Source of the DNA: a bacterium | GTDB lineage: Bacteria > JAHJDO01 | Direction of reading: 5' to 3' | Length of the DNA stretch: 64,000 bases | NCBI GenBank assembly: GCA_030652805.1 | Contig: JAUSPT010000032.1 | Location: 109,992-173,991, forward strand | Shown here: positions 1 through 64,000 of the stretch, piece by piece | Layout of the letters: every line of letters starts with the position of its first letter | How positions within the stretch are numbered: the first letter of the stretch is position 1 | Made by a program: the position numbers and the translations under genes | Notes under the pieces: model-generated | What the model was told of the DNA's origin: nothing | The model's database searches: none | The model's input: only the letters and a program-made list of their open reading frames with translations

Positions 1-1
1 A

Positions 2-538
2 TTCGGAAGAATTGATATCCTGGTGAACAATGCCGGTATAGCCTATATTGAACCCTTCTTCAAAGTTAGTGAAGAAACATGGGACAGAACTCTGGATGTG
101 AACCTAAAAGGCACCTTCTTCACCAGTCAAATAGTGGCTAATAAGATGATTAAAAAACAAATTGAAGGCAGGATTATTAATGTATCTGCCACTAATGGTC
201 AGGTGGCAGAAGTGGATACTGTCCACTACAATGCTTCCAAAGGGGGAATGGATATGGTAACTTGCTCCTTAGCTATTGAACTGGCTCCTTTTGGGATAAG
301 GGTCAATGGAATAGCTCCTGGCATCATTAAAACAGAGATAGATGTGGATTTCTTTGCCGACTCCAAATTCAAGGAACATTATCAACAGCATATTCCTATG
401 CGAAGATTTGGAGAAGTCGAAGAAGTGGGGAAGACAGCTGTATTCTTAGCCTCGGATGATTCTTCATATATCACGGGACACACAATAGTAATAGATGGCG
501 GTCTACTCTGTGAACAGGTTCCTAAATTACAAAACTGA
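2..538 (+). CDS. Short-chain dehydrogenase/reductase (SDR) family oxidoreductase, 5'-truncated by the window edge
   Basis: The frame is open from base 2 (FGRIDILVNNAGI = SDR NNAG motif). It carries the catalytic YNASK (YxxxK) and IAPGIIKTE. ORF track 23..538 is the same frame. Confidence 0.9.
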   Translation, partial: FGRIDILVNNAGIAYIEPFFKVSEETWDRTLDVNLKGTFFTSQIVANKMIKKQIEGRIINVSATNGQVAEVDTVHYNASKGGMDMVTCSLAIELAPFGIRVNGIAPGIIKTEIDVDFFADSKFKEHYQQHIPMRRFGEVEEVGKTAVFLASDDSSYITGHTIVIDGGLLCEQVPKLQN

Positions 539-552
539 GAGGAATTTAACAT

Positions 553-1875
553 ATGAATATTTTACTCATTATGCCTGAGGCTCTTAGACCTATGAATCTG
601 CACTGCTGCGGTTATGCAAAGCAAACAAGTCCTTTTATCGATAAATTAGCGCGTGAAGGAGTCTTGTTTAGGAACGCAATAGCTCAGACTGCTCACACCT
701 ATCCTGGCGTAGCTTCTATTTACACAGGCCTTTATCCTCATACTCACGAACTTGAAGCAGAAGAAAGCTATAACAGGATAAAAGAGATATCATGGAGTTA
801 TCTTAAATCTAGACGGGAATTTAAAAATTGGGAGACTCCATTAGATATCCTTAAAAGAAAGGATTATCGGATAATTGGGAAATATGGGGGAAGTATATCT
901 CAGCCTCTTGGGTGTACTACTGATATACATGATGAAGGAGGCATATTAAAAGCTATAGAAAAGTATAAGGACAATGAATTTCTCATAATGGATATGTCTT
1001 ATCGTACCCATATTGCATATCAGGCAGAACCGCCATATGATACGATGTTTCTTCCGGAAGGATATAAGGTTACAGATAATTTCAAAAAATACGAGCAGAT
1101 GGTTAAAGAAACCGGGCATGGATACATATTAAATCCAAAACTTGTTAGCAAGAAATATCAGAAAGCAAAGACAGCTACAGCGTGGAAAGTTTTTACTCTT
1201 TCCAAAGAGGACAGGCCTTCAATTATAGCGCGATATGACGGAGCTTTGAGAATGCTGGATATGGAAATAGAAACCTATATTAAAAAGCTTGAAGAGCTCG
1301 GTATTTTAGACGACACCCTGATTATAATAACCTCAGATCACGGAGAAGAAATACTGGAGCATGGATCCTTAGGGCATGCATCCTGCTCCATGGCAGGAAC
1401 TCTGTATGAAGAAAATGTAAGAATTCCTCTGATTATGAGATATCCTAAAGCATTACCACAAGGGAAAATAATAGACACACAGATTGGTCAGGTAGATATA
1501 ATGCCCACAATATTTGATATGCTCGGCCTCTCTATGCCTGAGGGGACAGAGGGGCATTCTCTTATGCCGCTTATCAAAGGAGAAAAAGTAGATTTTAATG
1601 AAGAAACTTATCTGGAAACGCTCAAATGTGGCTGGCAGACTTTGCCTGATGATGGAAGAATGTTGTGGGCAGTAAGAACGCCTGAATGGAAACTGATTTT
1701 TAACTATGATTATAAGAACGAAGAAGACAAGGGTTCTTACGAATTATATAATCTAAAAAATGACCCGGGAGAAAAACACAATCTTATTGATAAAGAACCA
1801 GAAATAGCAAAAACATTTGAAAATAAATTAAATAAGAAGATAAAAGACAGACTGGCATCACTTAACAGACGATAA
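553..1875 (+). CDS. Alkaline-phosphatase-superfamily hydrolase (sulfatase/phosphodiesterase-like) with a Thr rather than Cys/Ser nucleophile motif
   Basis: The C-terminal half is sulfatase-like (IIITSDHGEE..GH, YNLKNDPGEKHNL). Where sulfatases have CxPxR, it reads TAHTYPGVASIYTGLYPHTHE, resembling the T-F-P-N..S..TG.YP..HG motif of nucleotide pyrophosphatase/phosphodiesterases. An RBS gagg lies upstream. Confidence 0.75.
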   Translation: MNILLIMPEALRPMNLHCCGYAKQTSPFIDKLAREGVLFRNAIAQTAHTYPGVASIYTGLYPHTHELEAEESYNRIKEISWSYLKSRREFKNWETPLDILKRKDYRIIGKYGGSISQPLGCTTDIHDEGGILKAIEKYKDNEFLIMDMSYRTHIAYQAEPPYDTMFLPEGYKVTDNFKKYEQMVKETGHGYILNPKLVSKKYQKAKTATAWKVFTLSKEDRPSIIARYDGALRMLDMEIETYIKKLEELGILDDTLIIITSDHGEEILEHGSLGHASCSMAGTLYEENVRIPLIMRYPKALPQGKIIDTQIGQVDIMPTIFDMLGLSMPEGTEGHSLMPLIKGEKVDFNEETYLETLKCGWQTLPDDGRMLWAVRTPEWKLIFNYDYKNEEDKGSYELYNLKNDPGEKHNLIDKEPEIAKTFENKLNKKIKDRLASLNRR

Positions 1876-1890
1876 CAAGGGAGGTATGAT

Positions 1891-2925
1891 ATGGCTTATG
1901 AAGGGGTAATGGATGATATCCAAACATGTGTAAATCTGGGCGTTCCAAAGAGAGTTCCTGTATTTGCCAATAGTGAAGAATTTGATGTTAAATGGTATGG
2001 GAAATATATCTATGAAGATGTATGTCAGGATGCAGGCAAGTTAGCAGAGGTATGGATTGCGGCTGTAGAAGAGTTTGATTATGACTGGGCATGGCTGCAA
2101 ATTGATGATTGTATTGAATTCGAAGTATTAGGAATTGGATGTCACGGAGAAGGAAATATTCTTCGCGCAACAAAAGATTATCTGCCTGCAACACAGGATA
2201 CATTAAAAAACCTCAAAATACCTGATCCAGACAAAGATGGCAGAATGCCGATGAAACTTGAAGCAATAAGGAAAATAAGAAAGCATTTTGGAGAAAGAGT
2301 ATGTTTATGTGCCAGTAATGCAGCGCCTTTTTCTTCCGTGGCGCTTCTATACGGGCTTACTGAAACAATGATGCTCATTCACACAGATTCCAAGCTGCTT
2401 AAAGATACCTGCGATTTTTTTGTTGAACTTCAAAAAATGTGGGGAGTAGCTCAAATTAAAGCAGGTGCACATGCTATCTGGCTAGGCGACTGTAATTCAA
2501 TGAGTAATCTCATATCTGCGCAGCAGTATAAGGAATTTGCATTTGAACCATGCAAAAAAGTTACAACAGCATATAGAGAAGCAGGAGGTCTAACATTTCT
2601 ACATAATAGTGAGGAATCTGTTCCTCATATAGAATTAGAAACTCAGCTTGGAGTAAGCGCAATAAGCGTAGGACCTGGCATAGACATTGAAAAAGCAAAG
2701 GAAACAGTAAAAGGGAAAACATGTCTTCTGGGTAATCTGGACCCAATAAATATTTTGATGAATGGAACTCCTCAGCAGATAGCTAAAGAAACAGAGAGAA
2801 TCATGACTATTGGTAAAAAGGATGGTGGATATATATTCAATACCGGTGAGATGAATCCAAGTGATGTTCCTGTCGAGAATATGAAAACAATGATCCAAAC
2901 AGCAAAAAAATTTGGAAAGGATTAA
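1891..2925 (+). CDS. Uroporphyrinogen decarboxylase (URO-D) family protein (MtaA/CmuA-like fold)
   Basis: 344 aa. Overall pattern is typical of URO-D family proteins (FDYDWAWLQIDDC..EVLG, GLTFLHNSEE, LLGNLDP, GGYIFNTGE). RBS aagggagg. Its stop overlaps the next start (TAATG). Confidence 0.7.
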   Translation: MAYEGVMDDIQTCVNLGVPKRVPVFANSEEFDVKWYGKYIYEDVCQDAGKLAEVWIAAVEEFDYDWAWLQIDDCIEFEVLGIGCHGEGNILRATKDYLPATQDTLKNLKIPDPDKDGRMPMKLEAIRKIRKHFGERVCLCASNAAPFSSVALLYGLTETMMLIHTDSKLLKDTCDFFVELQKMWGVAQIKAGAHAIWLGDCNSMSNLISAQQYKEFAFEPCKKVTTAYREAGGLTFLHNSEESVPHIELETQLGVSAISVGPGIDIEKAKETVKGKTCLLGNLDPINILMNGTPQQIAKETERIMTIGKKDGGYIFNTGEMNPSDVPVENMKTMIQTAKKFGKD

Positions 2926-4649
2926 TGGCAGACTCAAATAAGAGCAAGGGGAATCTTGCAGTCTTAACAGTAATAGACAGCAGCAAGAAGGAATTCCCGT
3001 ATGTTAAGCAAGGATTCTTTCTTGCTTTTCGGCATTTAGGAATTCCTTACAGAACAATAGATTTATCAAAAGAAAATTTAACCCCGGGAAAAATCGCTGA
3101 CTGCCGAGCTGTTGTTATTGCTCAGGAAGGGATAGGAGAAAAGTTTTCTTCGGCTGATGGAGACAGTATCAAAAAGTCCGTAGAAGAGTCTGGTGTGGGG
3201 TTAATTAATTTTGATCATCGCCTGAATTCCTATCCTTCTGTCCTGCGTAACATACTTATCGGTACAAATAAAAATATTAAATTTAACGCATCAAAAGGGT
3301 TGAAAATAAAAGATACTCATCATTTTATCACTGAAACCTACCAAGAAAATCAAAAGACAGAATTTTTGCAGGATATTGAAGTGGCAATTCTATCATCGTC
3401 TTTTGAGAAAGATAATCTTATTAGCTCATTAGAAAATTATCCTGTTCTAAATTTATCGCGTCTTGGCAAAGGAAGAGTTATCCAATTTTTTATCTCTCCC
3501 AGGATGTGGCACTGTGAATATTTTGGGCACCTGCATGGGTTAGATGGGCTTTTTTATAAGTCAATTATCTGGGCAGCAAAAAAACCGTTTTTGATGATGG
3601 CGATGCCTCCGTTTGTTACAGCAAGGATAGATGACTGTTCCGGTTCAGAAAGTCATTACATAACAAATGGAAAAAGCGCAGCATTAAATTTCAGATACAT
3701 CGATACATTGAACAAGTATGGTTACATCCCTAATATCGGTCCATTCCTTGATGACATTACAGATAGTGATGGGAAAATCATAAAGAAAAAATATGATAAG
3801 AAACTTGCTGAATTTTCTCCACATGCATTTGGAGAGAGTAAGGATAGAAAAATTAAGAGTATGATATATATGAAGCATAACGGAGAAGAATATACCAAGA
3901 AAGAACTTACAAGAAATTTCGAGAAAGTAGACAGGAAGTTTTCTTCATGGGGAATAAAGCCATCAAGAGTGCTTAACGCGCATTACTGTGAAACAGGAAT
4001 TAACTCTATTCCCTTCCTGAAGAAAAGGGAACAAAACCTTCTAATGGGAATTTCTGTATTGTTTGGGAAAAGATACAGTGATCCTTCGCCAGAAAATTGG
4101 AAACCATACGGGATAAAGAGAAGAGACGGGAAATATGCTTTTATTGCTGATTATATGCCTGATTACCCGGAATTTTTCAATTTATCAAATGCATTCCCTT
4201 ATGAGGAGCGCATTGATTTTCTTCATGGGAACACAAAATTCGAAGGAGAAAACAAAAAAAATGCTATAGAGGATGCAATAAAAAAAGGAGTTGAAATAAT
4301 AACTCTGGGACTGGATAGTTTATTTTTTGGATGTCTCCTGACACATGAGCAGAGAATCTCTGCTATGAATGCTGAGGAATGGGAACAAGTTCTGAAGGGT
4401 ATAGACAAATTAACTTCAAAATATAAAAAGATATTTAAAGGATATGATTATATTGCTGAATACGCAAAGAGTAGATATGACACAAAAATAACAGAGGCAA
4501 ATTATAATTCCACAACAGAGCAGATGATATTAAAACTAAAAGGTAAATCCAGTTTGCCGTTAAAAGTTTATGTTTATAATGATGAAAGCTGTCAACATAA
4601 ATTTAAAGAGATACCAGTATTCGAGGGGGAGACGCAGATTAATTTTTAA
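2925..4649 (+). CDS. Hypothetical 574-aa protein, function unknown
   Basis: Long ORF translationally coupled to the URO-D gene. No motif I can assign. FVTARIDDCSG is only weakly reminiscent of the NodB TFDDG motif. Confidence 0.6.
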   Translation: MADSNKSKGNLAVLTVIDSSKKEFPYVKQGFFLAFRHLGIPYRTIDLSKENLTPGKIADCRAVVIAQEGIGEKFSSADGDSIKKSVEESGVGLINFDHRLNSYPSVLRNILIGTNKNIKFNASKGLKIKDTHHFITETYQENQKTEFLQDIEVAILSSSFEKDNLISSLENYPVLNLSRLGKGRVIQFFISPRMWHCEYFGHLHGLDGLFYKSIIWAAKKPFLMMAMPPFVTARIDDCSGSESHYITNGKSAALNFRYIDTLNKYGYIPNIGPFLDDITDSDGKIIKKKYDKKLAEFSPHAFGESKDRKIKSMIYMKHNGEEYTKKELTRNFEKVDRKFSSWGIKPSRVLNAHYCETGINSIPFLKKREQNLLMGISVLFGKRYSDPSPENWKPYGIKRRDGKYAFIADYMPDYPEFFNLSNAFPYEERIDFLHGNTKFEGENKKNAIEDAIKKGVEIITLGLDSLFFGCLLTHEQRISAMNAEEWEQVLKGIDKLTSKYKKIFKGYDYIAEYAKSRYDTKITEANYNSTTEQMILKLKGKSSLPLKVYVYNDESCQHKFKEIPVFEGETQINF

Positions 4650-4678
4650 TTATAAATTATTAATAGGAGAAATAGGAA

Positions 4679-5986
4679 ATGGGAAATGGGAAATCAGGAC
4701 ATGAGGCTACTGGAAGCAAACCAACAAGTTCCAAGCCGGATGACGGCGTTACACTAAGAGTTCCTTACTCTTATTTTGGTGCAATGTATGATGATGATGA
4801 AGAAAAAGCCGTCCTCAGGGCAATGAAACAGGACAGGCAGACAAAAGGACCTCATCTGGAACAATTCCAGAAAGAGTTTGCAGCTATGTGCGGAGTAAAA
4901 CATGCTCTTGCAACCTCTAACTGTACTACTGCGATGCATGCAGCAACTCAGGCTTTTGGTATTAAAGAAGGAGATGAAGTAATTATTACACCAAACACAT
5001 TTATTGCTACTTCTCTTGTGCTTTTAAAAGAAGGTGCAAGACCTGTATATTCAGATATTGACCCAAAAACATATAACATCGACCCAAAACAGATAGAAGA
5101 TAAGATAACTCCTAAAACAAAAGCGATTTATGTCGTTCATTATGGCGGGCAGATGTGTGATATGGACCCCATTATGGAGATAGCAAAAAAACATAATATC
5201 TATGTTTTGGAAGACTGCGCTCATACACCCGGAGCAGAATACAAAGGAAGAAAAGCAGGAAGTATCGGAGATATTGGATGTTTCAGTTTTCATTCTTTAA
5301 AAAACATGACTACATTAGGTGAGGGAGGCATGGTTACAACTAATAATGATGAAATAGCTGCAAGAGTAGCAAGGCTTCGCGCAATGAATACAGCAACGTG
5401 GGACTTCCCTGAAGGACAAAGCACATTCAGTTTTGCAGGGTACACATTGACAAAGACAGGTATATCCGATTACTGGATTCCCTCACATCATGATGTTGTA
5501 GATGACGATGGAAAGTGGGGAAATAACTACAGAATGAATGAAACCCAGGCTGCAGTCGGGATATGTCAGCTCAAAAAGTTAAAAAAGATGAATGAAAAAC
5601 GGAGAGAATTCGGGCGTTATATTAATGAGTCCATCAAAGATATTAAAGGCATAACTCCGGTATATGAAGACCCAAACTGTTACCATGTTTATCACCTTTA
5701 TACCGTTTGTGTCGAAGAAGAAATGGGCATAGAAAGAGACGCTTTTATGCGCGTTCTTTACAGAGAGTATGGGGTCCAACCAATATTGCACTATCAGCCA
5801 ACATATCACTATACCGGGTTAAAAAAGTTAGGTTATCCTGACAAGCTCTGTCCAGTTGCAGAAAAATTCTTTTACAAAAGAGAACTAAATCTTCCCATAC
5901 ATCCGAGATTAACGAAGGAAGACTGCAACATAATGATTGAAGGAATTAAGAAAGCTGCAAAAAAGGTGAGAAGATGCGAGCGCTAG
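4679..5986 (+). CDS. DegT/DnrJ/EryC1/StrS-family PLP-dependent sugar aminotransferase
   Basis: FQKEFAAMCGVKHALATSNCTTAMH, GDEVIITPNTFIATS, and FSFHSLKNMTTLGEGGMVTTN containing the PLP-lysine context. Confidence 0.88.
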   Translation: MGNGKSGHEATGSKPTSSKPDDGVTLRVPYSYFGAMYDDDEEKAVLRAMKQDRQTKGPHLEQFQKEFAAMCGVKHALATSNCTTAMHAATQAFGIKEGDEVIITPNTFIATSLVLLKEGARPVYSDIDPKTYNIDPKQIEDKITPKTKAIYVVHYGGQMCDMDPIMEIAKKHNIYVLEDCAHTPGAEYKGRKAGSIGDIGCFSFHSLKNMTTLGEGGMVTTNNDEIAARVARLRAMNTATWDFPEGQSTFSFAGYTLTKTGISDYWIPSHHDVVDDDGKWGNNYRMNETQAAVGICQLKKLKKMNEKRREFGRYINESIKDIKGITPVYEDPNCYHVYHLYTVCVEEEMGIERDAFMRVLYREYGVQPILHYQPTYHYTGLKKLGYPDKLCPVAEKFFYKRELNLPIHPRLTKEDCNIMIEGIKKAAKKVRRCER

Positions 5987-6768
5987 CGAAGCAATTTTGA
6001 GACAGAATCAAATTCTCTTTTTATCCCACTAAATCCCTTAGCCAGTAAAATAACAGCTGCGCCCCAGCAGAGAAATCTAGCCCCTTTCTCCAGAAACTTC
6101 TCAGCAGATTCAGCATTACCAATAGTAATTCCCCAGTGTTTGCCATGCCTTTTTGCCGCATCAGCAACCTTGTCTATAACCTGCTGAAGCTCAGGATTAT
6201 CAAAATCCAGAGGTCTGCCAAGACTCTGAGAAAGATCTGCAGGACCTACAAGTAATATATCTATCCCATTTACAGAGGCTATATCGTCAATTTTTTCTAC
6301 TGCCTCTTTATCCTCTATTTGAACAACAATAAAAGTTTCTTCATTGGACTGCGTCATAAATTCCTTCATTGGCTGTAATGAATGGTCAGTATGCGCTTCT
6401 ATCCCATCCATTCCTCTGAGTCCTATTGGCGCAAATTTTGTATTTCGTACTGCCCATTCTGCTTCTTCTCTACTCATACAATGCGGAACCATAATCCCGT
6501 TTGCACCGGATTCAATAGCTCGAAAATAGCTGAAGTATCCCGCTTTTCTGATTCTTACCATTGCATCAATATCTGTGGCACGACAGGCAAGACTCATATT
6601 CCAAATATCGCTATCATTGAAGTCCTGATGTTCATGGTCAATCCAGATACAGTCATACCCAACTTTACCTATCAGCTCACAGATTTTTGCTGATGGATAT
6701 GGTGTTGGGCTGCCAACTAAAACTGGTTTATTCTGCCGAAGTTTTTTTAATACGCTACTTTGTCTCAT
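5983..6768 (-). CDS. HpcH/HpaI-family aldolase
   Basis: GYDCIWIDHEHQDFN, VRIRK, MVPHCMSREEA and IVVQIEDKEAVE are typical of 2-keto-3-deoxy-acid aldolases of this family. Confidence 0.85.
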   Translation of the reverse strand: MRQSSVLKKLRQNKPVLVGSPTPYPSAKICELIGKVGYDCIWIDHEHQDFNDSDIWNMSLACRATDIDAMVRIRKAGYFSYFRAIESGANGIMVPHCMSREEAEWAVRNTKFAPIGLRGMDGIEAHTDHSLQPMKEFMTQSNEETFIVVQIEDKEAVEKIDDIASVNGIDILLVGPADLSQSLGRPLDFDNPELQQVIDKVADAAKRHGKHWGITIGNAESAEKFLEKGARFLCWGAAVILLAKGFSGIKREFDSVSKLLR

Positions 6769-6793
6769 ATTCGCTCCTTAAGTTTTTATGAAA

Positions 6794-7741
6794 TTATAAC
6801 CATCCGTTATTTGTCCATTTCTTCATATCAATAAATGATTGGTCCGGATATTTTAATTTTTTTAATCTGTCCACAGTTTCTGAGCTTAGAGGTTCTGTAT
6901 CTGCATTTTTAACTGCCCGATCAATATACTCCTTTTTATCCATTCCCAGAATGGTTGATGTTACTCCACTATTTGATAATACAAACTTTATAGCCAAATC
7001 AGAGAGCGATTCAATTTTCCCATTTATGAAAGAATTATATTTCTCTATGTGCTTTACAATTGGATTTAATTCTGATGAAATTTGAAATCTTTTATCAGTA
7101 AGAATACCTTTCATAAGCGCTGACCTTACAATTATGCCTACACCCTGCCTTTTTGCCATAAAAATAACATTTTCTGTCTGTTGCTCAATTAGATTGTATG
7201 CTACCTGCAGAGCATCAAATACTTCTTTTTCCAGAGCTTCTTTTGCCATACCAATACCATAAGTGGATGCACCAATTAATCTTACCTTCCCCTGCTTTTT
7301 AAACTTATATAAAGCATTTAAAACATCGCTACAATAGAGTTTTTTATCAGCTTCATGTATTTGCAATATATCAATATAATCTGTTTTTAATAACTTCAGG
7401 CTTTTATTGATACTATTATTAATTTTCTTTTCAATTACTGATTTTGAAGGAAGCATACCATTTTCTAGAATCAATGCTAATTTTGTCCCAATTACTACAC
7501 TGTGTCTTTTACCTTTTAATGCCTTACCTAGAATTTCTTCACTCCTGCCATATGCAGGTGCTGTATCAAAGAAATTTATTCCCTTATTTATAGCATAATC
7601 TACAAGTCTGGATGTTTCTTCCTCTAACAAAATACATGACTTACCATTAATTTTTATCCCATATTCACACCCAATAGAGGCACATCCAAATCCTATCCTA
7701 GATATTTTAACTCCTGTATTACCAATCTCTTTTAGTTGCAT
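6794..7741 (-). CDS. Aldo/keto reductase
   Basis: IGFGCASIG, INFFDTAPAYGRSEEILGKAL, IGTKL, YIDILQIHE. Confidence 0.88.
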   Translation of the reverse strand: MQLKEIGNTGVKISRIGFGCASIGCEYGIKINGKSCILLEEETSRLVDYAINKGINFFDTAPAYGRSEEILGKALKGKRHSVVIGTKLALILENGMLPSKSVIEKKINNSINKSLKLLKTDYIDILQIHEADKKLYCSDVLNALYKFKKQGKVRLIGASTYGIGMAKEALEKEVFDALQVAYNLIEQQTENVIFMAKRQGVGIIVRSALMKGILTDKRFQISSELNPIVKHIEKYNSFINGKIESLSDLAIKFVLSNSGVTSTILGMDKKEYIDRAVKNADTEPLSSETVDRLKKLKYPDQSFIDMKKWTNNGWL

Positions 7742-7755
7742 AAAATTTTACTCGG

Positions 7756-8823
7756 CTATATCTTGTGAAATTTTTCTATAACACGAAGAAAGGCATTATT
7801 CTCAGATGATTTTCCAACAGTAACTCGCAAACAATTCTTTAGCAATTTATTATCAGCTACATTGCGTATGAGAATACCGCCGGTAAGAAGCTTCTTAAAC
7901 ATAGTTTCTGACGAAATTTTTGGCCTGAATAGAATAAAGTTTGCTTCTGTCGGAAATGTATAGAGCATGCTGTTTTTTCCCATCTCTCCCAGGAGCCTAG
8001 CTTTTTCAGAGATAATAATTTTAATAGCTTCATTGCATTTTTTCTTATGTTTTAAGGCTATGATTCCTATGCGCTGTGAAATGGAATTCAAATTAAATGG
8101 TAACTTTACTTTGTTAACCTGTTGCACTACCTTTTCCGAAGCTATCATATAACCTATACGACAGCCTGCAAGGCCGTATGCTTTGGAAAACGTTCTTAGT
8201 ATAACCAGATTATCGTACTTATTAATTAGTGGTAAAAATGTTTTCTTTGAAAATTCTGAATAAGCTTCATCCATTACAACAAGCCCGGATGAACTTTTGA
8301 TAATACTTATTATTTTATCTTTTGAGAAGCAATTGCCTGTGGGATTATTAGGATATCCGATAAAAATGAGACTGGGTTGATTCTTCTTAATATATCTAAG
8401 CGTAGTATCTATATTAATATCAAACTTCTTATCAAGGCTTATAACTTTGCTCTTTGTGTTACATACTGTTGATATTATTCCATACATCGAAAACGATGGA
8501 TAAAAAACTAAAGAGGCCTTGCTGCCGAAAGCCAGTGTTAATGATTGTATCAATTCATCAGAACCATTCCCCAGTGTTATTCTATCTTTGTCTACTTTTA
8601 TTTCCCCAGCGAGTAATTCCTTTAGCAGAGATACATCAGGATCCGGATATCTATTAAATGGGTGTTTAAATAAATCCTTCAATATAATCTCTTTCAATTC
8701 CATGGGAAAATCAAAAGGATTTTCATTAGCATCAAGCTTGAGCTTACAATCAACTTTTTCAGTTGAATAAGGTTTTAGTTTTTTTATGTTTTCCCGAAGT
8801 ATTAAGTCAAAATTTGTTTTCAC
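7756..8823 (-). CDS. hisC: Histidinol-phosphate aminotransferase
   Basis: LDANENPF, YPDP, PNNPTG and RTFSKAYGLAGCRIGY (PLP lysine). Overlaps the hisD stop by 4 nt. Confidence 0.9.
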   Translation of the reverse strand: MKTNFDLILRENIKKLKPYSTEKVDCKLKLDANENPFDFPMELKEIILKDLFKHPFNRYPDPDVSLLKELLAGEIKVDKDRITLGNGSDELIQSLTLAFGSKASLVFYPSFSMYGIISTVCNTKSKVISLDKKFDINIDTTLRYIKKNQPSLIFIGYPNNPTGNCFSKDKIISIIKSSSGLVVMDEAYSEFSKKTFLPLINKYDNLVILRTFSKAYGLAGCRIGYMIASEKVVQQVNKVKLPFNLNSISQRIGIIALKHKKKCNEAIKIIISEKARLLGEMGKNSMLYTFPTEANFILFRPKISSETMFKKLLTGGILIRNVADNKLLKNCLRVTVGKSSENNAFLRVIEKFHKI

Positions 8824-10046
8824 AATTCATGTTCCAATCTTATTAGCAGAGATTTCTTGTGTGCATCCATTCCTTCTAAATCTGCCAGCAAACTCAATGA
8901 CCTCTTAACCTTCTTTAGTCCTTTTCTACTGTAACAGATAATAGAAGATTTTTTCAAAAAATCATCAATACTTAATGGAGAGGAAACCCTTGCCATGCCC
9001 CCGGTTGGCAAGACATGATTTGGCCCTGCAATGTAATCCCCTACTGCTACAGGACTGTATTCTCCAAGAAAGATTACTCCTGCATTCTTTATCTTCTTTG
9101 CTAGTTTCTGCGGCTTCGAAACATGAAGCTCCAGATGCTCAGGAGCTATTTGATTTACTATTAATACTGCTTTATCCAGGGTTTTTACAATTAATATCTC
9201 TTTCCCTTTATCCAGCGATTTCTCAATAGCTTTTCTTCCAGGCAATAAAGCAACTTGTTTTTTCATCAAAACATTGACTTTATCTGCAACAAGTTTTGAT
9301 GTTGTGATTAAGATAAACCTTCCGTTTTCTCCATGCTCAGCCTGAGAAATAAGGTCTGCTGTAATATATTTGGGATTTGCATCCTTATCTGCAATAATTA
9401 CTATTTCACTGGGTCCTGCAATCATATCAATATCAACTGCTCCATAAACTAGTTTCTTAGCAGTAGAAACATATATATTCCCAGGCCCAACAATTTTATC
9501 TACTTTTGGGATTATCTTTGTACCAAAAGCAAGCGCAGCAATTGCTTGCGCTCCTCCAACCTTATATACTTCTCTTACCCTTAAAAAATCAAGCACAGCT
9601 AATACATATTTATTGACCTGCCCATTCTTTTGTAGCGGCGTAACTGCAATAATCCTTCTAACTCCAGCTAACCTTGCAGGAATAACAGTCATTAATACAG
9701 AAGATATAAGAGGCGCAGTACCGCCTGGAATATACACCCCAACATTTTCAATAGGAGTATATTTTTCCCCTAGCAAAACAGTCTTTGGACTACCGCGATA
9801 CCAGGTTTTTCTTCCATGAATTTGCTTTTTATGAAAGTTCTCTATATTGCGTTTTGCTTCTTTTACTGCTTTGAGAACTTCACCTGCCAGAACAGACCTT
9901 GAGTCTTTTATCTCCTGTTTTGAAACCTTTAATTGGCTTTTCGTTAATAAAACCCCATCAAACTTCTTAGTGTAGCTTAAAAGCGCCTTATCACCATTGA
10001 TTCTGACATCATCAATAATCTTTTTTACTGTTTGCTCTATATTCAT
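8820..10046 (-). CDS. hisD: Histidinol dehydrogenase
   Basis: VYIPGGTAPLISSVLM, AGPSEIVIIAD, SQAEHGENG, DYIAGPNHVLPTGG. Confidence 0.93.
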   Translation of the reverse strand: MNIEQTVKKIIDDVRINGDKALLSYTKKFDGVLLTKSQLKVSKQEIKDSRSVLAGEVLKAVKEAKRNIENFHKKQIHGRKTWYRGSPKTVLLGEKYTPIENVGVYIPGGTAPLISSVLMTVIPARLAGVRRIIAVTPLQKNGQVNKYVLAVLDFLRVREVYKVGGAQAIAALAFGTKIIPKVDKIVGPGNIYVSTAKKLVYGAVDIDMIAGPSEIVIIADKDANPKYITADLISQAEHGENGRFILITTSKLVADKVNVLMKKQVALLPGRKAIEKSLDKGKEILIVKTLDKAVLIVNQIAPEHLELHVSKPQKLAKKIKNAGVIFLGEYSPVAVGDYIAGPNHVLPTGGMARVSSPLSIDDFLKKSSIICYSRKGLKKVKRSLSLLADLEGMDAHKKSLLIRLEHEL

Positions 10047-10103
10047 TATAACCTCTTTTCATAACTATACTTGTATACCTCAGTAAACCCCCGTCTGTCA
10101 AAT

Positions 10104-10661
10104 CTATGACAGTATTAAGATCTTACCAATACTTAATTTGCTTCTTATCATATTGGAATTCATTTCCTTAGCTTTTAGTCCTATTTGTTCCACCTTGAGT
10201 ATTTGCGAACAAGTTTGAATATTATAGATAAATTGAACAAGCGAGGACATCTGAGCCTCGCATTCAACCTCAACAGCCAATTTTTTATATCCTTCATTTT
10301 CTCCTGAGGTATCAATGAATGACACAGGCTTCATATTTAAGATACTTACATGATTATTTCTTGCAGCAGATTCTATTTCGCGAAAAATTCTGGCTATCTC
10401 CTCTTCCTCAGACCCTTTCTGCTTCACTCTATCAGCATAAACCTCATACTCAGAGAAAACCTTTTTTCTGTTTTTTACAGCTCTAATATTCTTCATTAAA
10501 CTCATTCTCTTTATCTGAATTTCCTTATTCGCCTTTAACCATTTCTTAGCTATAGGTTCAAATATAAAATTATACAGTAATGCGCACGCAATAATCGCCG
10601 CACAAAGGTAAAAAACGCCCTTCTCTCTCTTTGAAAGTGCAGCCATGGATTTTATTAACAT
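10104..10661 (-). CDS. PilO/GspM-like inner-membrane assembly protein of the T2SS/T4P-like machine
   Basis: 185 aa with an N-terminal TM (VFYLCAAIIACALLY), a coiled region, then a ferredoxin-like C-terminus (KLAVEVECEAQMSSLVQFIYNIQ). Last gene of the pseudopilin operon. Confidence 0.65.
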   Translation of the reverse strand: MLIKSMAALSKREKGVFYLCAAIIACALLYNFIFEPIAKKWLKANKEIQIKRMSLMKNIRAVKNRKKVFSEYEVYADRVKQKGSEEEEIARIFREIESAARNNHVSILNMKPVSFIDTSGENEGYKKLAVEVECEAQMSSLVQFIYNIQTCSQILKVEQIGLKAKEMNSNMIRSKLSIGKILILS

Positions 10662-10666
10662 TATTT

Positions 10667-12265
10667 TTAGCTCTCTATTTCACATTGAATATAAAAATCT
10701 GCAACTTCCATATCGCGAAGTCTTCGCATGTTAGAAGACTTTAACTGAACATTCTTAAAGTAAGACGACTTTTCCAGTATGTCTATAAGGCCTAATGCAT
10801 CGGATAATGCCTTAGACTGCCCTTTTATTTTAAGAGTATTGTTGAGCTGGTAATCAAGGATTGATAGGGAAATAGTATCAGGAATTATCTTATGTAATTC
10901 ATACAGAATATCTAAACATGAGTTTTTAGTATCTATTTGTTTCTTTATAACACGCAGCCTGTTAGCGCGCTTATTAACTTCTTTAGCAATTGGATCAGTT
11001 TTCCCGATCTCTATATCCAGCCATTTTGATGTATTCTGTTTGTCATAGATGATTCTTGTAGAAATACCTAAAATAAGAAGTAATATACCCGCGCATTGAG
11101 AGGCTAAAACAAGATAATGTTTTCGCTTTTCTCTGACTTGCCTCTGCTTTTTTATTCCATCCGGTAAAACATTAAGCAGAACATTAGGAAAGTTTCTAAT
11201 CAAGCCTATAATTGAACACAAAGAAGTTTCATGTTGATTTGCAATAGAAAATTTTTCTTCCTGCAATGTTAAATTCTCTACAGGATTAAATATTTCCACA
11301 GGCATGTTAAAACTCTTGGACAAATTCTCCACCAGTTTATTATGAACTTTTCCACTTAGAAAAACACTTGTTATCTCTCTATTATCTTTCTTATAAGAAT
11401 TGAGAGATTTTGTTATTTCTTCTAAAAGGAATTCTTGTGTTCTGTTCTCAGATAGAGAAATATTCCTCGTATAAACTAATTTCCCATTAAATATCACTTG
11501 AATATCAACTGAGAACATATCTATATCAATAAGGGCAACTGGTTGATTTATCTCAGGATGTTCTTTGATAAAGGCAGAAGCTGTAGCTTGAGAACTTAAT
11601 TCAATATATTCTGGATTTAATTTCAGATTCCTTAATAACTCAAGCTGCTTGTTTATAACATCTTGATGGACAAGAACTAGCATTACCCTGGAATAGCCAT
11701 CTTTATTGCTTCCTATAACCTTAAAAGCTGTAACAAGTTCCTCCTTAGAATATGGAAGCTGCTTTTCAGCTTGAAATTGCACCATATGTGCTATTTCTCC
11801 TTCACTAATTGACGGCAGATTTAAATATCTGACTGTTACAAGACTTCTCGGAATACAAGCTATAACCTTTTTAGGCTTGATCATCAGATTATTGATTATA
11901 TGCTTAAGTTTCTCTTGCTTTTCATCATTGTTTTTAATCTCTTCTGTTAAAAGAGTTATAATTTTTATCCTGGATTTTCTCCACTCAGAAATACCCTGGA
12001 CAACCTTTATGCTATTTTGGCCTATTTCAATCCCTGTAATTACACGTGTGTTTATTAAATTAGACCATAGAGGATAGATTTCTGACCATAGCGTCTTAGC
12101 TTTTTTCTTCGTGTAAATCCGAAATTCGAATATCGAAATCCGAAACAAATTCAAAATTCTAATTTTAAAAATTCTAAACATTGTTTTGAGCATTTGGATT
12201 TTTGTTATTTGATATTGTTTCGTATTTTGTGCTTCGTGCTTCGAGTTTGATTTTTTAACTTTCAT
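10667..12265 (-). CDS. PilM-PilN fusion protein (functional GspL equivalent); start codon uncertain
   Basis: Actin-like PilM region (ITGIEIGQNSIKVV, ALIDIDMFSVDIQVI), a TM segment (YLVLASQCAGILLLILGI), then a PilN-like periplasmic part. The first ~70 codons translate word repeats (FRIFKIRILNLFRISIFEFRIY) and are probably not coding. Confidence 0.75.
   Translation of the reverse strand: MKVKKSNSKHEAQNTKQYQITKIQMLKTMFRIFKIRILNLFRISIFEFRIYTKKKAKTLWSEIYPLWSNLINTRVITGIEIGQNSIKVVQGISEWRKSRIKIITLLTEEIKNNDEKQEKLKHIINNLMIKPKKVIACIPRSLVTVRYLNLPSISEGEIAHMVQFQAEKQLPYSKEELVTAFKVIGSNKDGYSRVMLVLVHQDVINKQLELLRNLKLNPEYIELSSQATASAFIKEHPEINQPVALIDIDMFSVDIQVIFNGKLVYTRNISLSENRTQEFLLEEITKSLNSYKKDNREITSVFLSGKVHNKLVENLSKSFNMPVEIFNPVENLTLQEEKFSIANQHETSLCSIIGLIRNFPNVLLNVLPDGIKKQRQVREKRKHYLVLASQCAGILLLILGISTRIIYDKQNTSKWLDIEIGKTDPIAKEVNKRANRLRVIKKQIDTKNSCLDILYELHKIIPDTISLSILDYQLNNTLKIKGQSKALSDALGLIDILEKSSYFKNVQLKSSNMRRLRDMEVADFYIQCEIES
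12114..12242. repeat. Cluster of short direct 'word' repeats at the gspK/pilMN junction
   Basis: AAATCCGAAA at 12115 and 12136. AAAATTCTA at 12153 and 12168. Tandem heptamer GTGCTTC at 12229 and 12236. Contains the ATTCGAAT palindrome. Confidence 0.7.
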
Positions 12266-13265
12266 GCCAGTATTCTATCTTTATATTATTATCTTCTTCT
12301 CTTTGTAAAACAACATCCACTTTTTTTGCAAGCTTACTATTATTTAACACACTTGTCACATTTGCTGTAAAAACACTTGAACATACTGTTAAATATTCTG
12401 TTTGTATGAGAGCAGTTAATATTTGCCTTTGTTCAGATGTTAATTGTTGATAATTATTTAAATTCGGGATAATACTCTCAAGTGTCTTGAAAGAATATAA
12501 ATCCTCCTCTCCGCCATCCTGCCCTCTGTAGTCCAAGATTTGCTGCGTGAGCGTATCATCCATTCCCAAAGCAGCAAAGACTTCCTTTCCAGCAGTGTTT
12601 ATATTAATCTTCCCATCTCCATAAATTGTGATATATGGTTTTAGCTTTTTAAATATCTCAGCCGTAATTCCCCTTATCAAATACATCTCCTCTAAACACT
12701 CAATTAAATCGTTTTTACAATTATAAGGTACACTTAACCCCTGATAGAAATCTTCTTCTCCATCTCCTAAAGAATCTGAATCAAGCCAGTCAACAATATA
12801 GTCTGCAATTACTGTATCTATATCAACTATCTCAAGAAGTTTTTTTATCTGGCTTAATCTAACTCCATCAACAACACCGTCTTTGACAAGTTTGTTAATA
12901 TTAAGCCTTCTCTCCTCGTCAATCATCCCATATACGCTAGTCATGTCTTTATTATCATCTTCAATCTGATAACTAACTGTAAATGTGCCATCTCCTACAC
13001 CTGCATTCTTAAATGCTTCTGGATTATTACTCCATGAATCATTAAGAGAGTCGTATATATATTCTTCCTCTGCTTTATCTCTATTTAGTTCATAACAGGC
13101 TCTCTTGATACCTGCCTTACATATATATAAGTTCTTGAGACTGCTGATATGATACTCAGTAAGCTTTATACCAACAGCTGTGTGATGGGCAAAACTAATT
13201 GCTAAAAGAGAAAGAATAGCTAAAATCCACAAGGTTATGATTAGGATAGAACCACGCCTATTCAT
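12255..13265 (-). CDS. gspK: GspK-like minor pseudopilin
   Basis: The N-terminus RGSILIITLWILAILSLLAI lacks the +5 Glu, as expected for GspK. HhH-like ININTAGKEVFAALG near the C-terminus. 336 aa. Sits after the J-like gene. Confidence 0.8.
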   Translation of the reverse strand: MNRRGSILIITLWILAILSLLAISFAHHTAVGIKLTEYHISSLKNLYICKAGIKRACYELNRDKAEEEYIYDSLNDSWSNNPEAFKNAGVGDGTFTVSYQIEDDNKDMTSVYGMIDEERRLNINKLVKDGVVDGVRLSQIKKLLEIVDIDTVIADYIVDWLDSDSLGDGEEDFYQGLSVPYNCKNDLIECLEEMYLIRGITAEIFKKLKPYITIYGDGKININTAGKEVFAALGMDDTLTQQILDYRGQDGGEEDLYSFKTLESIIPNLNNYQQLTSEQRQILTALIQTEYLTVCSSVFTANVTSVLNNSKLAKKVDVVLQREEDNNIKIEYWHES

Positions 13266-13818
13266 ACGTTATCCCTGTATCAAATATTGGAATTTCTGTT
13301 ATTGCCTCAAGAATATTATCCTCTTTACTCCTAATTGACAATTTCACTGCATATGGCAGGCTGCCTTCTTCCCATGAATCTTTCCATTCTTTCTCTACAT
13401 CACAATAAGAAAAAATTAGTTCTTGAATGCCAGAAACCAGCTCCCTTTTCTTGTTTTGTCCTCTTAAACTCTCAGGATATGTCTGGGCATCTCTCATTAT
13501 GTTACCGCTATCCAAATAATAGCTAACTTTATAGATCTGAGTTATTAGATCCTTATCTTGATACACATCCCTTATCACGGGCATTGAAATATTGTGCTTT
13601 TCTCCCTCAAACTTAATCTCAGAAAACCTAGTCACGTTTCTCAGGTCTTTTGTCATCCTATTAAGTGCCATTTGCGAAGATTCAGGGAAACGTGTTTTCG
13701 CATCACCTTCATTCCATACCTTGATGCCTGAATACAAAGTGCTGTATACTGCGCTGACAATTACAGCAAAAATCAGAATTGCAATTAACAATTCCAATAA
13801 TGTGAACCCTTTTCTCAT
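13258..13818 (-). CDS. GspJ-like minor pseudopilin (prepilin-type N-terminal cleavage/methylation domain)
   Basis: MRKG/FTLLELLIAILIF with Glu at +5. 186 aa. Confidence 0.8.
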   Translation of the reverse strand: MRKGFTLLELLIAILIFAVIVSAVYSTLYSGIKVWNEGDAKTRFPESSQMALNRMTKDLRNVTRFSEIKFEGEKHNISMPVIRDVYQDKDLITQIYKVSYYLDSGNIMRDAQTYPESLRGQNKKRELVSGIQELIFSYCDVEKEWKDSWEEGSLPYAVKLSIRSKEDNILEAITEIPIFDTGITYE

Positions 13819-14165
13819 TCTTCAGTCTCTCTTTCAAGATACGTCACCAGAGTTAATTTCTTTTCAATATTATTCTGATCCCATGACACGCTCAATACGG
13901 CTTCACTCAGGTCAGTATCTTCAATAACATTTGTATCCAGTTTCCATCTGTATTTCTCATCTTCTCCATGTGTATCTTCTAATCCATTTTCTATATCCCA
14001 CATCTTTCTTTCTAAATAAAAGCCGGCATCTACGTAATTTACAATTGCTCTTGTCCCATTCAAACAGCTAACAAATGAATGTATGATGATTACTAAACCA
14101 AGAGATAAAACAGCTACTGTTATCATTACCTCAAAAAGAAGAAAACCCTTTGAATATCTTGACAT
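13815..14165 (-). CDS. GspI-like minor pseudopilin
   Basis: SKG/FLLFEVMITVAVL with Glu at +5. 116 aa. Confidence 0.75.
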   Translation of the reverse strand: MSRYSKGFLLFEVMITVAVLSLGLVIIIHSFVSCLNGTRAIVNYVDAGFYLERKMWDIENGLEDTHGEDEKYRWKLDTNVIEDTDLSEAVLSVSWDQNNIEKKLTLVTYLERETEE

Positions 14166-14610
14166 AACCTGTGGTCTCTTTATTGGTTAAAGTATAAACT
14201 TCGCCATCTGCGCCTGATAAATGTATTGTTAATTCATCAGCTCTTCCATCTTGATAAAATACTGCATACGGTTTAGCACACTCCAGAAGTATGTTGGTGG
14301 AGAACCTCCTTTTTCTACCAAGCTTGTTATTTAGTGCAATAAATTTTTCTGGATTTAAGGGGTCTTTTGCTACACTGACCCAGTATTCTTTATTATTAAC
14401 ATCAAAATCTATCCTGTGAATTACCTGCTCCATAATTGCTCTCTCCTGCACATACTTAGTGAGCTTCGATATATCCCGACACAGGTTCCTAACCTGCAAA
14501 TTATCAAAAGTATGTCTAAACAAAGGAGTAGATATTGCTGTAAGGATACTGAGTATGCTAATAACTAGAATCAACTCAATAAAGGTAAACCCTTTCTCCC
14601 GCATCTTCAT
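14131..14610 (-). CDS. GspH-like minor pseudopilin
   Basis: MKMREKG/FTFIELILVISIL. I place the start at 14610 because ATGA overlaps the gspG stop (14607-14609). The track ORF extends to 14634. Confidence 0.78.
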   Translation of the reverse strand: MKMREKGFTFIELILVISILSILTAISTPLFRHTFDNLQVRNLCRDISKLTKYVQERAIMEQVIHRIDFDVNNKEYWVSVAKDPLNPEKFIALNNKLGRKRRFSTNILLECAKPYAVFYQDGRADELTIHLSGADGEVYTLTNKETTGYVKIFKGFSSF

Positions 14611-15017
14611 TCGTTTGACGCACTCTCTTCCCAATTAGTAATATCATCCCCTCCGCCAACTACTCCGTCCGGTCCACAGGAGAAGAGGTCATAATCATCG
14701 CCATGCTCTCCAGGACACTTGTACTGATATGAACTACCCCATGGATCCGCTGGCATTTTTTTCTTAATATAAGGTCCCTTCCATGTCTCAAGCTCTGAAG
14801 GTTTCTCACGTAATGCATTAAGCCCCTCTTCAGACGTAGGATATCTACCATTATCCAGTTCAAATAGCTCCAAGGCTACTGCAATATTTGCTTCAATATC
14901 TGCCTTCGCCGCTATAATCTTTGCCTGTTTGGACCTGCCTGCAAACCTTGGAGCCACCATTGCAATAAGCACACCAATAATAATAACAACAAGCATAAGC
15001 TCTATCAGAGTGAAACC

Positions 15018-15032
15018 ATGTATTTTCTGTGC
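15018..15032. repeat. Left inverted repeat of the IS (terminal)
   Basis: atgtattttctgtgc matches the reverse complement of 16419-16432 (atgattttctatgc): 13 matches, 1 mismatch, 1 indel. Confidence 0.6.
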
Positions 15033-15092
15033 TAGGATTGAAGAACGAAAACGATAAACAGGTAATTTAACCTTAAAACAGGAGGAAAAGGA

Positions 15093-16181
15093 ATGGATAC
15101 AATTACGTATGCTGGTGTGGATCTTCATAAAGATTCGATGACTATTGCTGTAACTAATTCTCTTTCTAACGACCCTTACAACGAAGCGAAGATTACTAAA
15201 ATTCACTGTAAATGCGTTAACAAAGTCTCTGCCTTTTTTGCTGATCTTCCTCATCCATGTACAGTTGCTGTTGAGGCTGTTGGCTTCTACCACTGGTTCT
15301 GGGATCTGGTCAGTCCTCTTGCCTCTGATATCTATCTCCTGAATGCTGTTGAAGTCAGACGTTACGCAGGCAGGGACCCTAAGACTGACTCCAGAGATGC
15401 CAGACTTATTGCGCGGCTTCTTGCTTCCAACGAAATTACTCATAATAGCAAGCTCTCTGTCTTTGTCCCCGACAATAACCTCAGACCTATCAGAGAACTT
15501 GCTCGCCATCGTCATCAAACTGCCCGTTCCCTTGCTTGCTCTAAAAATAGATTCAGACGTATCACTCTCAAAGAAAACCTTCCAGGACCAAAAACTCTTG
15601 ACGCTCATCATGCTCTTCGCTGGATCAGAGGCTTTGAAAACAAAACTTCTGATATCCATAAATTTCAGCTTAGACAGCTTACTGATCAAATAATTTCTTT
15701 TGAAAGAGATGTATCTGATATTGAAAGACAAATCCTTGACCTTACTAATAAAGCTGGTTATCAACCTCTTATGAAACTCCTTCAAACAATCCCAGGTATT
15801 GGTGATGTAGTTGCGTATACTATTATTGCAGAGATCGGCGATTTCTCCAGATTTCAAACTGCTGGACAAATCGCCTCTTTTGCAGGTCTTACTCCCAGAG
15901 TCTTTCAAAGTGGTGATTCCTGCAGGCATGGCAGTATTAATAAACAAGGACCTCCTAATCTTAGATGGGTTCTTCAGCAATCTGCATGGGTGGCTATTAG
16001 ACACAGCGAATTTATTAGAAAAATATTTAATAAAATTAGCAGGAAAGCCGGTAAGAAAAAGGCCGCTTGCGCTATTGCCAGAAAAATTCTTGTCTGGAGC
16101 TGGGCTATGGCTAAGAACAATACGGCTTTTAATAAAGACTTTATTAATAAAGATAAAGAAAAAACGGAAAGGGCAGCTTAA
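15093..16181 (+). CDS. IS110-family DEDD transposase/recombinase
   Basis: The N-terminus YAGVDLHKDSMTIAV is the DEDD_Tnp_IS110 type. The C-terminus LLQTIPGIGDVVAYTIIAEIGDFSRFQTAGQIASFAGLTPRVFQSGDS..GSINKQGPPNLRWVL is the Transposase_20 type. RBS aggagg 8 nt upstream. Confidence 0.92.
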   Translation: MDTITYAGVDLHKDSMTIAVTNSLSNDPYNEAKITKIHCKCVNKVSAFFADLPHPCTVAVEAVGFYHWFWDLVSPLASDIYLLNAVEVRRYAGRDPKTDSRDARLIARLLASNEITHNSKLSVFVPDNNLRPIRELARHRHQTARSLACSKNRFRRITLKENLPGPKTLDAHHALRWIRGFENKTSDIHKFQLRQLTDQIISFERDVSDIERQILDLTNKAGYQPLMKLLQTIPGIGDVVAYTIIAEIGDFSRFQTAGQIASFAGLTPRVFQSGDSCRHGSINKQGPPNLRWVLQQSAWVAIRHSEFIRKIFNKISRKAGKKKAACAIARKILVWSWAMAKNNTAFNKDFINKDKEKTERAA

Positions 16182-16442
16182 TAATGAAAATATTTCATAC
16201 TCTCTAGGATTACACCTGCAGCAGTGACCTTGAATTCGTTTATGAGTAAAAGGCTCAAGCCGTAAAGCTCGATAGCGTGAATAAGGCCTGCTGCAGGCGT
16301 ATTTGTTCTCGTGCGGCTCTTGACCGCGAATAGTTGATTGCGACCTTTGAGAGGTTTTGAGAATATGAAATACTACATTAAAAAGCTGTGAAATTGTTAT
16401 GTGAAAGTTTTTAAATACGCATAGAAAATCATAGTTAAACCC
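16182..16442 (+). ncRNA. Candidate IS-encoded guide RNA (bridge RNA / seekRNA) in the 3' non-coding end
   Basis: 261 nt of non-coding DNA lie after the transposase, against 75 nt before it. Long-range helix CCTGCAGCAG (16215-24) / CTGCTGCAGG (16288-97). GTGAAA occurs at 16388 and 16401, and GTGAAAgTTTTT resembles the target GTGAAAccTTTTTTT. Not folded or aligned. Confidence 0.3.
16419..16432. repeat. Right inverted repeat of the IS (subterminal, 8 nt from the CC core)
   Basis: gcatagaaaatcat is the reverse-complement partner of 15018-15032. Subterminal IRs are a described trait of the IS1111 subgroup. Confidence 0.6.
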
Positions 16443-16486
16443 TTTTTTTGACATTTGAACTTTGATTTTTGACATTTATTTTCCTC

Positions 16487-17698
16487 CTAGTGTATTAAAA
16501 TATTTATTTGAAATATTGGTAAAAGCATACTTATTACTATAAACCCTACAATAGACCCCATAATAAGGATCATTGCAGGTTCCAGTAATGAAGTTAAGGT
16601 CTTTGTTGCTCTATCAACCTGGCGAGCATATGTATCAGATATTTTCAATAAAGACTTCTCTAATGCCCCACCTTCCTCTCCAACAGCAATCATGTTTGTT
16701 GCAAAAACAGGAATCCACAGTCCTCTCCCAAGGCTGGCTGCAAGTTTATTGCCTTCTGAGACATCTTTAGCAGCTCTTTCTATCTCTCCGGATATAGCCC
16801 TATTAGTAATAGTATTCTTTACTATGTTCAGAGACTGCAGAATCGGTACTCCATTTTCAAGTAGGGTTGCAAGAGTTCTAGAAAAACGGCTTACTTCAAC
16901 CTTTTGAATAAGCTTACCGACCAGAGGAATTGCAAGCTTCCACCTGTCAATTACGAGACCTCCTTCTTTTGTATTCTTTAACCGTTTAAAAAGAATTATA
17001 ATTAGGAATATAACCGCGACGGGCACCCACCAGAATTCAACAATGAAATTACTTGAAGACACTAAAATCTGGGTTGGTAAAGGCAGTCTTTGTCCCATAT
17101 CTTCAAACATAACCACCAATTTAGGAATTACAAATGTCAAAAGCACTATAATCGTGCCTATTCCGGCAAAAAACATAAGTATAGGATAGGTGAGAGCCGC
17201 TTTTATCTTTGATTTTATTTCCTCTTCGCTCTCATAAAAATCCGCAAGTCTCAATAGAACGCTCTCTAATATCCCCCCTGTCTCGCCGGAAGCAACCATA
17301 TTAACATAAAGTGGAGAAAAGAGCTTTGGATATTGATCTAAGGATTCAGATAAGCTCTTGCCATCCTTAATATCAGTGTATATTTCATCCAGAACGGCGC
17401 TGAGAAGCGTATTGTCTGCTTGTTTAGATAATATGGCTATCGATTCTAAGAGAGGAACCCCAGCATCCAATAAATCTGATAATTGTCTGGTGAATAAACT
17501 AATATGCTTTAAACCGATACGCTGAAAAATTCCAAGGCTGGACTTAAAGCCTTTTTTCTCTTTACCTGCACCTATAGACAAGACAAAATAGCCCATTTTA
17601 TCCAGTCTGCTTAATGCAATGTCCTGATTTTCTGCTTCAATGACTCCTGATATTATTTTTTTAGGACCATGTTTCGCTTTGTATGAGAAAACAGGCAT
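16487..17698 (-). CDS. gspF: Type II secretion / type IV pilus platform protein GspF/PilC
   Basis: 403 aa, duplicated T2SSF domains (SLFTRQLSDLLDAGVPLLESI and FSRTLATLLENGVPILQSL), three TM segments. Confidence 0.92.
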   Translation of the reverse strand: MPVFSYKAKHGPKKIISGVIEAENQDIALSRLDKMGYFVLSIGAGKEKKGFKSSLGIFQRIGLKHISLFTRQLSDLLDAGVPLLESIAILSKQADNTLLSAVLDEIYTDIKDGKSLSESLDQYPKLFSPLYVNMVASGETGGILESVLLRLADFYESEEEIKSKIKAALTYPILMFFAGIGTIIVLLTFVIPKLVVMFEDMGQRLPLPTQILVSSSNFIVEFWWVPVAVIFLIIILFKRLKNTKEGGLVIDRWKLAIPLVGKLIQKVEVSRFSRTLATLLENGVPILQSLNIVKNTITNRAISGEIERAAKDVSEGNKLAASLGRGLWIPVFATNMIAVGEEGGALEKSLLKISDTYARQVDRATKTLTSLLEPAMILIMGSIVGFIVISMLLPIFQINILIH

Positions 17699-17700
17699 CG

Positions 17701-19395
17701 CTATTTCTCCTCTTGCTGCGTTACTCGAAGAACTTCTTCAATAGTAGTAATTCCCTTACAAACCTTGCCCAATCCATCCTGACGCAAAGTCTTCATTCCC
17801 TGAGAAATAGCCTTGTCTCTGATTATATTAGCTGATACCCGCTTTACTATAAGTTCACGGATTTCATCATTAATTACCAGCATCTCATGTATTGCAGTCC
17901 TACCTTTGAACCCTGTAAATCTACACTTCTCGCATCCTTTTCCCATGAATATTTTTGTTTCCTGTGGTATTCCCAAACTTTTTTTCTGTATAGTAGAATT
18001 TTTTACGATCTCTTTGCAATCCTCGCATATAACTCTCAGGAGTCTTTGCGCTATCACACACTCAAGAGATGATGCCAATAAATATGCCTCTATTCCCATG
18101 TCAAGAAGCCTTGTCATAGCTCCTGCAGCATCATTTGTGTGCAGTGTAGAGAAAACAAGGTGTCCTGTAAGAGCTGTTCGTATTGTTGTTTCAGCTGTCT
18201 CAAAATCCCGTATCTCTCCTACCATCATAATGTCAGGATCATGACGAAGCATTGAACGCAGGCCTCTAGCAAACGTTAGATCTATTTTTGGTAACACTTG
18301 AATCTGAGAAATCCCCCTTAACTGATACTCAATTGGGTCTTCTATTGTAACTATTTTTTTCTCACTATCGTTTATTTCGCTTAAACATGCATACAATGTT
18401 GTAGTCTTTCCACTCCCTGTAGGCCCTGTCAGGAGAATTATTCCATGTGGCTTATGTATCACAGATTTCAAAATTTCGAGATGTCCTGAAGAAAGACCCA
18501 AGACATCCAATCCCAGAAAAACATTGCTGGATAGTAACCTCATATTCACACTTTCCCCAAAAGACGTCGGAAGAACTGATATTCTTAAATCCAGCTCAGC
18601 ATTTCCTATCTTTACTTTTATTCTTCCATCCTGAGGCATACGTCTTTCAGCTATGTTGAGAGAGGACATTATTTTTATTCTGGAAACCAGAGCCTCTCGA
18701 AAGTGCTTAATAGATTTAGGCACCTTTGCGTCATGCAGTATGCCATCAATACGGTATCTTATACGCAACTCGTCTTCATATGGTTCTATATGAATGTCAG
18801 TAGCTCTATCTCTGTATGCTTCTAAAAGTATCTGATTAACAAACTTTATTATAGAAGCATCTGCAGCTAGCTCTTCTATATTATCAACAGAAGGCTCCAC
18901 CATTTTTATTGCCTCCGTTTGAGAGGTTTGCTTCATCATTTCCTCTATAGTTTCAGCGCCAATGCCATAATATTTTTTTAAACCCTTCATAATATCTAAC
19001 TCACCGGCAAGCATTGGTTTGATCTTATAGCCAAGAAGTAATGTTAAATCATCTATAAACTCAAGATTTGACGGATCAGTTAATGCAACAGTTAACACCT
19101 TCCCTTCCAATTTGATAGGAATCAGCTCATAGTGGCATGCAAACTTTGCAGGAACCTTTTTTATTACATCCGGGGGAATAGTAAGCTTCTTTATCTGAAT
19201 ATATGAAATATTTAGTTTCTTGGATAAAAGAGGCAAAACTTCTTCTTCGGAAGCGATTCCCATTTTAACAACTGTGCGGCCAAGGAATTCTCCCATCTTC
19301 TGATGCTGCGATAAAGCCTGCTCTAGTTGCTTATCTGAGATAATATCATTTGCAACAAGCAGCTCACCTAAACGCAAATTTTCTTTAAAAAGCAT
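17701..19395 (-). CDS. gspE: GspE/PilB-family secretion ATPase with N-terminal MshEN/T2SSE_N domain
   Basis: Walker A LLTGPTGSGKTTT, Asp box, Walker B IMMVGEIRD, His box TGHLVFSTLHTND, and the tetracysteine CEDC..CEKC. Confidence 0.93.
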   Translation of the reverse strand: MLFKENLRLGELLVANDIISDKQLEQALSQHQKMGEFLGRTVVKMGIASEEEVLPLLSKKLNISYIQIKKLTIPPDVIKKVPAKFACHYELIPIKLEGKVLTVALTDPSNLEFIDDLTLLLGYKIKPMLAGELDIMKGLKKYYGIGAETIEEMMKQTSQTEAIKMVEPSVDNIEELAADASIIKFVNQILLEAYRDRATDIHIEPYEDELRIRYRIDGILHDAKVPKSIKHFREALVSRIKIMSSLNIAERRMPQDGRIKVKIGNAELDLRISVLPTSFGESVNMRLLSSNVFLGLDVLGLSSGHLEILKSVIHKPHGIILLTGPTGSGKTTTLYACLSEINDSEKKIVTIEDPIEYQLRGISQIQVLPKIDLTFARGLRSMLRHDPDIMMVGEIRDFETAETTIRTALTGHLVFSTLHTNDAAGAMTRLLDMGIEAYLLASSLECVIAQRLLRVICEDCKEIVKNSTIQKKSLGIPQETKIFMGKGCEKCRFTGFKGRTAIHEMLVINDEIRELIVKRVSANIIRDKAISQGMKTLRQDGLGKVCKGITTIEEVLRVTQQEEK

Positions 19396-19415
19396 GATAT
19401 ATCCTTTCTAACTCA

Positions 19416-21314
19416 TCAATAGTGTTTTTCTGTCTCTTCATGAATAGTAAGCTCTTTTTTCTTAGCATCATCAAGAAGCTTAAGTATGTTGTCTTCGTGC
19501 TTTATTTCATCCTTTGCTTCTTTCTCGGCGGTAGTTAGCAAACCATATTCTCCAGTGACTATATGTGGCGTAAGAAAAATCACTATTTCCTGCTTAATTA
19601 TCTCCTTATCTATCTTGCCAAACAAATACCCAAATATAGGAATTTTTCTAAAAAAGGGAATCCCGCTGTTTGCGTCTGTTAACTCATCTTTTATAAGACC
19701 TGCCATAACTATTGTAACACCATCCTTTACCATAACTGTTGTTTCTGTCTCGGATTTTGAGACTATGGGTATAGTATTTCCCTCAGATGTTGTTACAGTG
19801 CCTGAAACTGAGCTTACTTCAGGCTTGATCTTCATTGTAATAAAACCATGTTCATTTATTGTTGGTGTAACAGAAAGCGTTACTCCTACATCAACATTTG
19901 TTACACTTTCTGCAGTCTCTGTTGTGGAAGAGCCCTGTGAGACAGTAGTAGTAACATAGGGTCTTGTTTCTCCTACATGTATTCTGGCTTCAGCATTGTT
20001 GATAACAGTTATTCTCGGGCTCTGGAGAAGATTTGTCTTACCGATTGTATTCAGTGCCTGAAGAAAGCCTGTATATTTATCTACAGCCAGCTTACCAAGA
20101 GAAAGGGTCATACCAGGAGAAAAGCTATCCTTTGCAGCCAGTTCAAATTTACCTATGATCTCTGCGCTTTTGTTCTTTGAGAAAAGATAATCCCAGTTTA
20201 CGCCCATTTTGTATTCATCAGTTAGAGTGATCTGGATAATTCTTGCTTCAATTAATACCTCTCTTGTTCTTGCATCAGCAGCCCTGATTATTTCAGAAAG
20301 TTTTCCCATATTTGAAGGCAGGTCTGTTATGATTATTTTATTTGTCGCCTTATCTCCAATGACACTGCCAATATTCTTGGTAACTTCTTTTGCAAGTTTT
20401 GCTTCTATATCTTCAACCTTAGCATAATTAAGTTCAAATACTTCTGTAACTGTTGCGGCTCTAGAATCACATTCCTCAATAACTCTTGCTGCTAGTTCAA
20501 CGTTTTCCGGTACATCAATAAGTATAATCTTACCTGCTTTCTGGTCTATCTGAATATGTCCCTTGCTGGAGATAATTTTTTTCAGCTTTCCCTCCATCTC
20601 CTTAGGATCTGTATACTCAAGTATAAAGGTTTTTGTGATATAAGGACTATCTAATTCCTTAATAATTTCGTCAAGTCTTGATTCTGCGTTAATAACATCA
20701 TTTATAATTAATGTGTTTGTTCTCTCATCAACAACAATTCTCCCAATCTTTGTTTTCATCTGATCCAGTGCTTTTTTTACATCAGTAGCCGTTGCATATT
20801 TTAGCTGATATATTTTAATTTCCCTCGGATCTTTGAATTGCCTGCCATGAATTGTCTCATATTCTCTCTCAGTCATTACTTTAATAATATCCCCTTTTTC
20901 TTCATAAGCAAGGTTATTTGTCTCAAATATCATTCTGAGCACATCCCATGCCTCCACATTTCTTAAAAAGATACTTATTTTCCCTTTTACACTATTACTG
21001 GCAACAATATTCACTCCGCTTTTTTTAGACAGAAGCTTAAATGCTTCCAGGATATCCATATTCTTGAGTTCCAAAAGAGTGATCTTTGAAGAAGATATAT
21101 TGTCTGTCTCTTTGATAGATGTTTTTGGAGACGTTCTGATGGGCATTTTTAAAGGCGTTTTTTTTACCTCTGGAGGTGTTCTCTCAGCTTCTTCAAAAGA
21201 TACTAGAGGAGGCGCCTCTAAAGGTTCTTCAGTTTGGGAAAACACTGATATTTTGGGTTGAGTACAAACAAATGCTACCATCAAAAACAAAACTATTATT
21301 CTCATAGTAAACAC
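19416..21314 (-). CDS. gspD: Secretin GspD/PilQ family
   Basis: Signal peptide, N-terminal secretin N-domains (LELKNMDILEAFKLLSKKSGVNIV), C-terminal secretin core (GIPFFRKIPIFGYLFG...IVIFLTPHIV). Confidence 0.9.
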   Translation of the reverse strand: MFTMRIIVLFLMVAFVCTQPKISVFSQTEEPLEAPPLVSFEEAERTPPEVKKTPLKMPIRTSPKTSIKETDNISSSKITLLELKNMDILEAFKLLSKKSGVNIVASNSVKGKISIFLRNVEAWDVLRMIFETNNLAYEEKGDIIKVMTEREYETIHGRQFKDPREIKIYQLKYATATDVKKALDQMKTKIGRIVVDERTNTLIINDVINAESRLDEIIKELDSPYITKTFILEYTDPKEMEGKLKKIISSKGHIQIDQKAGKIILIDVPENVELAARVIEECDSRAATVTEVFELNYAKVEDIEAKLAKEVTKNIGSVIGDKATNKIIITDLPSNMGKLSEIIRAADARTREVLIEARIIQITLTDEYKMGVNWDYLFSKNKSAEIIGKFELAAKDSFSPGMTLSLGKLAVDKYTGFLQALNTIGKTNLLQSPRITVINNAEARIHVGETRPYVTTTVSQGSSTTETAESVTNVDVGVTLSVTPTINEHGFITMKIKPEVSSVSGTVTTSEGNTIPIVSKSETETTVMVKDGVTIVMAGLIKDELTDANSGIPFFRKIPIFGYLFGKIDKEIIKQEIVIFLTPHIVTGEYGLLTTAEKEAKDEIKHEDNILKLLDDAKKKELTIHEETEKHY

Positions 21315-21322
21315 TCCTTTTT

Positions 21323-21976
21323 TTATAGAAATAAATCTATTGTTTCTGTTCCATAACTTAAAGTAACACTTGATTCTGAAATTTTGCTGACTTTTAACTC
21401 TCCCACAGTACTTCCTTCATTAACATAATGAACACTTTTTGTCTTTCCGTTTTCTATAATTGCCTGAGGGCTCTCATCTAAGACTATTCCAACCAGATTT
21501 AGATCCTTTACAAGCTGCTTCATATCTATCCCTACCTCTGGCAGAATAACAGGACTGGCTGTTAATTGCTTAAATAGATTACGCTTTTTTGCCATTGATG
21601 AATAGAATGAAGATGGTTCCAAATTCTGGATTTTTAGATCAATTTGTTGCTTTTTCTCTATGCTTTTTAAGGAAACGACTCTTGAGCTTGGGATTAATAT
21701 CTCTTCTGATGTTCCAGGTCTTATCCAGATATAAGCTGCATAAATAAGAAGCACAAAAACAACAACAGAAAGTATTTGATTAATTGACATGACTGGTTTT
21801 GTTTTTAATATAGAAAGCACCTGTTTTAACCGATCAGAGCGAACCGAAAATTTTACAAGCTCCCTAGAACCTGTTTGCTCCTTTTTTTCTCCTCTTATTA
21901 ATCTCAACAATCGATCTTCAGGATGAAAGTTATTCATTACGCTCAATAGTTTTAAGAACAAGTTCTTTATCAACAA
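21323..21976 (-). CDS. Membrane-anchored hypothetical protein, possibly GspC/PilP-like secretin-interacting component
   Basis: One TM (ILSVVVFVLLIYAAYIWI) and a beta-rich C-terminus (VHYVNEGSTVGELKVSKISESSVTLSY). Sits between the ExeA-like gene and the secretin. The likely start is the ATG at 21937 (ATGAATAA overlap with the upstream stop). Confidence 0.4.
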   Translation of the reverse strand: MLIKNLFLKLLSVMNNFHPEDRLLRLIRGEKKEQTGSRELVKFSVRSDRLKQVLSILKTKPVMSINQILSVVVFVLLIYAAYIWIRPGTSEEILIPSSRVVSLKSIEKKQQIDLKIQNLEPSSFYSSMAKKRNLFKQLTASPVILPEVGIDMKQLVKDLNLVGIVLDESPQAIIENGKTKSVHYVNEGSTVGELKVSKISESSVTLSYGTETIDLFL

Positions 21977-22742
21977 TCTTCTTGCCCTCTATAATCAAAT
22001 TCTCTAATGTATCGTGACACAATAGGGCTATTCTTCTGGGATATCCAAGAGAGTATTTATATATCTCATCCATAGCGTCATCTGTAAAAACATCTCTAAA
22101 ATTATCCACTCCTGCCTGCCTGAGACGAAACAGAATCAGTTTCTTTGTATCCTCCTGGCCTAGAGGGTTGATAATATATTTTAAACTAACTCTGTCAGTA
22201 AAATTCCTGACATGTTTTATCTTAGGAAGCAATTCCAGCTGAGCCATGATAATAAGCTGTAAGAGCTTATATTTATTAGTTTCATAATTCAAAAGAGTGC
22301 GCAAAATCTCCAAAAAAGGCAGTGACAGCTTTTGTCCTTCATCAATTAATAGAACTATTGTTCTCTCTTCATCTACGCCTTTCTGGAACAGGTACCTTTC
22401 AATAGCATCCTGACAATCCATTGCTGAACGGATGCCTTCATTTATGCCAAAACGCCTTGCTAAGGAATTAAGGAATTGAAATTCTGATTTATAGTTTGGA
22501 TTCAATATCATATGAAAAATAAAGCTATTTTCGTTATGAAAAGATTGTATAAGAATTCTGCTCAATGTAGTCTTTCCAACACCAACATCCCCAAGAATTA
22601 AGCTTAGTCCTCTTTTTAGGCGAATTGCAATCTCAAGTCTTCTTAATGCACTGCCATGTTCTCGCGATTGATAAAAGAAATTAGGATCCGGACTCGTAGA
22701 AAAGGGTTCTTCTTTTAATCCTAATTCATTAAAATAACTCAT
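21930..22742 (-). CDS. ExeA/GspA-like AAA ATPase
   Basis: FF.S..H..AL..L, LILGDVGVGKTTL (Walker A), VLLIDEGQ (Walker B). COG3267-type architecture. Confidence 0.82.
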   Translation of the reverse strand: MSYFNELGLKEEPFSTSPDPNFFYQSREHGSALRRLEIAIRLKRGLSLILGDVGVGKTTLSRILIQSFHNENSFIFHMILNPNYKSEFQFLNSLARRFGINEGIRSAMDCQDAIERYLFQKGVDEERTIVLLIDEGQKLSLPFLEILRTLLNYETNKYKLLQLIIMAQLELLPKIKHVRNFTDRVSLKYIINPLGQEDTKKLILFRLRQAGVDNFRDVFTDDAMDEIYKYSLGYPRRIALLCHDTLENLIIEGKKIVDKELVLKTIERNE

Positions 22743-22975
22743 TTTAATGCCTCTTCTTTTATCCTGCTCTGTATTTTCCCTATAGAAATCCCCTCTTTTC
22801 TCAATCTTCTTATTTCAGCTAACTGCTTAACTGTAGAATCATCAAAGTATCTGTAGTTTAATTGAGACGTTCGCCCAACTTCTTTTATTAAGCCAAGTTT
22901 TAAGTAATACTTTATTGTATAAACAGAGATACTTGTCGCACATGATAAGTCTTTAACAAGATAAATATTTTCCAT
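22739..22975 (-). CDS. MerR-family helix-turn-helix protein
   Basis: YLVKDLSCATSISVYTIKYYLKLGLI...RYFDDSTVKQLAEIRRLRKEGISI. First gene of the secretion operon. Confidence 0.8.
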   Translation of the reverse strand: MENIYLVKDLSCATSISVYTIKYYLKLGLIKEVGRTSQLNYRYFDDSTVKQLAEIRRLRKEGISIGKIQSRIKEEALK

Positions 22976-22984
22976 AATTCCAAT

Positions 22985-23204
22985 CTACTCTCTAGGTGAA
23001 GAGTAGTTTAGCAAAACACTCATTGCTTGTCAAGTCAGTCTGTTGTCCCCTCAACCGCCTGCTTGAACTCACCCTGACCCTCTCTCCCCCTCAACCGCCT
23101 GCTTTAGCTGGCGGTTATTGTAGGGGTATTGTAGGAGCACAATATCTTGTGCCCAATCTCGTTTGTCATTCTACGATTTGATTGGGAAATTCAGGTGGTT
23201 GAGG
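22985..23204. repeat. Repeat- and hairpin-dense intergenic region between the secretion operon and the defense operon
   Basis: IR CTACTCT-N8-AGAGTAG (22985-23006). CCCCTCAACCGCCTGCTT occurs twice, at 23047 and 23087. Hairpin AACCGCC-N9-GGCGGTT (23094-23116). TATTGTAGG occurs twice in tandem. Palindrome GCACAAtatcTTGTGC (23137-52). CCCAATC/GATTGGG arms. An inverted copy CAGGTGGTTGAGG lies at 23192-23204. Confidence 0.75.
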
Positions 23205-23229
23205 ATTTGAGTGTGTTTTTTCTGTATTT

Positions 23230-24630
23230 TTATTTTGGTCGCAGTTTTTTTGTTTGAAAGTATTTGTTGATAGCATTACTTTTCGTCTCACATTTAATAA
23301 TAAAATCATATTCTCGAATTATGCCCATCAAACTCCAAACAAGAGCTATCTTCAAAGCAAGCAAATCTTCCCAGCAGTTTTTATTTTCCTCAAAATCTTT
23401 GCCGTGGTGAATAATTTTATTACGCCAATCTAAAAGTTTTCTATATTTGGCATAGTTTTCAATTCTTTTCTCAAGATCCATTGAGGTTAATAATGAAACG
23501 TTTTCTGCTATAATATGACTGTTGGTACCTGATTCTCCTGTAGAAAACAACGTCTCTAATGAGATGAAATAGTCGAGTGCAGAATCCGTGTTGTCTTCTT
23601 CTATAATTGCCCTAAGAAACCAGTCGAGAGAACGAAGTATTTTCTTTGGAAGCGTTTTGTTCTGAGATTCTATGCAAATTTGGTTAAATTTTCCAAGATG
23701 ACATTTATTCATGAGTTCTGTTACTGTTTCGTTAGTTATAATTATTTTTTCCCTTGAAAGCATTAATTTTTCAAATCGTGTATTAATTTGTATAATTGCC
23801 TTTTCTTTTCCTATTTCGTGTATAAAATATTTCTGGTATCCAGTTTGATTGTTTGTTACAAAAAGTCCTGTAGTAACAGTCTCTTTTTTTATTTCAAACC
23901 CCTTTTGCGCATTTCCAAGAAATGTGTCACAGACATGCAAAAAGGAGAAAAGTGTTTTAAATTCAGTCAAAGCATGTTCAAATACTGATGAAAGCTCATC
24001 GCTCAGGTGAAACCCATTAATATTTATCTCAAGAGCTGTATGCCCTTTCAATGCCTCTCGTTTTAGTGGGGATGAGATAGATGGAAATAACTTGGAAAAA
24101 TCCAATCCCCCTTCAATATTTTTAGGTAGTTTTTGTATGTAACCGTCATCAACATCGTTGAGAGATATGTTCCCAATTTTTAATTTTTTGGGACCATGTA
24201 AAATTACCAGATCAGTAAAAAGCAATACTTTATACTTGGCGCTATTTTTCTTGAGAGTATCTTTAATAAATTTTTCAGCAAAATAAACATCTTCTTGTTC
24301 TAGATACTTGTTTAACACGTCAGTAGGCGAGTGCTCTCGAGAAATTATTCGCTTTGTTAAGTTATGTATTAGTGAACGATAAAGGGCTGAAGCAGACGCA
24401 TTATTAATTTTTTCTTTATATTTAGGTAGTTCGTCAATGACAAAATTTTTAAACGCATAGGGAAGATAGAGAAATTGTTTGTTGTCGTATTTTAAATTTC
24501 CATCGAATACATCTAAACTTTCTCTCTTTTCTTCATCAAATGAATTTTCAAGTCCAATGCAATTTAAACCGATTCGTGTGATAGCAATTAATTTGTGTTC
24601 AAATTTATTCTTTCCTTTGAAAATTTTCAC
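23230..24630 (-). CDS. 466-aa hypothetical protein with a C-terminal HEPN-like region (candidate ApeA-like abortive-infection RNase)
   Basis: The C-terminal helical region ALDYFISLETLFS...IAENVSLL...LLDWRNKIIHHG contains an Rx4H motif (R403..H408, nt 23407-23424). No recognisable N-terminal domain. Last gene of the methyltransferase-nuclease operon. Confidence 0.5.
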   Translation of the reverse strand: MKIFKGKNKFEHKLIAITRIGLNCIGLENSFDEEKRESLDVFDGNLKYDNKQFLYLPYAFKNFVIDELPKYKEKINNASASALYRSLIHNLTKRIISREHSPTDVLNKYLEQEDVYFAEKFIKDTLKKNSAKYKVLLFTDLVILHGPKKLKIGNISLNDVDDGYIQKLPKNIEGGLDFSKLFPSISSPLKREALKGHTALEININGFHLSDELSSVFEHALTEFKTLFSFLHVCDTFLGNAQKGFEIKKETVTTGLFVTNNQTGYQKYFIHEIGKEKAIIQINTRFEKLMLSREKIIITNETVTELMNKCHLGKFNQICIESQNKTLPKKILRSLDWFLRAIIEEDNTDSALDYFISLETLFSTGESGTNSHIIAENVSLLTSMDLEKRIENYAKYRKLLDWRNKIIHHGKDFEENKNCWEDLLALKIALVWSLMGIIREYDFIIKCETKSNAINKYFQTKKLRPK

Positions 24631-24699
24631 GCTTTTTCTCCATCTGATGTCTACTTTAAAGCAAATCGGGAAAATGTCAGGTGGAACGATTTAATAGAA

Positions 24700-25308
24700 T
24701 CATATTTTTATAAACTCTTTGAGAAATTTTGGTCTTGCATAAAAAGCTCTTGATGTAGATCCATGACCTGCGCCTTTTGTTCTTGGCTGAATATAAACAC
24801 CCATTGCACCTGTTAATGAATCAAATCCCCGAGAAGAATCAAGCAAAGCGTCTCTAACAAGATCATAGTCTGCTTTTACTGCTTCGTACAAGCTATCGTG
24901 CAAATCAAATTCAACGATAGAATGAATATAGCTTGGATCATTTACGGTATTCCCAACTATTCTTGCGACAACAACTGCTTTTTTAAGCTTTGCCAACAAG
25001 TGACTATCCTTAAACTTTTTCTGACAAACATTGACAGGATCAATCATCGTAATAGCCATAGTCTCTTTGAATGCAAGTTTTCCACTCTTTAGATATTTCA
25101 ATGGAATTGATTTTAACTCCCAAGAACCAAAATTAGGTGATTGGGCAGAATTTATAGGCAATTCTAAAAACCGCTCAAAGACATGACCAGCCCAACCTTT
25201 ATTTACTTTCATGTTTCGATATATAGTAATTCCATATTCATTAGCTAATTCGTGAAGTTCTTTACCTACAAGTTGCTGTAATTTCTCTACGGCTTCCGTT
25301 CTTTTCAT
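24700..25308 (-). CDS. MutH/Sau3AI-fold type II restriction endonuclease-like protein
   Basis: NKGWAGHVFERFLELPINSAQSPNFGSWELKSIPL aligns by eye to E. coli MutH [36 protein letters not shown]. ExK is conserved, but the D70 position reads N. Confidence 0.75.
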   Translation of the reverse strand: MKRTEAVEKLQQLVGKELHELANEYGITIYRNMKVNKGWAGHVFERFLELPINSAQSPNFGSWELKSIPLKYLKSGKLAFKETMAITMIDPVNVCQKKFKDSHLLAKLKKAVVVARIVGNTVNDPSYIHSIVEFDLHDSLYEAVKADYDLVRDALLDSSRGFDSLTGAMGVYIQPRTKGAGHGSTSRAFYARPKFLKEFIKI

Positions 25309-25325
25309 TTTTAATTTCTCCTACA

Positions 25326-26180
25326 TTATGGCAATAAGCCGTATTCACTTTCTTTTTCTCGAACTTCATTATTTGAAGATAATGATAATTTATTGTTAAC
25401 AAGCTCGTCTTTCAACCTTGGAATAGCATACTTATCAAAATATTCCTGTTCCAAATCTATGCCAGCAAATTTGCGCTTATGTTTTAATGCTGCGACTCCA
25501 GTGGTTGCACTGCCACAAAAAGGGTCTAATATGATGTCTCCTTCATTACTTGTGGCTAATATCACTCTTTCTAATAAGGATTCTGGTTTTTGAGTTGGGT
25601 GCTTACCATATTTTTTTTCGCCATTTTTTGGTGTTCCAATCGCCCAAATACTTCTCATCTGCTTTTTGGATTTCTTAATAAAATCATTTGGGAAGCAGCC
25701 ATCTCTCATTACATCATAATTAAAAGTATGTTTTGCTTTTTTATCTTTTCTAGCCCATAACAAAGTTTCGTGACTTGCTGTAAACATTCTGCACGAAAGA
25801 TTAGGCGCAGCATTTGGTTTATACCAACAAATATCATTTACGATATGCCAACCTTGTTTTTGAAGGGCGAAACCACACGCATATATTGAATGATAAGTCC
25901 CTGAAATCCATAAAGAACCATTTGGTTTCAATACACGTTTACACGCTTTGATCCAGTTATAATGGAATTTGAAATCTTCTTCTATCCCTTGGCTTTTATC
26001 CCATTTCCCTTTGTTGACACTCACTCTTTTTCCAGCATGGCAGGTAAATCCGTCATTTGACAGGTTGTATGGCGGATCTGCAAAAATCAAATCAATGACT
26101 TTTTCTGGCAGTTGGTTGAGTGTTTTAACTACATCGCCAAGAAATAATCTGACGTTTATTTCTTTAAAATAGGCTTCCAT
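25326..26180 (-). CDS. Beta-class DNA methyltransferase (DPPY; probably N6-adenine, N4-cytosine not excluded)
   Basis: Motif IV IFADPPYNLS lies near the N-terminus. Motif I ILDPFCGSATTG lies near the C-terminus (beta-class order). Confidence 0.88.
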   Translation of the reverse strand: MEAYFKEINVRLFLGDVVKTLNQLPEKVIDLIFADPPYNLSNDGFTCHAGKRVSVNKGKWDKSQGIEEDFKFHYNWIKACKRVLKPNGSLWISGTYHSIYACGFALQKQGWHIVNDICWYKPNAAPNLSCRMFTASHETLLWARKDKKAKHTFNYDVMRDGCFPNDFIKKSKKQMRSIWAIGTPKNGEKKYGKHPTQKPESLLERVILATSNEGDIILDPFCGSATTGVAALKHKRKFAGIDLEQEYFDKYAIPRLKDELVNNKLSLSSNNEVREKESEYGLLP

Positions 26181-26311
26181 TCTTTATTCCTAAATTTTTC
26201 TCTTCTCTCAATACCTTATTATACCCCACCATCCCAAAATCATAAAGGATAAATTAAGGATAAATGGAGAAGGAGGAAGGAAAAGGGCACAGATAGATTA
26301 TGAAATACTCT

Positions 26312-28639
26312 CTATTGCGGAGGTCTAAACTTCTGGATTCTGCTATTGATAAGTTGACGTCTATTTCCAGTATCAGTTACATAAACATATCCTTTTGAGT
26401 CAAAAGCTATGCCGGTTGGTGAATTAAATTGACCGTCACCTCCCCCACGGCTTCCCCACTTAGTTATATAATTGCCGCTTGCATCAAAGACCTGAATCAT
26501 ATTTGCAGCACTAACTACAAACATATAGCCATTATTTATAGCTATTTTTTGCGGCCGCTGCCCAAGTCTACCGAACTTTAATAGAAAATTCCCTGCACTG
26601 TCAAACTTCTGAACATTGCCTAATTTATAATCCAGAGCATACACATTTCCTGATTCATCTGCTGCTACATCCCATATATAGCTAAACTGCGAATTGCCCG
26701 CGCCGCGTTTGCCCCAGGCAGTCAAATAGTTCCCATCTTTATCAAATTTTTGTATTCTGTAATGCCGGGTGTCTGCCACATAAACATTCCCCTCTTTATC
26801 TACTGCCACACCACGGGGTTGGTCAAGTTGACCTTTGCCATGCCCCCGCTTCCCAATGCTTGCAACCAACGTCCCTTCCGGACTAAACTTATTAATGGAA
26901 TATGTGGACATATTACAAATATAAACATTGCCCTCTTTATCAATATCAATATCCATTGGTCTGCCAATATCCTTATTCTGCCAGGCTGCCAAAAGATCCC
27001 CTTTGGGACTGAGTTTAAGGACACTGCTGTTTTGCTTGCCTACTGTATCTATTACATAAATATTATCTGAATTATCAATTGTTATACCCTGAATAAAATT
27101 TATCTGCGTATTCTGGCCAATAACACTATCAAATCTAAACAGTCCTCCTATTGGAATCTTCTTGCCGACAGGCCAAATCACTTTGTCTTTATCTACCTTA
27201 GCTAATTTCTCTTGCTTTTTCTGCTCCTTCTCCTCTACTCGTTCTTTAGGCTTTGCTTTTGCCTGCATTTCTGCTCTAATAATTCCCTCCATGGCAAGAC
27301 GTTTATACTCTCTGGCTTCTATATTGTCAGGAGAAAGCTCCAGAACAGCTTCAAAATTTTCTATGGCTAATTTGTATTCACCGGAATTTTGCGCGCCTAA
27401 GTTGAAATGTATCTTTCCCCTGGTAAGACTTGACTTTATCTTCTCTTCATTTTTCTTTCTCATCTCCACCAATCGCGAATCTTCTGCTTCAAGGACCTTT
27501 TTCTTTTCCGGCTCTTCTTCTTTAGTAACGACAGGTTTCTGCGATTCTATGTCTTTAGCGATTGTTTCTTCTACTTTCTTTTCCGCTGTTTTTACTTTAT
27601 CAATAGTGGACTTTTCAACAACATGCGGAGAAGGAATGTCTTTTTTGCCGGTACTTATTGCTATGTAAATACCAATAATTATAACCACTAACAAAACTGC
27701 TGGAACAATAGCCTTGATTGGTATCTTTGTTTTCTTAACAATATCCTTTGCCATAACAGTGACTCCTGCATCTCCAGGAATAGCTACCGTTTTGCCATCA
27801 GCTGTAGCAGGCTGACGAAGAAGCCTCTTAAGGAGTTGTATAACATCATTCATATCCTGATAACGCTGATTCTTATCTTTTTTCATGCACTTTAATACCA
27901 TTTCTTCTGTTTCAAGAGATATCTTGGGATTTTTAGCGCGCGGGCTGGGAATATCCTCATGCAGGTGTTTATAAGCAGTTGCAAATGGATCCTTGCCTTT
28001 AAAAGGGAGTTCCCCGGCTAACATGCGGTATGAGAGAACTCCAAAAGCATACATATCAGATTTGGAATCAACACCCGTGCCCTTGACCTGCTCAGGGGAC
28101 ATGTATTCCGGAGTTCCTATACTCATCCCTGTTTTGGTTTTAACGCTTGAATCCTGCACTTTGGCAATACCAAAATCCATTACCTTTATACTGCCGTCCG
28201 CTGCAATCATGATATTGCCGGGCTTAACATCGCGGTGAACAACTCCATGCTTATGAGCGTAGGAAAGAGCCATTCCAACCTGCTGCAGGATTTCTAAAGT
28301 AAAATCCAATGGAAGCGCTTTCTTTCTCTTTAACAACTCATCCAGTGTCTCGCCTTCAATGTACTCCATAATAATAAAATAATTGCCTTCCAACTGTTCA
28401 GTATCATATACTTGTATAATATTACGGTGATTCAGCTTGGCCACAGATAAAGCCTCCTGCTTGAACCTTGTTACAAAATCCTTATCTGAGGCTAGATTTT
28501 GAGGCAACATCTTCATAGCTACAGGACGATTAAGAGAAATCTGAATTCCCTTATACACAATCCCCATACCGCCTTCCCCAATCTTTTCTACAATCTTATA
28601 CTTGCCTACAATCTTCCCAACTAAATCTTCTTTTGACAT
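26312..28639 (-). CDS. Ser/Thr protein kinase with TM segment, TPR-like linker and C-terminal NHL-repeat beta-propeller
   Basis: GEGGMGIVYKG, VAMK, HRDVKPGNIM, DFGIAK, GTPEYMSPEQ. TM segment AIVPAVLLVVIIIGIYIAI. Repeated NHL units (P.GVAVDKEGNVYVADT...RIQKF). Confidence 0.92.
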   Translation of the reverse strand: MSKEDLVGKIVGKYKIVEKIGEGGMGIVYKGIQISLNRPVAMKMLPQNLASDKDFVTRFKQEALSVAKLNHRNIIQVYDTEQLEGNYFIIMEYIEGETLDELLKRKKALPLDFTLEILQQVGMALSYAHKHGVVHRDVKPGNIMIAADGSIKVMDFGIAKVQDSSVKTKTGMSIGTPEYMSPEQVKGTGVDSKSDMYAFGVLSYRMLAGELPFKGKDPFATAYKHLHEDIPSPRAKNPKISLETEEMVLKCMKKDKNQRYQDMNDVIQLLKRLLRQPATADGKTVAIPGDAGVTVMAKDIVKKTKIPIKAIVPAVLLVVIIIGIYIAISTGKKDIPSPHVVEKSTIDKVKTAEKKVEETIAKDIESQKPVVTKEEEPEKKKVLEAEDSRLVEMRKKNEEKIKSSLTRGKIHFNLGAQNSGEYKLAIENFEAVLELSPDNIEAREYKRLAMEGIIRAEMQAKAKPKERVEEKEQKKQEKLAKVDKDKVIWPVGKKIPIGGLFRFDSVIGQNTQINFIQGITIDNSDNIYVIDTVGKQNSSVLKLSPKGDLLAAWQNKDIGRPMDIDIDKEGNVYICNMSTYSINKFSPEGTLVASIGKRGHGKGQLDQPRGVAVDKEGNVYVADTRHYRIQKFDKDGNYLTAWGKRGAGNSQFSYIWDVAADESGNVYALDYKLGNVQKFDSAGNFLLKFGRLGQRPQKIAINNGYMFVVSAANMIQVFDASGNYITKWGSRGGGDGQFNSPTGIAFDSKGYVYVTDTGNRRQLINSRIQKFRPPQ

Positions 28640-28645
28640 AACTAA

Positions 28646-30619
28646 TCACCTATGTTTTTTAATTTGTTTTTTGGCTTTTATGTAATACTCATCGTCAGGA
28701 GACGCAATCTCCAGTACCTGCTTCCATTTTTCTACAGCTCTATTGATATTAATATCCTTAAGAGTGTATCCTTGAATGTATAATTCCCTGGCTTTCTCCT
28801 TTATATGAACCTGAAGCTCGTTAATGTTCTCCAGCGCTTCTTTATGATCAGGCTCTACTGTTAAGACAAACTGAAATTCCAAAAGAGCTTCCTTAAATTT
28901 TTCTTCCTGAACAAAATTCTTGCCTTTCTCCATGTGCTGATGAAGTGTTTCTATTAGATAAGGCCTCACTGTTTTAATATACTGGATAGCCTCTGCATGA
29001 TAGAAATTATCTCTGTCCTGTTCCAGAGAAAGCACCTGCCTCCACTCATCAACAGCTTTCATAAGCTGCTGACTGGCGGAAAAAGACATGCCTCTGTCAA
29101 ATGCCTGAGTAACATCCTTTACTTTATCCAGAAACTCCTGCGCCTCTGTATAATCTTTGTTTATATCTAAGACCATTTGCATTAACTCAATGGCTTGAGA
29201 AGCACTTCCTTTTTGATAGAGTTTCTTTGCCTCGTCAAAAAACTTTTCCGCTTTTTGCAGATCTCCAATCTGAGCTACCAATCTTTTGGCTTCATTGGCA
29301 TATTTAGATTGTGCAGATATTTTTTCTAGTTCTACTAAGGCATTCGCATAATTCCCTTTTTCAAAAAACTCCTTCCCTTTTTCAAAGTGTCTAAGAGACA
29401 GCAGCTTATGTTCAATAAGATTAAGCTTTTCCCTTATATGAGCGTATTCAGGTTTTAAATCGAGTGCATTATTTAACTCTGTCTGCGCTTTAAGGAGTTC
29501 CTCAGCAATGATATACTCATCTGCCAGTTTAAGAGCTTTTTGAATCTGGATTTCTTTCTTGGTCTTGTTAAAGTATTCTATTCCTCTGCTATTCTCAGGA
29601 TCCAGGCTCAATACTCTTTCAAACTGGCGCAGAGCATTTTCCCATTGAGCCTTTTGATAAAGTTCAAGACCTCGTGTAAGGTAGCGAGCAATCTCTTCAT
29701 CACCTCTTGATTTTTCCACATAGATCTGCGCATCAAGATTATCCGGATCCATCTGCAAAACTTTGTTAAAAACTTCAAGCGCTTTGATTTTTTGGTCTGC
29801 TTCGTGTAATTTTTTACCCTGTTTGATGAGATTTGCAACAGTATTATCTGAGACCTCAATTATGCCCCTCTTTTCCGGAGAACGAGTTGGAATAAGACTC
29901 ATGATCAATATAATAGCCAAGATGACGCCAAACCCAATTATTCCTAACCTTATGGGTGTTTTTTTCCATGCCTCCACAAGCAGCCCCGCCTCTGAACATG
30001 ACCCCTCTGTTACAAACTTCAGAACAAATTTCCCAACTTTAATTTCATCTCCTTTAGAGAGCGCTTTTTCCTTGATCTTATTATTATTAACAAAAGTCCC
30101 ATTGCTGCTTCCAAGGTCTGCTATTTTATATTGATTATTCTCCTTCTTAACTATGGCATGTTTTCGAGATACTGTCTCATTTTTAAGAACTATTTTATTT
30201 TCTTCAGCCCTGCCAATAGTCAATTCATCTTCGTCCAACTGATACTCCTCTTTAACTCTCGCCCCTTCCATTAACATCAGTCTATATTTTGGAGACGTAT
30301 AAGACCCGGGTGCCATTCTGGTTTTTTCTCCATCGTCACTTTTTAGTTCTAAACTATATTTCCCGATCTGAACAGTATCTCCTTCATTAATGGTCTCTTT
30401 TTCTATTTGTTCCCCATTTACAAAGACTCCATTGGCAGAGTTCAAATCCTGGATAGTCACATTCTCTGCCTTAATTTCTAATTGGGCATGTTGTCTTGAA
30501 ACACTCTTATCAGGAAGAACTATGCGGTTTCCTTCCTTTCTTCCAATGAGATATACTCCGTCTTCCAAAGATAACTCTTGAACTGATTTTTCGTTTTCTT
30601 TAATGATAAAAAATTTCAT
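28646..30619 (-). CDS. Double-FHA, single-TM, multi-TPR protein
   Basis: Two FHA domains (YLIGRKEGNRIVLPDKSVSRQHAQL...SANGVFVNG and LTIGRAEENKIVLKNETVSRKHAIV..SSNGTFVNN). TM segment LGIIGFGVILAIILIMSLI. About 400 aa of TPR-like repeats. Confidence 0.88.
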   Translation of the reverse strand: MKFFIIKENEKSVQELSLEDGVYLIGRKEGNRIVLPDKSVSRQHAQLEIKAENVTIQDLNSANGVFVNGEQIEKETINEGDTVQIGKYSLELKSDDGEKTRMAPGSYTSPKYRLMLMEGARVKEEYQLDEDELTIGRAEENKIVLKNETVSRKHAIVKKENNQYKIADLGSSNGTFVNNNKIKEKALSKGDEIKVGKFVLKFVTEGSCSEAGLLVEAWKKTPIRLGIIGFGVILAIILIMSLIPTRSPEKRGIIEVSDNTVANLIKQGKKLHEADQKIKALEVFNKVLQMDPDNLDAQIYVEKSRGDEEIARYLTRGLELYQKAQWENALRQFERVLSLDPENSRGIEYFNKTKKEIQIQKALKLADEYIIAEELLKAQTELNNALDLKPEYAHIREKLNLIEHKLLSLRHFEKGKEFFEKGNYANALVELEKISAQSKYANEAKRLVAQIGDLQKAEKFFDEAKKLYQKGSASQAIELMQMVLDINKDYTEAQEFLDKVKDVTQAFDRGMSFSASQQLMKAVDEWRQVLSLEQDRDNFYHAEAIQYIKTVRPYLIETLHQHMEKGKNFVQEEKFKEALLEFQFVLTVEPDHKEALENINELQVHIKEKARELYIQGYTLKDININRAVEKWKQVLEIASPDDEYYIKAKKQIKKHR

Positions 30620-31674
30620 CTTTTTCCCTCTGCTGATCCTTTTGCTAAATGTTCCTCTACCTGCTTTAGACGTTTTAGCACTGTTTTATGCCTCTCATCC
30701 TTTCTATCAGATATCAAAGCCATACATATTTTGAGCTCTTTTTTAACCTGTTTCCAATCTTTCACACGAATATCCTTTTCAGCTTCAAATTTATGAATGC
30801 GATATTCGCTGTCCAGGTATTCCTTAGCTTCCTTTAGATTCAGGAGCGTCTGATGGAAATAATCCGGCTTTGGCTCCAGATGTCTCTGATAAGCCAGAGA
30901 CTTTTGATATGCTTCAATTGCCTTATAGGTATTCTCATAACTTATCATGCGTTCATTATAAAGAGCTTCCCCGTATTTAAAAGCCTCTTTTGCTTTATCT
31001 CTAATATTCCCAACGGGTTCACCGGTTCCTCTATCAATTTTTTCTATTATCTGTGGTTTTTTAGCACTTGTCTCCCCCTGGCTTTTTTCGGAAGACTTGT
31101 GCCCTGGCAGAAGCACATAAATTAGACCGGATATTACAGCTGCTATGAGTATAATCTTTGTGATGTTTTTTTTAGCATAAGTTGGATTCTTTATATTGGC
31201 GAGGATTTTTTCTTTAGACTTTTGAGCTTTTTGGGAGATACTGGGTTCTGCTAGTACCTTTCTGGAGACAGGGGTAGGCACAGGTTTAATAGCGAAATAC
31301 TCGGTTTTTCCATCTTGCTCAGATATTTCCTCCCCGACTATCGTTGCACTGGTCTCTCCTGATGAATTAACCTGCTCAGGGATTACTTCAAAAGCGAGAC
31401 CAACTCCTCCAACTTCAATTTTATCACGATCCTTCAACTCCTGACGCGATACTTTCCTGTCATTTACCTTTGTGCCATTCTTGCTCTCCAGGTCAACCAA
31501 TATCAGTTTTTCATCTTCTAAAACTATCTTGGCATGATGACGAGAGACCGTATCATTTCCTTCCAATACAATATTATTATCCTGCACTCTTCCAATAGTA
31601 CAGGGTTCATTATCAAACTCAAAACATTCCCCTGCTTTTAACCCGTTCCTTATAGAGACCTTATATCCTGGCAT
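30616..31674 (-). CDS. FHA-domain, single-TM protein with TPR-like C-terminus
   Basis: CTIGRVQDNNIVLEGNDTVSRHHAKI..SKNGTKVND. TM segment IILIAAVISGLIYVLL. Overlaps neighbours on both sides. Confidence 0.85.
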   Translation of the reverse strand: MPGYKVSIRNGLKAGECFEFDNEPCTIGRVQDNNIVLEGNDTVSRHHAKIVLEDEKLILVDLESKNGTKVNDRKVSRQELKDRDKIEVGGVGLAFEVIPEQVNSSGETSATIVGEEISEQDGKTEYFAIKPVPTPVSRKVLAEPSISQKAQKSKEKILANIKNPTYAKKNITKIILIAAVISGLIYVLLPGHKSSEKSQGETSAKKPQIIEKIDRGTGEPVGNIRDKAKEAFKYGEALYNERMISYENTYKAIEAYQKSLAYQRHLEPKPDYFHQTLLNLKEAKEYLDSEYRIHKFEAEKDIRVKDWKQVKKELKICMALISDRKDERHKTVLKRLKQVEEHLAKGSAEGKR

Positions 31675-32023
31675 TAACCATATCTCCTATACGAACCTGA
31701 GCGCTACTAATGGTGTCAGAGGGAAGTTCCAGCACATGCCGTACGCTTCTTCCTCCAAAAGCCAGCCGAAATGGTTTTAACTGAGATATAGTCTTTACAA
31801 CACAATAATTCTTATCCATAAAAACCACATCAATCGGGAACCTCATAAACCACGTATGTATGGCTTTGCAGTTTTTAATCAGTAATCCCTCTCCAGAATC
31901 AAGTTTAGCGCGTCCAATCAGCCCCTTAGTTCTCATTTGCCATGTATCTGCAACAACCACTCGTTGTCCTAAAATCTGATTATTACCAAAACTGATCACT
32001 ATAGTTGTCTCTCTAGAATCCAC
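31661..32023 (-). CDS. DUF192 (COG1430) family protein
   Basis: RTKGLIGR..L..GEGLLI..CKAIHTWFMRFPIDVVFMD. Confidence 0.75.
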   Translation of the reverse strand: MDSRETTIVISFGNNQILGQRVVVADTWQMRTKGLIGRAKLDSGEGLLIKNCKAIHTWFMRFPIDVVFMDKNYCVVKTISQLKPFRLAFGGRSVRHVLELPSDTISSAQVRIGDMVNARI

Positions 32024-32930
32024 CCTGCAAAAGCTTTATAATGATAGGGCCAAAAAGCATTACAAAAACTGCTGGAAAGATAAATCCTACAAGGGGCAGC
32101 AGCATTTTTACCGGCGCCTGCATTGCTGTTTTCTCTGCTATCTGCATCCTCTTGGTCCGCATCTGATCAGATAAGACCCTGAGTATAGGCCCAAGACTTG
32201 TTCCCAGTTGATCTGCCTGTATAAGCGATGTGCAAATAGCAGAAAGATCCGGCATATTAACTCTGTCTGCCATTGCTTTTAAAGCGTCGCGCCTTGTTGA
32301 CCCAAGCTTAATCTGCTGCTGCATGTGAAAAAGCTCCTCTACAAGTGGGCCTGCTTTCATCTTGTCAACCACTTTATTAATAGCTGCTGAGAAATCCAAT
32401 CCTGCCTCTACTGAAAGAGTTATCAAGTCCAGGCTGTAAGGAAGGCCTCTCCAGATCCCTTTATGCCTTTTCTTAATCTGATCCTTCAACCATTGATCAG
32501 GATAGAAATAAGCAAGCATGAACAGGATAATGTAATACCAAGCAATTTCAATAGACAGCATCTTAAGTATTAAAAGCCCGACGATTGGCGCAAGTATTAA
32601 TAGTAATTCTTTTATAGCCAAAAATTCTAGAGCGCTTATAGCTCCTGGATTTCCAGCTGAGGTTAGTTTTTGCGTGATATTATTCTGATATTCTTTAAGC
32701 CCAAACCGCTCGTGCAATTTCGCTAGTTTCCCGACCCATGGCATTAAGAAGCGATATAATGGATAGGTACGCATAAACTTTTCTCTTTTTTTCTCCAGCT
32801 GACCTAACATATCCAGATCTATCGCCTCCTCTTCCTTCTTCTCAAATAACGAGAGTATTCCTGCGCCTATAAAATAGAAAGCTGTAAAAATAAAAATATA
32901 AATTAGTGCTAAAATTATTATACTACCCAT
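32013..32930 (-). CDS. tadC: Tad pilus platform protein TadC
   Basis: T2SSF-domain membrane protein (LPYSLDLITLSVEAGLDFSAAI). Paired with the tadB-like gene downstream of the CpaF gene. Confidence 0.85.
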   Translation of the reverse strand: MGSIIILALIYIFIFTAFYFIGAGILSLFEKKEEEAIDLDMLGQLEKKREKFMRTYPLYRFLMPWVGKLAKLHERFGLKEYQNNITQKLTSAGNPGAISALEFLAIKELLLILAPIVGLLILKMLSIEIAWYYIILFMLAYFYPDQWLKDQIKKRHKGIWRGLPYSLDLITLSVEAGLDFSAAINKVVDKMKAGPLVEELFHMQQQIKLGSTRRDALKAMADRVNMPDLSAICTSLIQADQLGTSLGPILRVLSDQMRTKRMQIAEKTAMQAPVKMLLPLVGFIFPAVFVMLFGPIIIKLLQGGF

Positions 32931-32935
32931 TTTCC

Positions 32936-32972
32936 CCTTTGTGCCTTTGTGCCTTTGCCACTTTGTTTCTTT
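32936..32972. repeat. Degenerate tandem octamers directly upstream of tadC
   Basis: ccttt GTGCCTTT GTGCCTTT GCCACTTT GTTTCTTT. On the gene strand this is AAAGGCAC repeats ending in the RBS aaggggaaaATG. Confidence 0.7.
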
Positions 32973-32975
32973 ATC

Positions 32976-33830
32976 CTAAACATCAATATTAACAATTTTA
33001 TAAATCAGGAATCCACCTATTAGCTCCAGGAAAACAACTGTTGCAAGAAACGCCCAGCCAATAGCAGAAGTAAACATTATCTTCATTGTTGCCGGGTCCA
33101 GAAAATACATTATTATGCCAAGTCCTATAGGAAGCAAACCTACTACCAATCCCTGCATCTTGCCCTGAGATGTGAGCGCAGCAATCTTGCCATGCATTTT
33201 ATCTCTCTCCCTTATTGTATTTGCAATTCTATCAAATATCTCAGAAAGATTACCCCCTAATTGCCTGGAGATATTAATTGAGGTGACAACCAATTCCATC
33301 TGTTCACTGGGCATTCTCTTTCCCAATCTTTTCAACGCTTCTTCCATTGAAACCCCTAACTTAGTAGACCGGATAACCAGACTAAATTCCTGAGACAAAG
33401 GAGCCTCAGATTCCTTAATTAAAAAATCCAGTGCTTGTTGCAGACTTAAACCTGCCTTAAGAGAATTTGACACCGTTGTTAAAGCCCCTGTTAATTGAGT
33501 GTCAAACTTTTTCTTGCGATTCTTCTTTAACTGTCTGAGATAAATTCTTGGCAGAGAGAATCCAACGGCTCCAAATGCTAAGCATATTAGCAAACTATGA
33601 CTGAGCAAGTAACCAACCATTGCCATAACTAGAACACCAAGAATACTAAAATAAGCAATCTTTTCTGCTGGAATAAAAACAAACATCTCATCCAGCTCTT
33701 TTTCAGTTCCTGCAGCTACTTTCTTTTCATACTGTTTAATTCCCTTCTTAAAAGTCTGATAACCTGCCTGCGCCAGTATAAACACTGCTAAAAATGTAAG
33801 CCCAAGTATTAATAGCTCAATTATCTGCAT
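32976..33830 (-). CDS. tadB: Tad pilus platform protein TadB
   Basis: T2SSF domain (LTGALTTVSNSLKAGLSLQQAL) and TM segments at both ends. Confidence 0.85.
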   Translation of the reverse strand: MQIIELLILGLTFLAVFILAQAGYQTFKKGIKQYEKKVAAGTEKELDEMFVFIPAEKIAYFSILGVLVMAMVGYLLSHSLLICLAFGAVGFSLPRIYLRQLKKNRKKKFDTQLTGALTTVSNSLKAGLSLQQALDFLIKESEAPLSQEFSLVIRSTKLGVSMEEALKRLGKRMPSEQMELVVTSINISRQLGGNLSEIFDRIANTIRERDKMHGKIAALTSQGKMQGLVVGLLPIGLGIIMYFLDPATMKIMFTSAIGWAFLATVVFLELIGGFLIYKIVNIDV

Positions 33831-35530
33831 TATTTTCCAGTCCTCTCTTCTTCAAATATCTTCATATCCAGGTGCATTCCCTTTGCTTCCAACTGAGGAA
33901 CAAAACTTGGAATATTGCCAGTAGCTACAAAAGTTCCCTGCACTTTACCATCCTGGCCAATTCCTGTTTGTTTGAAAACAAAAATATCCTGTAAAGTAAT
34001 GACTTCTCCCTCCATGCCTGTAACTTCAGTCACAGCAATAATCCTGCGGCTTCCGTCACTCAAACGAGACTCCTGAATTATTATGTTAATAGCTGAAGAT
34101 ACCTGTTCTCTGATAGCTCGGACAGGCAGATCCATACCTGACATTAAAACCATAGTTTCCAGACGCGAAAGAACATCACGAGGAGAATTGGCATGAGCAG
34201 TAGTAAGAGAGCCATCATGGCCAGTGTTCATAGCCTGAAGCATGTCCAGAGCCTCTCCACCCCTGCATTCTCCTACCACTATTCTATCAGGACGCATACG
34301 AAGAGCATTCTTTACCAGATCTCTAATAGCAATAGCTCCTTTGCCTTCAATATTTGGAGGCCGGGCTTCCAGAGAAACAACATGCTCCTGCGGTAGCTTA
34401 AGCTCTGCAGCATCCTCAATAGTTACTATTCTTTCGTCTTTAGGAATATAGGAAGACACTACATTAAGCAGTGTTGTCTTTCCTGATCCTGTTCCTCCTG
34501 ATATAATAATGTTCTTGCGTGAAAGCACACATATCTCAAGGAACTTCGCAGTATCTTTATTCAATGTTCCAAAACCTATCAAATCATCTATAGTAAAAGG
34601 AGTTTTGGAGAACTTGCGAATAGTTATACTTGGTCCTTTTAGAGCTAGAGGCGGAATGATCGCATTTACTCTGGATCCATCCTTTAATCTTGCATCTACC
34701 AGTGGCATGCTTTCATCTATTCTGCGGCCAATAGGCCCTACTATCCTCTCTATCACAGCCATAACCTGTTCATCGCTGGCAAAGGTTTTCTCGCAGAGCT
34801 GAAGCTTGCCTTTCTTTTCAATATAAATCTGATCCTTTCTGTTAACCATTATTTCTGTTACATCATCATCCTTTAACAGATCCTCCAGAGCTCCCAAACC
34901 CAGCGCTTCATCCAGCACGTCCTTTACCAAATCCTCTATATTCACCCGCTTAGGAATAGAGTCAGCCATTTCCTTAATTATGCCTCTGGTAGCTTTTTCA
35001 GTGCGGCTCCTGACTTCCTGCTCCTTTCCCTTTTCAAATGTTAAACTCTTTAAGTCAATACGCTGAATGAGCTGCTTATGAATTTTGATTCTTATATCAG
35101 AAAGCTGGCTAACCTTCCCTTTAGAAGCTGCTTTATCAGAAGGCATGGATGCAGGCGCTGGTACACGAACTTGTTTTACCTCTGTCTTTTCATCCTCATC
35201 TCTATCTTTTTTAGCTTCCTGCAACAAGCTGCCCTCAGAAATACCTGCATCTTCTAAAACCATGCTCAAGTGCCCTATTTTGACTTCTTCTCCCAGCGGC
35301 CAAAGCTCTTCCTTAGCTATTTTTTTCCCATTAAGATATGTGCCATTGCCACTGTCCAAATCTTTAATATATACCTGATTATCCTTCAGTCTGAGACTGG
35401 TATGATGTCTTGAAGCCCTTGGATCAGAAATCATCAAATCACAGTCTTTCTCCCTGCCAATGGTTACAGCTTCCCCCTCCAATTTAAAAATTCTTTCCTT
35501 ACCTGAAGCTTCTTTAATAACTATTCTCAT
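33830..35530 (-). CDS. cpaF: FHA-domain / CpaF(TadA) secretion ATPase fusion
   Basis: N-terminal FHA ([34 protein letters not shown]). A linker follows, then the CpaF core ([15 protein letters not shown] Walker [13 protein letters not shown] Walker [13 protein letters not shown] His box). Confidence 0.92.
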
Positions 35531-35533
35531 TCA

Positions 35534-36892
35534 CTATTCTCCCTGCAGTAATTGCATAGCCTTTCCTGTTTTTTGGGCAGGAATAAAGGTCGGAGTAGTA
35601 GGAGTCACCAGAACTATAATCTGTTTCTTCTCCTTTTCTGCCTGCTTCTTGGAAAATAACAGCCCCAGTACTGGAATTTGCCCTATACCAGGAGTGTACT
35701 TTTTGAAATCTGAAGCAAGCACGTCTGTAACACCTGAAAGAATCACTGACTGGCCCGGTTTAATAACTACATCAGACTCAGAACGATAAACCTTAAGTCC
35801 TGTTCTATCCTCGACTGTAGGATCAACCTGACTGACCTCCAGATTGATATGCATAGTTACCTCTCCAAAACTGTCCACCTCCGGCTTAACCTTAAGCAAC
35901 ATTCCATACTTCTTCCATTTAACATCTGCAGAACCACTTCCTGCTACTTTATATCCAATTTCGCCTCCATGTTCAAAAACAGCTTCTCCGCCGCTTAATG
36001 CAGACTGATGCAAAGACTTCCTTATAGTAGCATTCCCCTTAGAATGAGTAAAATTTAATGCCTTGGTCAGGTTATATCCTATATTCCAGCTGGGTCCGGC
36101 TCCCCCTGTACTTGCAAGACCTGCTCCGCCAGCTAATGTGCCTCCAAGCAGATTCATTCCCATATCCTTTCCTGCTACAGCGTTTATTTCTGCAAATTGG
36201 ACATCTACTTCTATCATAACCTTTTTTACTTTTAGAAGATTGATAACGTTTTCAGCAAATGCGCCTGCTATTTTTTCAACCTCCTTGGACTCTTCTTCTC
36301 CCACTACAAAACCTCTCAGAATAACCCTGTTTCCAATAATCTTAACATTCACATTTGGGATCCCGATATTCTTTTTAATTTCCTCTGCCAGAATTTCATT
36401 ATGAATCCCAGTGCGTATCTTCACCAGATTTATTACCTCTGGGTATGCTGCAGCAACTTTTTCTACTCTTTCTTTATCAGAAGCAGTCAAAACGGATCCA
36501 TCAATAACCACTTTACCCCCGACTACCTTGACTTTTATTCCTTCTACATCGCTTAATAACTGACGAACTTCTTCAGCAAACTGCCTTGGGTCTCTTGAAA
36601 TAACATAGATAGCATGGGTAACTTTTTCCTCTTTGCTGTCCCATATAATAAGATCTGTAGTTCCAACTTTTATGCCTGTAATAATTATCTGCTCACCACC
36701 AGCAACCACCTGAACATTAGCTACTTTATCATCTCCAACTGAAACACGCGCCAACTTCTTCACATCCACTACCTGCTGCTGCCCAACAGAAACAGTAATC
36801 GCTTTCTGTCCATAGACAACGCTTCCCATAAATAGTATGCAGATCGCTGCTGTCCATACTCCGACCAATCCTGTCTTTTGCTTAGTGTTCAT
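35534..36892 (-). CDS. cpaC: Tad secretin CpaC/RcpA
   Basis: Signal peptide, pilus N-terminal domain (ITVSVGQQQVVDV...VGTTDLIIWD), BON-like repeats, secretin core (GIGQIPVLGLLFS....IIVLVTPT). Confidence 0.9.
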   Translation of the reverse strand: MNTKQKTGLVGVWTAAICILFMGSVVYGQKAITVSVGQQQVVDVKKLARVSVGDDKVANVQVVAGGEQIIITGIKVGTTDLIIWDSKEEKVTHAIYVISRDPRQFAEEVRQLLSDVEGIKVKVVGGKVVIDGSVLTASDKERVEKVAAAYPEVINLVKIRTGIHNEILAEEIKKNIGIPNVNVKIIGNRVILRGFVVGEEESKEVEKIAGAFAENVINLLKVKKVMIEVDVQFAEINAVAGKDMGMNLLGGTLAGGAGLASTGGAGPSWNIGYNLTKALNFTHSKGNATIRKSLHQSALSGGEAVFEHGGEIGYKVAGSGSADVKWKKYGMLLKVKPEVDSFGEVTMHINLEVSQVDPTVEDRTGLKVYRSESDVVIKPGQSVILSGVTDVLASDFKKYTPGIGQIPVLGLLFSKKQAEKEKKQIIVLVTPTTPTFIPAQKTGKAMQLLQGE

Positions 36893-36919
36893 GTTTTTTC
36901 CTCCTTGTTTTTGTTTTAA

Positions 36920-37750
36920 TCAGAATTGTTCAATAGTTTTAACTCCGCCCTTAATTACTTCCACCTTGATTCTGTCCTGACGCTGGATAGTAAGTTTTTT
37001 AACCTGCTCCAGCTGCAAAATAGAACTCATTGTAATTTTCGGCATGTCTGGTATCACCTCTAAGTCTTCCGGATTGCGCAGAACAAGTGTTATTTTCCCT
37101 CTTGCTTGAGCAAAGATAATCATTTCCGCCTCCTGGAGCGTTAAAGAGAGAGTTACAGTATTATATCCTCTCCTTAGCATTGCTGCTGTAGAGTGCGTTT
37201 CCTCTACATCCACTCTTTTGCGTCCTACTTCCTGCCCTACAGCCAGAACAGTTACATTCTGAAGAAGAGTGAGAGTTGTTATCCCTGCTGCTTTTTCTCC
37301 TTCCACTGTAAAATTTGCAGCAAGATCTACATGATCATTCGGCTGGATATGTCCACCTACCCCTGTTACTTCATCTACAGAAATGGTTACTGCTCTCTCT
37401 TTCTGCCTTATGAGCGGAGATAATCCTTCCATCTTCTCCATCCCAAGACAGAGCCATGTTAACTGCTGACCTTTTTTTAGTAAAAACAACGTCTTCTGAC
37501 CTTGTATTATCTCAATATCATCAGGGTTTAATGCATTGGGATCTTTAAACTTACGAGGCACCTGCGAAATTTCTACCATTCCCTTAGAAATTTTCTCTTT
37601 TGCCTTTATATCCTTTGCTGCTACAAGAACGCTTACCAGCTCCTTTCCCTTAAAAATTGGTCTTGTAACACCTTGAATATAAAAATGCACCATGACTATC
37701 GCTAAAAGACCTAATACAACTCCCATTATTAATGAAGCTTTATTCTGCAT
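36920..37750 (-). CDS. cpaB: Flp pilus assembly protein CpaB/RcpC (SAF domain)
   Basis: N-terminal TM, then VLVAAKDIKAKEKISKGMVE (SAF). The C-terminal TLSLTLQEAEMIIFAQARGKITLVLR is typical of CpaB. Confidence 0.88.
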   Translation of the reverse strand: MQNKASLIMGVVLGLLAIVMVHFYIQGVTRPIFKGKELVSVLVAAKDIKAKEKISKGMVEISQVPRKFKDPNALNPDDIEIIQGQKTLFLLKKGQQLTWLCLGMEKMEGLSPLIRQKERAVTISVDEVTGVGGHIQPNDHVDLAANFTVEGEKAAGITTLTLLQNVTVLAVGQEVGRKRVDVEETHSTAAMLRRGYNTVTLSLTLQEAEMIIFAQARGKITLVLRNPEDLEVIPDMPKITMSSILQLEQVKKLTIQRQDRIKVEVIKGGVKTIEQF

Positions 37751-37768
37751 ATCTACCTCCCTTTTTTA

Positions 37769-38527
37769 TTAACTTATTTTAATTATTGTAGCATAGTTAT
37801 TCGTTTTGTCATTATTTTCATCTGGAAAAACAATCAAACATTTTCCATCCTTTTTCTGAGCGCTGAGTAAATCGCCACTATCATCCAGCTTCCACCCATT
37901 CATTTTTAATCGGCTCTGATAAAAGAACTTCTGTGTGGTTGAGGAAGCAAGGCTTTTATACATTAGCACTTTATAATTTACGCCTCCAACTCCAAGCTCA
38001 AAGCTGAGCGCCTCAGAATTTAGCGGGTAGATAGGTATATCCTTGATAAAATCCTCCTCAACATTTGATTCTCTCCATTCCTCAAAACTTAAACAAAAAA
38101 TATGGCTTCCCGAGAGGTTGGTATCCCTCATAGGCAAGACAGCTATGCCAAGACTTGGCGATTTCAATTTTTTAGCCATAATAAACTCACTGCCGCCTAT
38201 ATTCTTCCTGCAATGAAGACCAAAATTTCTCGTTTTCAGGTCATTTGAAAATTGTTTTATTAGTGTTTGAGCGGATAATGGGGAATGGTATATGCCAATT
38301 AAAGCGGGCTTAGAGTTAATCTTCACACGATAAGACTTGCCTGCCATATCTCTCATCATATCCGGAAGATTGAAACGTTTTTGGTTAATCTTATCCTGCA
38401 GTTCATAAATAAGCCCATAAACCTTATCTTGTCGACCGCCCTTTATTAAACCGTAACAACTCAAAGCAATAGTCAAAATAGCTATTAGAAGAACCTTCCC
38501 TGTGATTTTTGTTACTTGCCTTATCAT
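37769..38527 (-). CDS. Hypothetical membrane-anchored protein inside the Tad operon
   Basis: 252 aa, N-terminal TM (VLLIAILTIALSCYGL), no recognisable motif. Abuts the TadG-like gene with no intergenic gap. Confidence 0.55.
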   Translation of the reverse strand: MIRQVTKITGKVLLIAILTIALSCYGLIKGGRQDKVYGLIYELQDKINQKRFNLPDMMRDMAGKSYRVKINSKPALIGIYHSPLSAQTLIKQFSNDLKTRNFGLHCRKNIGGSEFIMAKKLKSPSLGIAVLPMRDTNLSGSHIFCLSFEEWRESNVEEDFIKDIPIYPLNSEALSFELGVGGVNYKVLMYKSLASSTTQKFFYQSRLKMNGWKLDDSGDLLSAQKKDGKCLIVFPDENNDKTNNYATIIKIS

Positions 38528-39463
38528 TTAGTGCACCATTAGTATCCTATCAAAACCTGTTTTGTCAAATTTTGCCTTGTAGTTTGGATCGGGAAGTATA
38601 TTGAATTTAACTTTGCTTCCGATATGCCCTTTTGTTTTATCTTTATCCTCCTTCCATAAGCTTTCTATCCATGAGAAAATAAGATCAGCACCTTTAGTAA
38701 CTTTAGGAATTTCTCCTCCAAGACTTCCTCCATATGGAACAGCCTTGGCTGTTGTATAAATAGATGGTATATTAATACCCAGAAGAGAGCCGCCTATCAG
38801 GACTGGTTGAGAACCCTTGTAAGCAAGAGAAAAGGTATAGACATCTTCTCCGCCTGTCATAAATCCCAACCAGCCACTGGCGCAAAGAAAATACTTAGCC
38901 CTGTCTACATTTAACCAGCATGGAATTAACGAGGTGAGAGAGCTCCAGCCAAAATTCCCTCCTTTTATATCATCGTAAAAGCTTTTACCGTCATCATAAA
39001 TTCCTTTTACGTCCTCTATACTGCTCATATTTACAAGACGCTCTGCCAAAGCAGTCGGCAGGGGAACAGCTGCATCAGCCTTATTAGCTCTGCCATATGT
39101 AAACACCTGAGTAATAGCAATAACAGGAACAGCATACTTCATAACATCCTGAATGGTTTGGACAATATTAGTAATAGTAAAATTCACATCTCCAGTGAAC
39201 CAGAGTTTAATGAGGTCAATAATAAATGCAGGAACCCATAGAATATTGAGCATTGCTATTACATTAAGTCCCCTTGCCTGCCATACTGCGCCTGCCATAG
39301 CAGCAGAATCAGTTGCATTCTGCATTCTGATGCGCCAGCTTACAAGCTGTCCCACGTCCACAACCAGCATTATGAACATAACCAGCACCAGAAGCATCAG
39401 CGCTGCAAAAACGGCAGCCTGCCCGCCGTTATCTTTTCTGAGCTTATGAATTTGAATAAACAT
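38528..39463 (-). CDS. TadG-like pseudopilin/anchor protein (Tad N-terminal domain)
   Basis: GGQAAVFAALMLLVLVMFIMLVVDVGQLVSWRIRMQNATDSAAMAGA. I place the start at 39463 (TAATG overlap with the upstream stop). The track ORF extends to 39505. Confidence 0.75.
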   Translation of the reverse strand: MFIQIHKLRKDNGGQAAVFAALMLLVLVMFIMLVVDVGQLVSWRIRMQNATDSAAMAGAVWQARGLNVIAMLNILWVPAFIIDLIKLWFTGDVNFTITNIVQTIQDVMKYAVPVIAITQVFTYGRANKADAAVPLPTALAERLVNMSSIEDVKGIYDDGKSFYDDIKGGNFGWSSLTSLIPCWLNVDRAKYFLCASGWLGFMTGGEDVYTFSLAYKGSQPVLIGGSLLGINIPSIYTTAKAVPYGGSLGGEIPKVTKGADLIFSWIESLWKEDKDKTKGHIGSKVKFNILPDPNYKAKFDKTGFDRILMVH

Positions 39464-39951
39464 TATAAGAGACTCGCTATTTCCCCTAACTGTTGTTTTA
39501 TCCACTTGATTATTTCATCCTTGGAGAAGCAGAACCCTAGAAAACGGCAGCTCCCCTTCACTGTAGTTCCTCCACCAAATATGGCTGATAAATAAGGTCC
39601 TGCTGGCACAGTATATGTTACATCCATCTTCGCGCTTCCTTTCGCCATCACATACGAGAGAAAACTTGCAAGGTAATTAGTTCCCGGGATAAAACTCATA
39701 TCCGGGAGCCCTGCTTCTCTTAACAAATCAAAGCTGGTATTGACATTTCCATGACCAAAGAATACAGCACCGGCTCCTCCGCCATCTCTCGTTTCCTTTA
39801 GAGCTCCTTCTCTGGCTGCTATGTAAACCTTTGATTGAGCCACCATAACCTTTCCAAAGTGAACAACAATCATCATAATGAGTATAAAAATCGGCAGGAC
39901 AATTGCTGCTTCTACTGCTGCCTGACCACTGTTAGATCTAATTAGCTTCAT
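39463..39951 (-). CDS. TadE/TadF-like minor pilin
   Basis: MKLIRSNSGQAAVEAAIVLPIFILIMMIVV (TadE N-terminal motif). The start at 39951 is 1 nt after the upstream stop. The track ORF extends to 39966. Confidence 0.78.
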   Translation of the reverse strand: MKLIRSNSGQAAVEAAIVLPIFILIMMIVVHFGKVMVAQSKVYIAAREGALKETRDGGGAGAVFFGHGNVNTSFDLLREAGLPDMSFIPGTNYLASFLSYVMAKGSAKMDVTYTVPAGPYLSAIFGGGTTVKGSCRFLGFCFSKDEIIKWIKQQLGEIASLL

Positions 39952-39952
39952 T

Positions 39953-40456
39953 CTAGTCCTCCACATTTATATTACAGCTTTGAGTAACTGGAAGATAATA
40001 TCTATCGCCATCCTGAATCCCAATTATTCTGCCAACCATGGGCATATTCAGTTTAAACTTGTATTTGACAGTAGTGGTATTACCCGATTGGCTAACTGTA
40101 GTATTAGATTGAGCATAAGAATACTGCTTAATTATTGTTGCTAGGTTCTGTGCCCAATCAGGAATGGGAATTTTTTCAAGAATTTCAGAAATTGCCGAAT
40201 CTAGAACCCCTCCCGAAGATTGACTGGAAATAGGTATCAGCGCAATGCTGGCAGCAAGTTTTGCTTTGTCCGCATCCTGATGCACAGAATATGAACGAGC
40301 TGCTGAAAAGGCAGCATAATTAGTTACTATATTGGCAGTTGCTATCAAAGCAAGCTGCATAATAGCCATGGCAAAGAGAATTAAAACAGGCATAACAATG
40401 ACAAATTCAACCATTGACTGGCCTCTGTTATTTATTCGCCTAAAGCATTTCTTCAT
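39953..40456 (-). CDS. TadE/TadF-like minor pilin
   Basis: NRGQSMVEFVIVMPVLILFAMAIMQLAL. Confidence 0.78.
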   Translation of the reverse strand: MKKCFRRINNRGQSMVEFVIVMPVLILFAMAIMQLALIATANIVTNYAAFSAARSYSVHQDADKAKLAASIALIPISSQSSGGVLDSAISEILEKIPIPDWAQNLATIIKQYSYAQSNTTVSQSGNTTTVKYKFKLNMPMVGRIIGIQDGDRYYLPVTQSCNINVED

Positions 40457-40956
40457 CTAAAAATCCATGCAATAAAGGTTCCAACACTCAGAGCCGCTCC
40501 ATAAGGAATCCTTTCACTGTTAGACAGCTTTAAAGCTTCCGTTTTTAACCCGGGCATAATAAAACTCAAAATAAGACGAAAAATATTTTTTAGCCCTCTC
40601 CAGAATGTCCCTTTCCATATCATTACCGCTATTGCCAGTATTCCGCCTGTCAGGATTCCATAAAAACAAGCATTCAAGATAAATGGATACCCTCCAACAG
40701 CTCCAACAGCAGCCATTAATTTAACGTCTCCTCCTCCTACTCCGCCAAAGACAAATACTATGGCAAAAACACAAAACCCAATAGCGAGCCCCAGCATACT
40801 GTTAACCAACCCGCCAACGCCATGATTCCAAACGTTAAGCAACAGCCCTACCGCCACAGCAGGAAAGGTTACACAATTGTATATCTTGTGTGTAATCAAG
40901 TCTGTAACCGCTGATACCAGCAAAAGCAATATTAGTAATATGTCTGAAAATGCCAT
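40453..40956 (-). CDS. cpaA: Prepilin peptidase CpaA/TadV (A24 family, no methyltransferase domain)
   Basis: 167 aa, polytopic. Two Asp contexts (SAVTDLITHKIYN and GVGGGDVKLMAAVG). Confidence 0.88.
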   Translation of the reverse strand: MAFSDILLILLLLVSAVTDLITHKIYNCVTFPAVAVGLLLNVWNHGVGGLVNSMLGLAIGFCVFAIVFVFGGVGGGDVKLMAAVGAVGGYPFILNACFYGILTGGILAIAVMIWKGTFWRGLKNIFRLILSFIMPGLKTEALKLSNSERIPYGAALSVGTFIAWIFR

Positions 40957-40964
40957 AAAGTTAA

Positions 40965-41165
40965 TTATTGCGCTGATTCTAAATCATCAGCTGCTTTTTC
41001 AACTTTTGCTGATAACTTGTCTCTAAAATACTGGAACGCAACTATAGCAGCAATGGCTATTAACACCACTATCAGAATATATTCTGTCATGCCCTGCCCT
41101 TCTTCTCCGAATATAATCCCTTTCATTAAGTTTTTAAGCTTCTTCATTTTGTCACCCCCTTTCAT
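40965..41165 (-). CDS. flp: Flp/Fap-family pilin 1
   Basis: EEG/QGMTEYILIVVLIAIAAIVAF carries the Flp processing motif G/xxxxEY. The real start is probably the internal MKKLKNL. Confidence 0.85.
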   Translation of the reverse strand: MKGGDKMKKLKNLMKGIIFGEEGQGMTEYILIVVLIAIAAIVAFQYFRDKLSAKVEKAADDLESAQ

Positions 41166-41169
41166 TCAT

Positions 41170-41349
41170 TTATGGAATAGGTAAACTAATAAGACTTGCG
41201 ATTCTATTGTAATAAGTTTTTAGCGCCTTACGAAACATCTCAAAACAACCTGCCAGACAAAGAACAGCTATTACTGTTACAAGAACATACTCTGTCATCG
41301 CTTGCCCTTTTTCGTCCAGCAACAAGTTTTTTAAACTCTGTACAAACAT
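41170..41349 (-). CDS. flp: Flp/Fap-family pilin 2 (59 aa, below the ORF-track length cut-off)
   Basis: Own translation: MFVQSLKNLLLDEKGQAMTEYVLVTVIAVLCLAGCFEMFRKALKTYYNRIASLISLPIP. It has the same G/Q[GA]MTEY motif as pilin 1. ATG at 41349 and stop at 41170-41172. Confidence 0.8.
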   Translation of the reverse strand: MFVQSLKNLLLDEKGQAMTEYVLVTVIAVLCLAGCFEMFRKALKTYYNRIASLISLPIP

Positions 41350-41355
41350 TAATTG

Positions 41356-42147
41356 CTACCTATAAGCTTCTACCAAAACAACTGTAATGTTATCAACTCC
41401 TCCAGCTTTATTAGCATAGTCTATCATTTCTTCTGCTGCTTTTGAAAGGTTATCTATATGTTTTTTTATAATATCCTCCATTGTCTTTCTTTCCAGCATA
41501 CCGCTCAGCCCATCGGAACATATGAGAAAAATATCTACAGGAACAATATCCTCTTCCTGTAGATCAACCTTGACCTCTTTCTCACTACCCAGAGCCCGTG
41601 TAATAACATTCTTCCAGCGATGCTGTTTGGCTTCCTCTTTCGTTATTACATTCTCTTTAAGTTGCTCATTAACCCATGAATGATCCTCTGTAATCTGCTT
41701 CAGCCTTCCATTTCTCATTAAATACACCCTGCTGTCGCCTACATGCACAACATACCCTTTCGCCTCAGCAATGGATAACCCTGCTATAGTTGTTCCCATT
41801 CCTTTAAGTTCAGGGTTAGAAAATGACATCTCATATATTTTCTTATTAGCAATTCGTACTGCGGTAAGGAGCTTATTAGCCTCAGGCGCTAGTTCTGGGT
41901 TCATCTCAAATGGCCAGGTAATATCATTGTCTTTGGCTGTGCGTTCAATAAAGGCCTTTATTAATTCGATAGATTTGCGACTTGCTACATCACCTGCTGC
42001 ATGCCCACCCATGCCATCAGCTACAAGATAAAGCTTCAGATCATCACTGACCAGAAAGCTATCTTCATTTAGCTTGCGCACTCTGCCTAAATCTGATAAG
42101 CCGTATGCTCTGAACTTCATCTCTAATTTTACTCCTGTAACTGCCAT
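41356..42147 (-). CDS. PP2C-family Ser/Thr phosphatase
   Basis: GRVRKLNEDSF, VADGMGGHAAG, GTT, LICSDGL, GGVDNITVVLV. Confidence 0.92.
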   Translation of the reverse strand: MAVTGVKLEMKFRAYGLSDLGRVRKLNEDSFLVSDDLKLYLVADGMGGHAAGDVASRKSIELIKAFIERTAKDNDITWPFEMNPELAPEANKLLTAVRIANKKIYEMSFSNPELKGMGTTIAGLSIAEAKGYVVHVGDSRVYLMRNGRLKQITEDHSWVNEQLKENVITKEEAKQHRWKNVITRALGSEKEVKVDLQEEDIVPVDIFLICSDGLSGMLERKTMEDIIKKHIDNLSKAAEEMIDYANKAGGVDNITVVLVEAYR

Positions 42148-42198
42148 ACTGGTTAATTCTAATACTTTTTCTATGCCTTTGTCAATTTTTTATACCAC

Positions 42199-43629
42199 CT
42201 AGCGCTTGAGCTTTCCGTTTGCTGTTTTGTCTAATCGGGCTACACATAGAAATTCTTTTGGAACCTTATATGAAGCTAATCTCTGATAGCAAAATTTGCG
42301 CACACTATTGATATCAAAATCTGTTTTTGCTTTATTTTGCAGAACGATCATTGCACAGGGAAGCTGCCCATACTGAGGATGGGTAATGCCATACACAAGA
42401 GACTCCTTGATGTCAGGATGCTGATTGAGAACTGATTCCACTTCATAGGGAAAGACTTTCATGCCGGCAAAATTAATGATATGTTTTTCTCTGCCAACAA
42501 GAAACAGAAAGCCTTCTTTATCAAGTCTAGCTAGATCCCCTGTCTTAAACCAGCCGTTATGCAATACCTGCTTTTTACTTTGCCATGGAGAAAAGTATGC
42601 ATCAAACATTCCTTTTCCTTTAAGATAAACTTCACCAATCCCCTTAGCATCAGCATTTACTATTTTCACTTCGTAATCTGGTAGAATTCTGCCTACTGAC
42701 TCTTGCTTCGTTTTATCCTCAGAACAATTGAGAAACGGCAGGCCCACTTCAATAATTCCATACGCTTCAGTCAGTTGAAAACCAAACTTTTTATGAAAAT
42801 CATTTGCTATATCAACAGGCAGCTTTACTGCTGTACACACAGCCATACGGATACGACTTAACATATGGGAAGAAAGCATATCCGATTTTGTCAGCATATG
42901 ATAATGGAAAGGTGAAGCGTATATAAATGTTCCTCTGTGGGTTTTCAATTTCTCAAGCAGTAATTCAGGGAATGCGCGGCTGCAGAGAATAATTGTTGCC
43001 CCACGCCGCAGGAAAAGCAGAATCGTTACTACAAAATGAAAACTCATGGAAAGAACCCATATCACTATATCATTTGAAGTGATATTTAACCCTTTATCTG
43101 CAGCATTGGTTCTTTGAATAATGGCTTCATGGGAAATTACTACTCCTTTGCTTACCCCGGTTGTGCCTGATGAAAACCGGATAAAAGCAGGATTTAATGT
43201 ATAATAATCCGCTGGAACCTGTTTCTTCGCTGCGCGTTGATATAGAAAAAACTTTCTTTCACACACACAATCAGAAAAAATTCGAAGGCTGCCATGTTTG
43301 ATACACCTTTCTTTATTAGAGAGCAAAGCATTCACATCAATTTTTTCCAGTATATCATCAACTTCATACATGGATAACGACGTAGATACTGGAACAATAA
43401 CTGCAGGTAAAGACAGTACAGCCAGACTAATAATAATATAATCAATACTATCTTCACATAGTAATGCTACACGTTGAGCTGGCTGAACTCCATATGACTT
43501 TAATTCATCTGTAAGTTTCTCTACAGAAGCAAACAACTCGCCATAAGAAACCTGTTTATTCCCGTCAATGACAGCAATTTTCTTCTGAAGCTTTTTTGTT
43601 TCGCTCTTTATTACATCTACAATATTCAT
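42199..43629 (-). CDS. Acyl-AMP/acyl-CoA ligase (ANL adenylating enzyme)
   Basis: FSSGTTGVSKGV (A3), YGIIE (A5), GWFKTGDLA (A7), GREKHIINFAGMKV (A8), and a C-terminal GKLKR lysine. Confidence 0.88.
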   Translation of the reverse strand: MNIVDVIKSETKKLQKKIAVIDGNKQVSYGELFASVEKLTDELKSYGVQPAQRVALLCEDSIDYIIISLAVLSLPAVIVPVSTSLSMYEVDDILEKIDVNALLSNKERCIKHGSLRIFSDCVCERKFFLYQRAAKKQVPADYYTLNPAFIRFSSGTTGVSKGVVISHEAIIQRTNAADKGLNITSNDIVIWVLSMSFHFVVTILLFLRRGATIILCSRAFPELLLEKLKTHRGTFIYASPFHYHMLTKSDMLSSHMLSRIRMAVCTAVKLPVDIANDFHKKFGFQLTEAYGIIEVGLPFLNCSEDKTKQESVGRILPDYEVKIVNADAKGIGEVYLKGKGMFDAYFSPWQSKKQVLHNGWFKTGDLARLDKEGFLFLVGREKHIINFAGMKVFPYEVESVLNQHPDIKESLVYGITHPQYGQLPCAMIVLQNKAKTDFDINSVRKFCYQRLASYKVPKEFLCVARLDKTANGKLKR

Positions 43630-44927
43630 AAGTCATCATCCCATATCTGCAATGGGGTGTCTTCTGTTCCCTCTGGGACAACAGGTGTTTCAGGATCGCT
43701 GCCGTCAAGATAGACGCCTTGTTGAATAAGCGATTTTCTCACTGCGGCAACAGCAATATGCCTAGGTTGGATGCTTTGTCGTGCCGCCAGTGATGCTGCG
43801 ACACCGGCAGCCTGCCCCGTGGCAAAGCATGGTACTATAAGACGCAAGGAGTTGTCGGCAAGATAGTCAGACGAAATACAACGTCCAGCAACAAGCAATC
43901 CGTCAACGTTCTTCGGAACAAGACATCGAAAAGGAATGTCATAGTTCAACCTTGGCGGATCGTAGAGTTTGTAGCCGAGAAGATACGAGCCCAATCGCGC
44001 AATTGAGTCTTCAAAATGTCGGCTTGATCTGAGGTCATCATCGGTCAGAGTGTATTCCCCTCGGATACGACGGCTCTGCCGTACCCCAAACTGCGGCAGT
44101 GTCTCTTTGATGCGCGCATTCTCCCAACCGGGCATATGAGTGCGCAGATAGTATAAGGAGCGAAAATAATCGCGGCGCATTTGTGTCTCTGCCTTACTAA
44201 CTTCCTCAGCATCTGTCACATCAACCCCTTGTAGATACCGATGACGGTCCAGCATGACACCTCCGTTCAGCCTGCTAGCTTCTGCCACAACTTTCAGGAA
44301 GTGTTCAGGGGACTTCTTCTTAAACACCGCAACTTTTGCGCAGTCTATGCCATCAACTGTTACGCCCAGCGTCACATCGTGAGTATCACTGTCACACTTG
44401 CATCCTGCGCGAAACGCAACATCTGCGTCAGCAGTGCAGTCTATTACAACCTTGGCAAGAATGGCCCTGCGGCCGCTCTTACTCTCGGTGAAGAAACCGC
44501 GAACGTATGCACCATCAGTGATTGGATCACACACCAACGTGTGCAGGAGCAACTCTGCTCCTGCTTCTTCCAGCATTTCTGCAGCCTGCCACTTAAAAAC
44601 CTCTGGGTCAACCGCGTAATCGCCACAGCGATTTGGACCTTGAATTGCGTCAAACGTCTCCATTCGCTTCCTGATATCCAAAGCAATACCGCCAGCTTTG
44701 GGACGAACTCCATCCCCCATACCAAACACCCAGAGAACGTGAGCGCCTGTAATCATCCCTCCAAGATATCCATATCGTTCAACGACGAGCGTTTTCGCTC
44801 CTTCACGCGCGGCAGCAATACCGGCAGCAATACCGGCAGGACCGCCTCCAGCAACAAGCACGTCAACTGTCCTCTCAACTGGAATGCGCTGTTGTGGTTC
44901 AACTTCAATATCGTTATTGTGCATCAT
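43626..44927 (-). CDS. FAD-dependent oxidoreductase (GG-motif FAD_oxidored type), compositionally foreign
   Basis: VDVLVAGGGPAGIAAGIAAAREGAKTLVVERYGYLGGM. GC is clearly higher than in the neighbours. Overlaps both neighbours by 4 nt. Confidence 0.82.
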   Translation of the reverse strand: MMHNNDIEVEPQQRIPVERTVDVLVAGGGPAGIAAGIAAAREGAKTLVVERYGYLGGMITGAHVLWVFGMGDGVRPKAGGIALDIRKRMETFDAIQGPNRCGDYAVDPEVFKWQAAEMLEEAGAELLLHTLVCDPITDGAYVRGFFTESKSGRRAILAKVVIDCTADADVAFRAGCKCDSDTHDVTLGVTVDGIDCAKVAVFKKKSPEHFLKVVAEASRLNGGVMLDRHRYLQGVDVTDAEEVSKAETQMRRDYFRSLYYLRTHMPGWENARIKETLPQFGVRQSRRIRGEYTLTDDDLRSSRHFEDSIARLGSYLLGYKLYDPPRLNYDIPFRCLVPKNVDGLLVAGRCISSDYLADNSLRLIVPCFATGQAAGVAASLAARQSIQPRHIAVAAVRKSLIQQGVYLDGSDPETPVVPEGTEDTPLQIWDDDL

Positions 44928-46249
44928 AGATTCTGTTCCTCCTCTTTTGCCTCTCCTTCTAAGAGAGTGTGAGTTAATACTCCTAGTCCAGAACGCAAAG
45001 TGTGTATAATTGAATCTATCTCATCCTTTTCCAACATCTCATCTAAATAGGAAAAGACCACATTTAGCTTGCCCTGAAACTGGTTGAAGAATATTCCAAG
45101 CCCCGGAGGAATTGGAACTCTGGGCATATGGAAAATATTATGGATTTTTTTTCCCATAAACATCGGAGAATCGTATGCAGATTCGCCAATATAGGAAAAA
45201 CAAAAAGAAGCAATCTGCCCTTTTAACGGCATCCGCATTAGATAACTTAAAACAGGTAAAGGTGCAATTCGCATCAAAAGACTTGCTTTCTCAATATCCG
45301 CAGGTAAGTCTGCCTTTATCTGATCGTAGATCTGCTGTTTAATTGATTGCAAAAGAACAGAAAAACTATCAGCCTCATTTGCTTTCACTCGAAGCAGGAA
45401 AAAGGACATATGATTAAAGAAAATCTCTTGATGTACCTTTTCTACTGGACGCGTATCAATAGACACAGGAATTATATAATCACCTGTGAGTATACCCCTT
45501 TTGAGAAAAATGCTGTGCAAAGCCTCCATGGAAATTGCCAATGCATACGGCATAAGCATTAAATAACCTGCTTTATTATATGCAGTTTCGATAATTGCAG
45601 ATGTCTGGCGTTTATCAAGCGAGATTATCTTAAATTTAAATCCCTGATTGTTAACCACTGAATGTAAAGGCAAAAAGCGGGATTTATTCTCTGACAATTG
45701 TACCAGCTTCCTATTTACACGCTTACCTGCTTCAAATTTTTCCTGCCACTTACATAGATGAGCTGGTTCTGTAAGAGAAATCCTCTGGGAATAATCCATA
45801 TTCAAGAATGCTTCAGCTCCTCTGACGTCAAACAAACAATGGTCAAACACTACCCCTAGAAAACTTGTTTCTCCCGTATGGACAAGATGAAATGCAAGAT
45901 GCTCCTTAATACTGTTAAAGGGCATGTTTACTCCTTGCTCCAGTGTAAAGAGCACTTTGCTAAATGTTGCATTATCATCAAGGCGGTAAGTCCTGATGTT
46001 CGGAGAGAGCATTTTATTATTGGAATAAATCTTCCAGTATGGAGCAAGGTTGTAATTCCGCATCGGTCTGCCATTTACAACCGGAAATTTTTTAATGAAT
46101 TTGTTCAGGCATTCCCGAAGTGTTGTCTCATCAAGCGTGCCTTTCAGTTGAAGAACAACCTGAAACATGTTCCCAACGCCAGTTTCCTTTTTGTTAATAT
46201 GGTTAATTGTATGAATGATCCAGTCAACACCAGTTAAATAGCGTTTCAT
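44924..46249 (-). CDS. Condensation/acyltransferase-like protein (HxxxD superfamily)
   Basis: 441 aa. VVFDHCLFDVRGAEAF holds an HxxxD motif in the position expected for C-domain or WS/DGAT-type acyltransferases. Sits between the ACP and FAD-enzyme genes. Confidence 0.5.
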   Translation of the reverse strand: MKRYLTGVDWIIHTINHINKKETGVGNMFQVVLQLKGTLDETTLRECLNKFIKKFPVVNGRPMRNYNLAPYWKIYSNNKMLSPNIRTYRLDDNATFSKVLFTLEQGVNMPFNSIKEHLAFHLVHTGETSFLGVVFDHCLFDVRGAEAFLNMDYSQRISLTEPAHLCKWQEKFEAGKRVNRKLVQLSENKSRFLPLHSVVNNQGFKFKIISLDKRQTSAIIETAYNKAGYLMLMPYALAISMEALHSIFLKRGILTGDYIIPVSIDTRPVEKVHQEIFFNHMSFFLLRVKANEADSFSVLLQSIKQQIYDQIKADLPADIEKASLLMRIAPLPVLSYLMRMPLKGQIASFCFSYIGESAYDSPMFMGKKIHNIFHMPRVPIPPGLGIFFNQFQGKLNVVFSYLDEMLEKDEIDSIIHTLRSGLGVLTHTLLEGEAKEEEQNL

Positions 46250-46250
46250 T

Positions 46251-46496
46251 CTAACTCATTCTGCTGATATATGACGCCAGCAAGTGGATGGTTTGAGAGT
46301 TTTCTCGTGTTAGTCCTGATTCCATTAACTTTAGATTAAATGTTTTTTCAATAAACACCAGAAGCTCCACAAAGCTAAATGAATCAACTCCTAGTGTGTG
46401 AAGAGGAGCATTTGAAGAAATTGTTGAAGAGTCTACATCTAATATTGTAGCAATCTCTTGGATCAGTGTTTCCTCGATATGTTTTACAGTCAACAT
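46251..46496 (-). CDS. Acyl carrier protein
   Basis: 81 aa with LGVDSFSFVEL (phosphopantetheine Ser in DS). Confidence 0.85.
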   Translation of the reverse strand: MLTVKHIEETLIQEIATILDVDSSTISSNAPLHTLGVDSFSFVELLVFIEKTFNLKLMESGLTRENSQTIHLLASYISRMS

Positions 46497-46511
46497 GCAG
46501 CTTGTATCCTT

Positions 46512-47552
46512 TTACACAGTCAATTTAATAACAGCTTTTTCTCCTCCACAATTATACCTAATACAACTGATTCTCCGTATTTGAGCAGGTTCAGTCTTTG
46601 TGCATAGATTTATATTGTAGGGATTATGGCTAACTAGGCATGCGTAGTGTAGCTGCTTTTTTAACATGAGAGCAGCAGCAGCACAATTAAAACTTGTTCC
46701 AGTCATCATACTGCCGAATATTGGCGAATACCCTGAGATGCAAACACCTGATTCTGCAGCCTTTTGATATTCTTTCTCGTCTCCTGCAATACCGTCGGCA
46801 TCAAGAATGAACATATCCGGTCTATTTTTTTCAACCTCTTTATCATTTAAAGAGATGGCTGTTATTTCACAATATTTCTTATGAGATTTCTCCAGTGTCA
46901 TCAGAAAGAATACACTTCCCTCTCCTGGTACTGCTACAGGCGTTTTTGAAAAATTAAATGGTTTGATTCTGCCATCTCCAGCAATTCGCAACTTTTGCCT
47001 GCAGATGTATTCCATAACTGTGCCGCATTCATCAACGCTTCCAACAAGAACATATTCACACCGTTTCTCATAAAGCCAGGCTCGCGCAAGGATAAGAGCC
47101 TGGTGAAACGAAAATGCAAACTGAGTAAGTGTAATGGTTGGGCCACGGCTATCTAACACAGATGTAATATAAGACGCTGCTGCATTATGGACAGAATGAG
47201 AAAATATGGTTGGAGAAGCATTCCTATCACCATATTCAAGCATATCATCCAGAAAGCGGAATGTTGTTACATGCGGACCAAATGCTGTTGAGACAATAAT
47301 ACCAAGAGAAGATTTCTTTTTATTAAAATTAATGCCACTATCCACTACAGCGTCACTGGCTGCTAATACTGCCATTTTACTGAATCTATCCGCACGACGT
47401 ATCCCGCCCAAAATTCTTTTGTCTGTGATTGATTCTTCCTTCACATGATAACCAGAATCTTCAGGCTTTATCCATCCATGCCTCAATGCGTCATCATAGC
47501 GGTTAATTCCCCGTCCCCCGCTAAAAACAACACCTATTCCAAAAATATTCAT
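46512..47552 (-). CDS. Beta-ketoacyl synthase-like protein lacking the active-site Cys (chain-length-factor-like partner)
   Basis: Thiolase-fold pattern (RRADRFSKMAVLAA, GIIVSTAFG). The Cys position reads TLTQFAFSFHQA and there are no HGT / GH motifs. Its start overlaps the stop of the upstream KS gene (47549-48673) by 4 nt. Confidence 0.7.
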   Translation of the reverse strand: MNIFGIGVVFSGGRGINRYDDALRHGWIKPEDSGYHVKEESITDKRILGGIRRADRFSKMAVLAASDAVVDSGINFNKKKSSLGIIVSTAFGPHVTTFRFLDDMLEYGDRNASPTIFSHSVHNAAASYITSVLDSRGPTITLTQFAFSFHQALILARAWLYEKRCEYVLVGSVDECGTVMEYICRQKLRIAGDGRIKPFNFSKTPVAVPGEGSVFFLMTLEKSHKKYCEITAISLNDKEVEKNRPDMFILDADGIAGDEKEYQKAAESGVCISGYSPIFGSMMTGTSFNCAAAALMLKKQLHYACLVSHNPYNINLCTKTEPAQIRRISCIRYNCGGEKAVIKLTV

Positions 47553-48673
47553 GCTCCTCTCCCAATAACAATCGCAGCATTGTTGCCGCCAAAGGCAAGG
47601 GACGTAGAAAGGGCAAAAGATCCGTGTATGCTCGTCTTCTCTCTAACCGGCGTTATAGGTATTTCATCATCCTGATTTACAAAACCAGCGCTTGCAGGTA
47701 TCCATCCTTCCAGAAGCGCAGCACCTGTAAAAACAGCTTCCAATCCTCCTGCGCCGCCAAGTGTATGCCCCGTAAATCCCTTTGTAGAAAGAACCTTAAT
47801 ATCCTTACCAAAAACCCTTGCTAGAACCATACCCTCAACTTTATCATTATCCCGGGTTGCAGTGCCGTGAGCATTAACAAAACAGACCTCTTGAGAACTA
47901 ATGCATGCTTCAGAAAGCGCTCTCTGAATCGCTGCTTCCAATCCTGTACCATCAGGTCTTGGAGCAGTAAGATGATAGGCGTCTGCTGAAGCGCCGTATC
48001 CAGCAAGATACAATCTAGGGGCATTGCCCGAGGCATTGCCTCTCTTACAAGCACATGCTTCTCTCTCAAGCACAAGAATTCCAGCACCTTCCCCTAAGTT
48101 TAATCCTTTACGATCTCTGTCAAATGGAGCGCATAATGATTCACTGACAATCCCAAGTGCCCCAAAACCGCATATAGGAATACGGTTCAATTCGTCTGCG
48201 CCACCGGCAATAGCGATATCACACTCTCCATTCCTTAACCAGGATAACGCTACTCCAATCGCATCAGCGCCTGAAGAACATGCATTAACCACAGTAACAC
48301 GTGGACCTTTTGCTCCTATAGTATTTGCAACAGCTTGGGCAAGGTTTCCTTTTAAAAATCGGTCGACAGAATCCATCGGGGCTTTTCCCGAACTCCTGTA
48401 CGAATGATAGAAGTCAACATCATTTAACTGGCTTGCCACAGTAGTCCCAAGACATACTCCTACACGAAAATCCTCAATGCGTTTTTTTAGTTCTGCCTTA
48501 TTTAGGGCTTCCTCTACTGCGCACAAAGCAAGACTTAAAGTGCTCATTCTGTGTTCAAAGACTGGTTTTTTATTTACTTGTCCGCGCTGAAATGTATCCA
48601 GTGTTTCTGTGAGATTTGTACCTGCAGCAGAAATCGCACCCATGCCTGTTATTATTATGTTTGTTTTCTCCAT
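47549..48673 (-). CDS. Beta-ketoacyl-ACP synthase (FabF/FabB-like, catalytically complete)
   Basis: VVNACSSGADAIG (Cys), VNAHGTATRDND (His), FTGHTLGGAGG (His). Confidence 0.9.
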   Translation of the reverse strand: MEKTNIIITGMGAISAAGTNLTETLDTFQRGQVNKKPVFEHRMSTLSLALCAVEEALNKAELKKRIEDFRVGVCLGTTVASQLNDVDFYHSYRSSGKAPMDSVDRFLKGNLAQAVANTIGAKGPRVTVVNACSSGADAIGVALSWLRNGECDIAIAGGADELNRIPICGFGALGIVSESLCAPFDRDRKGLNLGEGAGILVLEREACACKRGNASGNAPRLYLAGYGASADAYHLTAPRPDGTGLEAAIQRALSEACISSQEVCFVNAHGTATRDNDKVEGMVLARVFGKDIKVLSTKGFTGHTLGGAGGLEAVFTGAALLEGWIPASAGFVNQDDEIPITPVREKTSIHGSFALSTSLAFGGNNAAIVIGRGA

Positions 48674-48700
48674 GAAACTCCGTTGAGAGAAAATGCGAAT

Positions 48701-48982
48701 TTATGCTGCTGTATTCTCGTATATATATTGTGCCAGAGTGTCGATTGAATAAAATATTTTTCTGCCCTGATCCATATCTTTGATTTCTAACCCAAAATTC
48801 CGCTGCAATAGCACAACAATTTCTACTGCATCTAAAGAATCCAGTCCAAGTCCTTCGCCAAACAGAACCTCGTCATCTTTAATATCTTCAGGTTTTACAT
48901 TCTCTAATGATAGGCTGCTTACAAGCAGTTTTTTTAACTTGTTTCGTATTTCCTTCAATTCTTTTTGTTTCTGCTCTGCCAT
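48701..48982 (-). CDS. Acyl carrier protein
   Basis: 93 aa with GLGLDSLDAVEIVVLL. Confidence 0.88.
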   Translation of the reverse strand: MAEQKQKELKEIRNKLKKLLVSSLSLENVKPEDIKDDEVLFGEGLGLDSLDAVEIVVLLQRNFGLEIKDMDQGRKIFYSIDTLAQYIYENTAA

Positions 48983-49093
48983 TTAATCTTCTCCTATATT
49001 TAGCGGTATTCAACAAGCGATATCATATCCTCTTATTGCTCTTTTTTCAAGGAACAATTCCAACACGGTATAAGAGTGGATTTTTGGCAACCA

Positions 49094-49711
49094 TTAGAAT
49101 GGGAAACTGATTCCGATAATGATTTTGCTTGAATTAAGTGGTACGTTGGGTTGCTTCATGCCAGCGTTAGATATGTGATGAAATCTATATTCTAACACAA
49201 ATGAACGGCCTTTTCTGGTCTTGTAACTAAGTCCTAGTCCCGCTTGATAATTCCCGCAGATATTGGCGCCCATGCCAGGTATGTTCGCTTCCGTATAGAC
49301 AGGACCGCCGCCCACGAAGAAATATGGCATGTATCTTTGCGATGTCTTCAGCGTCCAGGATGAAAGAAAGTTCAAGCCAAAAATCCGGCCATCATCAGGC
49401 TTAATAAGATAAGACACAGGTAGTTCTATCAGGAAGTTATGACTTCCGCGGTACCAGTCACGTCCAGTATCTTTGAGTTTTCGCCTATATCGCAGAATTA
49501 CATCCACTGTCTCAACATGTTCACGAGTTTTGCCGAGTCCCGGATGCGTGGTACTGTAGCCGCTCAGCAACATCCATGATTCATCAGTTTGATCCGTATC
49601 GGCAAAGGCAACGTTAATTGCAACAACTGTGAACAGCAGTATCAGGCAGATTAATTTCATGGCGCACACCAAATCACTGAAGAGCATCTTTGTTCTGTTC
49701 ATTCTTCCCAT
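49094..49711 (-). CDS. Acyloxyacyl hydrolase / PagL-like outer-membrane lipid A deacylase
   Basis: Signal peptide, beta-barrel periodicity, a C-terminal YRFHHISNAG motif (His/Ser pair of the PagL family), and a terminal aromatic F. Confidence 0.72.
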   Translation of the reverse strand: MGRMNRTKMLFSDLVCAMKLICLILLFTVVAINVAFADTDQTDESWMLLSGYSTTHPGLGKTREHVETVDVILRYRRKLKDTGRDWYRGSHNFLIELPVSYLIKPDDGRIFGLNFLSSWTLKTSQRYMPYFFVGGGPVYTEANIPGMGANICGNYQAGLGLSYKTRKGRSFVLEYRFHHISNAGMKQPNVPLNSSKIIIGISFPF

Positions 49712-50619
49712 ACATCACGAAATAAAAAATATTGATAAGGGTGTTTGTGTGTATATGCTTCAAGCAACGCGGCAAATTTTTGAACCCATTGCTGTAGTTG
49801 ATGGTGTTTATCCTTTTCACTAATATAGCATGGATACAGCACATTAGATACATCAACAATGTACTGATAAGTAGATACTTTCTCTGACAATAGAACAACC
49901 ACCGGACATCCTGCCGCTGCTGCAATTGTAAAGCCGCCGTATGGGAACCAGGCTTTCTCTCCAAGAAATGAAACTTCTACGGCTTTAAACCCATATCTGC
50001 GGTCACCCATAATGGACACAATATGTTTTTCCTTTAATTTATTCATGATTTCAACAATTCCACCAAGATCTTGTTCAGGAGAAATAATCTTGATATGGTT
50101 CTGTTCCCTGCTGATACGCAGTGAACTTTGCACTGCAGGGTTATCTTCCGGACGCATAACAAGATACACCGTTTTTTCCAGTTTTTTTAATGCTGTCATA
50201 GCGACCTGCCAGTTACCAACATGAGCAGTTAGTAAAATTATTCCATGAGGAGAATTCTGAATCAGGGACATCAATTGTTCATATCCATGTAATTGGATAT
50301 CAAATATTTCCTGCCCTGAAACAATAGCGTATCGATCAATAAGCTGTTTTCCCTGACTTACAAACAATCTATATACGTGTCTCAGCCTTTTTACAAAACC
50401 ATGTGATGGAAACCTTCTGTTAATATACGCCAAAGCTCCACAAACAGCTGCTTGGTCAAACAGCACATAATAGATACAGACAATATATAATAATCCATAC
50501 GCTCCTCTTAACCCAAAAAAGCGCAGAGAAATCCTAAAAAACCAGAATCCAAGGGCATTCCCTCTTTTTTTTGCTTCAATTTTTCGAGATGCTTTAGCTT
50601 TTTTCATTTTTACCATCAA
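49699..50619 (-). CDS. LpxL/HtrB-family lysophospholipid/lipid A acyltransferase
   Basis: N-terminal TM, IILLTAHVGNWQV (H-x-x-N-W motif region), IMGDR. Confidence 0.82.
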   Translation of the reverse strand: MMVKMKKAKASRKIEAKKRGNALGFWFFRISLRFFGLRGAYGLLYIVCIYYVLFDQAAVCGALAYINRRFPSHGFVKRLRHVYRLFVSQGKQLIDRYAIVSGQEIFDIQLHGYEQLMSLIQNSPHGIILLTAHVGNWQVAMTALKKLEKTVYLVMRPEDNPAVQSSLRISREQNHIKIISPEQDLGGIVEIMNKLKEKHIVSIMGDRRYGFKAVEVSFLGEKAWFPYGGFTIAAAAGCPVVVLLSEKVSTYQYIVDVSNVLYPCYISEKDKHHQLQQWVQKFAALLEAYTHKHPYQYFLFRDVWEE

Positions 50620-50755
50620 CTTTTTTTGCGTTCAAGTCTGTTTTTTCTATGTAAAGATTATCAAGCGGGCTTTTGACCCCAAACTGATATAATAAGCATA
50701 ACTACACAAAGTGGCAAAATCAAGCCTAAAACTCGTATTTTCGCACAAAAATCCT

Positions 50756-50809
50756 TTGACACATATAAAATTATTCGCTATCTTGAACACAATAAAGGTA
50801 ACTGTTCAA
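50756..50809 (+). promoter_or_regulatory. Candidate sigma70-type promoter plus inverted-repeat operator upstream of hcp
   Basis: TTGACA (50756-61), 17 nt, TATCTT (50779-84). IR TTGAACA-N13-TGTTCAA (50783-50809) overlaps the -10 element and downstream sequence. Confidence 0.35.
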
Positions 50810-50858
50810 TGATGTACGTTATATATGGCTTAACACAAAATCGAAAGGAGGAACGATC

Positions 50859-52502
50859 ATGTTTTGTTTTCAATGTCAGGAAACGGCTAAAAACCAAGGC
50901 TGCACCGTAAAAGGCGTGTGCGGAAAACCCGAGGAGACCGCGGACCTGCAGGATCTGCTCATTTACGTGTGTAAAGGAATCTCGATCTATGGTGAAAAGT
51001 TAAAGGAAATGGGCACTATGGGCAAGAACGCAGCCCACTTCGTGTGCAAGGCACTTTTTACCACCATCACCAATGTGGCATGGGACGATGATGTCGTCAT
51101 CGGCCGGATCAAGGAGGGTTTCAGGGTTCGGGACGCAGTCAGGGAAAAGGCCGGAGCCGCCATGTCCGGCGCGCTTCCGGATTGCGCCACCTGGTTCTCA
51201 GAGGACAAGGAGGCCATCATGGCCAAGGCCATGTCCGATGAAGTGCGCATCACCACCGCTGAAAACGAGGACGTGCGCTCCCTCAGAGAGCTGCTCATCA
51301 TCGGCTGCAAGGGAATCGCAGCTTATGCCGATCATGCCGCGATTCTTGGTCATGAGAAGGATGATATCTACGGCTTCCTCATGGAGGCCCTGGCATCCAC
51401 CACCAAGGATCTTTCAACGGATGAGATGATCGCCATGGTCATGAAGGCAGGGGAGATGGCTGTAAATACTATGGCCCTTCTGGATGAGGCCAATACAACT
51501 GCCTATGGCAATCCCGAGATCACGGAGGTCAACATCGGCGTCAGAAACAATCCCGGAATCCTGATCTCCGGCCACGACTTGAAAGACATGGAAGAACTGC
51601 TCAGGCAAACCAAAGACGGGTGTGATGTTTACACCCACGGGGAAATGCTGCCGGCCAACTACTATCCGGCCTTTAAGAAGTATGACCATTTCGTGGGCAA
51701 CTACGGCGGGTCGTGGTGGCATCAGAACAAGGAATTCGAATCCTTTAACGGCCCCATCATTCTGACAACCAACTGCCTGATTCCCATCAAAAAGGAAAAC
51801 ACCTATCTGAAACGGCTCTTTACTACCGGCGTCGTCAACTATCCCGGGGCCAAACACATCGCGGACAGGCCGGAAGGCGGGACAAAGGATTTCTCCCCGG
51901 TCGTGGCGCTGGCGAAAACATGCAAGTCACCGGAAGAGATAGAATCTGGCAAGATCGTTGGTGGGTTCGCCCATAACCAGGTCCTGGCCCTGGCTGACAA
52001 AGTGATCGACGCCGTTAAGTCAGGAGCCATCAAACGCTTTGTTGTCATGGCCGGGTGCGACGGCCGCCAAAAAGCCCGAAGTTATTTTACTGAAGTGGCC
52101 GAGAAGCTGCCCGAAGACACGGTAATTCTCACCGCCGGATGCGCCAAATACCGCTACAACAAGCTGGCACTGGGTGACATCGGCGGTATTCCCCGCGTGC
52201 TGGACGCCGGTCAGTGCAACGACTCCTACTCCCTGGCGGTGATCGCCTTGAAACTCAAGGAAGCATTCGGACTGAACGACATCAATGAGCTACCCGTCTC
52301 TTACGACATCGCCTGGTACGAGCAAAAAGCAGTGACCGTGTTGCTGGCCCTGCTGTTTCTCGGCGTCAAAGGAATTCGCCTGGGTCCCACATTGCCGGCC
52401 TTCCTGTCTCCCAATGTGGCCAAGGTCCTGGTGGAAAAATTCGACATCAAACCTATTGGAACCGTGCAGGATGATATTGTGGCAATGATGAAAGGAGAAT
52501 AA
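50859..52502 (+). CDS. hcp: Hydroxylamine reductase / hybrid-cluster protein
   Basis: [23 protein letters not shown] (N-terminal Cys cluster). 547 aa with conserved blocks throughout. RBS aaaggagg. GC is much higher than the window average. Confidence 0.95.
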
Positions 52503-52540
52503 TACGGTTTGAATGAAAAATACGATATAACAAGGCGCTC

Positions 52541-52602
52541 CACCGGACGGCAATTCCGCTGCGCTCCATTGCCGCCGGTGAGCTTGGTCGTTCTACTTTT
52601 TT
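52541..52602 (+). terminator. GC-rich hairpin after hcp (possible terminator or REP-like element)
   Basis: CACCGGaCGGCAAT (52541-54), a 13-nt loop, then ATTGCCGCCGGTG (52568-80). The T6 run comes only 17 nt later (52597-52602), so this is not a canonical intrinsic terminator. Confidence 0.4.
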
Positions 52603-52648
52603 CACATAGAAATCTTAACAGATTATTTTTCTCTTTTCAATTGCCTAA

Positions 52649-52682
52649 GAACCAGGTTGGTTCAAAAGAACCAAATTGGTTC
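52649..52682. promoter_or_regulatory. Two tandem 15-bp palindromes (candidate operator pair) upstream of the oxidoreductase gene
   Basis: GAACCAggtTGGTTC (52649-63) and GAACCAaatTGGTTC (52668-82). Centre-to-centre spacing is 19 bp, about 95 bp upstream of the ATG at 52778. Confidence 0.5.
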
Positions 52683-52777
52683 AAATAGGAAATAAACAAA
52701 GTAGCTCGCTTATTTCAACTTGATATTGTTGAAGCTTTTCTTTAAAGTAATATCTAATTTTACTATAAAGATAGAAG

Positions 52778-54367
52778 ATGATACAGGCGAATAATCAAGT
52801 TCCGGACAGGTGTGATGTTGTAGTCATCGGAGCAGGGGCAGGTGGACTCACCGCAGCAGGGCTTCTCTCAAGGGTTGGTCTTCAAACAGTAGTTCTTGAG
52901 ACTCAGCCACAGCCGGGGGGATACCTGGCAGGTTTTCAGCGACAGGGCTTTCAGTTCAACACTTCCATCCAATGGCTCAATCAATGCGGTCCCGGCGGAT
53001 TCGTCTACAACATCTGGCGTCATTTAGGCGGCGAGTTTCCAACCTGCGCACCGTTGACTCGCATACACAGATATAAAAGCGATTCGTTCGACTATTTGCT
53101 GAGTTCCAATCCTATCGACTTACAGGATTGCCTTATCAAGGACTTTCCTGATGATGAGAGCGGTATCAGAGCTTTTTTCAAGGATGGGGAAAGACTTGGA
53201 CAGCGGCTGAATGTCCTGAACAGCAGGACAATGGCGAAAGAGACCATGCCATTCTTTGAAAGAGTTATTCGCAACTTACAAATGCTGTTTTGGGCAATTC
53301 CTGTCGCTAAATACGTGATGAGCCCTGTCGAGAAAGGGCTGCGCCGCTATTTCAGTACGGAGGGTGCTCAAAAGATATTCTGCAGTCAAGAATCCTTTAT
53401 GTCCGTTATGGTGCCTATCGCTTGGGCATTCGCCGGAAATTTTCAAACTTGTCCCAAAGGAGGAAGTCGCACACTGGCTTTATGGCTGTGTGAGAGAATC
53501 AGATCTGCCGGGTCGAAAGTATTGCTGAACCAGCACGTGGAAAGAGTGCTGTTAAACGCTAGAAAAGAAGCGACCGGTGTATTACTGGCAGACGGAAGTT
53601 CTCTGAGAGCTCGATACGTGATTGCAGCCTGCGACGTACAGATGCTCTATGAAAAGATGCTGCCGGACGGCTGTATTCCGGTACGGATGCGAAAAGCACT
53701 GCATAATGCCGATATTTATCATTCCAGCTTCAGCATATTTCTGGGACTGGATTGCGATGCTTCTTCTTTGGGATTCGGAGAAGAAGTATTGAATCTCACT
53801 AGGAGCGATGTATCACGTGAAGATCACATGAGTGGTGACCCACATCGCACGATCATGGTCGTCATCGCGCCTTCAGTTCGTGATTCTTCTCTGGCACCGG
53901 AAGGCAAGGGAACCCTTATGATACATTGTCCGGCGTATCTCGATTACGAAGACAATTGGAGAACCGGCAAGGGGCTGGCGAGGGGCGAGCCCTACAGAGC
54001 ATTGAAAAGAAAGTTTGCCGACATCCTGCTGGCCCGGATTGAGAAAACCTTCGCTCCCGGGCTGAGGAAGCACATAGAGGTGATGGAGATTGCAACACCT
54101 GTAACATACTGGCGATATACGGGCAACACCAAGGGAAGCATTTCAGGGATTAAACCAACGGGAAGAAATATCAGAATCAGTGTAGCACGTTACAAAACGC
54201 CTGTGAAGAATTTATTGTTGGGAGGTCATTGTGCAGAATACGGCGGGGGTGTTCCAATGGCTGTAAAGGCCGGTGCGAATGCTAGTCTCATCGTCATGAA
54301 AGACATGAAAAGAGCGGCTTACGATGAACTGAAAGACGTAATAAACGGCGTAGAAAGGCACCACTGA
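52778..54367 (+). CDS. NAD(P)/FAD-dependent oxidoreductase of the phytoene desaturase (CrtI)-like family
   Basis: DVVVIGAGAGGLTAAGLLSRVGLQTVVLE.....GG (Rossmann dinucleotide motif). 529 aa with a C-terminal GG....G..GV motif. Confidence 0.82.
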   Translation: MIQANNQVPDRCDVVVIGAGAGGLTAAGLLSRVGLQTVVLETQPQPGGYLAGFQRQGFQFNTSIQWLNQCGPGGFVYNIWRHLGGEFPTCAPLTRIHRYKSDSFDYLLSSNPIDLQDCLIKDFPDDESGIRAFFKDGERLGQRLNVLNSRTMAKETMPFFERVIRNLQMLFWAIPVAKYVMSPVEKGLRRYFSTEGAQKIFCSQESFMSVMVPIAWAFAGNFQTCPKGGSRTLALWLCERIRSAGSKVLLNQHVERVLLNARKEATGVLLADGSSLRARYVIAACDVQMLYEKMLPDGCIPVRMRKALHNADIYHSSFSIFLGLDCDASSLGFGEEVLNLTRSDVSREDHMSGDPHRTIMVVIAPSVRDSSLAPEGKGTLMIHCPAYLDYEDNWRTGKGLARGEPYRALKRKFADILLARIEKTFAPGLRKHIEVMEIATPVTYWRYTGNTKGSISGIKPTGRNIRISVARYKTPVKNLLLGGHCAEYGGGVPMAVKAGANASLIVMKDMKRAAYDELKDVINGVERHH

Positions 54368-54463
54368 AAGCAGAGAAAACGTTTCAGCCAAAGCAGATGG
54401 TAATTTCTTGTGAATCATCAGGGTTTATGGTAACATGTTTTTACAGCATGAGAAGGAGATGTT

Positions 54464-54646
54464 ATGTCTATACTACAGGTAGATAATAGTAGTGAAAAAA
54501 GAGAAATGGAGTTTGAACTGGACTACTTGAAAAAGCTCTCTATTGGTGAACGAATGCAAATGATGCTTCAAAAATCTAAAGAGATGGCAAAAATTCTTAG
54601 AAGAAATGAAGATAGAAAAACTACTTTCATTACTCAGAGACAATAA
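54464..54646 (+). CDS. Small 60-aa protein, possible partner or antitoxin of the downstream nucleotidyltransferase-fold protein
   Basis: RBS gaaggagatgttATG. Charged helical sequence. Overlaps the next ORF by 41 nt. Confidence 0.4.
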   Translation: MSILQVDNSSEKREMEFELDYLKKLSIGERMQMMLQKSKEMAKILRRNEDRKTTFITQRQ

Positions 54647-55055
54647 GGTAGAATTTGTCCTGATTGGCGCAGTCACCTTCCCTGTCTATGGTTACTCAAG
54701 ATCCACATTAGATACTGATATCTTTATAAGACCAACAATCGAGAATGCAAAAAACACACTGATAAGCCTGGAAGAATTTGGTTATGATGTGTCATGCTTA
54801 ACTCCTGAATCGCTTCTGAAGAAAAAAACTCTTATCCGTCAATATATTGTGGAAACAGACATTCATCCATTTGTCAAAGGTATTTCATTTGAAGAGGTTT
54901 GGGAGAATAAAGTTGAGAACTTCTTTGGTAAACAGAAAGTTTATTTTGCTTCTCTAGAAGATATTATAAAAATGAAGAAAGCTGCTGGAAGAGTTAAAGA
55001 TAGAGAAGATTTGAAAGTCCTCAAAAGATTATTAAAGCAAGAAAGACCTAATTAG
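54606..55055 (+). CDS. Small nucleotidyltransferase-fold protein (DUF2204/DUF6036-like)
   Basis: VEFVLIGAVTFPVYGYSRSTLDTDIFI (G..x..G....T.D.D pattern). C-terminal SLEDIIKMKKAAGRVKDREDLKVL. Confidence 0.55.
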   Translation: MKIEKLLSLLRDNKVEFVLIGAVTFPVYGYSRSTLDTDIFIRPTIENAKNTLISLEEFGYDVSCLTPESLLKKKTLIRQYIVETDIHPFVKGISFEEVWENKVENFFGKQKVYFASLEDIIKMKKAAGRVKDREDLKVLKRLLKQERPN

Positions 55056-55197
55056 CAGTTTCTATTCTGTAATTCCTACAATAACTACTAATATCGGCGC
55101 AGCAATAAGAGAATAAAAGAGGGCTCAAATCTTTTTTTGCATGTATTTGCAAAATATTGCTTGTATTTGCTTAATTTTTCTGCTAGAATCTTGAATT

Positions 55198-55479
55198 ATG
55201 AATAAAGAGATTATGAGTATAGTTGGGATTTCAAGATATCTCGGATTTAGCCAGAGAAAAATTTATCAGTTAATAAAAGAAGGGAAGATTCCTGTCTCAA
55301 AAATCGGCGGGCAGTATCGCTTTATAAAAGATGAAATATATTTGTGGCTGAGAAGATCCAAACCTACAAATAAGTTAAATAACATTGATTTAGTAAATAA
55401 AATAAAAAAAGCCTGTGAGGAAAAGACAGCTGACGAACTGAATAATATTCTGAAGGAAATTTCCAATGAGAAGACATAA
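55198..55479 (+). CDS. Excisionase/MerR-type helix-turn-helix DNA-binding protein
   Basis: IVGISRYLGFSQRKIYQLIKEGKIPVSKIGGQYRFIKDEIYLWL. Confidence 0.75.
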   Translation: MNKEIMSIVGISRYLGFSQRKIYQLIKEGKIPVSKIGGQYRFIKDEIYLWLRRSKPTNKLNNIDLVNKIKKACEEKTADELNNILKEISNEKT

Positions 55480-56461
55480 AAAAATAGGACTTGCCCTGGG
55501 AGGCGGGGCTGCAAGAGGTCTGGCCCACATTGGAGTTCTGAAAGCTTTAGTGGAAAACAATGTTCCTGTCGACATGATAGCTGGAACAAGCATTGGAGCA
55601 TTAGTGGGCGCCTGTTTCGCTAAAGATGGCGAAATAAATACTCTTGAAGAAATCGTATTAAACATAGATTGGAGACAATTAGCTCTTTTACTTGATCCGA
55701 ATTTAGCTCTATTGAAAAAAGGATTTATTCACGGAGAAAAGATTAAAGAGCTTCTGTGTTCCATTATCGGAGACATAGAATTCAAGGATTTAAAAATTCC
55801 ATTTAGAGTCATAGCCACTGATGTCATTACAGGGGAAGAAGTAGTGATTGACAGCGGTTCTGTAGCTGAAGCTGTAAGAGCAAGTATTTCAATTCCTGTG
55901 TTGTTTACGCCTGTAAAATTTGAAAACAAGTTTTTAGTAGATGGAGGCATAGTAAATCCTGTTCCTGTAAATATAGTAAGAAATATGGGAGCAGAATTTA
56001 TTATTGCCTGTAATGTAATACCTGAGCCGCAAAAAAGAGGACATATTACTTCTGAGGTAATTAATAAACAACCTCTTACTCTGCCCCAACATTCCCGAAA
56101 TCACACGATAAGCAAATCCCTTGCAAAATTAAATAATAAAATAGATAAGCTTATTAAGGCAAATAAAGATAGGATAGAAACCATCCGTGAATTTACTTCT
56201 ATATTAAAAAATAAAATATATAAAGGGCAACAAGTAGATTCAAACACTCCCAATATAATTGATGTTTTAATACACTCATTCTATATTATGGAGCATAAAA
56301 TAGCTGCTTCAAACTTAAAGAAAGCTGACATAATAATTAATCCTGAGGTGAATCATATCTCCACCTTGGAATTTCACAAAGGAGCAGAAGCTATATCAGA
56401 AGGTTATAAATCAGTATTAGATATGTTACCAAAGATCAAAAAAAAAGCTAATATATGTTAA
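55466..56461 (+). CDS. Patatin-like phospholipase
   Basis: GLALGGGAARGLAHIGVL (oxyanion), GTSIGALVG (GxSxG), LVDGG (catalytic Asp). Confidence 0.9.
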   Translation: MRRHKKIGLALGGGAARGLAHIGVLKALVENNVPVDMIAGTSIGALVGACFAKDGEINTLEEIVLNIDWRQLALLLDPNLALLKKGFIHGEKIKELLCSIIGDIEFKDLKIPFRVIATDVITGEEVVIDSGSVAEAVRASISIPVLFTPVKFENKFLVDGGIVNPVPVNIVRNMGAEFIIACNVIPEPQKRGHITSEVINKQPLTLPQHSRNHTISKSLAKLNNKIDKLIKANKDRIETIREFTSILKNKIYKGQQVDSNTPNIIDVLIHSFYIMEHKIAASNLKKADIIINPEVNHISTLEFHKGAEAISEGYKSVLDMLPKIKKKANIC

Positions 56462-57615
56462 AAAAAATCTTCGTATTCGTTTTATTGTGTGTATTTCTTA
56501 CAGGTTGCATCACTTCCTTAAGACTTACCAGAAAAGAAAGTAAAAATAATAATATTCTTGAGGAGTTTGGAATAAAGTATAAACCAGATTATATAATATC
56601 CTCTTTTCTTTATAAAGACCCTCCTAAGATTGTGGCAATACTTCCATTCGAAAATATTACAAGAGAAATAAAGAAAGATGGAAACATTCAAACAAAAAAT
56701 AACAATCTACCAAAAGATATAGCTGACCTCCTAAGAGATACATTCTTCAGACACATAAGTACAAAATCCTATACATATATGAAACTTAAAAAGAGTGATG
56801 CTTTACTTAAAGAACAAGGCTTGTTAAATCCTGAAAAAACCTTGCCTGCTGATGCCCTGATCTACGGAAAGGTTACCCATTACAGAAAATTTTATGGGGT
56901 AATTTATTCCCAGGTAGGTATTGGGGTTTCTGTAAAAATGGTTGATTCACACACAGGCAACTTATTATGGCAGGCAAGCGGTATATCTACAAGTCATGAA
57001 GGCAGACTATATCTATCTCCACAGGACTTAGTGATGGGAAGTCTTAAAGCGGCTTTGCATATGAGAAAGACATGGATATATCGGGTTTCTGATCAGCTTT
57101 TTAGAGATATATCCATAACCTTGCCGGATGTAGGAACTCCTGTGATTCCCACAGTTATCATAAATAATAAAACTGCTTCAATTTACTCCGAACCATCAAG
57201 GAATGCTGAAATTATCGCAAGCGCGTCCAGAAAAACAAAATTTGATATGATCAGCAGACTGGATGACTGGTATTTTATAAAAATCGCTGAAGATAAGGAG
57301 TTGCAACCTCCTAGGTTTGGATGGATATATAAAGAGGATGTTGTTTCTCATTTTATCAAGATTGAAACAGCAAAAAAATTGCAGCGTCTTAGCAAAAAAC
57401 AAGCTGCTCTTTACCCAAAAGAACATATTAATACAGAAAAATACCCTGCCAGATACTATATGGTTAAAAAAGGAGATACATTACACAGCATAGCCGGAAA
57501 TCCTGATATATATGGAGACAGAGCAAAATGGAAACTAATCTATGATGCAAACAGGGAAAGAGTGCCGCAAATTAAGCTCTTAAATCCAGGCCAGATTTTA
57601 ATAATTCCTCACTGA
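56455..57615 (+). CDS. Lipoprotein with DUF799/LpoB-like, SH3-like and C-terminal LysM domains
   Basis: Lipobox LTGC. ILPFENIT...ALIYGKVTHY...VSVKMVDSHTGNLLW. SH3-like DDWYFIKI. LysM YYMVKKGDTLHSIAG...LNPGQILIIP. Confidence 0.75.
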   Translation: MLKKIFVFVLLCVFLTGCITSLRLTRKESKNNNILEEFGIKYKPDYIISSFLYKDPPKIVAILPFENITREIKKDGNIQTKNNNLPKDIADLLRDTFFRHISTKSYTYMKLKKSDALLKEQGLLNPEKTLPADALIYGKVTHYRKFYGVIYSQVGIGVSVKMVDSHTGNLLWQASGISTSHEGRLYLSPQDLVMGSLKAALHMRKTWIYRVSDQLFRDISITLPDVGTPVIPTVIINNKTASIYSEPSRNAEIIASASRKTKFDMISRLDDWYFIKIAEDKELQPPRFGWIYKEDVVSHFIKIETAKKLQRLSKKQAALYPKEHINTEKYPARYYMVKKGDTLHSIAGNPDIYGDRAKWKLIYDANRERVPQIKLLNPGQILIIPH

Positions 57616-57623
57616 TATTATAG

Positions 57624-58613
57624 TTATTTTTCAACTATAGTTTCTTCAATCTTCATTCCAAAATGCCTGCCAGACTTTTCTATGTGCCCGAGCACTTCAT
57701 CTCCGGGCTTCAAGCTGACGACAGAAACTGGTTTTCCTTCCGGAGTTACTAATCTTATTGTTTCTGCATTTTGCAATACAAGTGACACTTCCTGTTTGTT
57801 GCAGGTTCCTTCTACAAGAAGCATAGGCCTTTTCTCAATCTTTATTCTGCCAACAATCACCTCTTGTGTCTTTCCTTCCCAGTTTACAATCAGTGCCTTA
57901 TCCCCTGCTTTAAGATCCGAAAGATATCGTGTTTTTCCATCTGTAACCATCACATATGCATGCACTCCTCCTGCATTTACACGAAAAGGTCTTTGATCAA
58001 CATACGGATTTTCTACTGATTCTGAATGCAAAAGAAACATGCTCGAGCTTGTATTACCAACCAGCATTCCTTCTCCAATAGTCATATTAGTACAGGTATC
58101 TACACAAACCCTATCTCCAACGCCTAATGACTTTACAGACTTGATCTTTATTTTTTTAATAGATAGCAAGACACTTTCTATTTTTAGCTGTTTAATCACT
58201 TTTCTTAATTCAGCAGGATTTTTTATATCCAATAAAACACCATCTACCCCTTTCTCAAGGGTATTCAAGGCTGCTTCTGCTTCTTGTAAATTCTTAACTT
58301 CTGCTATTAACCCTTTTGTTTGGGCAATAAGATTTTCCAGAGGGATAATCTTCCAGTCATGCGTCTTAATAACTATCCATTTGTTATGTATCGTTGCTGC
58401 TTTGATTTCATCCTCTTTTTTCTTAATTTCTATTTGCGCAACATCCTTGTCTATTTGCAGATCTCCATCCTCAGAAACAGTTTGTATTTTTCCCAGTTCC
58501 TTTACCTTCCCGTTAAATCCTTTATCAACAACAACAAAATCTGCTCCACATTCCAGAGCTGCAACAACGATCTCTTTATTCCACGGTCTCGCATTAACCC
58601 AAACTTGTTTCAC
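57624..58613 (-). CDS. 3-dehydroquinate synthase II (archaeal-type, EC 1.4.1.24)
   Basis: KQVWVNARPWNKEIVVAALECGADFVVV, with the C-terminal half VHAYVMVTDGKTRYLSDLKAGDKALIV. 329 aa. Adjacent to the ADH synthase gene. Confidence 0.85.
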   Translation of the reverse strand: MKQVWVNARPWNKEIVVAALECGADFVVVDKGFNGKVKELGKIQTVSEDGDLQIDKDVAQIEIKKKEDEIKAATIHNKWIVIKTHDWKIIPLENLIAQTKGLIAEVKNLQEAEAALNTLEKGVDGVLLDIKNPAELRKVIKQLKIESVLLSIKKIKIKSVKSLGVGDRVCVDTCTNMTIGEGMLVGNTSSSMFLLHSESVENPYVDQRPFRVNAGGVHAYVMVTDGKTRYLSDLKAGDKALIVNWEGKTQEVIVGRIKIEKRPMLLVEGTCNKQEVSLVLQNAETIRLVTPEGKPVSVVSLKPGDEVLGHIEKSGRHFGMKIEETIVEK

Positions 58614-58628
58614 TATTTATCATCCTTA

Positions 58629-59426
58629 TTAATTTAAAATTTTTAACGCTTCCTCTACAGAGACATCTTCATGCACAATCTTGCATATTGCCTCAACCAT
58701 CTTTTTAGGATGCTTATGCTGAAATGCATTTCTTCCAATAGAAACCCCTGCCCCGCCTGCTTCCAGCGAGTTTTTAACATTTTCAAGCACTTCGCTGTCA
58801 TTAGACGCCTTTTCTCCTCCGGCAATAACTACTGGTATTGGACATCCTTCAACAACCTCGGAAAAAGTCTCCTTTGATCCTGTGTATGTAACCTTAACAA
58901 TATCTGCGCCTAATTCTGCTGCAATCCTTGCTGCATGTTTAACTCCTTCAACCTCTGATTCACTCTTGAACTTCTTCCCACGTATATACATCATTGCAAG
59001 AAGAGGCATTCCCCAGTTCATACATGCAACACTGACCATGCCAAGATCCCTTAGCATCTCTGCCTCGTTCTCAGCACCAATATTTATATGAACAGATACT
59101 CCATCAGCGCCCATTTTCAGAGCATTTTCAACTGTGTTTACCAATACCTTTGCATTTGGGTCAGGACTCCAGAGAGTACTACCAGAAAGATGCAAAATTA
59201 ATCCTATGTCTTTACCATGTCTTCTGTGACCATGCTTGGGAAGACCAACATGTCCTAAAACTGCATTTGCACCGCCTTCAGCAATGTCATTTACCATATC
59301 CCGCATATTCACAATTCCCTTGATCGGCCCTACAGTTACACCATGGTCCATTGGCACAATAACAGTTCTTCCAGTATTTCTATTAATTATCCTCTCCAAA
59401 CGTATACTCTTTCCTAATCTGGACAT
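58629..59426 (-). CDS. 2-amino-3,7-dideoxy-D-threo-hept-6-ulosonate synthase (class I aldolase, DhnA family)
   Basis: [44 protein letters not shown] (Schiff-base Lys context), IAGG. Confidence 0.82.
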
Positions 59427-59502
59427 ATTGCAGTCTCCTTTATACAGATTCCCTAATTAAACTATTAAATCGGTGGTATGATATTAAATTTTATGTGCTG
59501 TG

Positions 59503-60441
59503 TCAAATTTCTCGCAATCCTGCTAATCTGAGAATGTTATGACAAATCAAGTCAATTTCTCTATCTGTACTGCTTATTTCTATCCACTTAGTCCTTGAAT
59601 CCTTCTTGAACCAAGTCATCTGTCTTTTTGCAAAATGACGGGTATTTTTCTTGAGGAGTGCTTTTGCTTCATCAAGACCATAATGTCCATTTATGTATCC
59701 CAAAACTTCCCTATATCCTAAACTCTGCATAGGCAAAAGGTCTTCGTCATATCCTTTTTTTATGAGCCGTCTAACCTCTCTCGTAAGCCCTTTTTTGAAC
59801 ATAAAATCCACTCTGCTCTCAATTCTCCTATAAAGATTTTTGCGTTCTGCCTTAAGCCCTATTATGCGATATTGACAATCTATGGACTCGGCTTTAGTTT
59901 TACTCTGAAGACTTGAAATAGTCTCTCCTGTTGATAAAAAAACTTCCAGAGCTCTGATTATTCTTCTCCAATCATTTGGATGAATCCTTGCTGCAGCTAT
60001 AGGATCAACTTTTTTAAGCTTTCCATACATATAACGAGAACCCTTATTAGCCAGCTGAGCTCTTACTCTTTTTTTAATAGTCTCTTTGACCATAGGTTCA
60101 GAGAAAAGACCGTCAATTACCGCTCTTATATATAAACCTGAACCCCCGACAAGTATCGGAGTTTTGCCTGAGTTAATAATTCTATTTATTTTGTCTCTTG
60201 CCATTTTCGCATATTCCCCTGCACTGAAATATTGATCAGGATAAATAATATCTATCATGTGATGAGGAACTGCTCTTCTCTCTTCTCTTGACGGTTTTGC
60301 TGTTCCAATATTCATGTATTTATATACTTGCATGGAATCTGCTGATACAATTTCTGAAGGGAAGAATGCAGAAAGGCTTACAGCAATTTTACTTTTGCCT
60401 ATACCTGTAGGGCCTACAAGGACTATAACGGAGGAATTCAT
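59503..60441 (-). CDS. miaA: tRNA dimethylallyltransferase
   Basis: VLVGPTGIGKSKIA, DSMQVYKYMNIGTAKPS, HHMID, VGGSGLY. Confidence 0.93.
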   Translation of the reverse strand: MNSSVIVLVGPTGIGKSKIAVSLSAFFPSEIVSADSMQVYKYMNIGTAKPSREERRAVPHHMIDIIYPDQYFSAGEYAKMARDKINRIINSGKTPILVGGSGLYIRAVIDGLFSEPMVKETIKKRVRAQLANKGSRYMYGKLKKVDPIAAARIHPNDWRRIIRALEVFLSTGETISSLQSKTKAESIDCQYRIIGLKAERKNLYRRIESRVDFMFKKGLTREVRRLIKKGYDEDLLPMQSLGYREVLGYINGHYGLDEAKALLKKNTRHFAKRQMTWFKKDSRTKWIEISSTDREIDLICHNILRLAGLREI

Positions 60442-60644
60442 CTATTCTTTGACTTTGTCTCAGAGTTTCCTTCTTGCTCAATTGCAAGCATAAATTTATC
60501 TACATCCTCATATTTAAACACAATGCAATTGTCTAGGCGATAGGCTTTCAGCTTTTGCTCAGTAATAAGTTTCAGCATCTCTTCTCTACTAAACTTTAAC
60601 ATTCGCTGAACTTGTTTTCTTGTTAGATACCTATCTTCGATCAT
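60438..60644 (-). CDS. Small helix-turn-helix (excisionase-type) protein
   Basis: YLTRKQVQRMLKFSREEMLKLITEQKLKAYRLDNCIVFKYEDV. The ATG immediately follows the kinase stop codon with no intergenic gap. Confidence 0.6.
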   Translation of the reverse strand: MIEDRYLTRKQVQRMLKFSREEMLKLITEQKLKAYRLDNCIVFKYEDVDKFMLAIEQEGNSETKSKNR

Positions 60645-61442
60645 CTACATGCCCTTTTTTATATCTAAAACCAATTCTTCTACGCTCTGGTACCTTTTTG
60701 CAGGATCAACATTAAGAGTTCTTAGAATAATATTCTCAAGATCCTTAGACATCTCTTGATTATGAAATCGAGGGGATTTAACAAGCATATTCACTTGCTG
60801 AGTAACAATTTCATCGAATGAATTTCCTTCAAATGGTCTCCTGCCTGTTATAAGTTCATACATAACAACACCAAGAGAGTAAATATCAGATCTTTCATCT
60901 CCTCTATAGCCTTTTATTTGTTCAGGCGACATATAATGTGGAGTACCAGCCCGTTCTCTAATCCTTACATTAGATTTATTCTTTTCATAAGCTAAACCAA
61001 AATCTATTATTTTTACATCCATGTCTCTTGTCAAAATCATATTTCTGCTTTTTATGTCCTGATGGATAATGCCCCTTTTGTGAATATATTCAAGTGTCTC
61101 GCATACATTCAAAATTATATCAATATAGTTTTTTAACAGAGTATGATGCCTACTTATCAGCTCCCTGAGATTGTGTCCATCAAAATATTCTAATACAATA
61201 TAACAAATATCATCTTCTCTGTTAGAATTATACACCTCAGGAATATTTTTATGATTTAATTTCTGCATTATCTCGGCTTCATAAAAAAATCTATTGATAT
61301 GCTTCTTTTCAGTATCCGGTTTTATTCGCAGCACCTTGATGGCTACCTTTCTCTTGTCTCTAATCCCCAAATAAACATCAGTAAGACTAGTAGAAGAAAG
61401 ACGTTTGCTTATTTTGTATTCTGATATGTACGTGCCAATCAT
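60645..61442 (-). CDS. Stand-alone Ser/Thr protein kinase domain
   Basis: VAIKVL, HQDIKSRNMIL, DFGLA, GTPHYMSPEQ. 265 aa with no extra domain. Confidence 0.88.
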   Translation of the reverse strand: MIGTYISEYKISKRLSSTSLTDVYLGIRDKRKVAIKVLRIKPDTEKKHINRFFYEAEIMQKLNHKNIPEVYNSNREDDICYIVLEYFDGHNLRELISRHHTLLKNYIDIILNVCETLEYIHKRGIIHQDIKSRNMILTRDMDVKIIDFGLAYEKNKSNVRIRERAGTPHYMSPEQIKGYRGDERSDIYSLGVVMYELITGRRPFEGNSFDEIVTQQVNMLVKSPRFHNQEMSKDLENIILRTLNVDPAKRYQSVEELVLDIKKGM

Positions 61443-61445
61443 AAT

Positions 61446-61916
61446 TTATAACTGTTGTTGTATTTTTTTTATTATATCGGTTGTTGAATGGTTTTTCTTA
61501 TCTCCAGTTATTGCAATCTGTCCACCATAGGAAAGAACAATATCTCGTTCTGGAACAGTCTCAGCTGTATAATCTGTTCCTTTTGCATGTATTGCTGGTT
61601 TTATAATCTTTAACAAATTTTCTACAGTAAGGTCTGAAAAAAGCACTACATAATTCACGCATTCTAAAGCTGCTACAATCTCTATTCTATCTTCCTCCTG
61701 CATAATTGGTCTGCCATGCCCTTTCAATTGTGATTCAGATTCATCATCATTGATCCCTACAATTAATATATCGCCCAAAGACTTTGCTTGCTCAAGATAT
61801 CTGGTATGCCCTACATGCAGAATATCAAAACAGCCGTTTGCAAAAACTATTTTTTTGTTATCTTTTTTAAGTTCTTTTACCAGATTAGGAAGGTTATTTA
61901 GACTATAAACCTTCAT
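61446..61916 (-). CDS. hldC: D-glycero-beta-D-manno-heptose 1-phosphate adenylyltransferase
   Basis: VFANGCFDILHVGHTRYLEQA (cytidylyltransferase HxGH). 156 aa. Confidence 0.9.
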   Translation of the reverse strand: MKVYSLNNLPNLVKELKKDNKKIVFANGCFDILHVGHTRYLEQAKSLGDILIVGINDDESESQLKGHGRPIMQEEDRIEIVAALECVNYVVLFSDLTVENLLKIIKPAIHAKGTDYTAETVPERDIVLSYGGQIAITGDKKNHSTTDIIKKIQQQL

Positions 61917-62911
61917 GATTTTTTTGCGTATTTTACAACATCAATCAACTCTTTTTGTGTGGCTGTAGCTGCACCTGTTTTCATAACAACAATACTGCCC
62001 GCATAGTTTGCCAGTCTTGCAGCCTCAATTGCGCTTGCTCCTGCTGAAAGAGCCAGAGTTACTACGGCAGAAACCGTATCCCCTGCACCAGTAACATCAA
62101 CCACGTCTGTACTTCCGTGTATTGGTATAAATGTACTTTTACTGTGTTTGTCTAATACCATCATGCCTTTACTGCCGCGCGTTATGATTGTATTCTCGCA
62201 CTCTATCTCGGATTTAAGCCTCTCTGCTATGCTGCACAGGGATTTTTCTCCATTAATGCTGCAATGAAAAACATCTTCAACCTCTGTCTCATTCGGTGTT
62301 ACTGCTGTTGCATACTTATAGTTGAGTAATCCATACCTGGAATCAACAACCAGAACAAGTTTCTTCTCCTTTGCATACTTAGATATTGCAGAATACACCG
62401 CTTTTGAGATAGTCTTGTATCCATAATCTGAAATAAGTACAGCATCCATAGTATCTAGCACTTCGTCAAGATAAGTAAGCATTTTTGTTTCGCTAATTGA
62501 ACTTATGCGAAAATTCTTTTCTTTATCTATTCGTATGACCTGCTGCTTTGCTGTATGGTAACTACCTGCCATAATCCGTGTTTTTGTAATTGTTGAACAG
62601 GATTTATCAATAATAATTCCGTCTGTGTCCACCCTCATTTTCCCGAGAAAGGAAACAACCTCTTTCCCAGCATTATCATTCCCTATCACACCAACGGGAT
62701 ATACTCTTGCACCTAACGCTTTTAGGTTTGATATCGCATTTGCTGCTCCTCCCACCTTGAACATGTTTGAATCAAACTTTAAAATCAATACAGGTGCTTC
62801 CCTTGATATGCGAGAGACCTCCCCATATACATATTCGTCACATATCATATCCCCAATGCTAAGCACTCTTTTACCGCTGAACTCTTTAGTAATACCTGCT
62901 AAATCACTCAT
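61913..62911 (-). CDS. hldA: D-glycero-beta-D-manno-heptose 7-phosphate kinase (PfkB family)
   Basis: VLSIGDMICDEY, VGGAANA, DVTGAGDTV. Confidence 0.9.
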   Translation of the reverse strand: MSDLAGITKEFSGKRVLSIGDMICDEYVYGEVSRISREAPVLILKFDSNMFKVGGAANAISNLKALGARVYPVGVIGNDNAGKEVVSFLGKMRVDTDGIIIDKSCSTITKTRIMAGSYHTAKQQVIRIDKEKNFRISSISETKMLTYLDEVLDTMDAVLISDYGYKTISKAVYSAISKYAKEKKLVLVVDSRYGLLNYKYATAVTPNETEVEDVFHCSINGEKSLCSIAERLKSEIECENTIITRGSKGMMVLDKHSKSTFIPIHGSTDVVDVTGAGDTVSAVVTLALSAGASAIEAARLANYAGSIVVMKTGAATATQKELIDVVKYAKKS

Positions 62912-63485
62912 TTTTTTCTCTGTTTATATTTCTTATTATCCATTTTACAGCATCATATAAATTTTCTGCAATATGGGCAGGCACAATACCCGCCTTCCTT
63001 AGCTTATTTTGCTCTAGTTTTCCATAACCTGTTCTAACCAGTATTCCCATTGCAGATATATTATGGGCAACTTTAATATCTGTTAATTTATCTCCTATAA
63101 TATAACATTTATTGAGTTTTAAATCAAAATCCTTTGCAGCCAGTTTGAACATCCCCTTTTTAGGTTTTCTACAAGAGCATTCCTCATCAGGATGGTGTGG
63201 GCAATAGTATATTGCGTCTATATAAGCACCATTCCTACGCAATCTTCTCTTTAATTCATTATGCACATTATCTAAATCGTCTATAGAGAATAGACCTCGG
63301 CCAATGCCTGACTGGTTGGTAACAATAATAACTTTAATCTTATTCTGATTTAAAAATCTGATAGCCTTTGCAGCATCTCTGATGAGTCTTAAATCCTTCA
63401 CACTCTTTAAATAATCAACCTCTGTATTAATTGTCCCATCTCTATCTAAAAAAACTGCTCTATGTGGATATATATTGTCAGTCAC
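62904..63485 (-). CDS. gmhB: D-glycero-D-manno-heptose 1,7-bisphosphate phosphatase
   Basis: AVFLDRDGTIN (HAD motif I), VTNQSG, Zn site CPHHP...C.CRKP, GDKLTD. Confidence 0.92.
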   Translation of the reverse strand: MTDNIYPHRAVFLDRDGTINTEVDYLKSVKDLRLIRDAAKAIRFLNQNKIKVIIVTNQSGIGRGLFSIDDLDNVHNELKRRLRRNGAYIDAIYYCPHHPDEECSCRKPKKGMFKLAAKDFDLKLNKCYIIGDKLTDIKVAHNISAMGILVRTGYGKLEQNKLRKAGIVPAHIAENLYDAVKWIIRNINREKNE

Positions 63486-63496
63486 CTAAATCATCC

Positions 63497-63766
63497 CTAA
63501 AATCTAATTTCAAATTCTTTATATTCTTCTGTTGCAGGCTCCCAATGCTTTTCAACATTCCTTATATAATCACGAAGACTGCTGCATATAGAGTCTATGA
63601 AGCTTTCAACGACTTCTCTATCGCCTTCTGCCACTACTTCTACCCGCCCGTTTGGAAGATTTTTGACAAAACCTGTAACTTCATACTGCTCGGCAATTCT
63701 TCTTGCAGTAAATCTAAATCCTACTCCCTGAACTGTCCCTGAAAAATTTGCATGCAAGCGTATCAC
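63497..63766 (-). CDS. acyP: Acylphosphatase
   Basis: GTVQGVGFRFTARRIAEQYEVTGFVKNLPNGRVEVVAEG. Confidence 0.9.
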   Translation of the reverse strand: MIRLHANFSGTVQGVGFRFTARRIAEQYEVTGFVKNLPNGRVEVVAEGDREVVESFIDSICSSLRDYIRNVEKHWEPATEEYKEFEIRF

Positions 63767-64000
63767 CCCTTTATTACTCCCAATGGTCTGAGCTTAATAA
63801 TAACCTCAACCAAATCACTCTGACTTTCAATAACTGCATCAATATCCTTATATGCCTGCGGTGCTTCGCTCAAATCAATATTGCCCCTTCTGTCTTTGCT
63901 CCACTGAGCGTAAACAATACCATGCATAGCCTTATTGCATTCTTCAACAGAGCAGATTTTATTAAACTTTGTCCTGCTCATACACCGACCTGCTCCATGC
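63763..64000 (-). CDS. rtcB: RNA ligase RtcB, C-terminal part (gene continues beyond the window)
   Basis: The reverse complement of the window end reads HGAGRCMSRTKF. The C-terminus is EAPQAYKDIDAVIESQSDLVEVIIKLRPLGVIKG, typical of RtcB. Confidence 0.85.
   Translation of the reverse strand, partial: HGAGRCMSRTKFNKICSVEECNKAMHGIVYAQWSKDRRGNIDLSEAPQAYKDIDAVIESQSDLVEVIIKLRPLGVIKG

Follow-up and report, generated by a model that had tools for sequence, protein, structure and literature searches.

An IS1111-type insertion sequence within gspG: a candidate member of a clade that enters prepilin cleavage codons and may leave the interrupted gene translatable

What becomes of a pseudopilin gene when a mobile element enters it exactly between the leader peptide and the mature N-terminus? 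The question is raised by a bacterial DNA region of 64,000 nucleotides (hereafter the window, that is, the whole stretch that was analysed), in which an IS110/IS1111-type insert splits gspG at this boundary. An earlier note on this DNA had recognized the arrangement, which is directly visible in the window sequence, and had proposed that the insertion could act as a reversible ON/OFF switch of the whole secretion/pilus machine. The explanation that we favor, with a probability of roughly 60%, is that the insert belongs to a clade of RNA-guided insertion sequences (IS) aimed at prepilin cleavage codons and built so that the interrupted gene stays translatable.

The element and its junctions in gspG

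The interrupted gene starts on the minus strand with an ATG at 16475, preceded by GGAGG at 16483-16487, and the mature sequence G/FTLIELMLVV picks up again at 15017/15014. The prepilin leader-G|FTLIE arrangement, the N_methyl motif, the T2SSG domain and the gspD-E-F-G-H-I-J-K context identify it as the gene for GspG, the major pseudopilin of a type II secretion system (T2SS), and the remainder of the T2SS operon in the window is intact. As had been claimed, deletion of 1425 bp in silico regained an in-frame prepilin. The features of the locus are the following:

15015-16437, plus strand: IS element proper, 1423 bp, which with one 2-bp core makes the 1425-bp insert (475 codons); from alignment with five related copies
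15015-15092, plus strand: left end, non-coding for the transposase; its tip ACC (15015-15017) reads GGT in antisense, the Gly(-1) codon that the IS contributes to the fusion
15022-15032: left subterminal inverted repeat, ATTTTCTGTGC; from a repeat search
15093-16181, plus strand: transposase/recombinase gene tnp, 362 aa, with DEDD RuvC-like domain, Tnp domain and GL-P----SG motif
16419-16429: right subterminal inverted repeat, GCATAGAAAAT; from a repeat search
16430-16437, plus strand: right tip, CATAGTTA, which with the core imitates the target (AGTTAAA versus AGTGAAA)
15013-15014: left core copy, positions 1 and 2 of TTC, the Phe(+1) codon at 15014-15012 on the minus strand; from comparison of copies
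16438-16439: right core copy, AA on the plus strand and TT on the gspG strand; from comparison of copies
16440-16475, minus strand: 5' end of gspG, ATG and leader codons reading MSKIKVQMSKKG; GGG (16442-16440), the last of these codons, comes from the host
14607-15014, minus strand: mature part of gspG, FTLIELMLVV to the stop; matches Pfam T2SSG and TIGR01710

The product of tnp matched DEDD_Tnp_IS110 (PF01548, 1.5e-13) and Transposase_20 (PF02371, 2.7e-28) in Pfam, the NCBIfam model NF033542 "IS110 family RNA-guided transposase" (243 bits, cut-off 140) and the structure of the IS621 transposase (8wt6, E=1e-19). A lack of the DEDD catalytic residues had been named in the earlier note as evidence against its proposal; all of them are present, together with the catalytic Ser. 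Residues D10, E61, D99, D102 and S273-G274 do not vary among 17 relatives and align with the GIDTAK, IEATG, KTDtvDA and YESG motifs of IS621. The C-terminal motif GL-P----S(T)G, which defines the IS1111 subgroup (PMC11187229), reads GLTPRVFQSG here, with G265, L266, P268 and S273 invariant. The left end measures 78 nt and the right end, non-coding and downstream of tnp, 256 nt. The subterminal inverted repeat of the earlier description is real, with 11 nt and 91% complementarity, and sits 7 and 8 nt from the element tips; in relatives of high GC content the repeats are GAGCAACATAG/CTATGTTGCTC. Judged by this short left end, long right end and subterminal repeats, the element is of the IS1111 type of the IS110 family. 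Its GC content is 40%, and that of the host 39%. The resemblance of the right tip to the left target flank was likewise genuine, and tandem insertions at the right-tip junction were found among the relatives (L005/L097).

The exact junctions required a correction. CC does lie beside both ends of the insert, but comparison of related copies gave TT on the gspG strand (AA on the plus strand) as the core, the sole dinucleotide that every compared copy has at both junctions. A CC/GG core was ruled out since at the right junction GCN takes the place of GGN in L002, L005 and the high-GC copies, while the intact orthologue keeps GGG. The boundaries thus lie at 15015-16437, in a register moved by 3 bp with the length of 1425 bp unchanged. 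A 1424-bp offset, in which AAACC would be shared, was also discarded, as it would put gspG out of frame. The intact orthologues (GspG 89-90% identical, gene order gspF-G-H-I-J-K, no IS) read ATGTCAAAAAAAGGGTTTACTCTGATTGAG, with the leader/mature boundary MS..KKG|FTLIEL; they carry ...ATGTCAAAAAAAGGGTTT..., which indicates that the last leader codon GGG in the window comes from the host. The nearest orthologous loci therefore lack the insert, and the fixation in relatives that the earlier note had listed as adverse to its proposal was not observed. The filled junctions of the window copy are ...AAAAAAAGGGTTTAACTATG... and ...AAATACATGGTTTCACTCTG...; precise excision would be expected to leave the empty-site junction ATGTCAAAAAAAGGGTTCACTCTGATAG / ATGTCAAAAAAAGGGTTCACTCTGATAGAG, and the excised element the circle junction ..AATCATAGTTAAAACCATGTATTTTCTG.. 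/ ...GAAAATCATAGTTAAAACCATGTATTTTCTGTG....

Recurrent insertion at prepilin codons and a candidate guide RNA

To place the window copy in context, about 60 related copies were compared, among them 59 loci with a full tnp (approximately 41-97% identical). In at least 44 of these 59 loci, (G/A/S)FTL(I/V/M)E stands directly outside the left end, in different prepilin-like genes and in the same orientation; in most of the others the flank is missing or carries near variants of the motif. The same IS was found in different genes: the left ends of L030 and L038 are identical at 122 of 123 positions, whereas their flanks match at only 66 of 140. The window copy lies in gspG and that of L006 in another N_methyl protein, and another MAG has copies of 93-94% nucleotide identity in other prepilin genes. 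At the right junction the host leaders are intact (for example MRVQTRQA|, MRKG| and MEKKRVTG|), and only the TT core is common to both junctions, with no further target duplication. In the closest divergent relative (L002-L004, 80% nucleotide identity, 1429/1471 bp) the element is out of frame at the right end, and the right flank presents no obvious leader. With dozens of independent loci sharing the same junction, insertion at prepilin cleavage codons is far beyond chance. A literature search combining IS110/IS1111 with prepilin, pilin or pseudopilin returned nothing relevant. The best explanation of these alignments is that the window element belongs to a previously undescribed clade of IS1111-type RNA-guided IS, whose natural target would be the DNA for the prepilin-peptidase site, (G/A)(-1)|F-T-L.

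How could such a site be recognized? The right non-coding end appears to encode a structured RNA, backed by covariation, which is a candidate for a bridge/seekRNA-like guide:

16191-16372, plus strand: candidate bridge/seekRNA; inverted repeats and covariation
16191-16204/16359-16372, plus strand: outer stem; inverted repeat and covariation
16216-16224/16288-16296, plus strand: stem Pa; inverted repeat and covariation
16228-16232/16282-16286, plus strand: stem Pb; fold and covariation
16233-16242, plus strand: putative target-binding loop, 5' side, AAUUCGUUUA; family consensus GSNUUYA
16243-16246/16268-16271, plus strand: stem Pc; fold and covariation
16272-16281, plus strand: putative target-binding loop, 3' side, AUAGCGUGAA, containing AGCGUGAA
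16312-16315/16325-16328, plus strand: stem Pd; fold and covariation
16329-16341, plus strand: putative donor-binding loop, 3' side, AAUAGUUGAUUGC, of which AUAGUUGA matches the right tip ATAGTT(A/G)AA

In the re-anchored alignment 98.7% of the cells of the stems were paired, against 26-48% when the partners were slid, and seven pairs presented compensatory changes; the covariation score was reached by none of 500 shuffles. For stem Pa, 91 of 99 cells were paired, against 61.7 +/- 5.2 in shuffles. RNAalifold on a looser alignment recovered part of the fold only, and a search of the whole window against Rfam at the gathering threshold gave no match. The consensus GSNUUYA corresponds to the target codon(-1) followed by TTY and A, and would pair with the tnp-sense strand. 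On the other side of the loop, reverse complementation of AGCGUGAA gives TTC-ACG-CT (Phe-Thr-Leu), generally TTC-ACN-CT; this segment is AGCGTGAA in 35 and AGNGTGAA in 41 of the 45 distinct relatives, and the target in the window is TTCACTCT. At the sequence level, the two segments are complementary to GSN-TTY-ACN-CT, each to a different strand, and have the TT core in common. Their order, with the segment complementary to the top strand located 5' of that complementary to the bottom strand, is that described for IS1111 seekRNAs (PMC11187229). The putative donor guide ATAG(T/A)TGA agrees with the tip ATAG(T/A)T(G/A)AA in 34 of 35 copies, a covariation that amounts essentially to a single change between two clades; for a 5' donor guide, none of the several candidate alignments compared was convincing. 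Two other candidates for target guides were rejected: the hairpin at 16343-16357 (ACCTTT..AGGTTT), which covaries as a plain stem in L002, L005 and L006 and does not follow the target, and the target-like outer stem GTTCACCG/CGGTGAAC of the high-GC RNAs, which covaries as a stem in L057.

The antisense frame and the fate of the interrupted gene

The strand opposite to tnp contains one further feature:

14607-16475, minus strand: uninterrupted 622-aa ORF, composed of the host leader, 475 IS-antisense codons and mature GspG

Over the insert the leader-GspG frame has no stops, whereas the two remaining antisense frames have 24 and 54. The left end reads ...SILAQKIHG in antisense, so that ...KIHG|FTLIEL is recreated with a Gly(-1) supplied by the element. 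As the insert is a multiple of three, lacks antisense stops and ends in K-I-H-Gly, translation would read into FTLIEL. The 622-aa fusion protein had no match in the protein collection. Among the 29 Leu and 24 Ser codons of tnp there is no TTA, CTA or TCA (P ~8e-9 under host codon usage), and the right-end non-coding region is also stop-free in this frame (shuffle P=0.0035). Relatives repeat the pattern. The copies in L006 and L005 also measure 1425 bp and are open, and in L005 the ORF reaches 912 codons, running from the host leader through one IS into a second one. Of the high-GC relatives, 18 of 21 are in frame with no stops, versus 10-25 in the other frames, and their 11 distinct lengths are all multiples of three; the remaining three are out of frame. 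It should be noted that the codon-aligned antisense frame of GC-rich genes is stop-poor by nature, so the coding part of the high-GC copies taken alone is weak evidence; for the non-coding parts alone, stop-freeness gave P=0.004-0.04 in each of 14 elements.

These data bear on the simplest alternative, an ordinary disruptive insertion that made gspG a pseudogene, with the open frame a by-product of codon bias or of a GC-rich past. Natural stop-poverty in GC-rich genes would fit it, gene callers annotate gspG as truncated, and out-of-frame copies exist (L002-4, L034, L050, L082). However, neither the absence of stops from the coding part of an element with 40% GC, nor the open non-coding ends, nor the eleven length classes would be expected, and the 130 third-position changes that separate the window copy from L002 have created no stop. 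This explanation is disfavoured, and we regard it as very improbable. What is maintained is only the openness of the antisense frame and not the antisense protein sequence: protein identity is 58% versus 81% for tnp, substitutions concentrate at tnp third positions (130 versus 48 and 28), and the antisense protein has no Pfam family. For Gly(-1), the relatives use different synonymous codons (GGT/GGG/GGC). Taken across the aligned copies, the comparative data show that the antisense frame is under selection.

A sister group (group B) has lost the antisense ORF and retained the leader-Gly junction. Its left end contains an outward promoter (promoter-like sites of the form TTGACA-17-TAAACT), a Shine-Dalgarno sequence, an ATG and a basic surrogate leader of 13-30 aa ending in Gly. 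The left-tip peptide of the window element resembles the C-terminal end of these surrogate leaders. A point against the read-through explanation is that the lengths of group-B elements, too, are mostly multiples of three, though they would have no need for it.

Could the antisense ORF instead be a protein of the IS itself, expressed from the promoter, ribosome-binding site (RBS) and start of the host, with the fusion to GspG incidental? The precedent is IS900, of the same family, for which PMC8141618 (citing Doran 1997) describes the ORF hed, which spans the element opposite to tnp without RBS or start of its own; IS900 also inserts in one orientation at translation-initiation regions, where host signals drive the antisense ORF. 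In the window, too, the ORF takes its start from the host, although IS900 enters between RBS and start codon and the window ORF begins with the host leader. IS900 is GC-rich and its ORF could be an artefact of composition, whereas that of the window is statistically secure at 40% GC. Against a hed-type function stand the low antisense identity, with substitutions following the tnp frame only, and the absence of a Pfam domain. Moreover, unlike hed, the ORF has no end within the element and in every case passes in frame through the Gly codon into the pilin, and the sister group has the leader-Gly junction without the ORF. We consider this alternative improbable.

The reversible switch of the earlier note deserves more attention. 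Under this proposal the insertion inactivates gspG and the T2SS, and precise DEDD-mediated excision restores them, as in phase variation. Elements of this family are excised precisely by way of a circular form, with no duplication left behind; the transposase and the RNA look intact, the orthologous loci are empty and the rest of the operon is preserved. PMC11208160 cites the precedent of IS492, a DEDD relative that reverses a gene knock-out by precise excision, in the phase variation of eps in Pseudoalteromonas. Piv, another DEDD relative, acts inside type IV pilin genes. By its end architecture, however, tnp is of the IS1111 type, outside the IS492/Piv branch. In the window a complete IS interrupts a single pilin gene, and there are no inverted copies of target or element; without inverted target sites or alternative pilin cassettes the element is not a Piv-type invertase. 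An exact-protein search with tnp led to no locus other than this one, in a Logan assembly; the filled site is the sole form found in the two assemblies. Furthermore, a pure knock-out switch leaves unexplained the stop-free in-frame antisense strand, the IS-encoded Gly(-1) and the surrogate leaders of the sister group, all of which would act to keep the target expressed. A plain OFF effect of the insertion on the machine was not supported; the insert is an open frame that recreates the cleavage site. We judge the switch unlikely as an explanation of the locus, even if it is compatible with read-through and the two are not mutually exclusive. An open in-frame antisense strand under selection favors a target-sparing insertion over a knock-out awaiting reversion.

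For the target-sparing insertion, by analogy with IS621 and ISEc11, a complex of recombinase and RNA would pair with the target and the circularised donor, and strands would be exchanged at the TT core; no target duplication would arise and precise excision would be possible. Translation would then proceed from the host ATG of gspG through the 475 IS codons into FTLIEL..., with the G|F site regenerated. The hydrophobic pilin helix may still insert into the membrane, where prepilin peptidase would free normal mature GspG and the junk polypeptide would be discarded; translation of the operon mRNA could go on without polarity. The sister group would reach the same end by its own outward promoter, Shine-Dalgarno sequence, ATG and surrogate leader. 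None of the ten window ORFs run against Pfam proved to encode a prepilin peptidase, and to our knowledge cleavage of a prepilin with a leader of ~488 aa has never been demonstrated. In its fullest form, which we advance tentatively and at somewhat less than even odds, the model is of a clade specialised on the prepilin cleavage/methylation site, a coding motif among the most conserved in bacteria, that practises a protein-level "splicing in trans": the element would travel in a giant leader cut by the host peptidase at the IS-supplied Gly, or, in the sister group, bring promoter, RBS and leader, insertion would be near-silent, and the pilin promoter would act as an antisense regulator of the transposase. 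As a weaker corollary, Piv-type pilin recombinases could have evolved from pilin-targeting elements of this kind in the IS110 family.

Relation to known mobile elements

The window element shares with the IS1111 group (ISEc11, ISPa11, ISKpn4, IS4321/IS5075) the DEDD and Ser recombinase with GL-P----SG, the short left end and long non-coding right end downstream of tnp, subterminal inverted repeats (7-17 bp in the group) with short terminal extensions, and a single fixed orientation without target duplication. A structured RNA in which the segment complementary to the top strand is 5' and the two segments overlap at the crossover is also common to them (PMC11187229), here as a candidate. Its transposase is slightly longer (362 aa versus 330-350). 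The known targets of the group are REP sequences, attC sites and transposon inverted repeats, that is, non-coding or structural DNA, whereas here the target is a protein-coding prepilin cleavage motif; and, unlike the known members, the window element bears features that keep the interrupted gene translatable. With IS621, of the IS110 group, it shares a homologous recombinase and, as predicted here from sequence, a circular donor and an RNA of two loops whose target and donor guides take in a 2-nt core. In IS621, however, the RNA lies in the left end with the guide order reversed, and the core is CT instead of TT.

The bridge-RNA recombinases of IS110/IS1111 are intensely studied as programmable genome editors, and their natural logic of target choice is poorly understood. 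The clade described here would offer a natural guide aimed at a protein-coding motif common to hundreds of genes per genome in some phyla, together with two independent solutions, reached by convergence, to the problem of keeping an interrupted target gene functional. The decades-old oddity of the whole-element antisense ORF of the IS900 type might be explained as a read-through device and not a gene. If the peptidase step is real, it would represent a new route to harmlessness for a mobile element and imply that prepilin peptidases tolerate leaders of ~500 residues. For annotation, pilin and pseudopilin genes recorded as "disrupted" by such an element may not be pseudogenes.

A similar logic is found in phages and ICEs integrated in tRNA or icd genes, which replace the gene end that they interrupt, and in inteins and self-splicing introns; in all of them a mobile element offsets the cost of entering a conserved and useful sequence. 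The means differ: phages and ICEs duplicate the 3' end and inteins and introns splice themselves, whereas here translation through the element and a protease site of the host are proposed, and the sister group would provide a surrogate 5' end with its promoter.

Interruption of gspG and boundaries of the element

The window contains a T2SS operon in which gspG is split. The features of this region are:

19416-21314, minus strand: secretin
17701-19395, minus strand: GspE
16487-17698, minus strand: GspF
12255-14634, minus strand: minor pseudopilins H/I/J/K
10667-12265, minus strand: PilM-PilN fusion
10104-10661, minus strand: GspM/PilO-like gene
15015-16437, plus strand: IS element proper, delimited by junction comparison
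14607-16475, minus strand: 622-aa ORF that begins at the host ATG, crosses the whole element and continues into mature GspG

On the minus strand, gspG starts at 16475 with GGAGG upstream, its 5' part reads MSKIKVQMSKKG, and the mature sequence FTLIELMLVV... picks up again at 15014, the two halves being separated by a 1425-bp block. The earlier note had placed an insertion sequence between the gspG leader and the mature N-terminus, and this was correct, since uninterrupted GspG orthologues (89-90% identical, with conserved gene order) read MSNVKCQMSKKG directly before FTLIEL, without insertion, and the block carries an IS110-family transposase gene and an inverted repeat. The intact orthologues start with a tandem array of four ATGTCAA heptamers, and an A7 run lies between these and the Gly codon (loci L095, 1678-1712, and L096, 2012-2046), and the window leader (16443-16475, minus strand) has a degenerate version with two copies of AAATGTCAAAAA; with such repeats, the leader could be variable in length or prone to slippage.

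The 362-aa product encoded on the plus strand of the insert contains the PF01548 and PF02371 domains, scored 243 bits against NF033542 'IS110 family RNA-guided transposase' (cut-off 140) and is a homologue of the IS621 recombinase (structure 8wt6, E=1e-19). Residues D10, E61, D99 and D102, as well as the Ser-Gly of GLTPRVFQSG, are invariant across 17 relatives. The proposed DEDD IS110-family transposase was thus borne out, and the inverted repeat was found as a subterminal one of 11 bp (15022-15032/16419-16429). The element, a member of the IS110 family (IS1111 type), has a short left end of 78 nt and a long right end of 256 nt. A promoter-like site facing the transposase gene (tnp) is formed by GTGAAA of the target, 17 nt of the left end and TAGGAT (15009-15037, plus strand), and the same arrangement, with TATAAT in place of TAGGAT, is present in the related locus L015 (1392-1420, plus strand). 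It may therefore be the insertion junction itself from which tnp takes its -35 element.

Read in gspG orientation, all copies have leader-G(G/C)N-TT-(C/T)A(A/T)CTATG... at the right junction and ...ACAT(A)-GG(T/G/C)-TT-CACNCT... at the left one. The CC that flanks the insert on both sides is not the core: a GG core (CC on the plus strand) is ruled out because right junctions of related copies carry GCN codons, and both junctions share the dinucleotide TT, with which the Phe(+1) codon begins (AA on the plus strand, at 15013-14 and 16438-39). The window orthologue reads AAAGGGTTT at the junction, with a Gly codon identical to that of the window's right junction, and the element provides the Gly(-1) codon that adjoins the mature pilin (ACC at 15015-17, plus strand).

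Target site and guide-like RNA

Related copies were gathered by exact and near-exact protein look-ups and by scans of species-representative genomes and metagenome contigs. This gave 59 loci with a full transposase, most of them sharing 41-54% identity with the window protein, and the closest copies 81-97%. The motif (G/A/S)FTL(I/V/M)E lies on the opposite strand, directly outside the left end, in 44 of the 59, and the remaining loci mostly have no flank or near-variants of the motif. A window-type element (93-94% nucleotide identity) in GCA_043824255.1 (L006) interrupts a different N_methyl protein, and two other copies, L030 and L038, have identical left ends (122/123) in different host genes, with only 66/140 flanking positions matching. 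Because these copies occupy different genes, the related copies are independent insertions. Host leaders on the right side are intact (e.g. MRVQTRQA, MKSSEHRTRPA, MNSWRITRRG, MRKG, MEKKRVTG, MSQRKKA). From these comparisons, the gspG insertion site is taken to be the element's programmed target. We found no literature report of IS110/IS1111 elements aimed at prepilin codons or bearing surrogate leaders.

In loci L002, L003 and L004 (JGI 3300009105, 3300009373 and 3300009320), a common right flank (hairpin, two small ORFs and a DeoR regulator) is combined with two different prepilin genes on the left, which points either to recombination among IS copies or to a chimeric assembly over the repeat.

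An inverted-repeat search (entries I10/I12) found nested stems in the right end. Across 17 distinct sequences in an anchored alignment, pairing reached 98.7% in the four defined helices, against 26-48% with partners slid, compensatory changes occurred at 7 pairs, and the covariation score was reached by 0/500 shuffles; stem Pa had 91/99 paired, against 61.7 +/- 5.2 in shuffles. The internal loop between stems Pb and Pc has two sides:

16233-16242: 5' side, family consensus GSNUUYA, corresponding to codon(-1)+TTY+A
16272-16281: 3' side, AUAGCGUGAA

The 3' side contains AGCGTGAA in 35/45 distinct relatives and AGNGTGAA in 41/45, a guide whose reverse complement is TTC-ACG-CT. The two sides of the loop would each pair with a different target strand and overlap at the core. 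The segment complementary to the top strand lies 5' of the other, as in IS1111 seekRNAs (PMC11187229) and opposite to IS621, where the order is reversed (PMC11208160). Since G residues of the 3' guide face those Phe and Leu codon positions that vary between C and T, we infer that G-T wobble could accommodate synonymous target variants. A second loop, AUAG(U/A)UGA, agrees with the right tip ATAG(T/A)T(G/A)AA in 34/35 copies, and a 5' donor guide was sought in the RNA and none was identified. The best guide match within the window is gspG (TTCACTCT); poorer matches in gspJ (GGGTTCACATTATTGGAA) and gspH (GGGTTTACCTTTATTGAG), at 13792-13809 and 14575-14592 (minus strand), are unoccupied. These comparisons show family membership, the targeted site and a structured RNA whose loops match target and donor sequence; by analogy with IS621 and ISEc11, the RNA would guide strand exchange between a circular donor and the target at the TT core, and the element would have the potential for precise excision.

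As had also been noticed, the right tip imitates the target, and head-to-tail arrays of two clade members therefore occur in the related loci L005 (1-2960), L097 and L098, where a window-type element (362-aa transposase) adjoins a second member (371-aa transposase). In L005, the host leader opens a single 912-codon ORF that spans the first element and extends across most of the second. The ENA metagenome contigs L097 (1-45) and L098 (last ~90 nt) carry Illumina adapter sequence at their ends.

The open antisense frame and surrogate leaders

The 622-aa ORF is codon-aligned with tnp on the opposite strand, and the window element has 0 stops in the gspG frame, the other antisense frames having 24 and 54. 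None of the 29 Leu and 24 Ser codons of tnp is TTA, CTA or TCA; since such codons make up 36% of Leu and 21% of Ser in neighbouring host genes, their absence has P about 8e-9. The right-end non-coding region is stop-free too (shuffle P=0.0035), and GC content is 40% in the element and 39% in the host. The elements of L006 and L005 are likewise 1425 bp with the frame open. Furthermore, of 21 high-GC relatives in which both junctions are present, 18 are divisible by 3 in length and show 0 stops in the pilin frame, versus 10-25 in their other frames; these in-frame copies show eleven distinct lengths (1404 to 1539), and their non-coding parts, taken alone, are stop-free (P=0.004-0.04 each). The out-of-frame exceptions are L034, L050 and L082. 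Further exceptions are elements of the L002-L004 type (80% nucleotide identity), which measure 1429/1471 bp and have a right flank without evident leader.

Between the window and L002, the antisense polypeptide is 58% identical and the transposase 81%, with 48/28/130 differences at tnp codon positions 1/2/3. No Pfam family was found for the antisense polypeptide, which is not conserved as a protein. What the copies retain is the frame, its freedom from stops and the Gly codon at its end (synonymous variants GGT, GGG, GGC), and comparison among copies shows that the open frame is under selection. Its counterpart is 'hed' of IS900, an antisense ORF that spans the whole IS and has no RBS or start (PMC8141618); the window ORF has secure statistical backing and a plausible purpose.

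A sister group (L015, L016, L019-21, L030, L037, L038, L065, L066), with transposases 51-54% identical to the window's, has the same junction and RNA, and its antisense frame is closed. Its longer left end (122-266 nt) carries an outward-facing promoter-like TTGACA-17-TAAACT (10/12), a Shine-Dalgarno and an ATG, and encodes a 13-30-aa basic peptide ending in ...(K/Q)xHG, fused in frame to the host FTLIEL (for example, the surrogate leaders MFKKNVSRSRSIVSQIQHG and MFNGKVISRKSHG). The window left tip, ..SILAQKIHG, resembles the ends of these peptides. Two unlike devices give a translatable leader-Gly/Phe junction, which speaks for selection on the expression of the target pilin and not on an IS protein.

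The 622-aa precursor might enter the membrane via the pilin helix, and prepilin peptidase might then cut at the Gly that the IS supplies, which would yield normal GspG and spare gspH-M from polarity; these steps have no known precedent. No prepilin peptidase gene was found among the window ORFs tested. The reversible switch proposed in the earlier note for the gspG insertion is compatible with this reading; the results neither support nor refute it.

The right flank of the sister-group locus L016 (1612-1760) begins with a 25-50-nt copy of its own left tip, preceded by a different Shine-Dalgarno and ATG (MLRKIKDALEKIFSRGKTVVSQIQHG); no transposase follows. This copy could be the remnant of an earlier insertion, a surrogate leader that was domesticated, or a host source of the captured IS leader. 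Where frame is not needed, the sister-group lengths of L020 (1362 bp), L030 (1437), L038 (1437) and L016 (1533) are all multiples of 3 and that of L037 (1436 bp) is not, a sample too small to judge.

In addition, the window has a second pilus system, of Tad/Flp type, at 32000-41000:

36920-37750: RcpC/CpaB
32976-33830: TadB/C-like gene
39463-40956: three tandem 167-aa ORFs

A DNA methyltransferase is located at 25326-26180.

Follow-up and report, generated by a model that had tools for sequence, protein, structure and literature searches.

A candidate bridge/seek guide RNA in the 3' end of an IS1111-type insertion sequence at the prepilin cleavage junction of gspG

The window, by which the whole 64-kb stretch of DNA analysed is meant, carries a type II secretion or pilus cluster on the minus strand (12255-19395). 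Upstream of gspG lie gspF and gspE, giving a gspE-gspF-gspG operon on the minus strand, and gspG itself is interrupted by an insertion sequence (IS) between its Gly(-1) and Phe(+1) codons. When the flanks are rejoined the frame reads MSKIKVQMSKKG|FTLIEL..., with a product matching TIGR01710 (GspG) at 148.6 bits (cutoff 88.85) as well as PF08334 and PF07963. The insertion in gspG probably has a polar effect on the downstream pseudopilin genes too. The features of the locus are as follows.

12255-13265, 13258-13818, 13815-14165 and 14131-14634, minus strand: four small prepilin-like genes downstream of the interrupted gspG
14607-15014, minus strand: 3' part of gspG (FTLIELMLVV... to the stop); the rejoined protein matches GspG
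15007-15014, plus strand: left target (LT) AGAGTGAA, reverse complement of the Phe-Thr-Leu codons, placed by the flanks of relatives
15015-16439, plus strand: IS1111-type insertion sequence of 1425 bp, ACC ATGTATTTT ... CATAGTTAAA, placed by 3 copies and 60+ relatives
15022-15032, plus strand: left subterminal inverted repeat ATTTTCTGTGC, 10/11 complementary to 16419-29
15093-16181, plus strand: intact gene of an IS110-family RNA-guided transposase, 362 aa (NF033542, PF01548, PF02371)
16419-16429, plus strand: right subterminal inverted repeat GCATAGAAAAT, pairing with 15022-32 with one mismatch
16430-16439, plus strand: terminal extension CATAGTTAAA, the left donor and right end of the element
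16440-16475, minus strand: 5' part of gspG with the leader MSKIKVQMSKKG, placed by the rejoined frame; the right-target triplet, CCC at 16440-42, is a Gly codon
16487-17698, minus strand: gspF-like gene
17701-19395, minus strand: gene of a gspE-like ATPase

The transposase scores 243 bits (cutoff 140) against NF033542, described as "IS110 family RNA-guided transposase". It possesses the DEDD (RuvC-like) N-terminal domain and the C-terminal Tnp domain with a GL-P----S/T-G motif of the IS1111 group, and residues D10, E61, D99, D102, S273 and G274 together with GL-P----SG (265-274) are invariant in the transposase alignment (A3). Within the element, 78 nt of non-coding DNA lie 5' of the gene and 258 nt lie 3' of it. 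The first-pass annotation had counted 75 and 261 nt; the contrast of a short 5' and a long 3' end which it drew holds, but the exact lengths do not, CCC at 16440-42 being flank (the gspG Gly codon) and not part of the IS. Subterminal inverted repeats of 9-13 bp occupy the same place in relatives, as in the IS1111 group, where repeats of 7-17 bp are accompanied by short terminal extensions. From these repeats and the lengths of the two non-coding ends, the element is an IS1111-type insertion sequence of the IS110 family.

Its boundaries were set by junction alignment of three close copies and 60+ relatives. Two of the close copies (L001 and L002) come from a public MAG contig and have ~93.5% DNA identity to the window copy; a further 80 relatives, at 38-54% protein identity, were obtained from a metagenome scan. 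A repeat search of the 64-kb window gave no second copy of the element. The triplet which follows GTGAA on the left is constant in each lineage (ACC in the three close copies; GCC in L041-43 and L035/36/39), while the right triplet differs between sites (CCC, ACC and AGC in the close copies; CGC, AGC and TGC in L041-43). The left triplet is therefore part of the element and the right triplet part of the target, which means that insertion occurs without target duplication. Such insertion, specific for both site and orientation, is characteristic of the IS1111 group. The same variation at the right junction removes the "CC" which had been proposed in the first-pass annotation as the core shared by donor and target; the crossover sequence common to both is (T)(G/A)AA. 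A first boundary guess of our own, with a CC core and a target of GTGAAACC|C, was dropped as relatives show that the right triplet is site-derived.

Two loci (L010 and L017) have the right end joined directly to ACC ATGT, possibly through a circle, a tandem dimer or an assembly effect, and these end-to-end joins agree with the boundaries inferred for 15015-16439. If 16435-39 and 15015-38 were joined in this way, they would read TTAAAA (TTGAAA in L001), 17 nt and TAGGAT, a possible junction promoter as judged by eye. A TTGAC(G/A) word was also seen by eye just inside the right end in relatives.

The first-pass annotation took the interrupted sequence to be a conserved prepilin motif, and the relatives bear this out. 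The same motif in the same orientation, FTL(I/V/L)E(L/F), is encoded by 58 of 63 unique left flanks, which end in GTGAA. On the other side of the element, the leader frame is open in 51 of 52 distinct right flanks (compared with 16 and 23 in the other two frames), and the -1 codon is Gly or Ala in 48 of the 52. The right triplet is N(C/G)C family-wide, the reverse complement of a Gly or Ala -1 codon. Given the left-flank motif and the in-frame right leaders, the insertion point of the whole clade, judged by its flanks, is the junction of the two codons which flank the prepilin peptidase cleavage site (G/A|FTLIEL). In the 64-kb window AGNGTGAANSC has one exact match, the occupied site at 15007-15017. 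An unoccupied near-target with one mismatch to this pattern, AATGTGAACCC at 13799-13809, is found at the start of a neighbouring pseudopilin gene (MRKGFTLLEL, 13258-13818, minus strand).

The long 3' end, suggested by the first-pass annotation to encode a structured RNA of the guide type, was found to contain the following features, all on the plus strand.

16191-16372: whole structured RNA domain of ~180 nt (182 nt), equivalent to a "long" form (z = -4.96)
16191-99 and 16201-04 with 16359-62 and 16364-72: predicted helix P1, with compensatory changes in the window-like and C clades
16215-16297: P2 arm of 83 nt, a putative target-binding stem-loop by its covariation and size
16215-31 with 16283-97: helix P2a, all 15 pairs changed on both sides, 87-91% of cells paired
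16232-16243: 5' strand of the target-binding loop, with a right-target-guide (RTG) candidate UCG UUU at 16236-41
16244-47 with 16267-70: helix P2b, found as GAAC/GTTC, GAGC/GCTC, GGGC/GCCC and GAAT/ATTC among relatives
16271-16282: 3' strand of the target-binding loop, with the left target guide (LTG) AGCGUGAA at 16274-81
16298-16312: junction strand CGUAUUUGUUCUCGU, a right-donor-guide candidate by position only
16313-16327: hairpin P3, GCGG / CCGC, 98% of cells paired, 3 of 4 pairs changed on both sides
16328-16337: left donor guide (LDG) GAAUAGUUGA, with variable base X at 16334, sense-identical to the right end
16342-16356: hairpin P4, GACCUUUGAGAGGUU, in the window-like and C clades
16387-16412: TGTGAAA N6 TGTGAAA GTTTTT, not part of the guide RNA, being outside the fold and the covariance model match

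Folding of the 261-nt stretch 16182-16442, a check which the first-pass annotation had called for, gave -80.2 kcal/mol with a z-score of -5.45, and none of 200 shuffles was as good; for the domain, folded as 188 nt, z was -4.96. Both helices named in that annotation are present and conserved with compensatory changes. One, a 10-bp helix of CCTGCAGCAG (16215-24) and CTGCTGCAGG (16288-97), is extended by ACCTT/AAGG to form P2a, and the other, GCGG (16313-16) with CCGC (16324-27), is P3. Between P2a and P2b the P2 arm opens into an internal loop of 12 x 12 nt. RNAalifold, run on 27 and on 56 sequences, recovered P2a and P3 with changes on both sides in 15-17 pairs, and over the alignments of relatives both sides have changed in 22 of 23 pairs. 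In alignment A5, 89.3% of cells form standard pairs, against 62.8% after shuffling (reached in 0 of 500 shuffles) and 39-45% when the strands are slid by 1-3 columns, and the covariation score is 0.68 against 0.21 shuffled and 0.07-0.17 slid. The pairing result was the same with 76 distinct model-aligned sequences, an alignment which is itself fitted to the model.

P4 is kept as ACC/GGU, ACCC/GGGU, AACC/GGUU, GCCC/GGGC and CCGC/GCGG in the window-like and C clades, as assessed by eye, a register shift of 1-2 columns remaining in the MAFFT and model alignments; it is absent from the A clade. The P4 loop (16346-52) and the 3' strand of P1 (16356-62) repeat one word (TTTGAGA here, TTCGAGG in the C clade), and the 5' strand of P1 could pair with either TTTGAGA copy, so alternative folds are possible.

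A covariance model built from the relatives (R1) has a single match in the 64-kb window, at 16209-16343 on the plus strand (106 bits, E = 9e-32). In the fetched loci it gave 84 matches (E <= 0.001), all on the transposase strand, with the main match of each locus lying after the transposase gene and before the right end. The words TAGCGTGAA ... GCGG-loop-CCGC-GAATAG-X-TGA stand 3' of the gene in 68 of 89 loci. Encoding on the transposase strand in the long non-coding end and a covarying secondary structure are both features of bridge and seek RNAs. Only chance-level matches, and no guide RNA family, were obtained from Rfam 15 at a permissive threshold. A search for an internal promoter returned 7 promoter-like sites where 4 +/- 2 are expected, and terminators likewise were not above chance. 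The first-pass annotation had also named the short 5' end as an alternative home for a guide RNA. This placement, that of IS110/IS621-type elements, has family precedent in its favour, but next to no probability can be given to it here, as the 5' end has just 78 nt, in which the ribosome-binding site and a subterminal repeat are located, folds no better than expected by chance (z = -1.48) and lacks an R1 match, the model matching in the 3' end only.

The loops of this RNA correspond to the target and donor DNA. In the 3' strand of the target-binding loop, AGCGUGAA (16274-81) is sense-identical to the left target AGNGTGAA and would thus be able to pair with its bottom strand. It contains a third GTGAA word (16277-81), missed by the first-pass annotation, and this is the conserved one, the left target guide being the most conserved word of the RNA. 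Guide and left target agree at positions -8, -7 and -5 to -1 (7 of 8) in 41-48 of 48 non-redundant pairs. The support for this guide is identity and not covariation, because the left target never varies; agreement of its wobble base with the Thr-codon wobble was not significant (p = 0.07).

On the 5' strand of the same loop, relatives have (G-S-N)-UU-(C/U), a sequence antisense to (G)AA followed by the flank triplet. A 5-mer consisting of the reverse complement of the right-target triplet and TT occurs in exact form in 17 of 58 loops, compared with 6.5 when flanks are permuted (p < 5e-5), and in the A clade the triplet is exact in 11 of 34 (4.2 expected; p = 1e-4). The middle base of the right target guide also tracks Gly (NCC) versus Ala (NGC) codons (8/0 versus 6/15; Fisher p = 7e-4). 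At family level, then, a loop segment covaries with the top strand of the right target as in bridge and seek RNAs, and the covariation between loop and flank which the first-pass annotation had proposed to look for among relatives exists alongside the conserved structure. The order of the two strands is that of IS1111-type RNAs, with the top-strand match (16232-43) 5' of the bottom-strand match (16271-82) and an overlap at GAA/UUC. As a side observation, the right ends of close relatives have either A or G at position -3, where the target has G; the base which follows UU in the guide is C solely in elements with G at this place, a pattern, seen in few informative cases, which recalls the "handshake" pairing of IS621.

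In the window copy, UCG UUU (16236-41) mismatches its own flank GAA CCC and only the core pairs; the right-target-guide triplets of both 93% copies likewise mismatch their own flanks. It is therefore a real, if lesser, possibility that the RNA is a guide in the family while the window copy is decaying or has been retargeted, its RNA being a relic or working by the left target guide only. The triplet UCG faces CCC in the flank, no other stretch of the three copies, which are otherwise ~93% identical, has diverged as far as the 11-nt 5' loop strand, the right subterminal repeat has its one mismatch, and the right end has A where the left donor guide has G. Decay fits poorly, however, with an intact transposase gene in which all catalytic residues are present, and all helices are perfect in this copy. 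Moreover, an exact match between this guide and the flank occurs in only about a third of copies family-wide, so triplet mismatches seem to be tolerated, and G opposite T would form a wobble pair at the right end. The copy may still be active.

For the donor, the right end CATAG-X-T(G/A)AA has a sense-identical counterpart in GAAUAG-X-UGA (16328-37). The variable base X was equal in the guide and the right end in all 56 non-redundant pairs (A/A 31, C/C 16, T/T 9) and in 59 of 59 in a separate count. One locus (L083) has T in both within a clade which has C in both, and in L002 a further element, distinct from the window-like copy, has AAAG at both. This segment thus covaries with the right end, as does the left-donor segment of bridge and seek RNAs, and by the IS621 rule its sense identity implies bottom-strand pairing and hence a left donor guide. 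No right-donor guide was found by an exact-match scan (sense and antisense) or a mutual-information scan, which recovered only the subterminal repeats and clade effects, and 16298-16312 has no consistent complementarity to the left end.

A different account of these matches would be that the 3' end is a structured untranslated region or a set of DNA sites, in which GCGTGAA and GAATAGTTGA are internal protein-binding copies of the target and the end. A sense-identical guide does resemble a direct repeat of the end at the DNA level, and ISEc11 needs only a short seekRNA, which leaves donor reading by RNA unproven in IS1111 elements. We nevertheless regard this account as improbable. The words sit in loops framed by helices which have been kept through dozens of compensatory changes, explicable only by selection at the RNA level; the flank and the 5' loop strand, antisense to one another, covary, which fits pairing and not repeats; and the RNA of homologous elements has been demonstrated experimentally (PMC11187229; PMC11208160).

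The first-pass annotation had instead placed the target guide in the second of two GTGAAA words. Both words are present (16388 and 16401), the second followed by GTTTTT, and GTGAAA is not enriched in the window (27 found, 46 expected). In that version, contiguous GTGAAAgTTTTT (16401-12) would mimic the whole target around a CC core. The word does resemble GTGAA-CCC-TTTTT and is kept in L001 and L002, but the version is very improbable for several reasons. GTGAAAgTTTTT is found downstream of the folded domain and is not covered by the R1 match; it is confined to the three close copies, with no counterpart in other clades; and it does not covary, as TTTTT is unchanged both in L001 (right flank AAACATG) and in L002 (right flank ACACATT). 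In known guides one half is read in sense and the other half in antisense, and L002 and about half of the family lack CC at the right junction. The direct repeat at 16387-16406, between the RNA domain and the right inverted repeat, is a local one with GTGAAA copies 13 nt apart; L001 retains it, L002 has lost half of it and other clades lack it.

On this evidence, we consider with a probability of about 0.85 that the 3' end encodes a bridge/seek RNA which directs the recombinase to the prepilin cleavage junction. Apart from a right-donor guide and the right target guide of this particular copy, the RNA has the features by which an IS1111-type seek or bridge RNA can be recognised from sequence. 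An RNA of ~180 nt would be made from the transposase strand, probably co-transcribed with the gene, an assumption made because no separate promoter stands out, as for ISEc11. Once bound by the recombinase, the long stem P2 would read the target through its 12 x 12-nt internal loop, the 3' loop strand pairing with the bottom strand of the left target and the 5' loop strand, in relatives, with the top strand of (G)AA and the next triplet. The two target matches would overlap at GAA, the presumed place of strand exchange, and after P3 the left donor guide would pair with the bottom strand of the right end, CATAGTT(A/G)AA. Read on the opposite strand, GTGAA-N(C/G)C gives (Gly/Ala)-Phe-Thr codons, and the DEDD/Ser recombinase would therefore be led by an RNA of this kind to the prepilin cleavage junction, in the present case that of gspG.

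Among described systems the closest likeness is to the seekRNAs of IS1111 elements ISEc11, ISPa11, ISKpn4 and ISPst6 (Siddiquee et al., 2024; PMC11187229), with published lengths of 82-96 nt for the short and 145-172 nt for the long form. The P2 arm (83 nt) compares with the short form and the domain (182 nt) with the long form. Shared features include encoding 3' of the transposase gene, subterminal inverted repeats, and overlapping target matches with the top-strand one 5' of the bottom-strand one (PMC11187229). In addition, (T)GAA adjoins the insertion point here as in ISEc11 (GTG*AAAATACTGT) and ISKpn4 (TTGAA*CG). A right-donor match is not demonstrated for the IS1111 seekRNAs either. The RNA described here differs from them in having a clear match to the right (donor) end in its long form. 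The closest transposases in a tblastn search against annotated plasmids were <= 32% identical.

The target differs as well, as it is a protein-coding motif and not a REP, attC or other non-coding repeat, published IS1111 targets being REP, attC, transposon ends and the short ISEc11 site. The strategy of using a short multi-copy target is the same as in the repeat-targeting IS1111 elements (ISPa11 at REP, ISKpn4 and ISPst6 at attC, IS4321 and IS5075 at Tn21 inverted repeats). However, the multi-copy target is kept here by selection on the prepilin motif, and each insertion inactivates a gene.

With the bridge RNA of IS621 (Durrant et al., 2024, PMC11208160; Hiraizumi et al., 2024, PMC11208158) the present RNA shares two guide-bearing loops, a DEDD and Ser recombinase, left guides for the bottom and right guides for the top strand, and target guides which both cover the crossover bases. 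In contrast to IS621, the RNA is at the 3' and not the 5' end, the guide order in the target loop is reversed relative to IS110/IS621, the donor guide sits in a multi-helix junction instead of a simple internal loop, no right-donor guide is visible and the crossover bases are (G/A)AA and not CT. Two other DEDD recombinases of the same superfamily as the transposase are Piv of Moraxella, an invertase acting on pilin genes, and that of IS492, which switches a gene on and off by precise excision (PMC11208160). Unlike the present element, Piv is no insertion sequence; it acts by inverting a segment within pilin genes. A switching role here is hypothetical.

The mapping of a natural guide RNA of an uncharacterised IS1111 clade, with its helices, target loop, left donor guide, crossover region and boundaries, offers a new scaffold for programmable recombinases. 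It also indicates that a conserved coding motif can serve IS elements as a multi-copy landing site, which would explain recurrent disruption of prepilin-like genes in environmental bacteria. For annotation, a truncated "FTLIEL" gene beside an IS110-family transposase should be taken as a warning of an insertion event. A bolder reading, which we hold only tentatively and consider rather doubtful, is that a widespread, undescribed IS1111-type clade is programmed against the prepilin leader-peptidase cleavage/methylation site, with a right target guide that tells Gly from Ala at -1, and that its members might be reversible off/on switches of individual pilin and pseudopilin genes (in the present case gspG, in a type II secretion operon), an idea suggested by the precise excision in the family. 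If this is true, such elements would do more than parasitise a multi-copy target. In the literature searched, the prepilin motif was not found reported as an IS target; the search was incomplete and hence no proof of novelty.

Tandem arrangements were also observed in the relatives. In L002, two different members of the clade stand head to tail (6-1490 and 1491-2915), the window-like copy being inserted exactly at the right terminus (..AAAGATGAA) of the other element, which has its own transposase gene and its own guide RNA (model match 1217-1397, 46 bits). In this tandem the right end of an element mimics the GTGAA of the target, and the left flank of L086 apparently presents the same head-to-tail situation.

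Follow-up and report, generated by a model that had tools for sequence, protein, structure and literature searches.

Does a gene that directly follows a methylase and a nuclease gene, in the same direction and at a short distance, belong with them to one defence system? This question is raised by a bacterial locus (GCA_030652805.1, JAUSPT010000032.1:109992-173991), the whole 64,000-nt stretch of which is here called the window. On its minus strand, a gene for a 466-aa protein with a HEPN-type motif lies behind a restriction-modification (RM) pair, and a first-pass annotation of the same DNA had read the three genes as one RM-linked system with an abortive-infection effector. It had also placed these genes between two surface-machine loci, and secretion/pilus genes are indeed found on both sides. 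The features are as follows.

25326..26180, minus strand: N6_N4 DNA methylase, beta-class, 284 aa (Pfam, 6.4e-63)
24700..25308, minus strand: MutH/Sau3AI-family nuclease, 202 aa (Pfam MutH, 6.5e-12; NCBIfam Sau3AI, 1.1e-16; PDB Sau3AI 4pxg, 1.7e-9)
24676..26189, minus strand: two-gene type II RM cassette (family matches and extent of DNA similarity)
24631..24699, minus strand: 69-nt spacer from the nuclease stop to the HEPN start, the module junction (from the sequence)
23230..24630, minus strand: HEPN-protein open reading frame, 466 aa, GTG start
23665..24630, minus strand: N-terminal region, residues 1-322
23230..23655, minus strand: C-terminal HEPN domain, residues ~326-466
23407..23424, minus strand: Rx4H catalytic motif R403-N-K-I-I-H408 (read from the sequence; invariance in homologues)
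22976-23229: 254-nt spacer from the HEPN stop to the MerR gene, with structured minus-strand RNA
Upstream flank: Ser/Thr kinase, FHA proteins, two T2SSF (TadB/C-like) genes and a T2SSE-FHA gene
Downstream flank: T2SSF, T2SSE and secretin genes (T2SS/type IV pilus-like locus)

The open reading frame, the shared direction of the three genes, the gaps of 17 nt (between the RM genes) and 69 nt (nuclease to HEPN gene) and the position of WRNKIIHHG were all re-read from the sequence and agree with the earlier description, as do the segments ALDYFISLETLF and IAENVSLL in the 466-aa protein.

The HEPN gene and its product

The gene has GGAG 7 nt 5' of its GTG start, and it is a genuine gene and not a chance open reading frame, as indicated by its full-length homologues and a confident fold model (AlphaFold; pLDDT 88.5 and pTM 0.89 for the 466-aa protein). 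The exact protein is named "HEPN domain-containing protein" at NCBI (MDO9464288.1, from a MAG), and its assignment at the HEPN level has therefore already been annotated. Among the Pfam, NCBIfam, PADLOC and PHROG profiles, the protein has no matches; none of the families of PADLOC-DB v2 (2023) matches it, and phmmer and hmmsearch searches against PDB sequences gave nothing usable. When PADLOC was applied to 25 family members, a single weak match to DzbB was obtained (E 1.5e-4). The GC content of the gene is 0.318, compared with 0.355-0.357 for the RM genes and 0.386 for the window.

The C-terminal HEPN domain

In the predicted model, the C-terminal region is helical (residues 326-462) and forms a four-helix up-and-down bundle, as in the HEPN superfamily. 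The segment WRNKIIHHG comprises residues 402-410, with R403 to H408 at nt 23424 to 23407. The Rx4H motif is located at the C-terminal end of helix 386-409, and its Arg is followed by a polar Asn. The invariant residues of the domain are K330, W337, T348, E359, L361, N377, R389, R403, H408 and G410; the alignment of 25 full-length homologues retains both R403 and H408 throughout. Across 95 distant members of the superfamily, only the columns that correspond to E359, R403 and H408 are invariant. Conservation of the Arg and His, on which the earlier reading depended, thus extends over ~120 diverse homologues.

The closest solved folds include the HepT toxins of HEPN-MNT systems (7ae2, 8xdj and 5yep), and AbiA, Csx1 and AbiV are further matches of lower rank. 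Relatives of the 466-aa protein show sub-threshold Pfam matches to HEPN_MAE_28990 and HepT-like. The HEPN_MAE_28990 match (PF18737) was observed for the superfamily member P0050 (E 1.1e-3; 19.7 bits against a gathering threshold of 26.8), and this is the only Pfam HEPN model touching the superfamily, in one of the 95 members, with the window protein not among them. Because the Rx4H motif is invariant, relatives have sub-threshold HEPN matches and the NCBI name agrees, a C-terminal RNase-type HEPN domain with a conserved catalytic motif is supported for the 466-aa protein, as judged from its sequence and predicted structure. The helical C-terminus with its Rx4H motif had been taken for a HEPN domain in the first-pass annotation, and the predicted bundle fold and the invariant Arg and His in the 25 and 95 homologues bear this out.

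The homologue family and its distribution

A family and a superfamily were defined by an exhaustive HMM search over 1.84 billion representatives, which yielded 27 clusters at E<1e-30, 173 at E<1e-10 and 2006 at E<1e-3. The 27 clusters are full-length relatives of ~465 aa, and most of the 2006 are ~400-aa proteins that were matched via their C-terminal ~140 aa; the size of the superfamily, ~2000 clusters, was counted at 50% identity. Profile-profile comparison showed that the ~400-aa proteins are homologous nearly end to end (probability 99.8%, E 6.6e-30, columns 57-475), indicating that the superfamily has a common architecture beyond the HEPN domain alone. A word-indexed search returned 3 relatives only, even with a 25-sequence profile. 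The window protein falls in a 90%-identity cluster whose representative is 55 aa long and which has members of 42-52 aa, one of them named 'antitoxin YefM'. This grouping looks like a clustering artefact of the protein collection, and the window protein itself was therefore missed by the word-indexed search.

The family is spread sporadically over Desulfobacterales, Omnitrophota, Thermodesulfovibrionales, Planctomycetota and Fusobacterium, and no homologue of the 466-aa protein was found by tblastn in phage and plasmid collections. The closest homologue is P0001 (42% identity, E 5e-100). Its gene is preceded, 24 nt upstream, by a gene for a 579-aa protein (L001 8238-9977; also in L002 and L003) that has no match in Pfam or PADLOC and may be a lineage-specific partner of P0001.

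The genes around other homologues include the following.

L004-L009 (Fusobacterium): Septu PtuA (2e-139) and an HNH protein, adjoining the homologue
L010: PARIS AriAB (2e-59) and a DUF4143 ATPase
L011: integrase, SIR2 and a TPR protein
L014: PLD-SNF2, Eco57I methylase, AlbA_2 and HigBA; also a Y1 transposase
L015: patatin/phospholipase effector
L016: BrxA and a PglX-like methylase
L019: TIR effector/PDC-S35
L020: Drt4 (4e-179)

Homologues are thus found in defence-gene contexts, with Septu, PARIS, TIR, DRT4, BREX, SIR2 and patatin neighbours, as had been anticipated for a defence protein. These variable neighbours are consistent with the pattern expected of a mobile, self-sufficient defence gene, and the contexts are also consistent with the general tendency of HEPN genes to occur in R-M neighbourhoods (PMC3710099). 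In the Septu-containing loci, the ~411-aa superfamily member P0003 is encoded by the third co-directional gene after those of a PtuA-like ATPase and an HNH_5 protein (L004 7708-11236). This order is kept on 6 contigs from different samples, with an identical protein in all six, and could represent a variant of Septu with three genes, one of them for a HEPN protein, although the six may be a single lineage.

The N-terminal region

The first ~330 aa had been described as matching nothing recognisable, and neither profile libraries nor fold comparison produced a recognisable relative. According to the predicted model, this part begins with a helical subdomain (~1-128) and continues with a beta-rich middle subdomain (~130-300), which is followed by two linker helices; 13 beta strands fall within residues 39-298. 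Residues 1-322 were also modelled alone (pLDDT 89.7), again with helical and then beta-rich subdomains, after which comes a long helix, and a match to a P-loop fold was not found for this model. Five N-terminal residues are invariant in the family, namely N76, G206, H208, E212 and S214. Four of these belong to the motif G-[YFCLIH]-H-x3-E-x-S (residues 206-214, nt ~23989-24015), which is invariant in the ~465-aa family and extends from the end of strand 198-207 into helix 215-239. The aligned segment of the ~400-aa superfamily reads V-x-A-R...A-x-E-x-A, indicating that residues 206-214 are a family-specific site. In the ~465-aa family, this site could serve to bind a ligand, as a pocket, or else be a second catalytic centre. 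The ~320-aa α/β N-terminal region may be a sensor or regulatory module, as the analogy to Tha, ApeA and DARNA suggests.

The restriction-modification cassette

The methylase and the endonuclease recur as a pair, as expected of a type II RM system. The same pair is present in 8 other loci (L027-L034), where the nuclease is 80-92% and the methylase 76-84% identical, and the 17-nt spacer between the two genes is kept in all eight. What follows the cassette differs between these loci, with unrelated genes downstream, and the HEPN gene has no homologue in any of the eight. DNA similarity to the other cassettes runs in the window from ~26190 to 24676-24702, ending 0-24 nt past the nuclease stop; it covers 26189..24676 for the closest relatives and ends at the stop codon (~24700) for the others. 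Since the similarity does not reach the HEPN start codon (24630), the RM pair is a closed unit. The two families also differ in size, with 5261 clusters for the nuclease against 27 for the HEPN protein.

Several other observations were made on the cassette. Across unrelated contigs, it shows 75-82% DNA identity with sharp boundaries, which suggests that it has been recently and widely mobilised. The 202-aa nuclease is unusually conserved for a restriction enzyme, as many of its 5261 clusters are 77-96% identical and the best 120 of them (P0159-P0278) 76-100%; the named sources among those 120 are varied and include Thiomargarita, Thermodesulfobacteriota and a Bathymodiolus symbiont. In 117 of the same 120 homologues, the position aligned to the MutH catalytic D70 is Asn (SPN-FGSWELKS), and in 3 it is Asp. 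With Asn at this position, either the catalytic acid would come from elsewhere or the chemistry would be unlike that of MutH. The tetranucleotide GATC is under-represented (o/e 0.65), and GTAC, CTAG and GGCC are lower still; the scarcity of GATC is therefore uninformative on the specificity of the RM system.

Relation between the HEPN gene and the cassette

Within the 69-nt spacer, one weak promoter-like site was observed (CTGACA-16-TAAAGT, 9/12) and no terminator-like site on the minus strand, in a scan that is uninformative, as the counts of both kinds of site in the region equal those of shuffled sequences. Co-transcription of the HEPN gene with the RM genes is possible and would not imply coupling. 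In 25 fetched loci of HEPN-protein homologues, no homologue of the window methylase or nuclease was detected. An all-vs-all BLAST of the neighbours (window and 17 loci) showed that independent loci share the HEPN gene only, with no conserved partner. Five orthologues (L012, L019, L020, L021 and L022) are 58-76% identical to each other and have differing neighbours: L012 has an Eco57I-type methylase, L019 a TIR protein, L020 a DRT4 reverse transcriptase and L022 an IS200-like transposase. A methylase-type module lies nearby in 4 of ~11 independent loci (the window, L012, L014 and the BREX locus L016), a small sample with many short contigs. Beside the other homologues, these modules belong to unrelated types (Eco57I/type IIG and BREX), and most loci are without RM genes.

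Because the RM cassette is closed, the HEPN gene has no conserved partner and their GC contents differ, an RM-linked three-gene system is not supported at the level of sequence, and the HEPN gene does not appear to be a third component of the RM pair. The proposal that the three genes form one system therefore did not hold, given eight RM loci without the HEPN gene and 25 HEPN loci without this RM pair. A survey of homologues for co-occurrence with RM genes had also been proposed, and it revealed no conserved RM partner, with RM-type genes near 3-4 of the ~11 loci. A looser functional synergy of the HEPN family with modification-based systems is possible. At least 16 HEPN clades have been linked to R-M systems (Anantharaman et al. 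2013, PMC3710099), and a linkage between HEPN and RM genes is in general not new (PMC3710099). For the window, it follows that tight co-directional spacing beside an RM pair is no evidence of a coupled system.

Comparison with known systems

Multiple HEPN proteins with roles in defence have been described. Tha is a tail-activated HEPN anti-phage protein of Staphylococcus aureus prophages, and it acts as a standalone abortive-infection RNase that is triggered by a phage component (PMC11087260). Like Tha, the 466-aa protein combines in one chain an N-terminal part of unrecognisable kind and a HEPN domain at the C-terminus, and it shares the R-N-x3-H motif (RNSIMH in Tha-1, RNKIIH here). However, Tha-1 has 301 aa, and Tha is encoded by prophages and has its own inhibitor, Ith, whereas no phage or plasmid homologue of the 466-aa protein was found. 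Homology was rejected after hhalign comparison with 80alpha gp03 (E 0.13 with the superfamily profile and 0.38 with the family profile, probability <1%). The 466-aa protein would thus most resemble Tha in its manner of working, by analogy, and is not homologous to Tha-1.

ApeA is reportedly the single-gene HEPN defence of Gao 2020. As is proposed for the 466-aa protein, one gene suffices for defence, and its product has sensor regions ahead of a HEPN domain at the C-terminus. ApeA is a mainly helical three-domain protein with a split HEPN domain that carries insertions and ends at residue 583 in Ec2ApeA; it forms decameric rings, its tRNA-anticodon RNase is controlled through a ligand pocket that lies away from the active site (10.64898/2026.01.26.701840), and it is sometimes embedded in RM operons (PMC3710099). 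In contrast, the 466-aa protein is smaller, with a beta-rich middle and a compact HEPN domain of ~140 aa. Pfam HEPN_Apea and ApeA_NTD1 and PADLOC ApeA have no match in the window protein (at E<=1), nor in the 25 family members or the 95 superfamily members, and ApeA was therefore rejected. The earlier label of 'ApeA/Abi type' does not fit in this respect, as the ApeA profiles are unmatched and the helical architecture of ApeA is unlike that of the beta-rich 466-aa protein.

PrrC and RloC are HEPN anticodon nucleases encoded beside RM genes and have been proposed as a second line of defence. In both, the N-terminal part is an ABC-ATPase; PrrC is encoded within a type Ic hsd system, which also regulates it. 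The 466-aa protein is likewise a HEPN protein encoded beside restriction-modification genes, but it has no match to an NTPase family and its RM linkage is not conserved, so it was not assigned to this group. HepT is a minimal HEPN protein of ~130 aa with an MNT antitoxin, and Csm6 carries a CARF sensor for cyclic oligoadenylates. A HEPN-MNT toxin was rejected, as the window has no adjacent MNT gene and the homologue loci have no conserved small neighbour. A CARF domain, as in Csm6/Csx1, is absent from the 466-aa protein. In DARNA, an N-terminal HEPN domain is followed by a C-terminal helical ssDNA-sensing domain (10.64898/2026.02.22.705581), and this system was also rejected, since the HEPN domain is C-terminal in the 466-aa protein. 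Members of the MAE_28990/MAE_18760-like HEPN clade are fused to varied α/β N-terminal domains and occur in methylase-containing operons (Anantharaman 2013, PMC3710099). The likeness to this clade consists of the weak Pfam touch on P0050, but that match is sub-threshold and the window protein has none.

The family is uncharacterised and unmatched in Pfam, NCBIfam, PHROG and PADLOC v2; single-gene HEPN effectors in defence islands are already well known. If the family protects against phage, it would add a widespread HEPN effector (~2000 clusters) to the defence catalogue. Sensing is the least understood step for single-protein abortive-infection systems, and a protective family could reveal, in its unrecognised N-terminal region, a new infection-sensing mechanism.

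Proposed function and alternative explanations

The best explanation of the locus is that the HEPN gene and the RM cassette form a small defence islet between the two secretion/pilus loci. The 466-aa gene is probably an autonomous single-gene HEPN-superfamily module that landed beside an unrelated type II RM cassette, and its product would, by analogy, be an Abi-like RNase. RNase activity, toxicity and phage protection are attributed to the family by analogy with Tha, ApeA, DARNA and PrrC/RloC. As in these systems, the C-terminal HEPN domains would dimerise, and R403 and H408 would together make up a composite RNase site that needs no metal. The N-terminal region would keep the enzyme off until an infection cue appears, which could be a phage protein, a small molecule or a nucleic-acid signal, and the cluster N76/H208/E212/S214 may form the site where this cue binds. 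Once activated, the enzyme would cut cellular RNA (tRNA or mRNA), by which translation would stop and the infection be aborted. The adjacency to the RM genes would reflect the clustering of defence islands, possibly with read-through transcription and with no obligatory partnership. A wider and more tentative reading is that the ~465-aa family and the ~400-aa superfamily of >2000 clusters together might constitute an undescribed, widespread single-gene antiviral system, in which the N-terminal region with its N/H/E/S cluster is a new kind of sensor gating a HEPN RNase. That an antiviral HEPN protein additionally monitors the adjacent modification system in loci such as the window is less likely.

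The HEPN protein might instead be a coupled third component of the RM system, a PrrC-like guard that is silenced by the RM enzymes and freed when a phage inhibits or overwhelms restriction. The co-directional arrangement, the 69 nt to the nuclease stop and the lack of a terminator-like site between them would fit such a guard, as would the methylase-type modules near homologues in L012, L014 and L016, and PrrC-EcoprrI and the R-M-linked HEPN clades (at least 16; PMC3710099) are precedents. We nevertheless consider it unlikely: the eight RM loci lack the HEPN gene and the DNA homology of the cassette ends before the HEPN start, no homologue locus has a MutH-type nuclease or the window methylase, the methylases of other loci are of unrelated types where RM genes occur at all, close orthologues exchange their neighbours, and neither an ABC-ATPase nor another regulatory domain like that of PrrC is present in the 466-aa protein. 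A selfish addiction module, in which a HEPN toxin with its own N-terminal region or a small neighbour as antitoxin would stabilise a mobile islet, is rather unlikely as well. The HepT toxins among the closest solved folds (7ae2, 8xdj and 5yep) point in this direction, together with the low GC relative to the host and the mobile elements, toxin-antitoxin pairs and transposases nearby (HigBA and the Y1 transposase in L014; IS200-like in L022). However, neither an MNT gene nor any other conserved small gene adjoins a homologue, the protein is three times as big as HepT and includes a large additional region that is conserved, and the neighbours are mainly bona fide antiviral systems.

A role outside defence, as a housekeeping RNA-processing enzyme or a non-catalytic RNA or nucleotide binder that is located here by accident, seems very improbable. 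Some HEPN families are indeed non-catalytic binders or RNA processors (PMC3710099), and no model in the defence databases matches the protein, but the catalytic Arg and His are invariant across the ~120 diverse homologues, the distribution over distant bacterial groups is sporadic, the neighbourhoods are variable and rich in defence genes, and the GC content is below that of the host.

Surroundings of the islet

Neither an Rfam match nor a tRNA was detected in the window, and this includes the 254-nt spacer between the HEPN stop and the MerR gene. Downstream of this spacer, a 78-aa MerR-family gene overlaps a gene for an AAA_22 (ExeA-like) ATPase by 4 nt (21930-22975, minus strand). The pair heads the secretin/T2SSE/T2SSF locus and is an unusual combination of regulator and ATPase for a pilus/T2SS operon. 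The RNA of the spacer itself has a minimum free energy of -83 kcal/mol (z -5.1 against shuffles), and the exact 17-nt direct repeat AGCAGGCGGTTGAGGGG is present at 23047-23063 and 23087-23103, with 0 copies expected by chance. The spacer could act as a terminator or insulator or as a leader for the MerR/AAA_22 pilus operon; alternatively, it could be what is left of an insertion boundary.

Follow-up and report, generated by a model that had tools for sequence, protein, structure and literature searches.

Relation to Kil and other described systems

The Kil system of Myxococcus xanthus, described in 2021, is a Tad-like apparatus that kills prey upon contact (PMC8460266, PMC12075869); its published signature comprises FHA-CpaF and several FHA/TPR proteins, and an analogy with the PpkA/Fha1 switch of type VI secretion systems (T6SS) has already been proposed for it (PMC8460266). 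Kinase/PP2C/FHA gating of the T6SS itself has been described (PMC8460266, PMC3953482); the Thr phosphorylation pathways compared here are those of P. aeruginosa (PpkA/PppA/Fha1) and A. tumefaciens (PpkA/TssL/Fha; PMC3953482). The FHA-containing class III CpaF has been reported chiefly from Betaproteobacteria, and no regulator has been assigned to it (PMC12019362).

In the window analysed here (the whole stretch of 64,000 nucleotides), 17 co-directional ORFs on the minus strand fill the entire interval 26312-42147 with intergenic spacings of −43 to +45 bp, several genes overlapping, in confirmation of the co-directional block observed in the first-pass annotation. These genes probably constitute one operon, which specifies a Kil-type Tad pilus (type IVc) together with its own Ser/Thr phospho-switch. 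Common to the locus and Kil are the FHA-fused CpaF ATPase (KilF), a protein with two FHA domains and TPR encoded after the motor (KilD; TM segment behind FHA2 in both according to a hydropathy scan), further FHA proteins of the MXAN_4649/4648 type, a secretin of pil_N, BON and Secretin domains without N0, TadE/TadG-like minor pilins, and the lack of TadZ/CpaE. The earlier suggested link to Kil proved apt: for the ATPase (1e-188), the secretin and the 2xFHA protein, the top-scoring matches came from Myxococcaceae Kil cluster 1, the bootstrap value for the window-Kil relationship in the ATPase tree being 16/100. In contrast to the two separate clusters of Kil, the window genes are contiguous in one putative operon that includes a DUF192 protein, a receptor Hanks kinase and a PP2C, whereas the Kil clusters and papers name neither kinase nor phosphatase. 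Furthermore, as judged from GyrB (no named match exceeds 65% identity, the nearest being NPL-UPA2, Elusimicrobiota and Omnitrophota), the host represents a different, deep uncultured lineage outside the known predatory clades. The claim of an undescribed system does not hold for the machine, which carries the published Kil signature, but stands for the cis-encoded kinase and phosphatase: no description of a kinase and PP2C encoded within a Kil-type Tad unit was found in the searchable literature. In this respect, the locus indicates what kind of kinase and phosphatase is still missing from the Kil system.

With the T6SS pathways the locus shares a writer/eraser/reader set (bitopic Hanks kinase with periplasmic sensor, PP2C, FHA readers) inside the cluster of an envelope-spanning machine. 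The machine is, however, a Tad pilus (no T6SS core genes are present), its FHA domains form part of the motor ATPase and of two membrane scaffolds instead of residing in one soluble Fha, and the sensor is an NHL propeller instead of a vWA domain, with no TagQRST homologues. The T6SS-switch analogy drawn in the first reading had been anticipated for Kil. Control of a type IV filament superfamily machine by kinase, phosphatase and FHA is also known from the Sulfolobus archaellum network (ArnA FHA, ArnB, kinases ArnC/D, PP2A; PMC12852372), and ArnA was among the PDB matches of a window FHA domain; this network differs in being archaeal, in its soluble regulators acting on archaellum expression and components, and in the absence of a motor fusion and of a one-operon arrangement.

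Genes of the pilus machine

Domains were assigned with Pfam and NCBIfam; all features given below are encoded on the minus strand. An independent public gene call for the identical contig yielded the same genes in the block, with start codons probably slightly downstream for PP2C (42120), Flp2 (41147), TadE1, TadE2, TadG and DUF192. As in the canonical Tad/Cpa systems (Caulobacter Cpa, Aggregatibacter Tad), Flp prepilins with the G/xxxxEY motif, an A24 peptidase, CpaB, CpaC, CpaF, TadB/C and TadE/G are present; in contrast to them, neither TadZ/CpaE nor the TadD pilotin was detected in the locus, and additional FHA membrane proteins, a kinase and a phosphatase are encoded.

The G/xxxxEY motif occurs in both Flp-type prepilins, Flp1 (41170..41349; 59 aa; processing motif G/QAMTEY followed by a hydrophobic helix) and Flp2 (40965..41165; 66 aa, or 60 aa from 41147; G/QGMTEY), which are paralogous (8e-8); the sole Pfam match of the two is that of Flp2 to Flp_Fap (1.8e-4, below cut-off), Flp1 having none. 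They are followed by a TadV/CpaA prepilin peptidase (40453..40956; A24 without methyltransferase domain; Pfam Peptidase_A24 1.9e-17), two TadE-like minor pilins (39953..40456, Pfam TadE 2e-10; 39463..39966, 3.5e-12), a TadG-like minor pilin or tip protein (38528..39505; Pfam Tad, PF13400, 5e-11) and, at a 0-bp gap, a family-less 252-aa protein (37769..38527) whose N-terminal part is hydrophobic at residues 10-28 and may include a lipobox (LSC). Nothing matched the latter in Pfam, NCBIfam or PDB, and the pLDDT of its AlphaFold model (44.6) was too low for use. CpaB/RcpC (36920..37750; Pfam RcpC 1.8e-27 and SAF; TIGR03177 164.8 bits versus a cut-off of 71) precedes the CpaC/RcpA secretin (35534..36892) of KilC-like architecture (Pfam pil_N, BON and Secretin; no Secretin_N/N0 match in the Pfam search), whose best matches are the Myxococcaceae KilC-position genes (1e-55; 1e-38 or weaker elsewhere). 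The motor ATPase (33830..35530), an FHA-IDR-CpaF/TadA protein equivalent to KilF (class III CpaF; Pfam FHA 2.7e-18, T2SSE 2.9e-62), reached 412 bits against the solved C. crescentus CpaF; its stop codon overlaps by 1 bp with the gene of the platform protein TadB (32976..33830; Pfam T2SSF 7e-21), and TadC (32013..32930; T2SSF 1e-16) and the DUF192 protein (31661..32023; probable start 31999, 112 aa; Pfam DUF192 3.7e-19) complete this section. A DUF192 gene directly follows TadC in many unrelated Tad loci, too.

Kinase, phosphatase and FHA domains

The first gene of the block, also in the relatives L087 and L088, encodes a PP2C Ser/Thr phosphatase (41356..42147; probable start 42120, 254 aa; Pfam PP2C 3e-14) that is predicted to be an ordinary enzyme of the Stp1/IreP family: it passes the NCBIfam Stp1_PP2C_phos equivalog (257.8 bits versus a cut-off of 230) and contains the motifs RKLNED, DGMGG, GDSR, SDGL and DNIT, the metal-binding motifs being kept. 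The 51-bp gap upstream harbors a candidate sigma-70-like promoter (42156..42185; TTGACA-18-TAGAAT), proposed by consensus match only, which is the top-scoring site (11/12) in 25000-44900.

The last gene encodes a receptor Hanks kinase (26312..28639; Pfam Pkinase 5.9e-59, NHL 8.8e-24) composed of the kinase domain (residues 1-275), a juxtamembrane segment with a conserved DGKT, a TM segment (310-328), a K/E-rich linker and a six-blade NHL propeller (about 511-775). The motifs GxGxxG, VAMK, HRD, DFG and SPE are all intact; the kinase domain is generic PknB-like and closest to Stk1/PknB (360 bits), and the NHL domain reached 180 bits with the TRIM71 propeller and 69 bits with the sensor domain of M. 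tuberculosis PknD (PDB 1RWI). The order of kinase, TM and six-blade NHL is that of PknD, whose model the kinase domain also matches; genomic context, the 175-aa K/E-rich linker and the location in a diderm periplasm distinguish the window protein. Secretins, lipid A genes and BamD indicate a diderm organism; therefore, the propeller is placed in the periplasm and not at the cell surface, so that direct contact with prey or host surfaces is impossible for it, contrary to the extracellular propeller considered before as a possible contact or ligand sensor. Another Hanks kinase is encoded in the window at 60645-61442; this genome may thus be rich in kinases, which leaves room for cross-talk or pleiotropy.

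Besides the ATPase, two proteins carry FHA domains. The first (30616..31674; 352 aa; Pfam FHA 1e-17, Yop-YscD_cpl) is built in a YscD/PrgH-like manner of FHA, linker, TM (residues 171-189) and a periplasmic helical domain with homologues in L023 and L005, its FHA domain being nearest to GarA/OdhI; no TPR was detectable in it, the only one of the initial domain calls that was not reproduced. The second (28646..30619; 657 aa) is a KilD-like protein of two FHA domains (Pfam 3.9e-42), TM (residues 225-243) and periplasmic TPR, and matches the Myxococcaceae KilD-position proteins at 1e-24 to 4e-29. The signature GR..SxxH..NG is intact in all four FHA domains, the pThr-binding Arg, Ser, His and Asn show little or no variation among 23 KilD-like proteins, and the nearest solved structures are those of GarA/OdhI and DgcB, which are genuine pThr readers. 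With catalytic and pThr-binding residues all in place, kinase, phosphatase and the four FHA domains look functional, in support of the complete signalling module noted initially.

Conserved Thr motifs, defined post hoc after inspection of the data, are present in the linkers of CpaF (DEKTEV(K/R)QV), of the 352-aa protein (D(G/E)KTEYFAI) and of the 2xFHA protein (EKTRM(A/V)P, invariant in 8 orthologues). In Oligoflexia-type loci, AKTRVTP and EETRLAP precede FHA2 by the same 34-36 aa, and the Myxococcaceae KilD-position proteins have RATRAMP; T-R-x-x-P thus recurs in KilD-like linkers across phyla, but some KilD-like proteins (L029, L130, L096) are devoid of the Thr motifs.

Conservation of the unit and linkage in other lineages

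Homology to four related contigs (blastn) spans 26313-42189, i.e. from the kinase stop codon to just upstream of the candidate −35 box. In three relatives (about 84-91% identity), nucleotide homology covers exactly this unit between predicted promoter and kinase stop, and both flanks are different: dnaN/gyrB versus AMP-ligase genes upstream, and three kinds downstream (methylase/MutH/T2SS in the window, Peptidase_MA/BamD/S20 in L082, PilZ/YicC/gmk in L093). The synteny of signalling and tad genes, whose loss in relatives was named as refuting in the first-pass annotation, is thus retained for the whole unit; even in L093, with mobile genes inserted elsewhere in the block, the FHA-FHA-kinase trio is contiguous. 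The kinase domain is the most conserved piece (94-98% identity), compared with 89% for PP2C, 82-92% for the NHL domain, 84-89% for the 252-aa protein and 69-87% for the minor pilins (TadG-like 69-87%; TadE2, among the most diverged genes, 69-85%), a pattern that indicates purifying selection on kinase, PP2C and NHL.

A survey of 160 CpaF loci from other lineages (39 FHA-CpaF, 121 non-FHA) revealed a Hanks kinase within 10 kb in 7/39 FHA-CpaF loci versus 0/121 of the others (Fisher p = 3e-5; phylogeny ignored, many metagenome contigs short). The cis linkage is the exception, as 32/39 FHA-CpaF loci, including Myxococcaceae Kil cluster 1, had no kinase within this distance; nevertheless, kinase and PP2C genes are repeatedly linked to FHA-type Tad loci across lineages. 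The gene orders are STK-Sel1 ... CpaC, FHA-CpaF, TadB/C, FHA, 2xFHA, PP2C (L029, L130); FHA, 2xFHA-TPR, PP2C, Flp, TadV ... (L020, L107); and FHA, 2xFHA-TPR, TPR, STK-PEGA (L085); in L129, a PP2C-like protein and a tandem kinase are located immediately upstream of CpaB-CpaC-FHA-CpaF, and kinases also adjoin the FHA-CpaF loci L010, L013, L022 and L100. The arrangement is not accidental, since the unit is kept in relatives with differing flanks and kinases are enriched beside FHA-CpaF loci elsewhere.

Proposed mechanism and alternative explanations

The initial interpretation is partly supported, namely with respect to the unit, its functional-looking parts, the synteny and the Kil link, but not to an undescribed machine or a surface propeller. 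As judged from these gene products, the machine is likely phospho-gated, and a Kil-type Tad operon with a kinase/PP2C/FHA switch working as follows is favoured as a reasonably probable explanation; in this scheme, signal and substrates, the sign of the effect (activation or inhibition) and the purpose of the pilus are inferred. The NHL propeller of the bitopic kinase would sense a periplasmic cue (candidates are envelope perturbation, a cell-wall/glycan ligand or the state of the pilus or TPR proteins), upon which the kinase would autophosphorylate its juxtamembrane segment (DGKT) and phosphorylate the conserved Thr of the disordered linkers in CpaF (DEKTEV), the 352-aa protein (KTEYFAI) and the KilD-like protein (EKTRMAP). 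Binding of these phosphothreonines by the four canonical FHA domains would recruit the motor ATPase and both FHA scaffolds of the inner membrane to the TadB/C platform, thereby licensing pilus assembly; the Stp1-type PP2C would reset the system.

Alternatively, kinase and PP2C could constitute a general pleiotropic Stk1/Stp1-type pair (envelope, division or metabolism) situated incidentally at the ends of a Tad operon, for which the Tad FHA domains may be some among many clients or no clients at all. The Stp1/IreP equivalog match and the Stk1/PknB-like kinase domain agree with this explanation, as do the nearest PP2C homologues outside the lineage (about 50% identity, other phyla), which adjoin dnaG or unrelated genes and not tad, and the missing cis kinase at most FHA-CpaF loci. 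It is nevertheless considered unlikely: the two genes remain linked to tad in relatives with other flanks on either side, homology ending at the promoter and at the stop codon of the kinase gene; four FHA domains are encoded in the same operon; in several lineages, FHA-type Tad loci have independently acquired PP2Cs and kinases with unrelated sensors (Sel1, PEGA, cNMP, tandem kinase); and, given the second kinase of the window, the operon kinase is not the only one of the genome. The FHA domains of the related YscD/PrgH ring proteins of T3SS have a structural, pThr-independent role. If those of the locus were likewise ring or scaffold modules, kinase and phosphatase would regulate e.g. transcription or pilin processing; the match of every locus FHA domain to Pfam Yop-YscD_cpl, the PrgH-like annotation of the M. 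xanthus homologue MXAN_4649 and the SctD-like topology of FHA, TM and periplasmic domain are in line with this, but the retained pThr-binding residues, the kinship with true pThr readers and the Thr motifs of the adjoining linkers render it very improbable.

Compatible with phospho-regulated assembly is also an ordinary adhesive or surface-sensing Tad pilus (biofilm, particle attachment) instead of a killing or host-attack device, to which we assign an even chance. FHA-CpaF is widespread among non-predators, including Betaproteobacteria (PMC12019362; loci L009, L014, L032), no toxin, immunity or T3SS* genes occur in or beside the block, and GyrB puts the organism in no known predatory clade. 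Against it stands the resemblance of ATPase, secretin and 2xFHA protein to Myxococcaceae Kil proteins, a matter of similarity in view of the bootstrap value of the ATPase tree, and the combination of KilD-like protein, FHA-TM protein and missing TadZ, which corresponds to the Kil signature.

Organization of the tad gene block

Within window positions 26312-42147, 17 ORFs were called, all of them on the minus strand; the same 17 genes are found in the public gene call of an identical contig (Logan SRR13727525), six of them with slightly later starts, and the PP2C gene probably starts at 42120. Intergenic gaps do not exceed 45 bp and seven gene pairs overlap or abut, so that the description in the first-pass annotation of one co-directional block of overlapping or near-abutting genes was upheld. 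Nearly all of its domain calls were likewise recovered by Pfam and NCBIfam, the exception being the TPR assigned to the 352-aa FHA protein, which was undetectable.

The block holds the parts of a Tad/Flp (type IVc) pilus: Flp prepilins, A24 peptidase, CpaF/TadA, TadB/TadC, RcpA/CpaC, RcpC/CpaB and TadE/TadG-like proteins. The two prepilins are small ORFs with weak or no Pfam matches, in each of which a hydrophobic helix comes after a Flp processing motif, G/Q(A/G)MTEY. The prepilin peptidase (167 aa; Peptidase_A24, 1.9e-17) is without a methyltransferase domain; two TadE proteins and a TadG-like protein (PF13400) were assigned by Pfam, and CpaB/RcpC exceeds the cut-off of NCBIfam model TIGR03177. 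The secretin (452 aa) comprises pil_N, BON and Secretin, with no Pfam match to Secretin_N. In the 566-aa FHA-CpaF fusion the FHA domain occupies residues 22-79 and T2SSE residues 211-486 (2.9e-62), and the core scores 412 bits against the solved CpaF of Caulobacter; TadB and TadC are T2SSF proteins, 284 and 305 aa long. A DUF192 protein, an FHA protein, a protein with two FHA domains and TPR, and a protein kinase with NHL repeats are also encoded (Pfam/NCBIfam). According to the hydropathy scan, the 352-aa FHA protein (171-189), the 657-aa double-FHA protein (225-243) and the kinase (310-328) each contain a single transmembrane segment. For the 252-aa orphan protein a PDB sequence search was empty, and its AlphaFold2 single-sequence model had a mean pLDDT of 44.6.

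The DUF192 gene (window 31661-32023) is also located 3' of TadC in a sizeable fraction of Tad loci that are otherwise unrelated (contigs L004, L006, L007, L009, L013, L023 and others of the comparison set), and this recurrence suggests that DUF192 is an unrecognised regular Tad component.

Kinase, phosphatase and FHA domains

The catalytic motifs of both enzymes are preserved: GEGGMG, VAMK, HRDVKPGN, DFG and SPE in the kinase, and RKLNED, DGMGG, GDSR, SDGL and DNIT in the PP2C, which scores 257.8 bits against the Stp1/IreP NCBIfam equivalog (cut-off 230). The phosphothreonine-binding residues (GR...SxxH...NG) are retained in all four FHA domains; among solved structures these domains are closest to GarA, OdhI and DgcB of Bdellovibrio, all of them genuine readers of phosphothreonine. 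The complete phospho-signalling set of kinase, PP2C and four FHA domains that had been read from the sequence is thus present with its catalytic and phosphothreonine-binding motifs intact throughout. A Tad-specific PP2C subfamily was considered and rejected, since the closest PP2C homologues outside the lineage are without tad linkage.

In the kinase protein the Pkinase domain (14-261) and the transmembrane segment are followed by an NHL region of about 265 aa, in which six GxxYVxD-type repeats were counted by eye and four by a strict regular expression. This region scores 180 bits against the six-blade NHL domain of TRIM71 and 69 bits against the PknD sensor domain (1RWI), and the protein is therefore assigned the architecture of PknD, the receptor kinase of M. 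tuberculosis: a Hanks kinase domain joined through a single transmembrane segment to a six-blade NHL propeller outside the cytoplasm. Secretins, PagL and a lipid A acyltransferase in the window and BamD in the relatives mark the cell as diderm, and the propeller is therefore placed in the periplasm; the role of extracellular contact sensor proposed for it in the first-pass annotation is ruled out by this envelope.

Relation to the Kil apparatus

Kil, the Tad-like apparatus of contact-dependent prey killing in Myxococcus, has as its reported hallmarks an FHA-fused ATPase, surplus FHA proteins, a short secretin without N0 and missing Tad accessory proteins (PMC8460266), every one of which is present in the window locus. 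In contrast to canonical Tad loci, TadZ/CpaE is absent (no ParA/MinD-type family match by Pfam among the 17 proteins of the block), as has been reported for Kil (PMC8460266). The Kil genes of Myxococcus are split into two clusters, whereas the window locus forms a single unit.

A scan with the FHA-CpaF protein, restricted to one genome per species, returned 80 loci; no close relatives were among them, and the top matches were 53-64% identical. When all window proteins were compared with the ORFs of these 80 loci, those of three Myxococcaceae (L001, L012, L076) were the top matches for the ATPase (1e-188, KilF position). The secretin matched the Myxococcaceae genes in KilC position at 1e-55 and the other loci at 1e-38 or weaker, and the best matches of the 657-aa double-FHA protein were the Myxococcaceae proteins in KilD position (1e-24 to 4e-29). 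The gene order in the three contigs (FHA protein, peptidase, secretin, FHA-ATPase, double-FHA protein) is that of Kil cluster 1 of M. xanthus, given as MXAN_3104, KilA, KilC, KilF, KilD (PMC8460266). The comparison with Kil is accordingly borne out by the best matches of the ATPase, the secretin and the double-FHA protein, all of them Myxococcaceae proteins in Kil positions, and the architecture of the window locus is, judged from sequence, of the Kil type. The Kil clade was defined from KilF, KilG, KilH and KilB (PMC8460266). In a neighbour-joining tree of 82 CpaF cores, thus of the ATPase only, the window lineage stands beside the Myxococcaceae clade with a bootstrap value of 16/100 (a badly trimmed Persicimonas sequence was left out of the bootstrap analysis), and because of this value membership in the Kil clade is not claimed.

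The Myxococcaceae proteins in KilD position (L012 11289-13511, L076 11790-14018, L001 2115-4370) contain a strong predicted transmembrane segment right after the second FHA domain; KilD has been tabulated as a cytoplasmic multidomain protein (PMC8460266).

With its transmembrane Hanks kinase (PpkA type), PP2C (PppA type) and FHA readers (four domains), the block also parallels the threonine phosphorylation pathway of type VI secretion. The part of this earlier analogy that stands is the occurrence of kinase, PP2C and FHA proteins in one block; T6SS core genes (TssA-M, Hcp, VgrG) had no family match among the proteins scanned across about 9-63 kb of the window, and the locus resembles the T6SS phospho-pathway in its working without being a member of it. 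Nor is the analogy new: FHA proteins acting in a contact-triggered phospho-cascade like that of PpkA/Fha1 have already been proposed for Kil (PMC8460266). With the machine class known and this idea published, the locus does not qualify as the undescribed multi-component system for which it had been named the best candidate in the window. No kinase or phosphatase is named in that paper or in later papers on Kil, Bdellovibrio Tad or in reviews, while the Kil papers do draw attention to the many FHA domains, and searches of the open-access literature gave no account of a Ser/Thr kinase or PP2C within a Tad locus. As far as searched, it is new that kinase and phosphatase are embedded in such a block, that they are retained with it from promoter to stop codon and turn up again at FHA-type Tad loci of several phyla, and that threonines of the linkers are conserved.

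Conservation in close relatives

Close relatives of the locus are confined to one uncultured lineage: the double-FHA protein has eight clusters of homologues at 83-100% identity with the next at 27%, and homologues of the PP2C are 85-93% identical with the next at 54%. In relative A (L082, L087) the entire order from PP2C to kinase is retained between different flanks, with dnaN, gyrB and a divergent HNH gene upstream instead of the AMP-ligase and oxidoreductase genes of the window, and Peptidase_MA, BamD and S20 downstream instead of methylase, MutH and T2SS cluster. The downstream flank of relative C (L093) differs from both of these. The signalling genes thus stay with the tad genes in the relatives though both flanks change; for this reason a mobile island was considered, and neither an integrase nor repeats were seen at the block.

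Nucleotide homology to the contigs of the relatives (blastn) starts at 26313, at the stop codon of the kinase gene, and ends at 42189, four bases past the -35 box of the region's top-scoring promoter-like site (TTGACA-18-TAGAAT, minus strand, 42185-42156); the conserved unit thus extends from the predicted promoter to the last stop codon. Amino-acid identity is highest in the kinase domain (94-98%), followed by the machine core (89-95%) and the minor pilins (69-87%). The gene arrangement of the block is not due to chance.

The tad block of L093 carries insertions at 868-2962 and 6813-8857 that encode DUF4160/DUF2442 and nucleotidyltransferase proteins (toxin-antitoxin-like), a methyltransferase, an ORF6N protein and a PD40/Tricorn propeller protein; despite these, the FHA, double-FHA and kinase genes remain contiguous. 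In relative B (L092 12017-13468) a tandem extra kinase of 483 aa lies ahead of the full-length one, with a 92% identical kinase domain, a transmembrane segment and a linker, and without the NHL propeller.

Linkage of kinases and phosphatases to Tad loci in other lineages

Related combinations were found in further contigs. L029 and L130 encode a Sel1-repeat kinase, CpaB/C, FHA-CpaF, TadB/C, an FHA protein, a double-FHA protein and PP2C; in L129 a PP2C-like protein and a tandem-kinase protein lie directly 5' of CpaB-CpaC-FHA-CpaF; in the Oligoflexia-type loci L020 and L107 the genes for FHA, double-FHA-TPR and PP2C proteins directly precede Flp and TadV. L085, which carries the 27% identical homologue of the double-FHA protein, encodes an FHA protein, a double-FHA-TPR protein, a TPR protein and a PEGA-domain kinase, and kinases are also positioned beside the FHA-CpaF loci of L010, L013, L022 and L100.

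Counted within the fetched flanks (at most 10 kb per side, many contigs being short), a kinase was present at 4 of 21 FHA-CpaF loci versus none of 59 non-FHA loci in the genome set, and at 3 of 18 versus 0 of 62 in a metagenome set obtained by a scan seeded with an FHA-CpaF alignment; pooled, the proportions are 7/39 and 0/121 (Fisher p = 3e-5, phylogeny being ignored). Kinase linkage in cis is a minority state among FHA-CpaF loci. The Myxococcaceae and Persicimonas loci are without a kinase in the fetched flanks, and neither kinase nor phosphatase was found at Kil cluster 1 of the Myxococcaceae (L012), where two large upstream ORFs have no Pfam match. The repeated uptake of Hanks kinases and PP2C into the operon of FHA-type Tad machines, in the window locus and a handful of unrelated loci, would represent a genomic signature of a dedicated phospho-switch.

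Candidate phosphorylation sites

Within disordered linkers that otherwise vary, the orthologues share short, unchanging threonine motifs: DEKTEV(K/R)QV in the CpaF linker, D(G/E)KTEYFAI in the linker of the 352-aa FHA protein, EKTRM(A/V)P (8 sequences) in the stretch that separates the FHA domains of the KilD-like protein, and DG(K/R)T(V/M)A(I/V)P in the juxtamembrane segment of the kinase. The KilD-like proteins of Oligoflexia type exhibit AKTRVTP and EETRLAP at the same spacing (34-36 residues) ahead of the GR of the second FHA domain, and RATRAMP is the corresponding motif in three Myxococcaceae genera; Bradymonadales-type proteins contain x-T-L-[FY]-I in place of the T-R-x-x-P-like motif. 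The KilF linkers of Myxococcaceae start with a conserved M-T-R. Having been noticed post hoc and being missing in some lineages, these candidate sites are leads and not findings.

Proposed mechanism and alternative explanations

The reading that we favor, and consider probable, is that a system of writer, eraser and reader, encoded in cis, controls the assembly or activity of a Kil-type Tad pilus. A periplasmic cue would be sensed by the receptor kinase, which would phosphorylate the linker threonines; the FHA domains carried by the motor and by both membrane scaffolds would then bind these, and the PP2C would reset the system. The main competing explanation takes kinase and PP2C as a general regulator pair of the Stk1/Stp1 type. 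We regard it as rather unlikely. In its favor, the sequences of PP2C and kinase domain are those of generic enzymes, the nearest PP2C homologues from outside lack tad linkage, and a second Hanks kinase is encoded at window 60645-61442 (minus strand); this 265-aa protein is a bare kinase domain, and its gene adjoins heptose-pathway-like genes for a PfkB kinase, a cytidylyltransferase and a HAD phosphatase. A purely structural role of the FHA domains is still less likely, because their phosphothreonine-binding residues are intact.

As to what the pilus is for, killing is no more likely than adhesion or surface sensing; the neighbourhood is devoid of toxin, immunity and T3SS* genes. It would be a bold and doubtful extension to see in the locus a relocatable, self-contained, phospho-gated Kil-type machine by which an uncultured, deep-branching bacterium attacks or attaches to other cells, with its kinase and PP2C as the Kil-wide writer and eraser and the T-R-x-x-P threonine of the KilD/KilF linkers as a switch shared with Myxococcus. 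Kil was recognised only recently as a weapon of predatory bacteria, and receptor kinases that carry periplasmic repeats are candidates for what triggers its assembly upon prey contact; the conserved KilD/KilF linker threonines, accessible to mutation in the genetically tractable Myxococcus, together with linker peptides for FHA binding, make this signalling question testable.

Organism and neighbouring genes

Within the lineage, GyrB of relative A finds matches at 86-100% identity; beyond it, identity falls to 65% for unclassified bacteria and NPL-UPA2 and to 59-62% for Elusimicrobiota and Omnitrophota; Rfam and tRNA scans of the window yielded nothing taxonomically useful. The lineage is deep and uncultured and lies outside the predatory groups previously assumed to be the only carriers of Kil, so that Kil-like architecture also occurs beyond its supposed limits of Myxococcota, Bdellovibrionota and Bradymonadales. 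An anaerobe is suggested by a hybrid-cluster protein encoded in the window.

A complete gsp cluster of T2SS-like type (10104-22742, minus strand) follows shortly downstream of the Tad block and encodes AAA_22 (GspA-like), GspD, GspE, GspF, pseudopilins, GspJ, GspK and a PilM-PilN fusion; in L085, GspG and GspH genes come right after the FHA and kinase genes. One protein of the window cluster (14607-16475, minus strand; 622 aa) has an N-methylation motif and T2SSG only at residues 484-615, which leaves an N-terminal extension of about 480 aa, unusual for GspG, and could be a mis-called start or a fusion. Between gsp cluster and Tad block, an N6/N4 DNA methylase and a MutH-like endonuclease (24700-26180, minus strand), missing there in the relatives, may form a Dam/MutH-type or restriction-modification pair.

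Upstream of the block (42199-48673, minus strand) lies a lipid-type set of an AMP-dependent ligase, an FAD oxidoreductase, a 441-aa protein without family and two ketoacyl-synthase-like proteins, followed by the PagL and lipid A acyltransferase genes (49094-50619). Further on (57624-59426, minus strand), a 3-dehydroquinate synthase II is encoded beside a DeoC-family aldolase, an archaeal-type shikimate entry in a bacterium.
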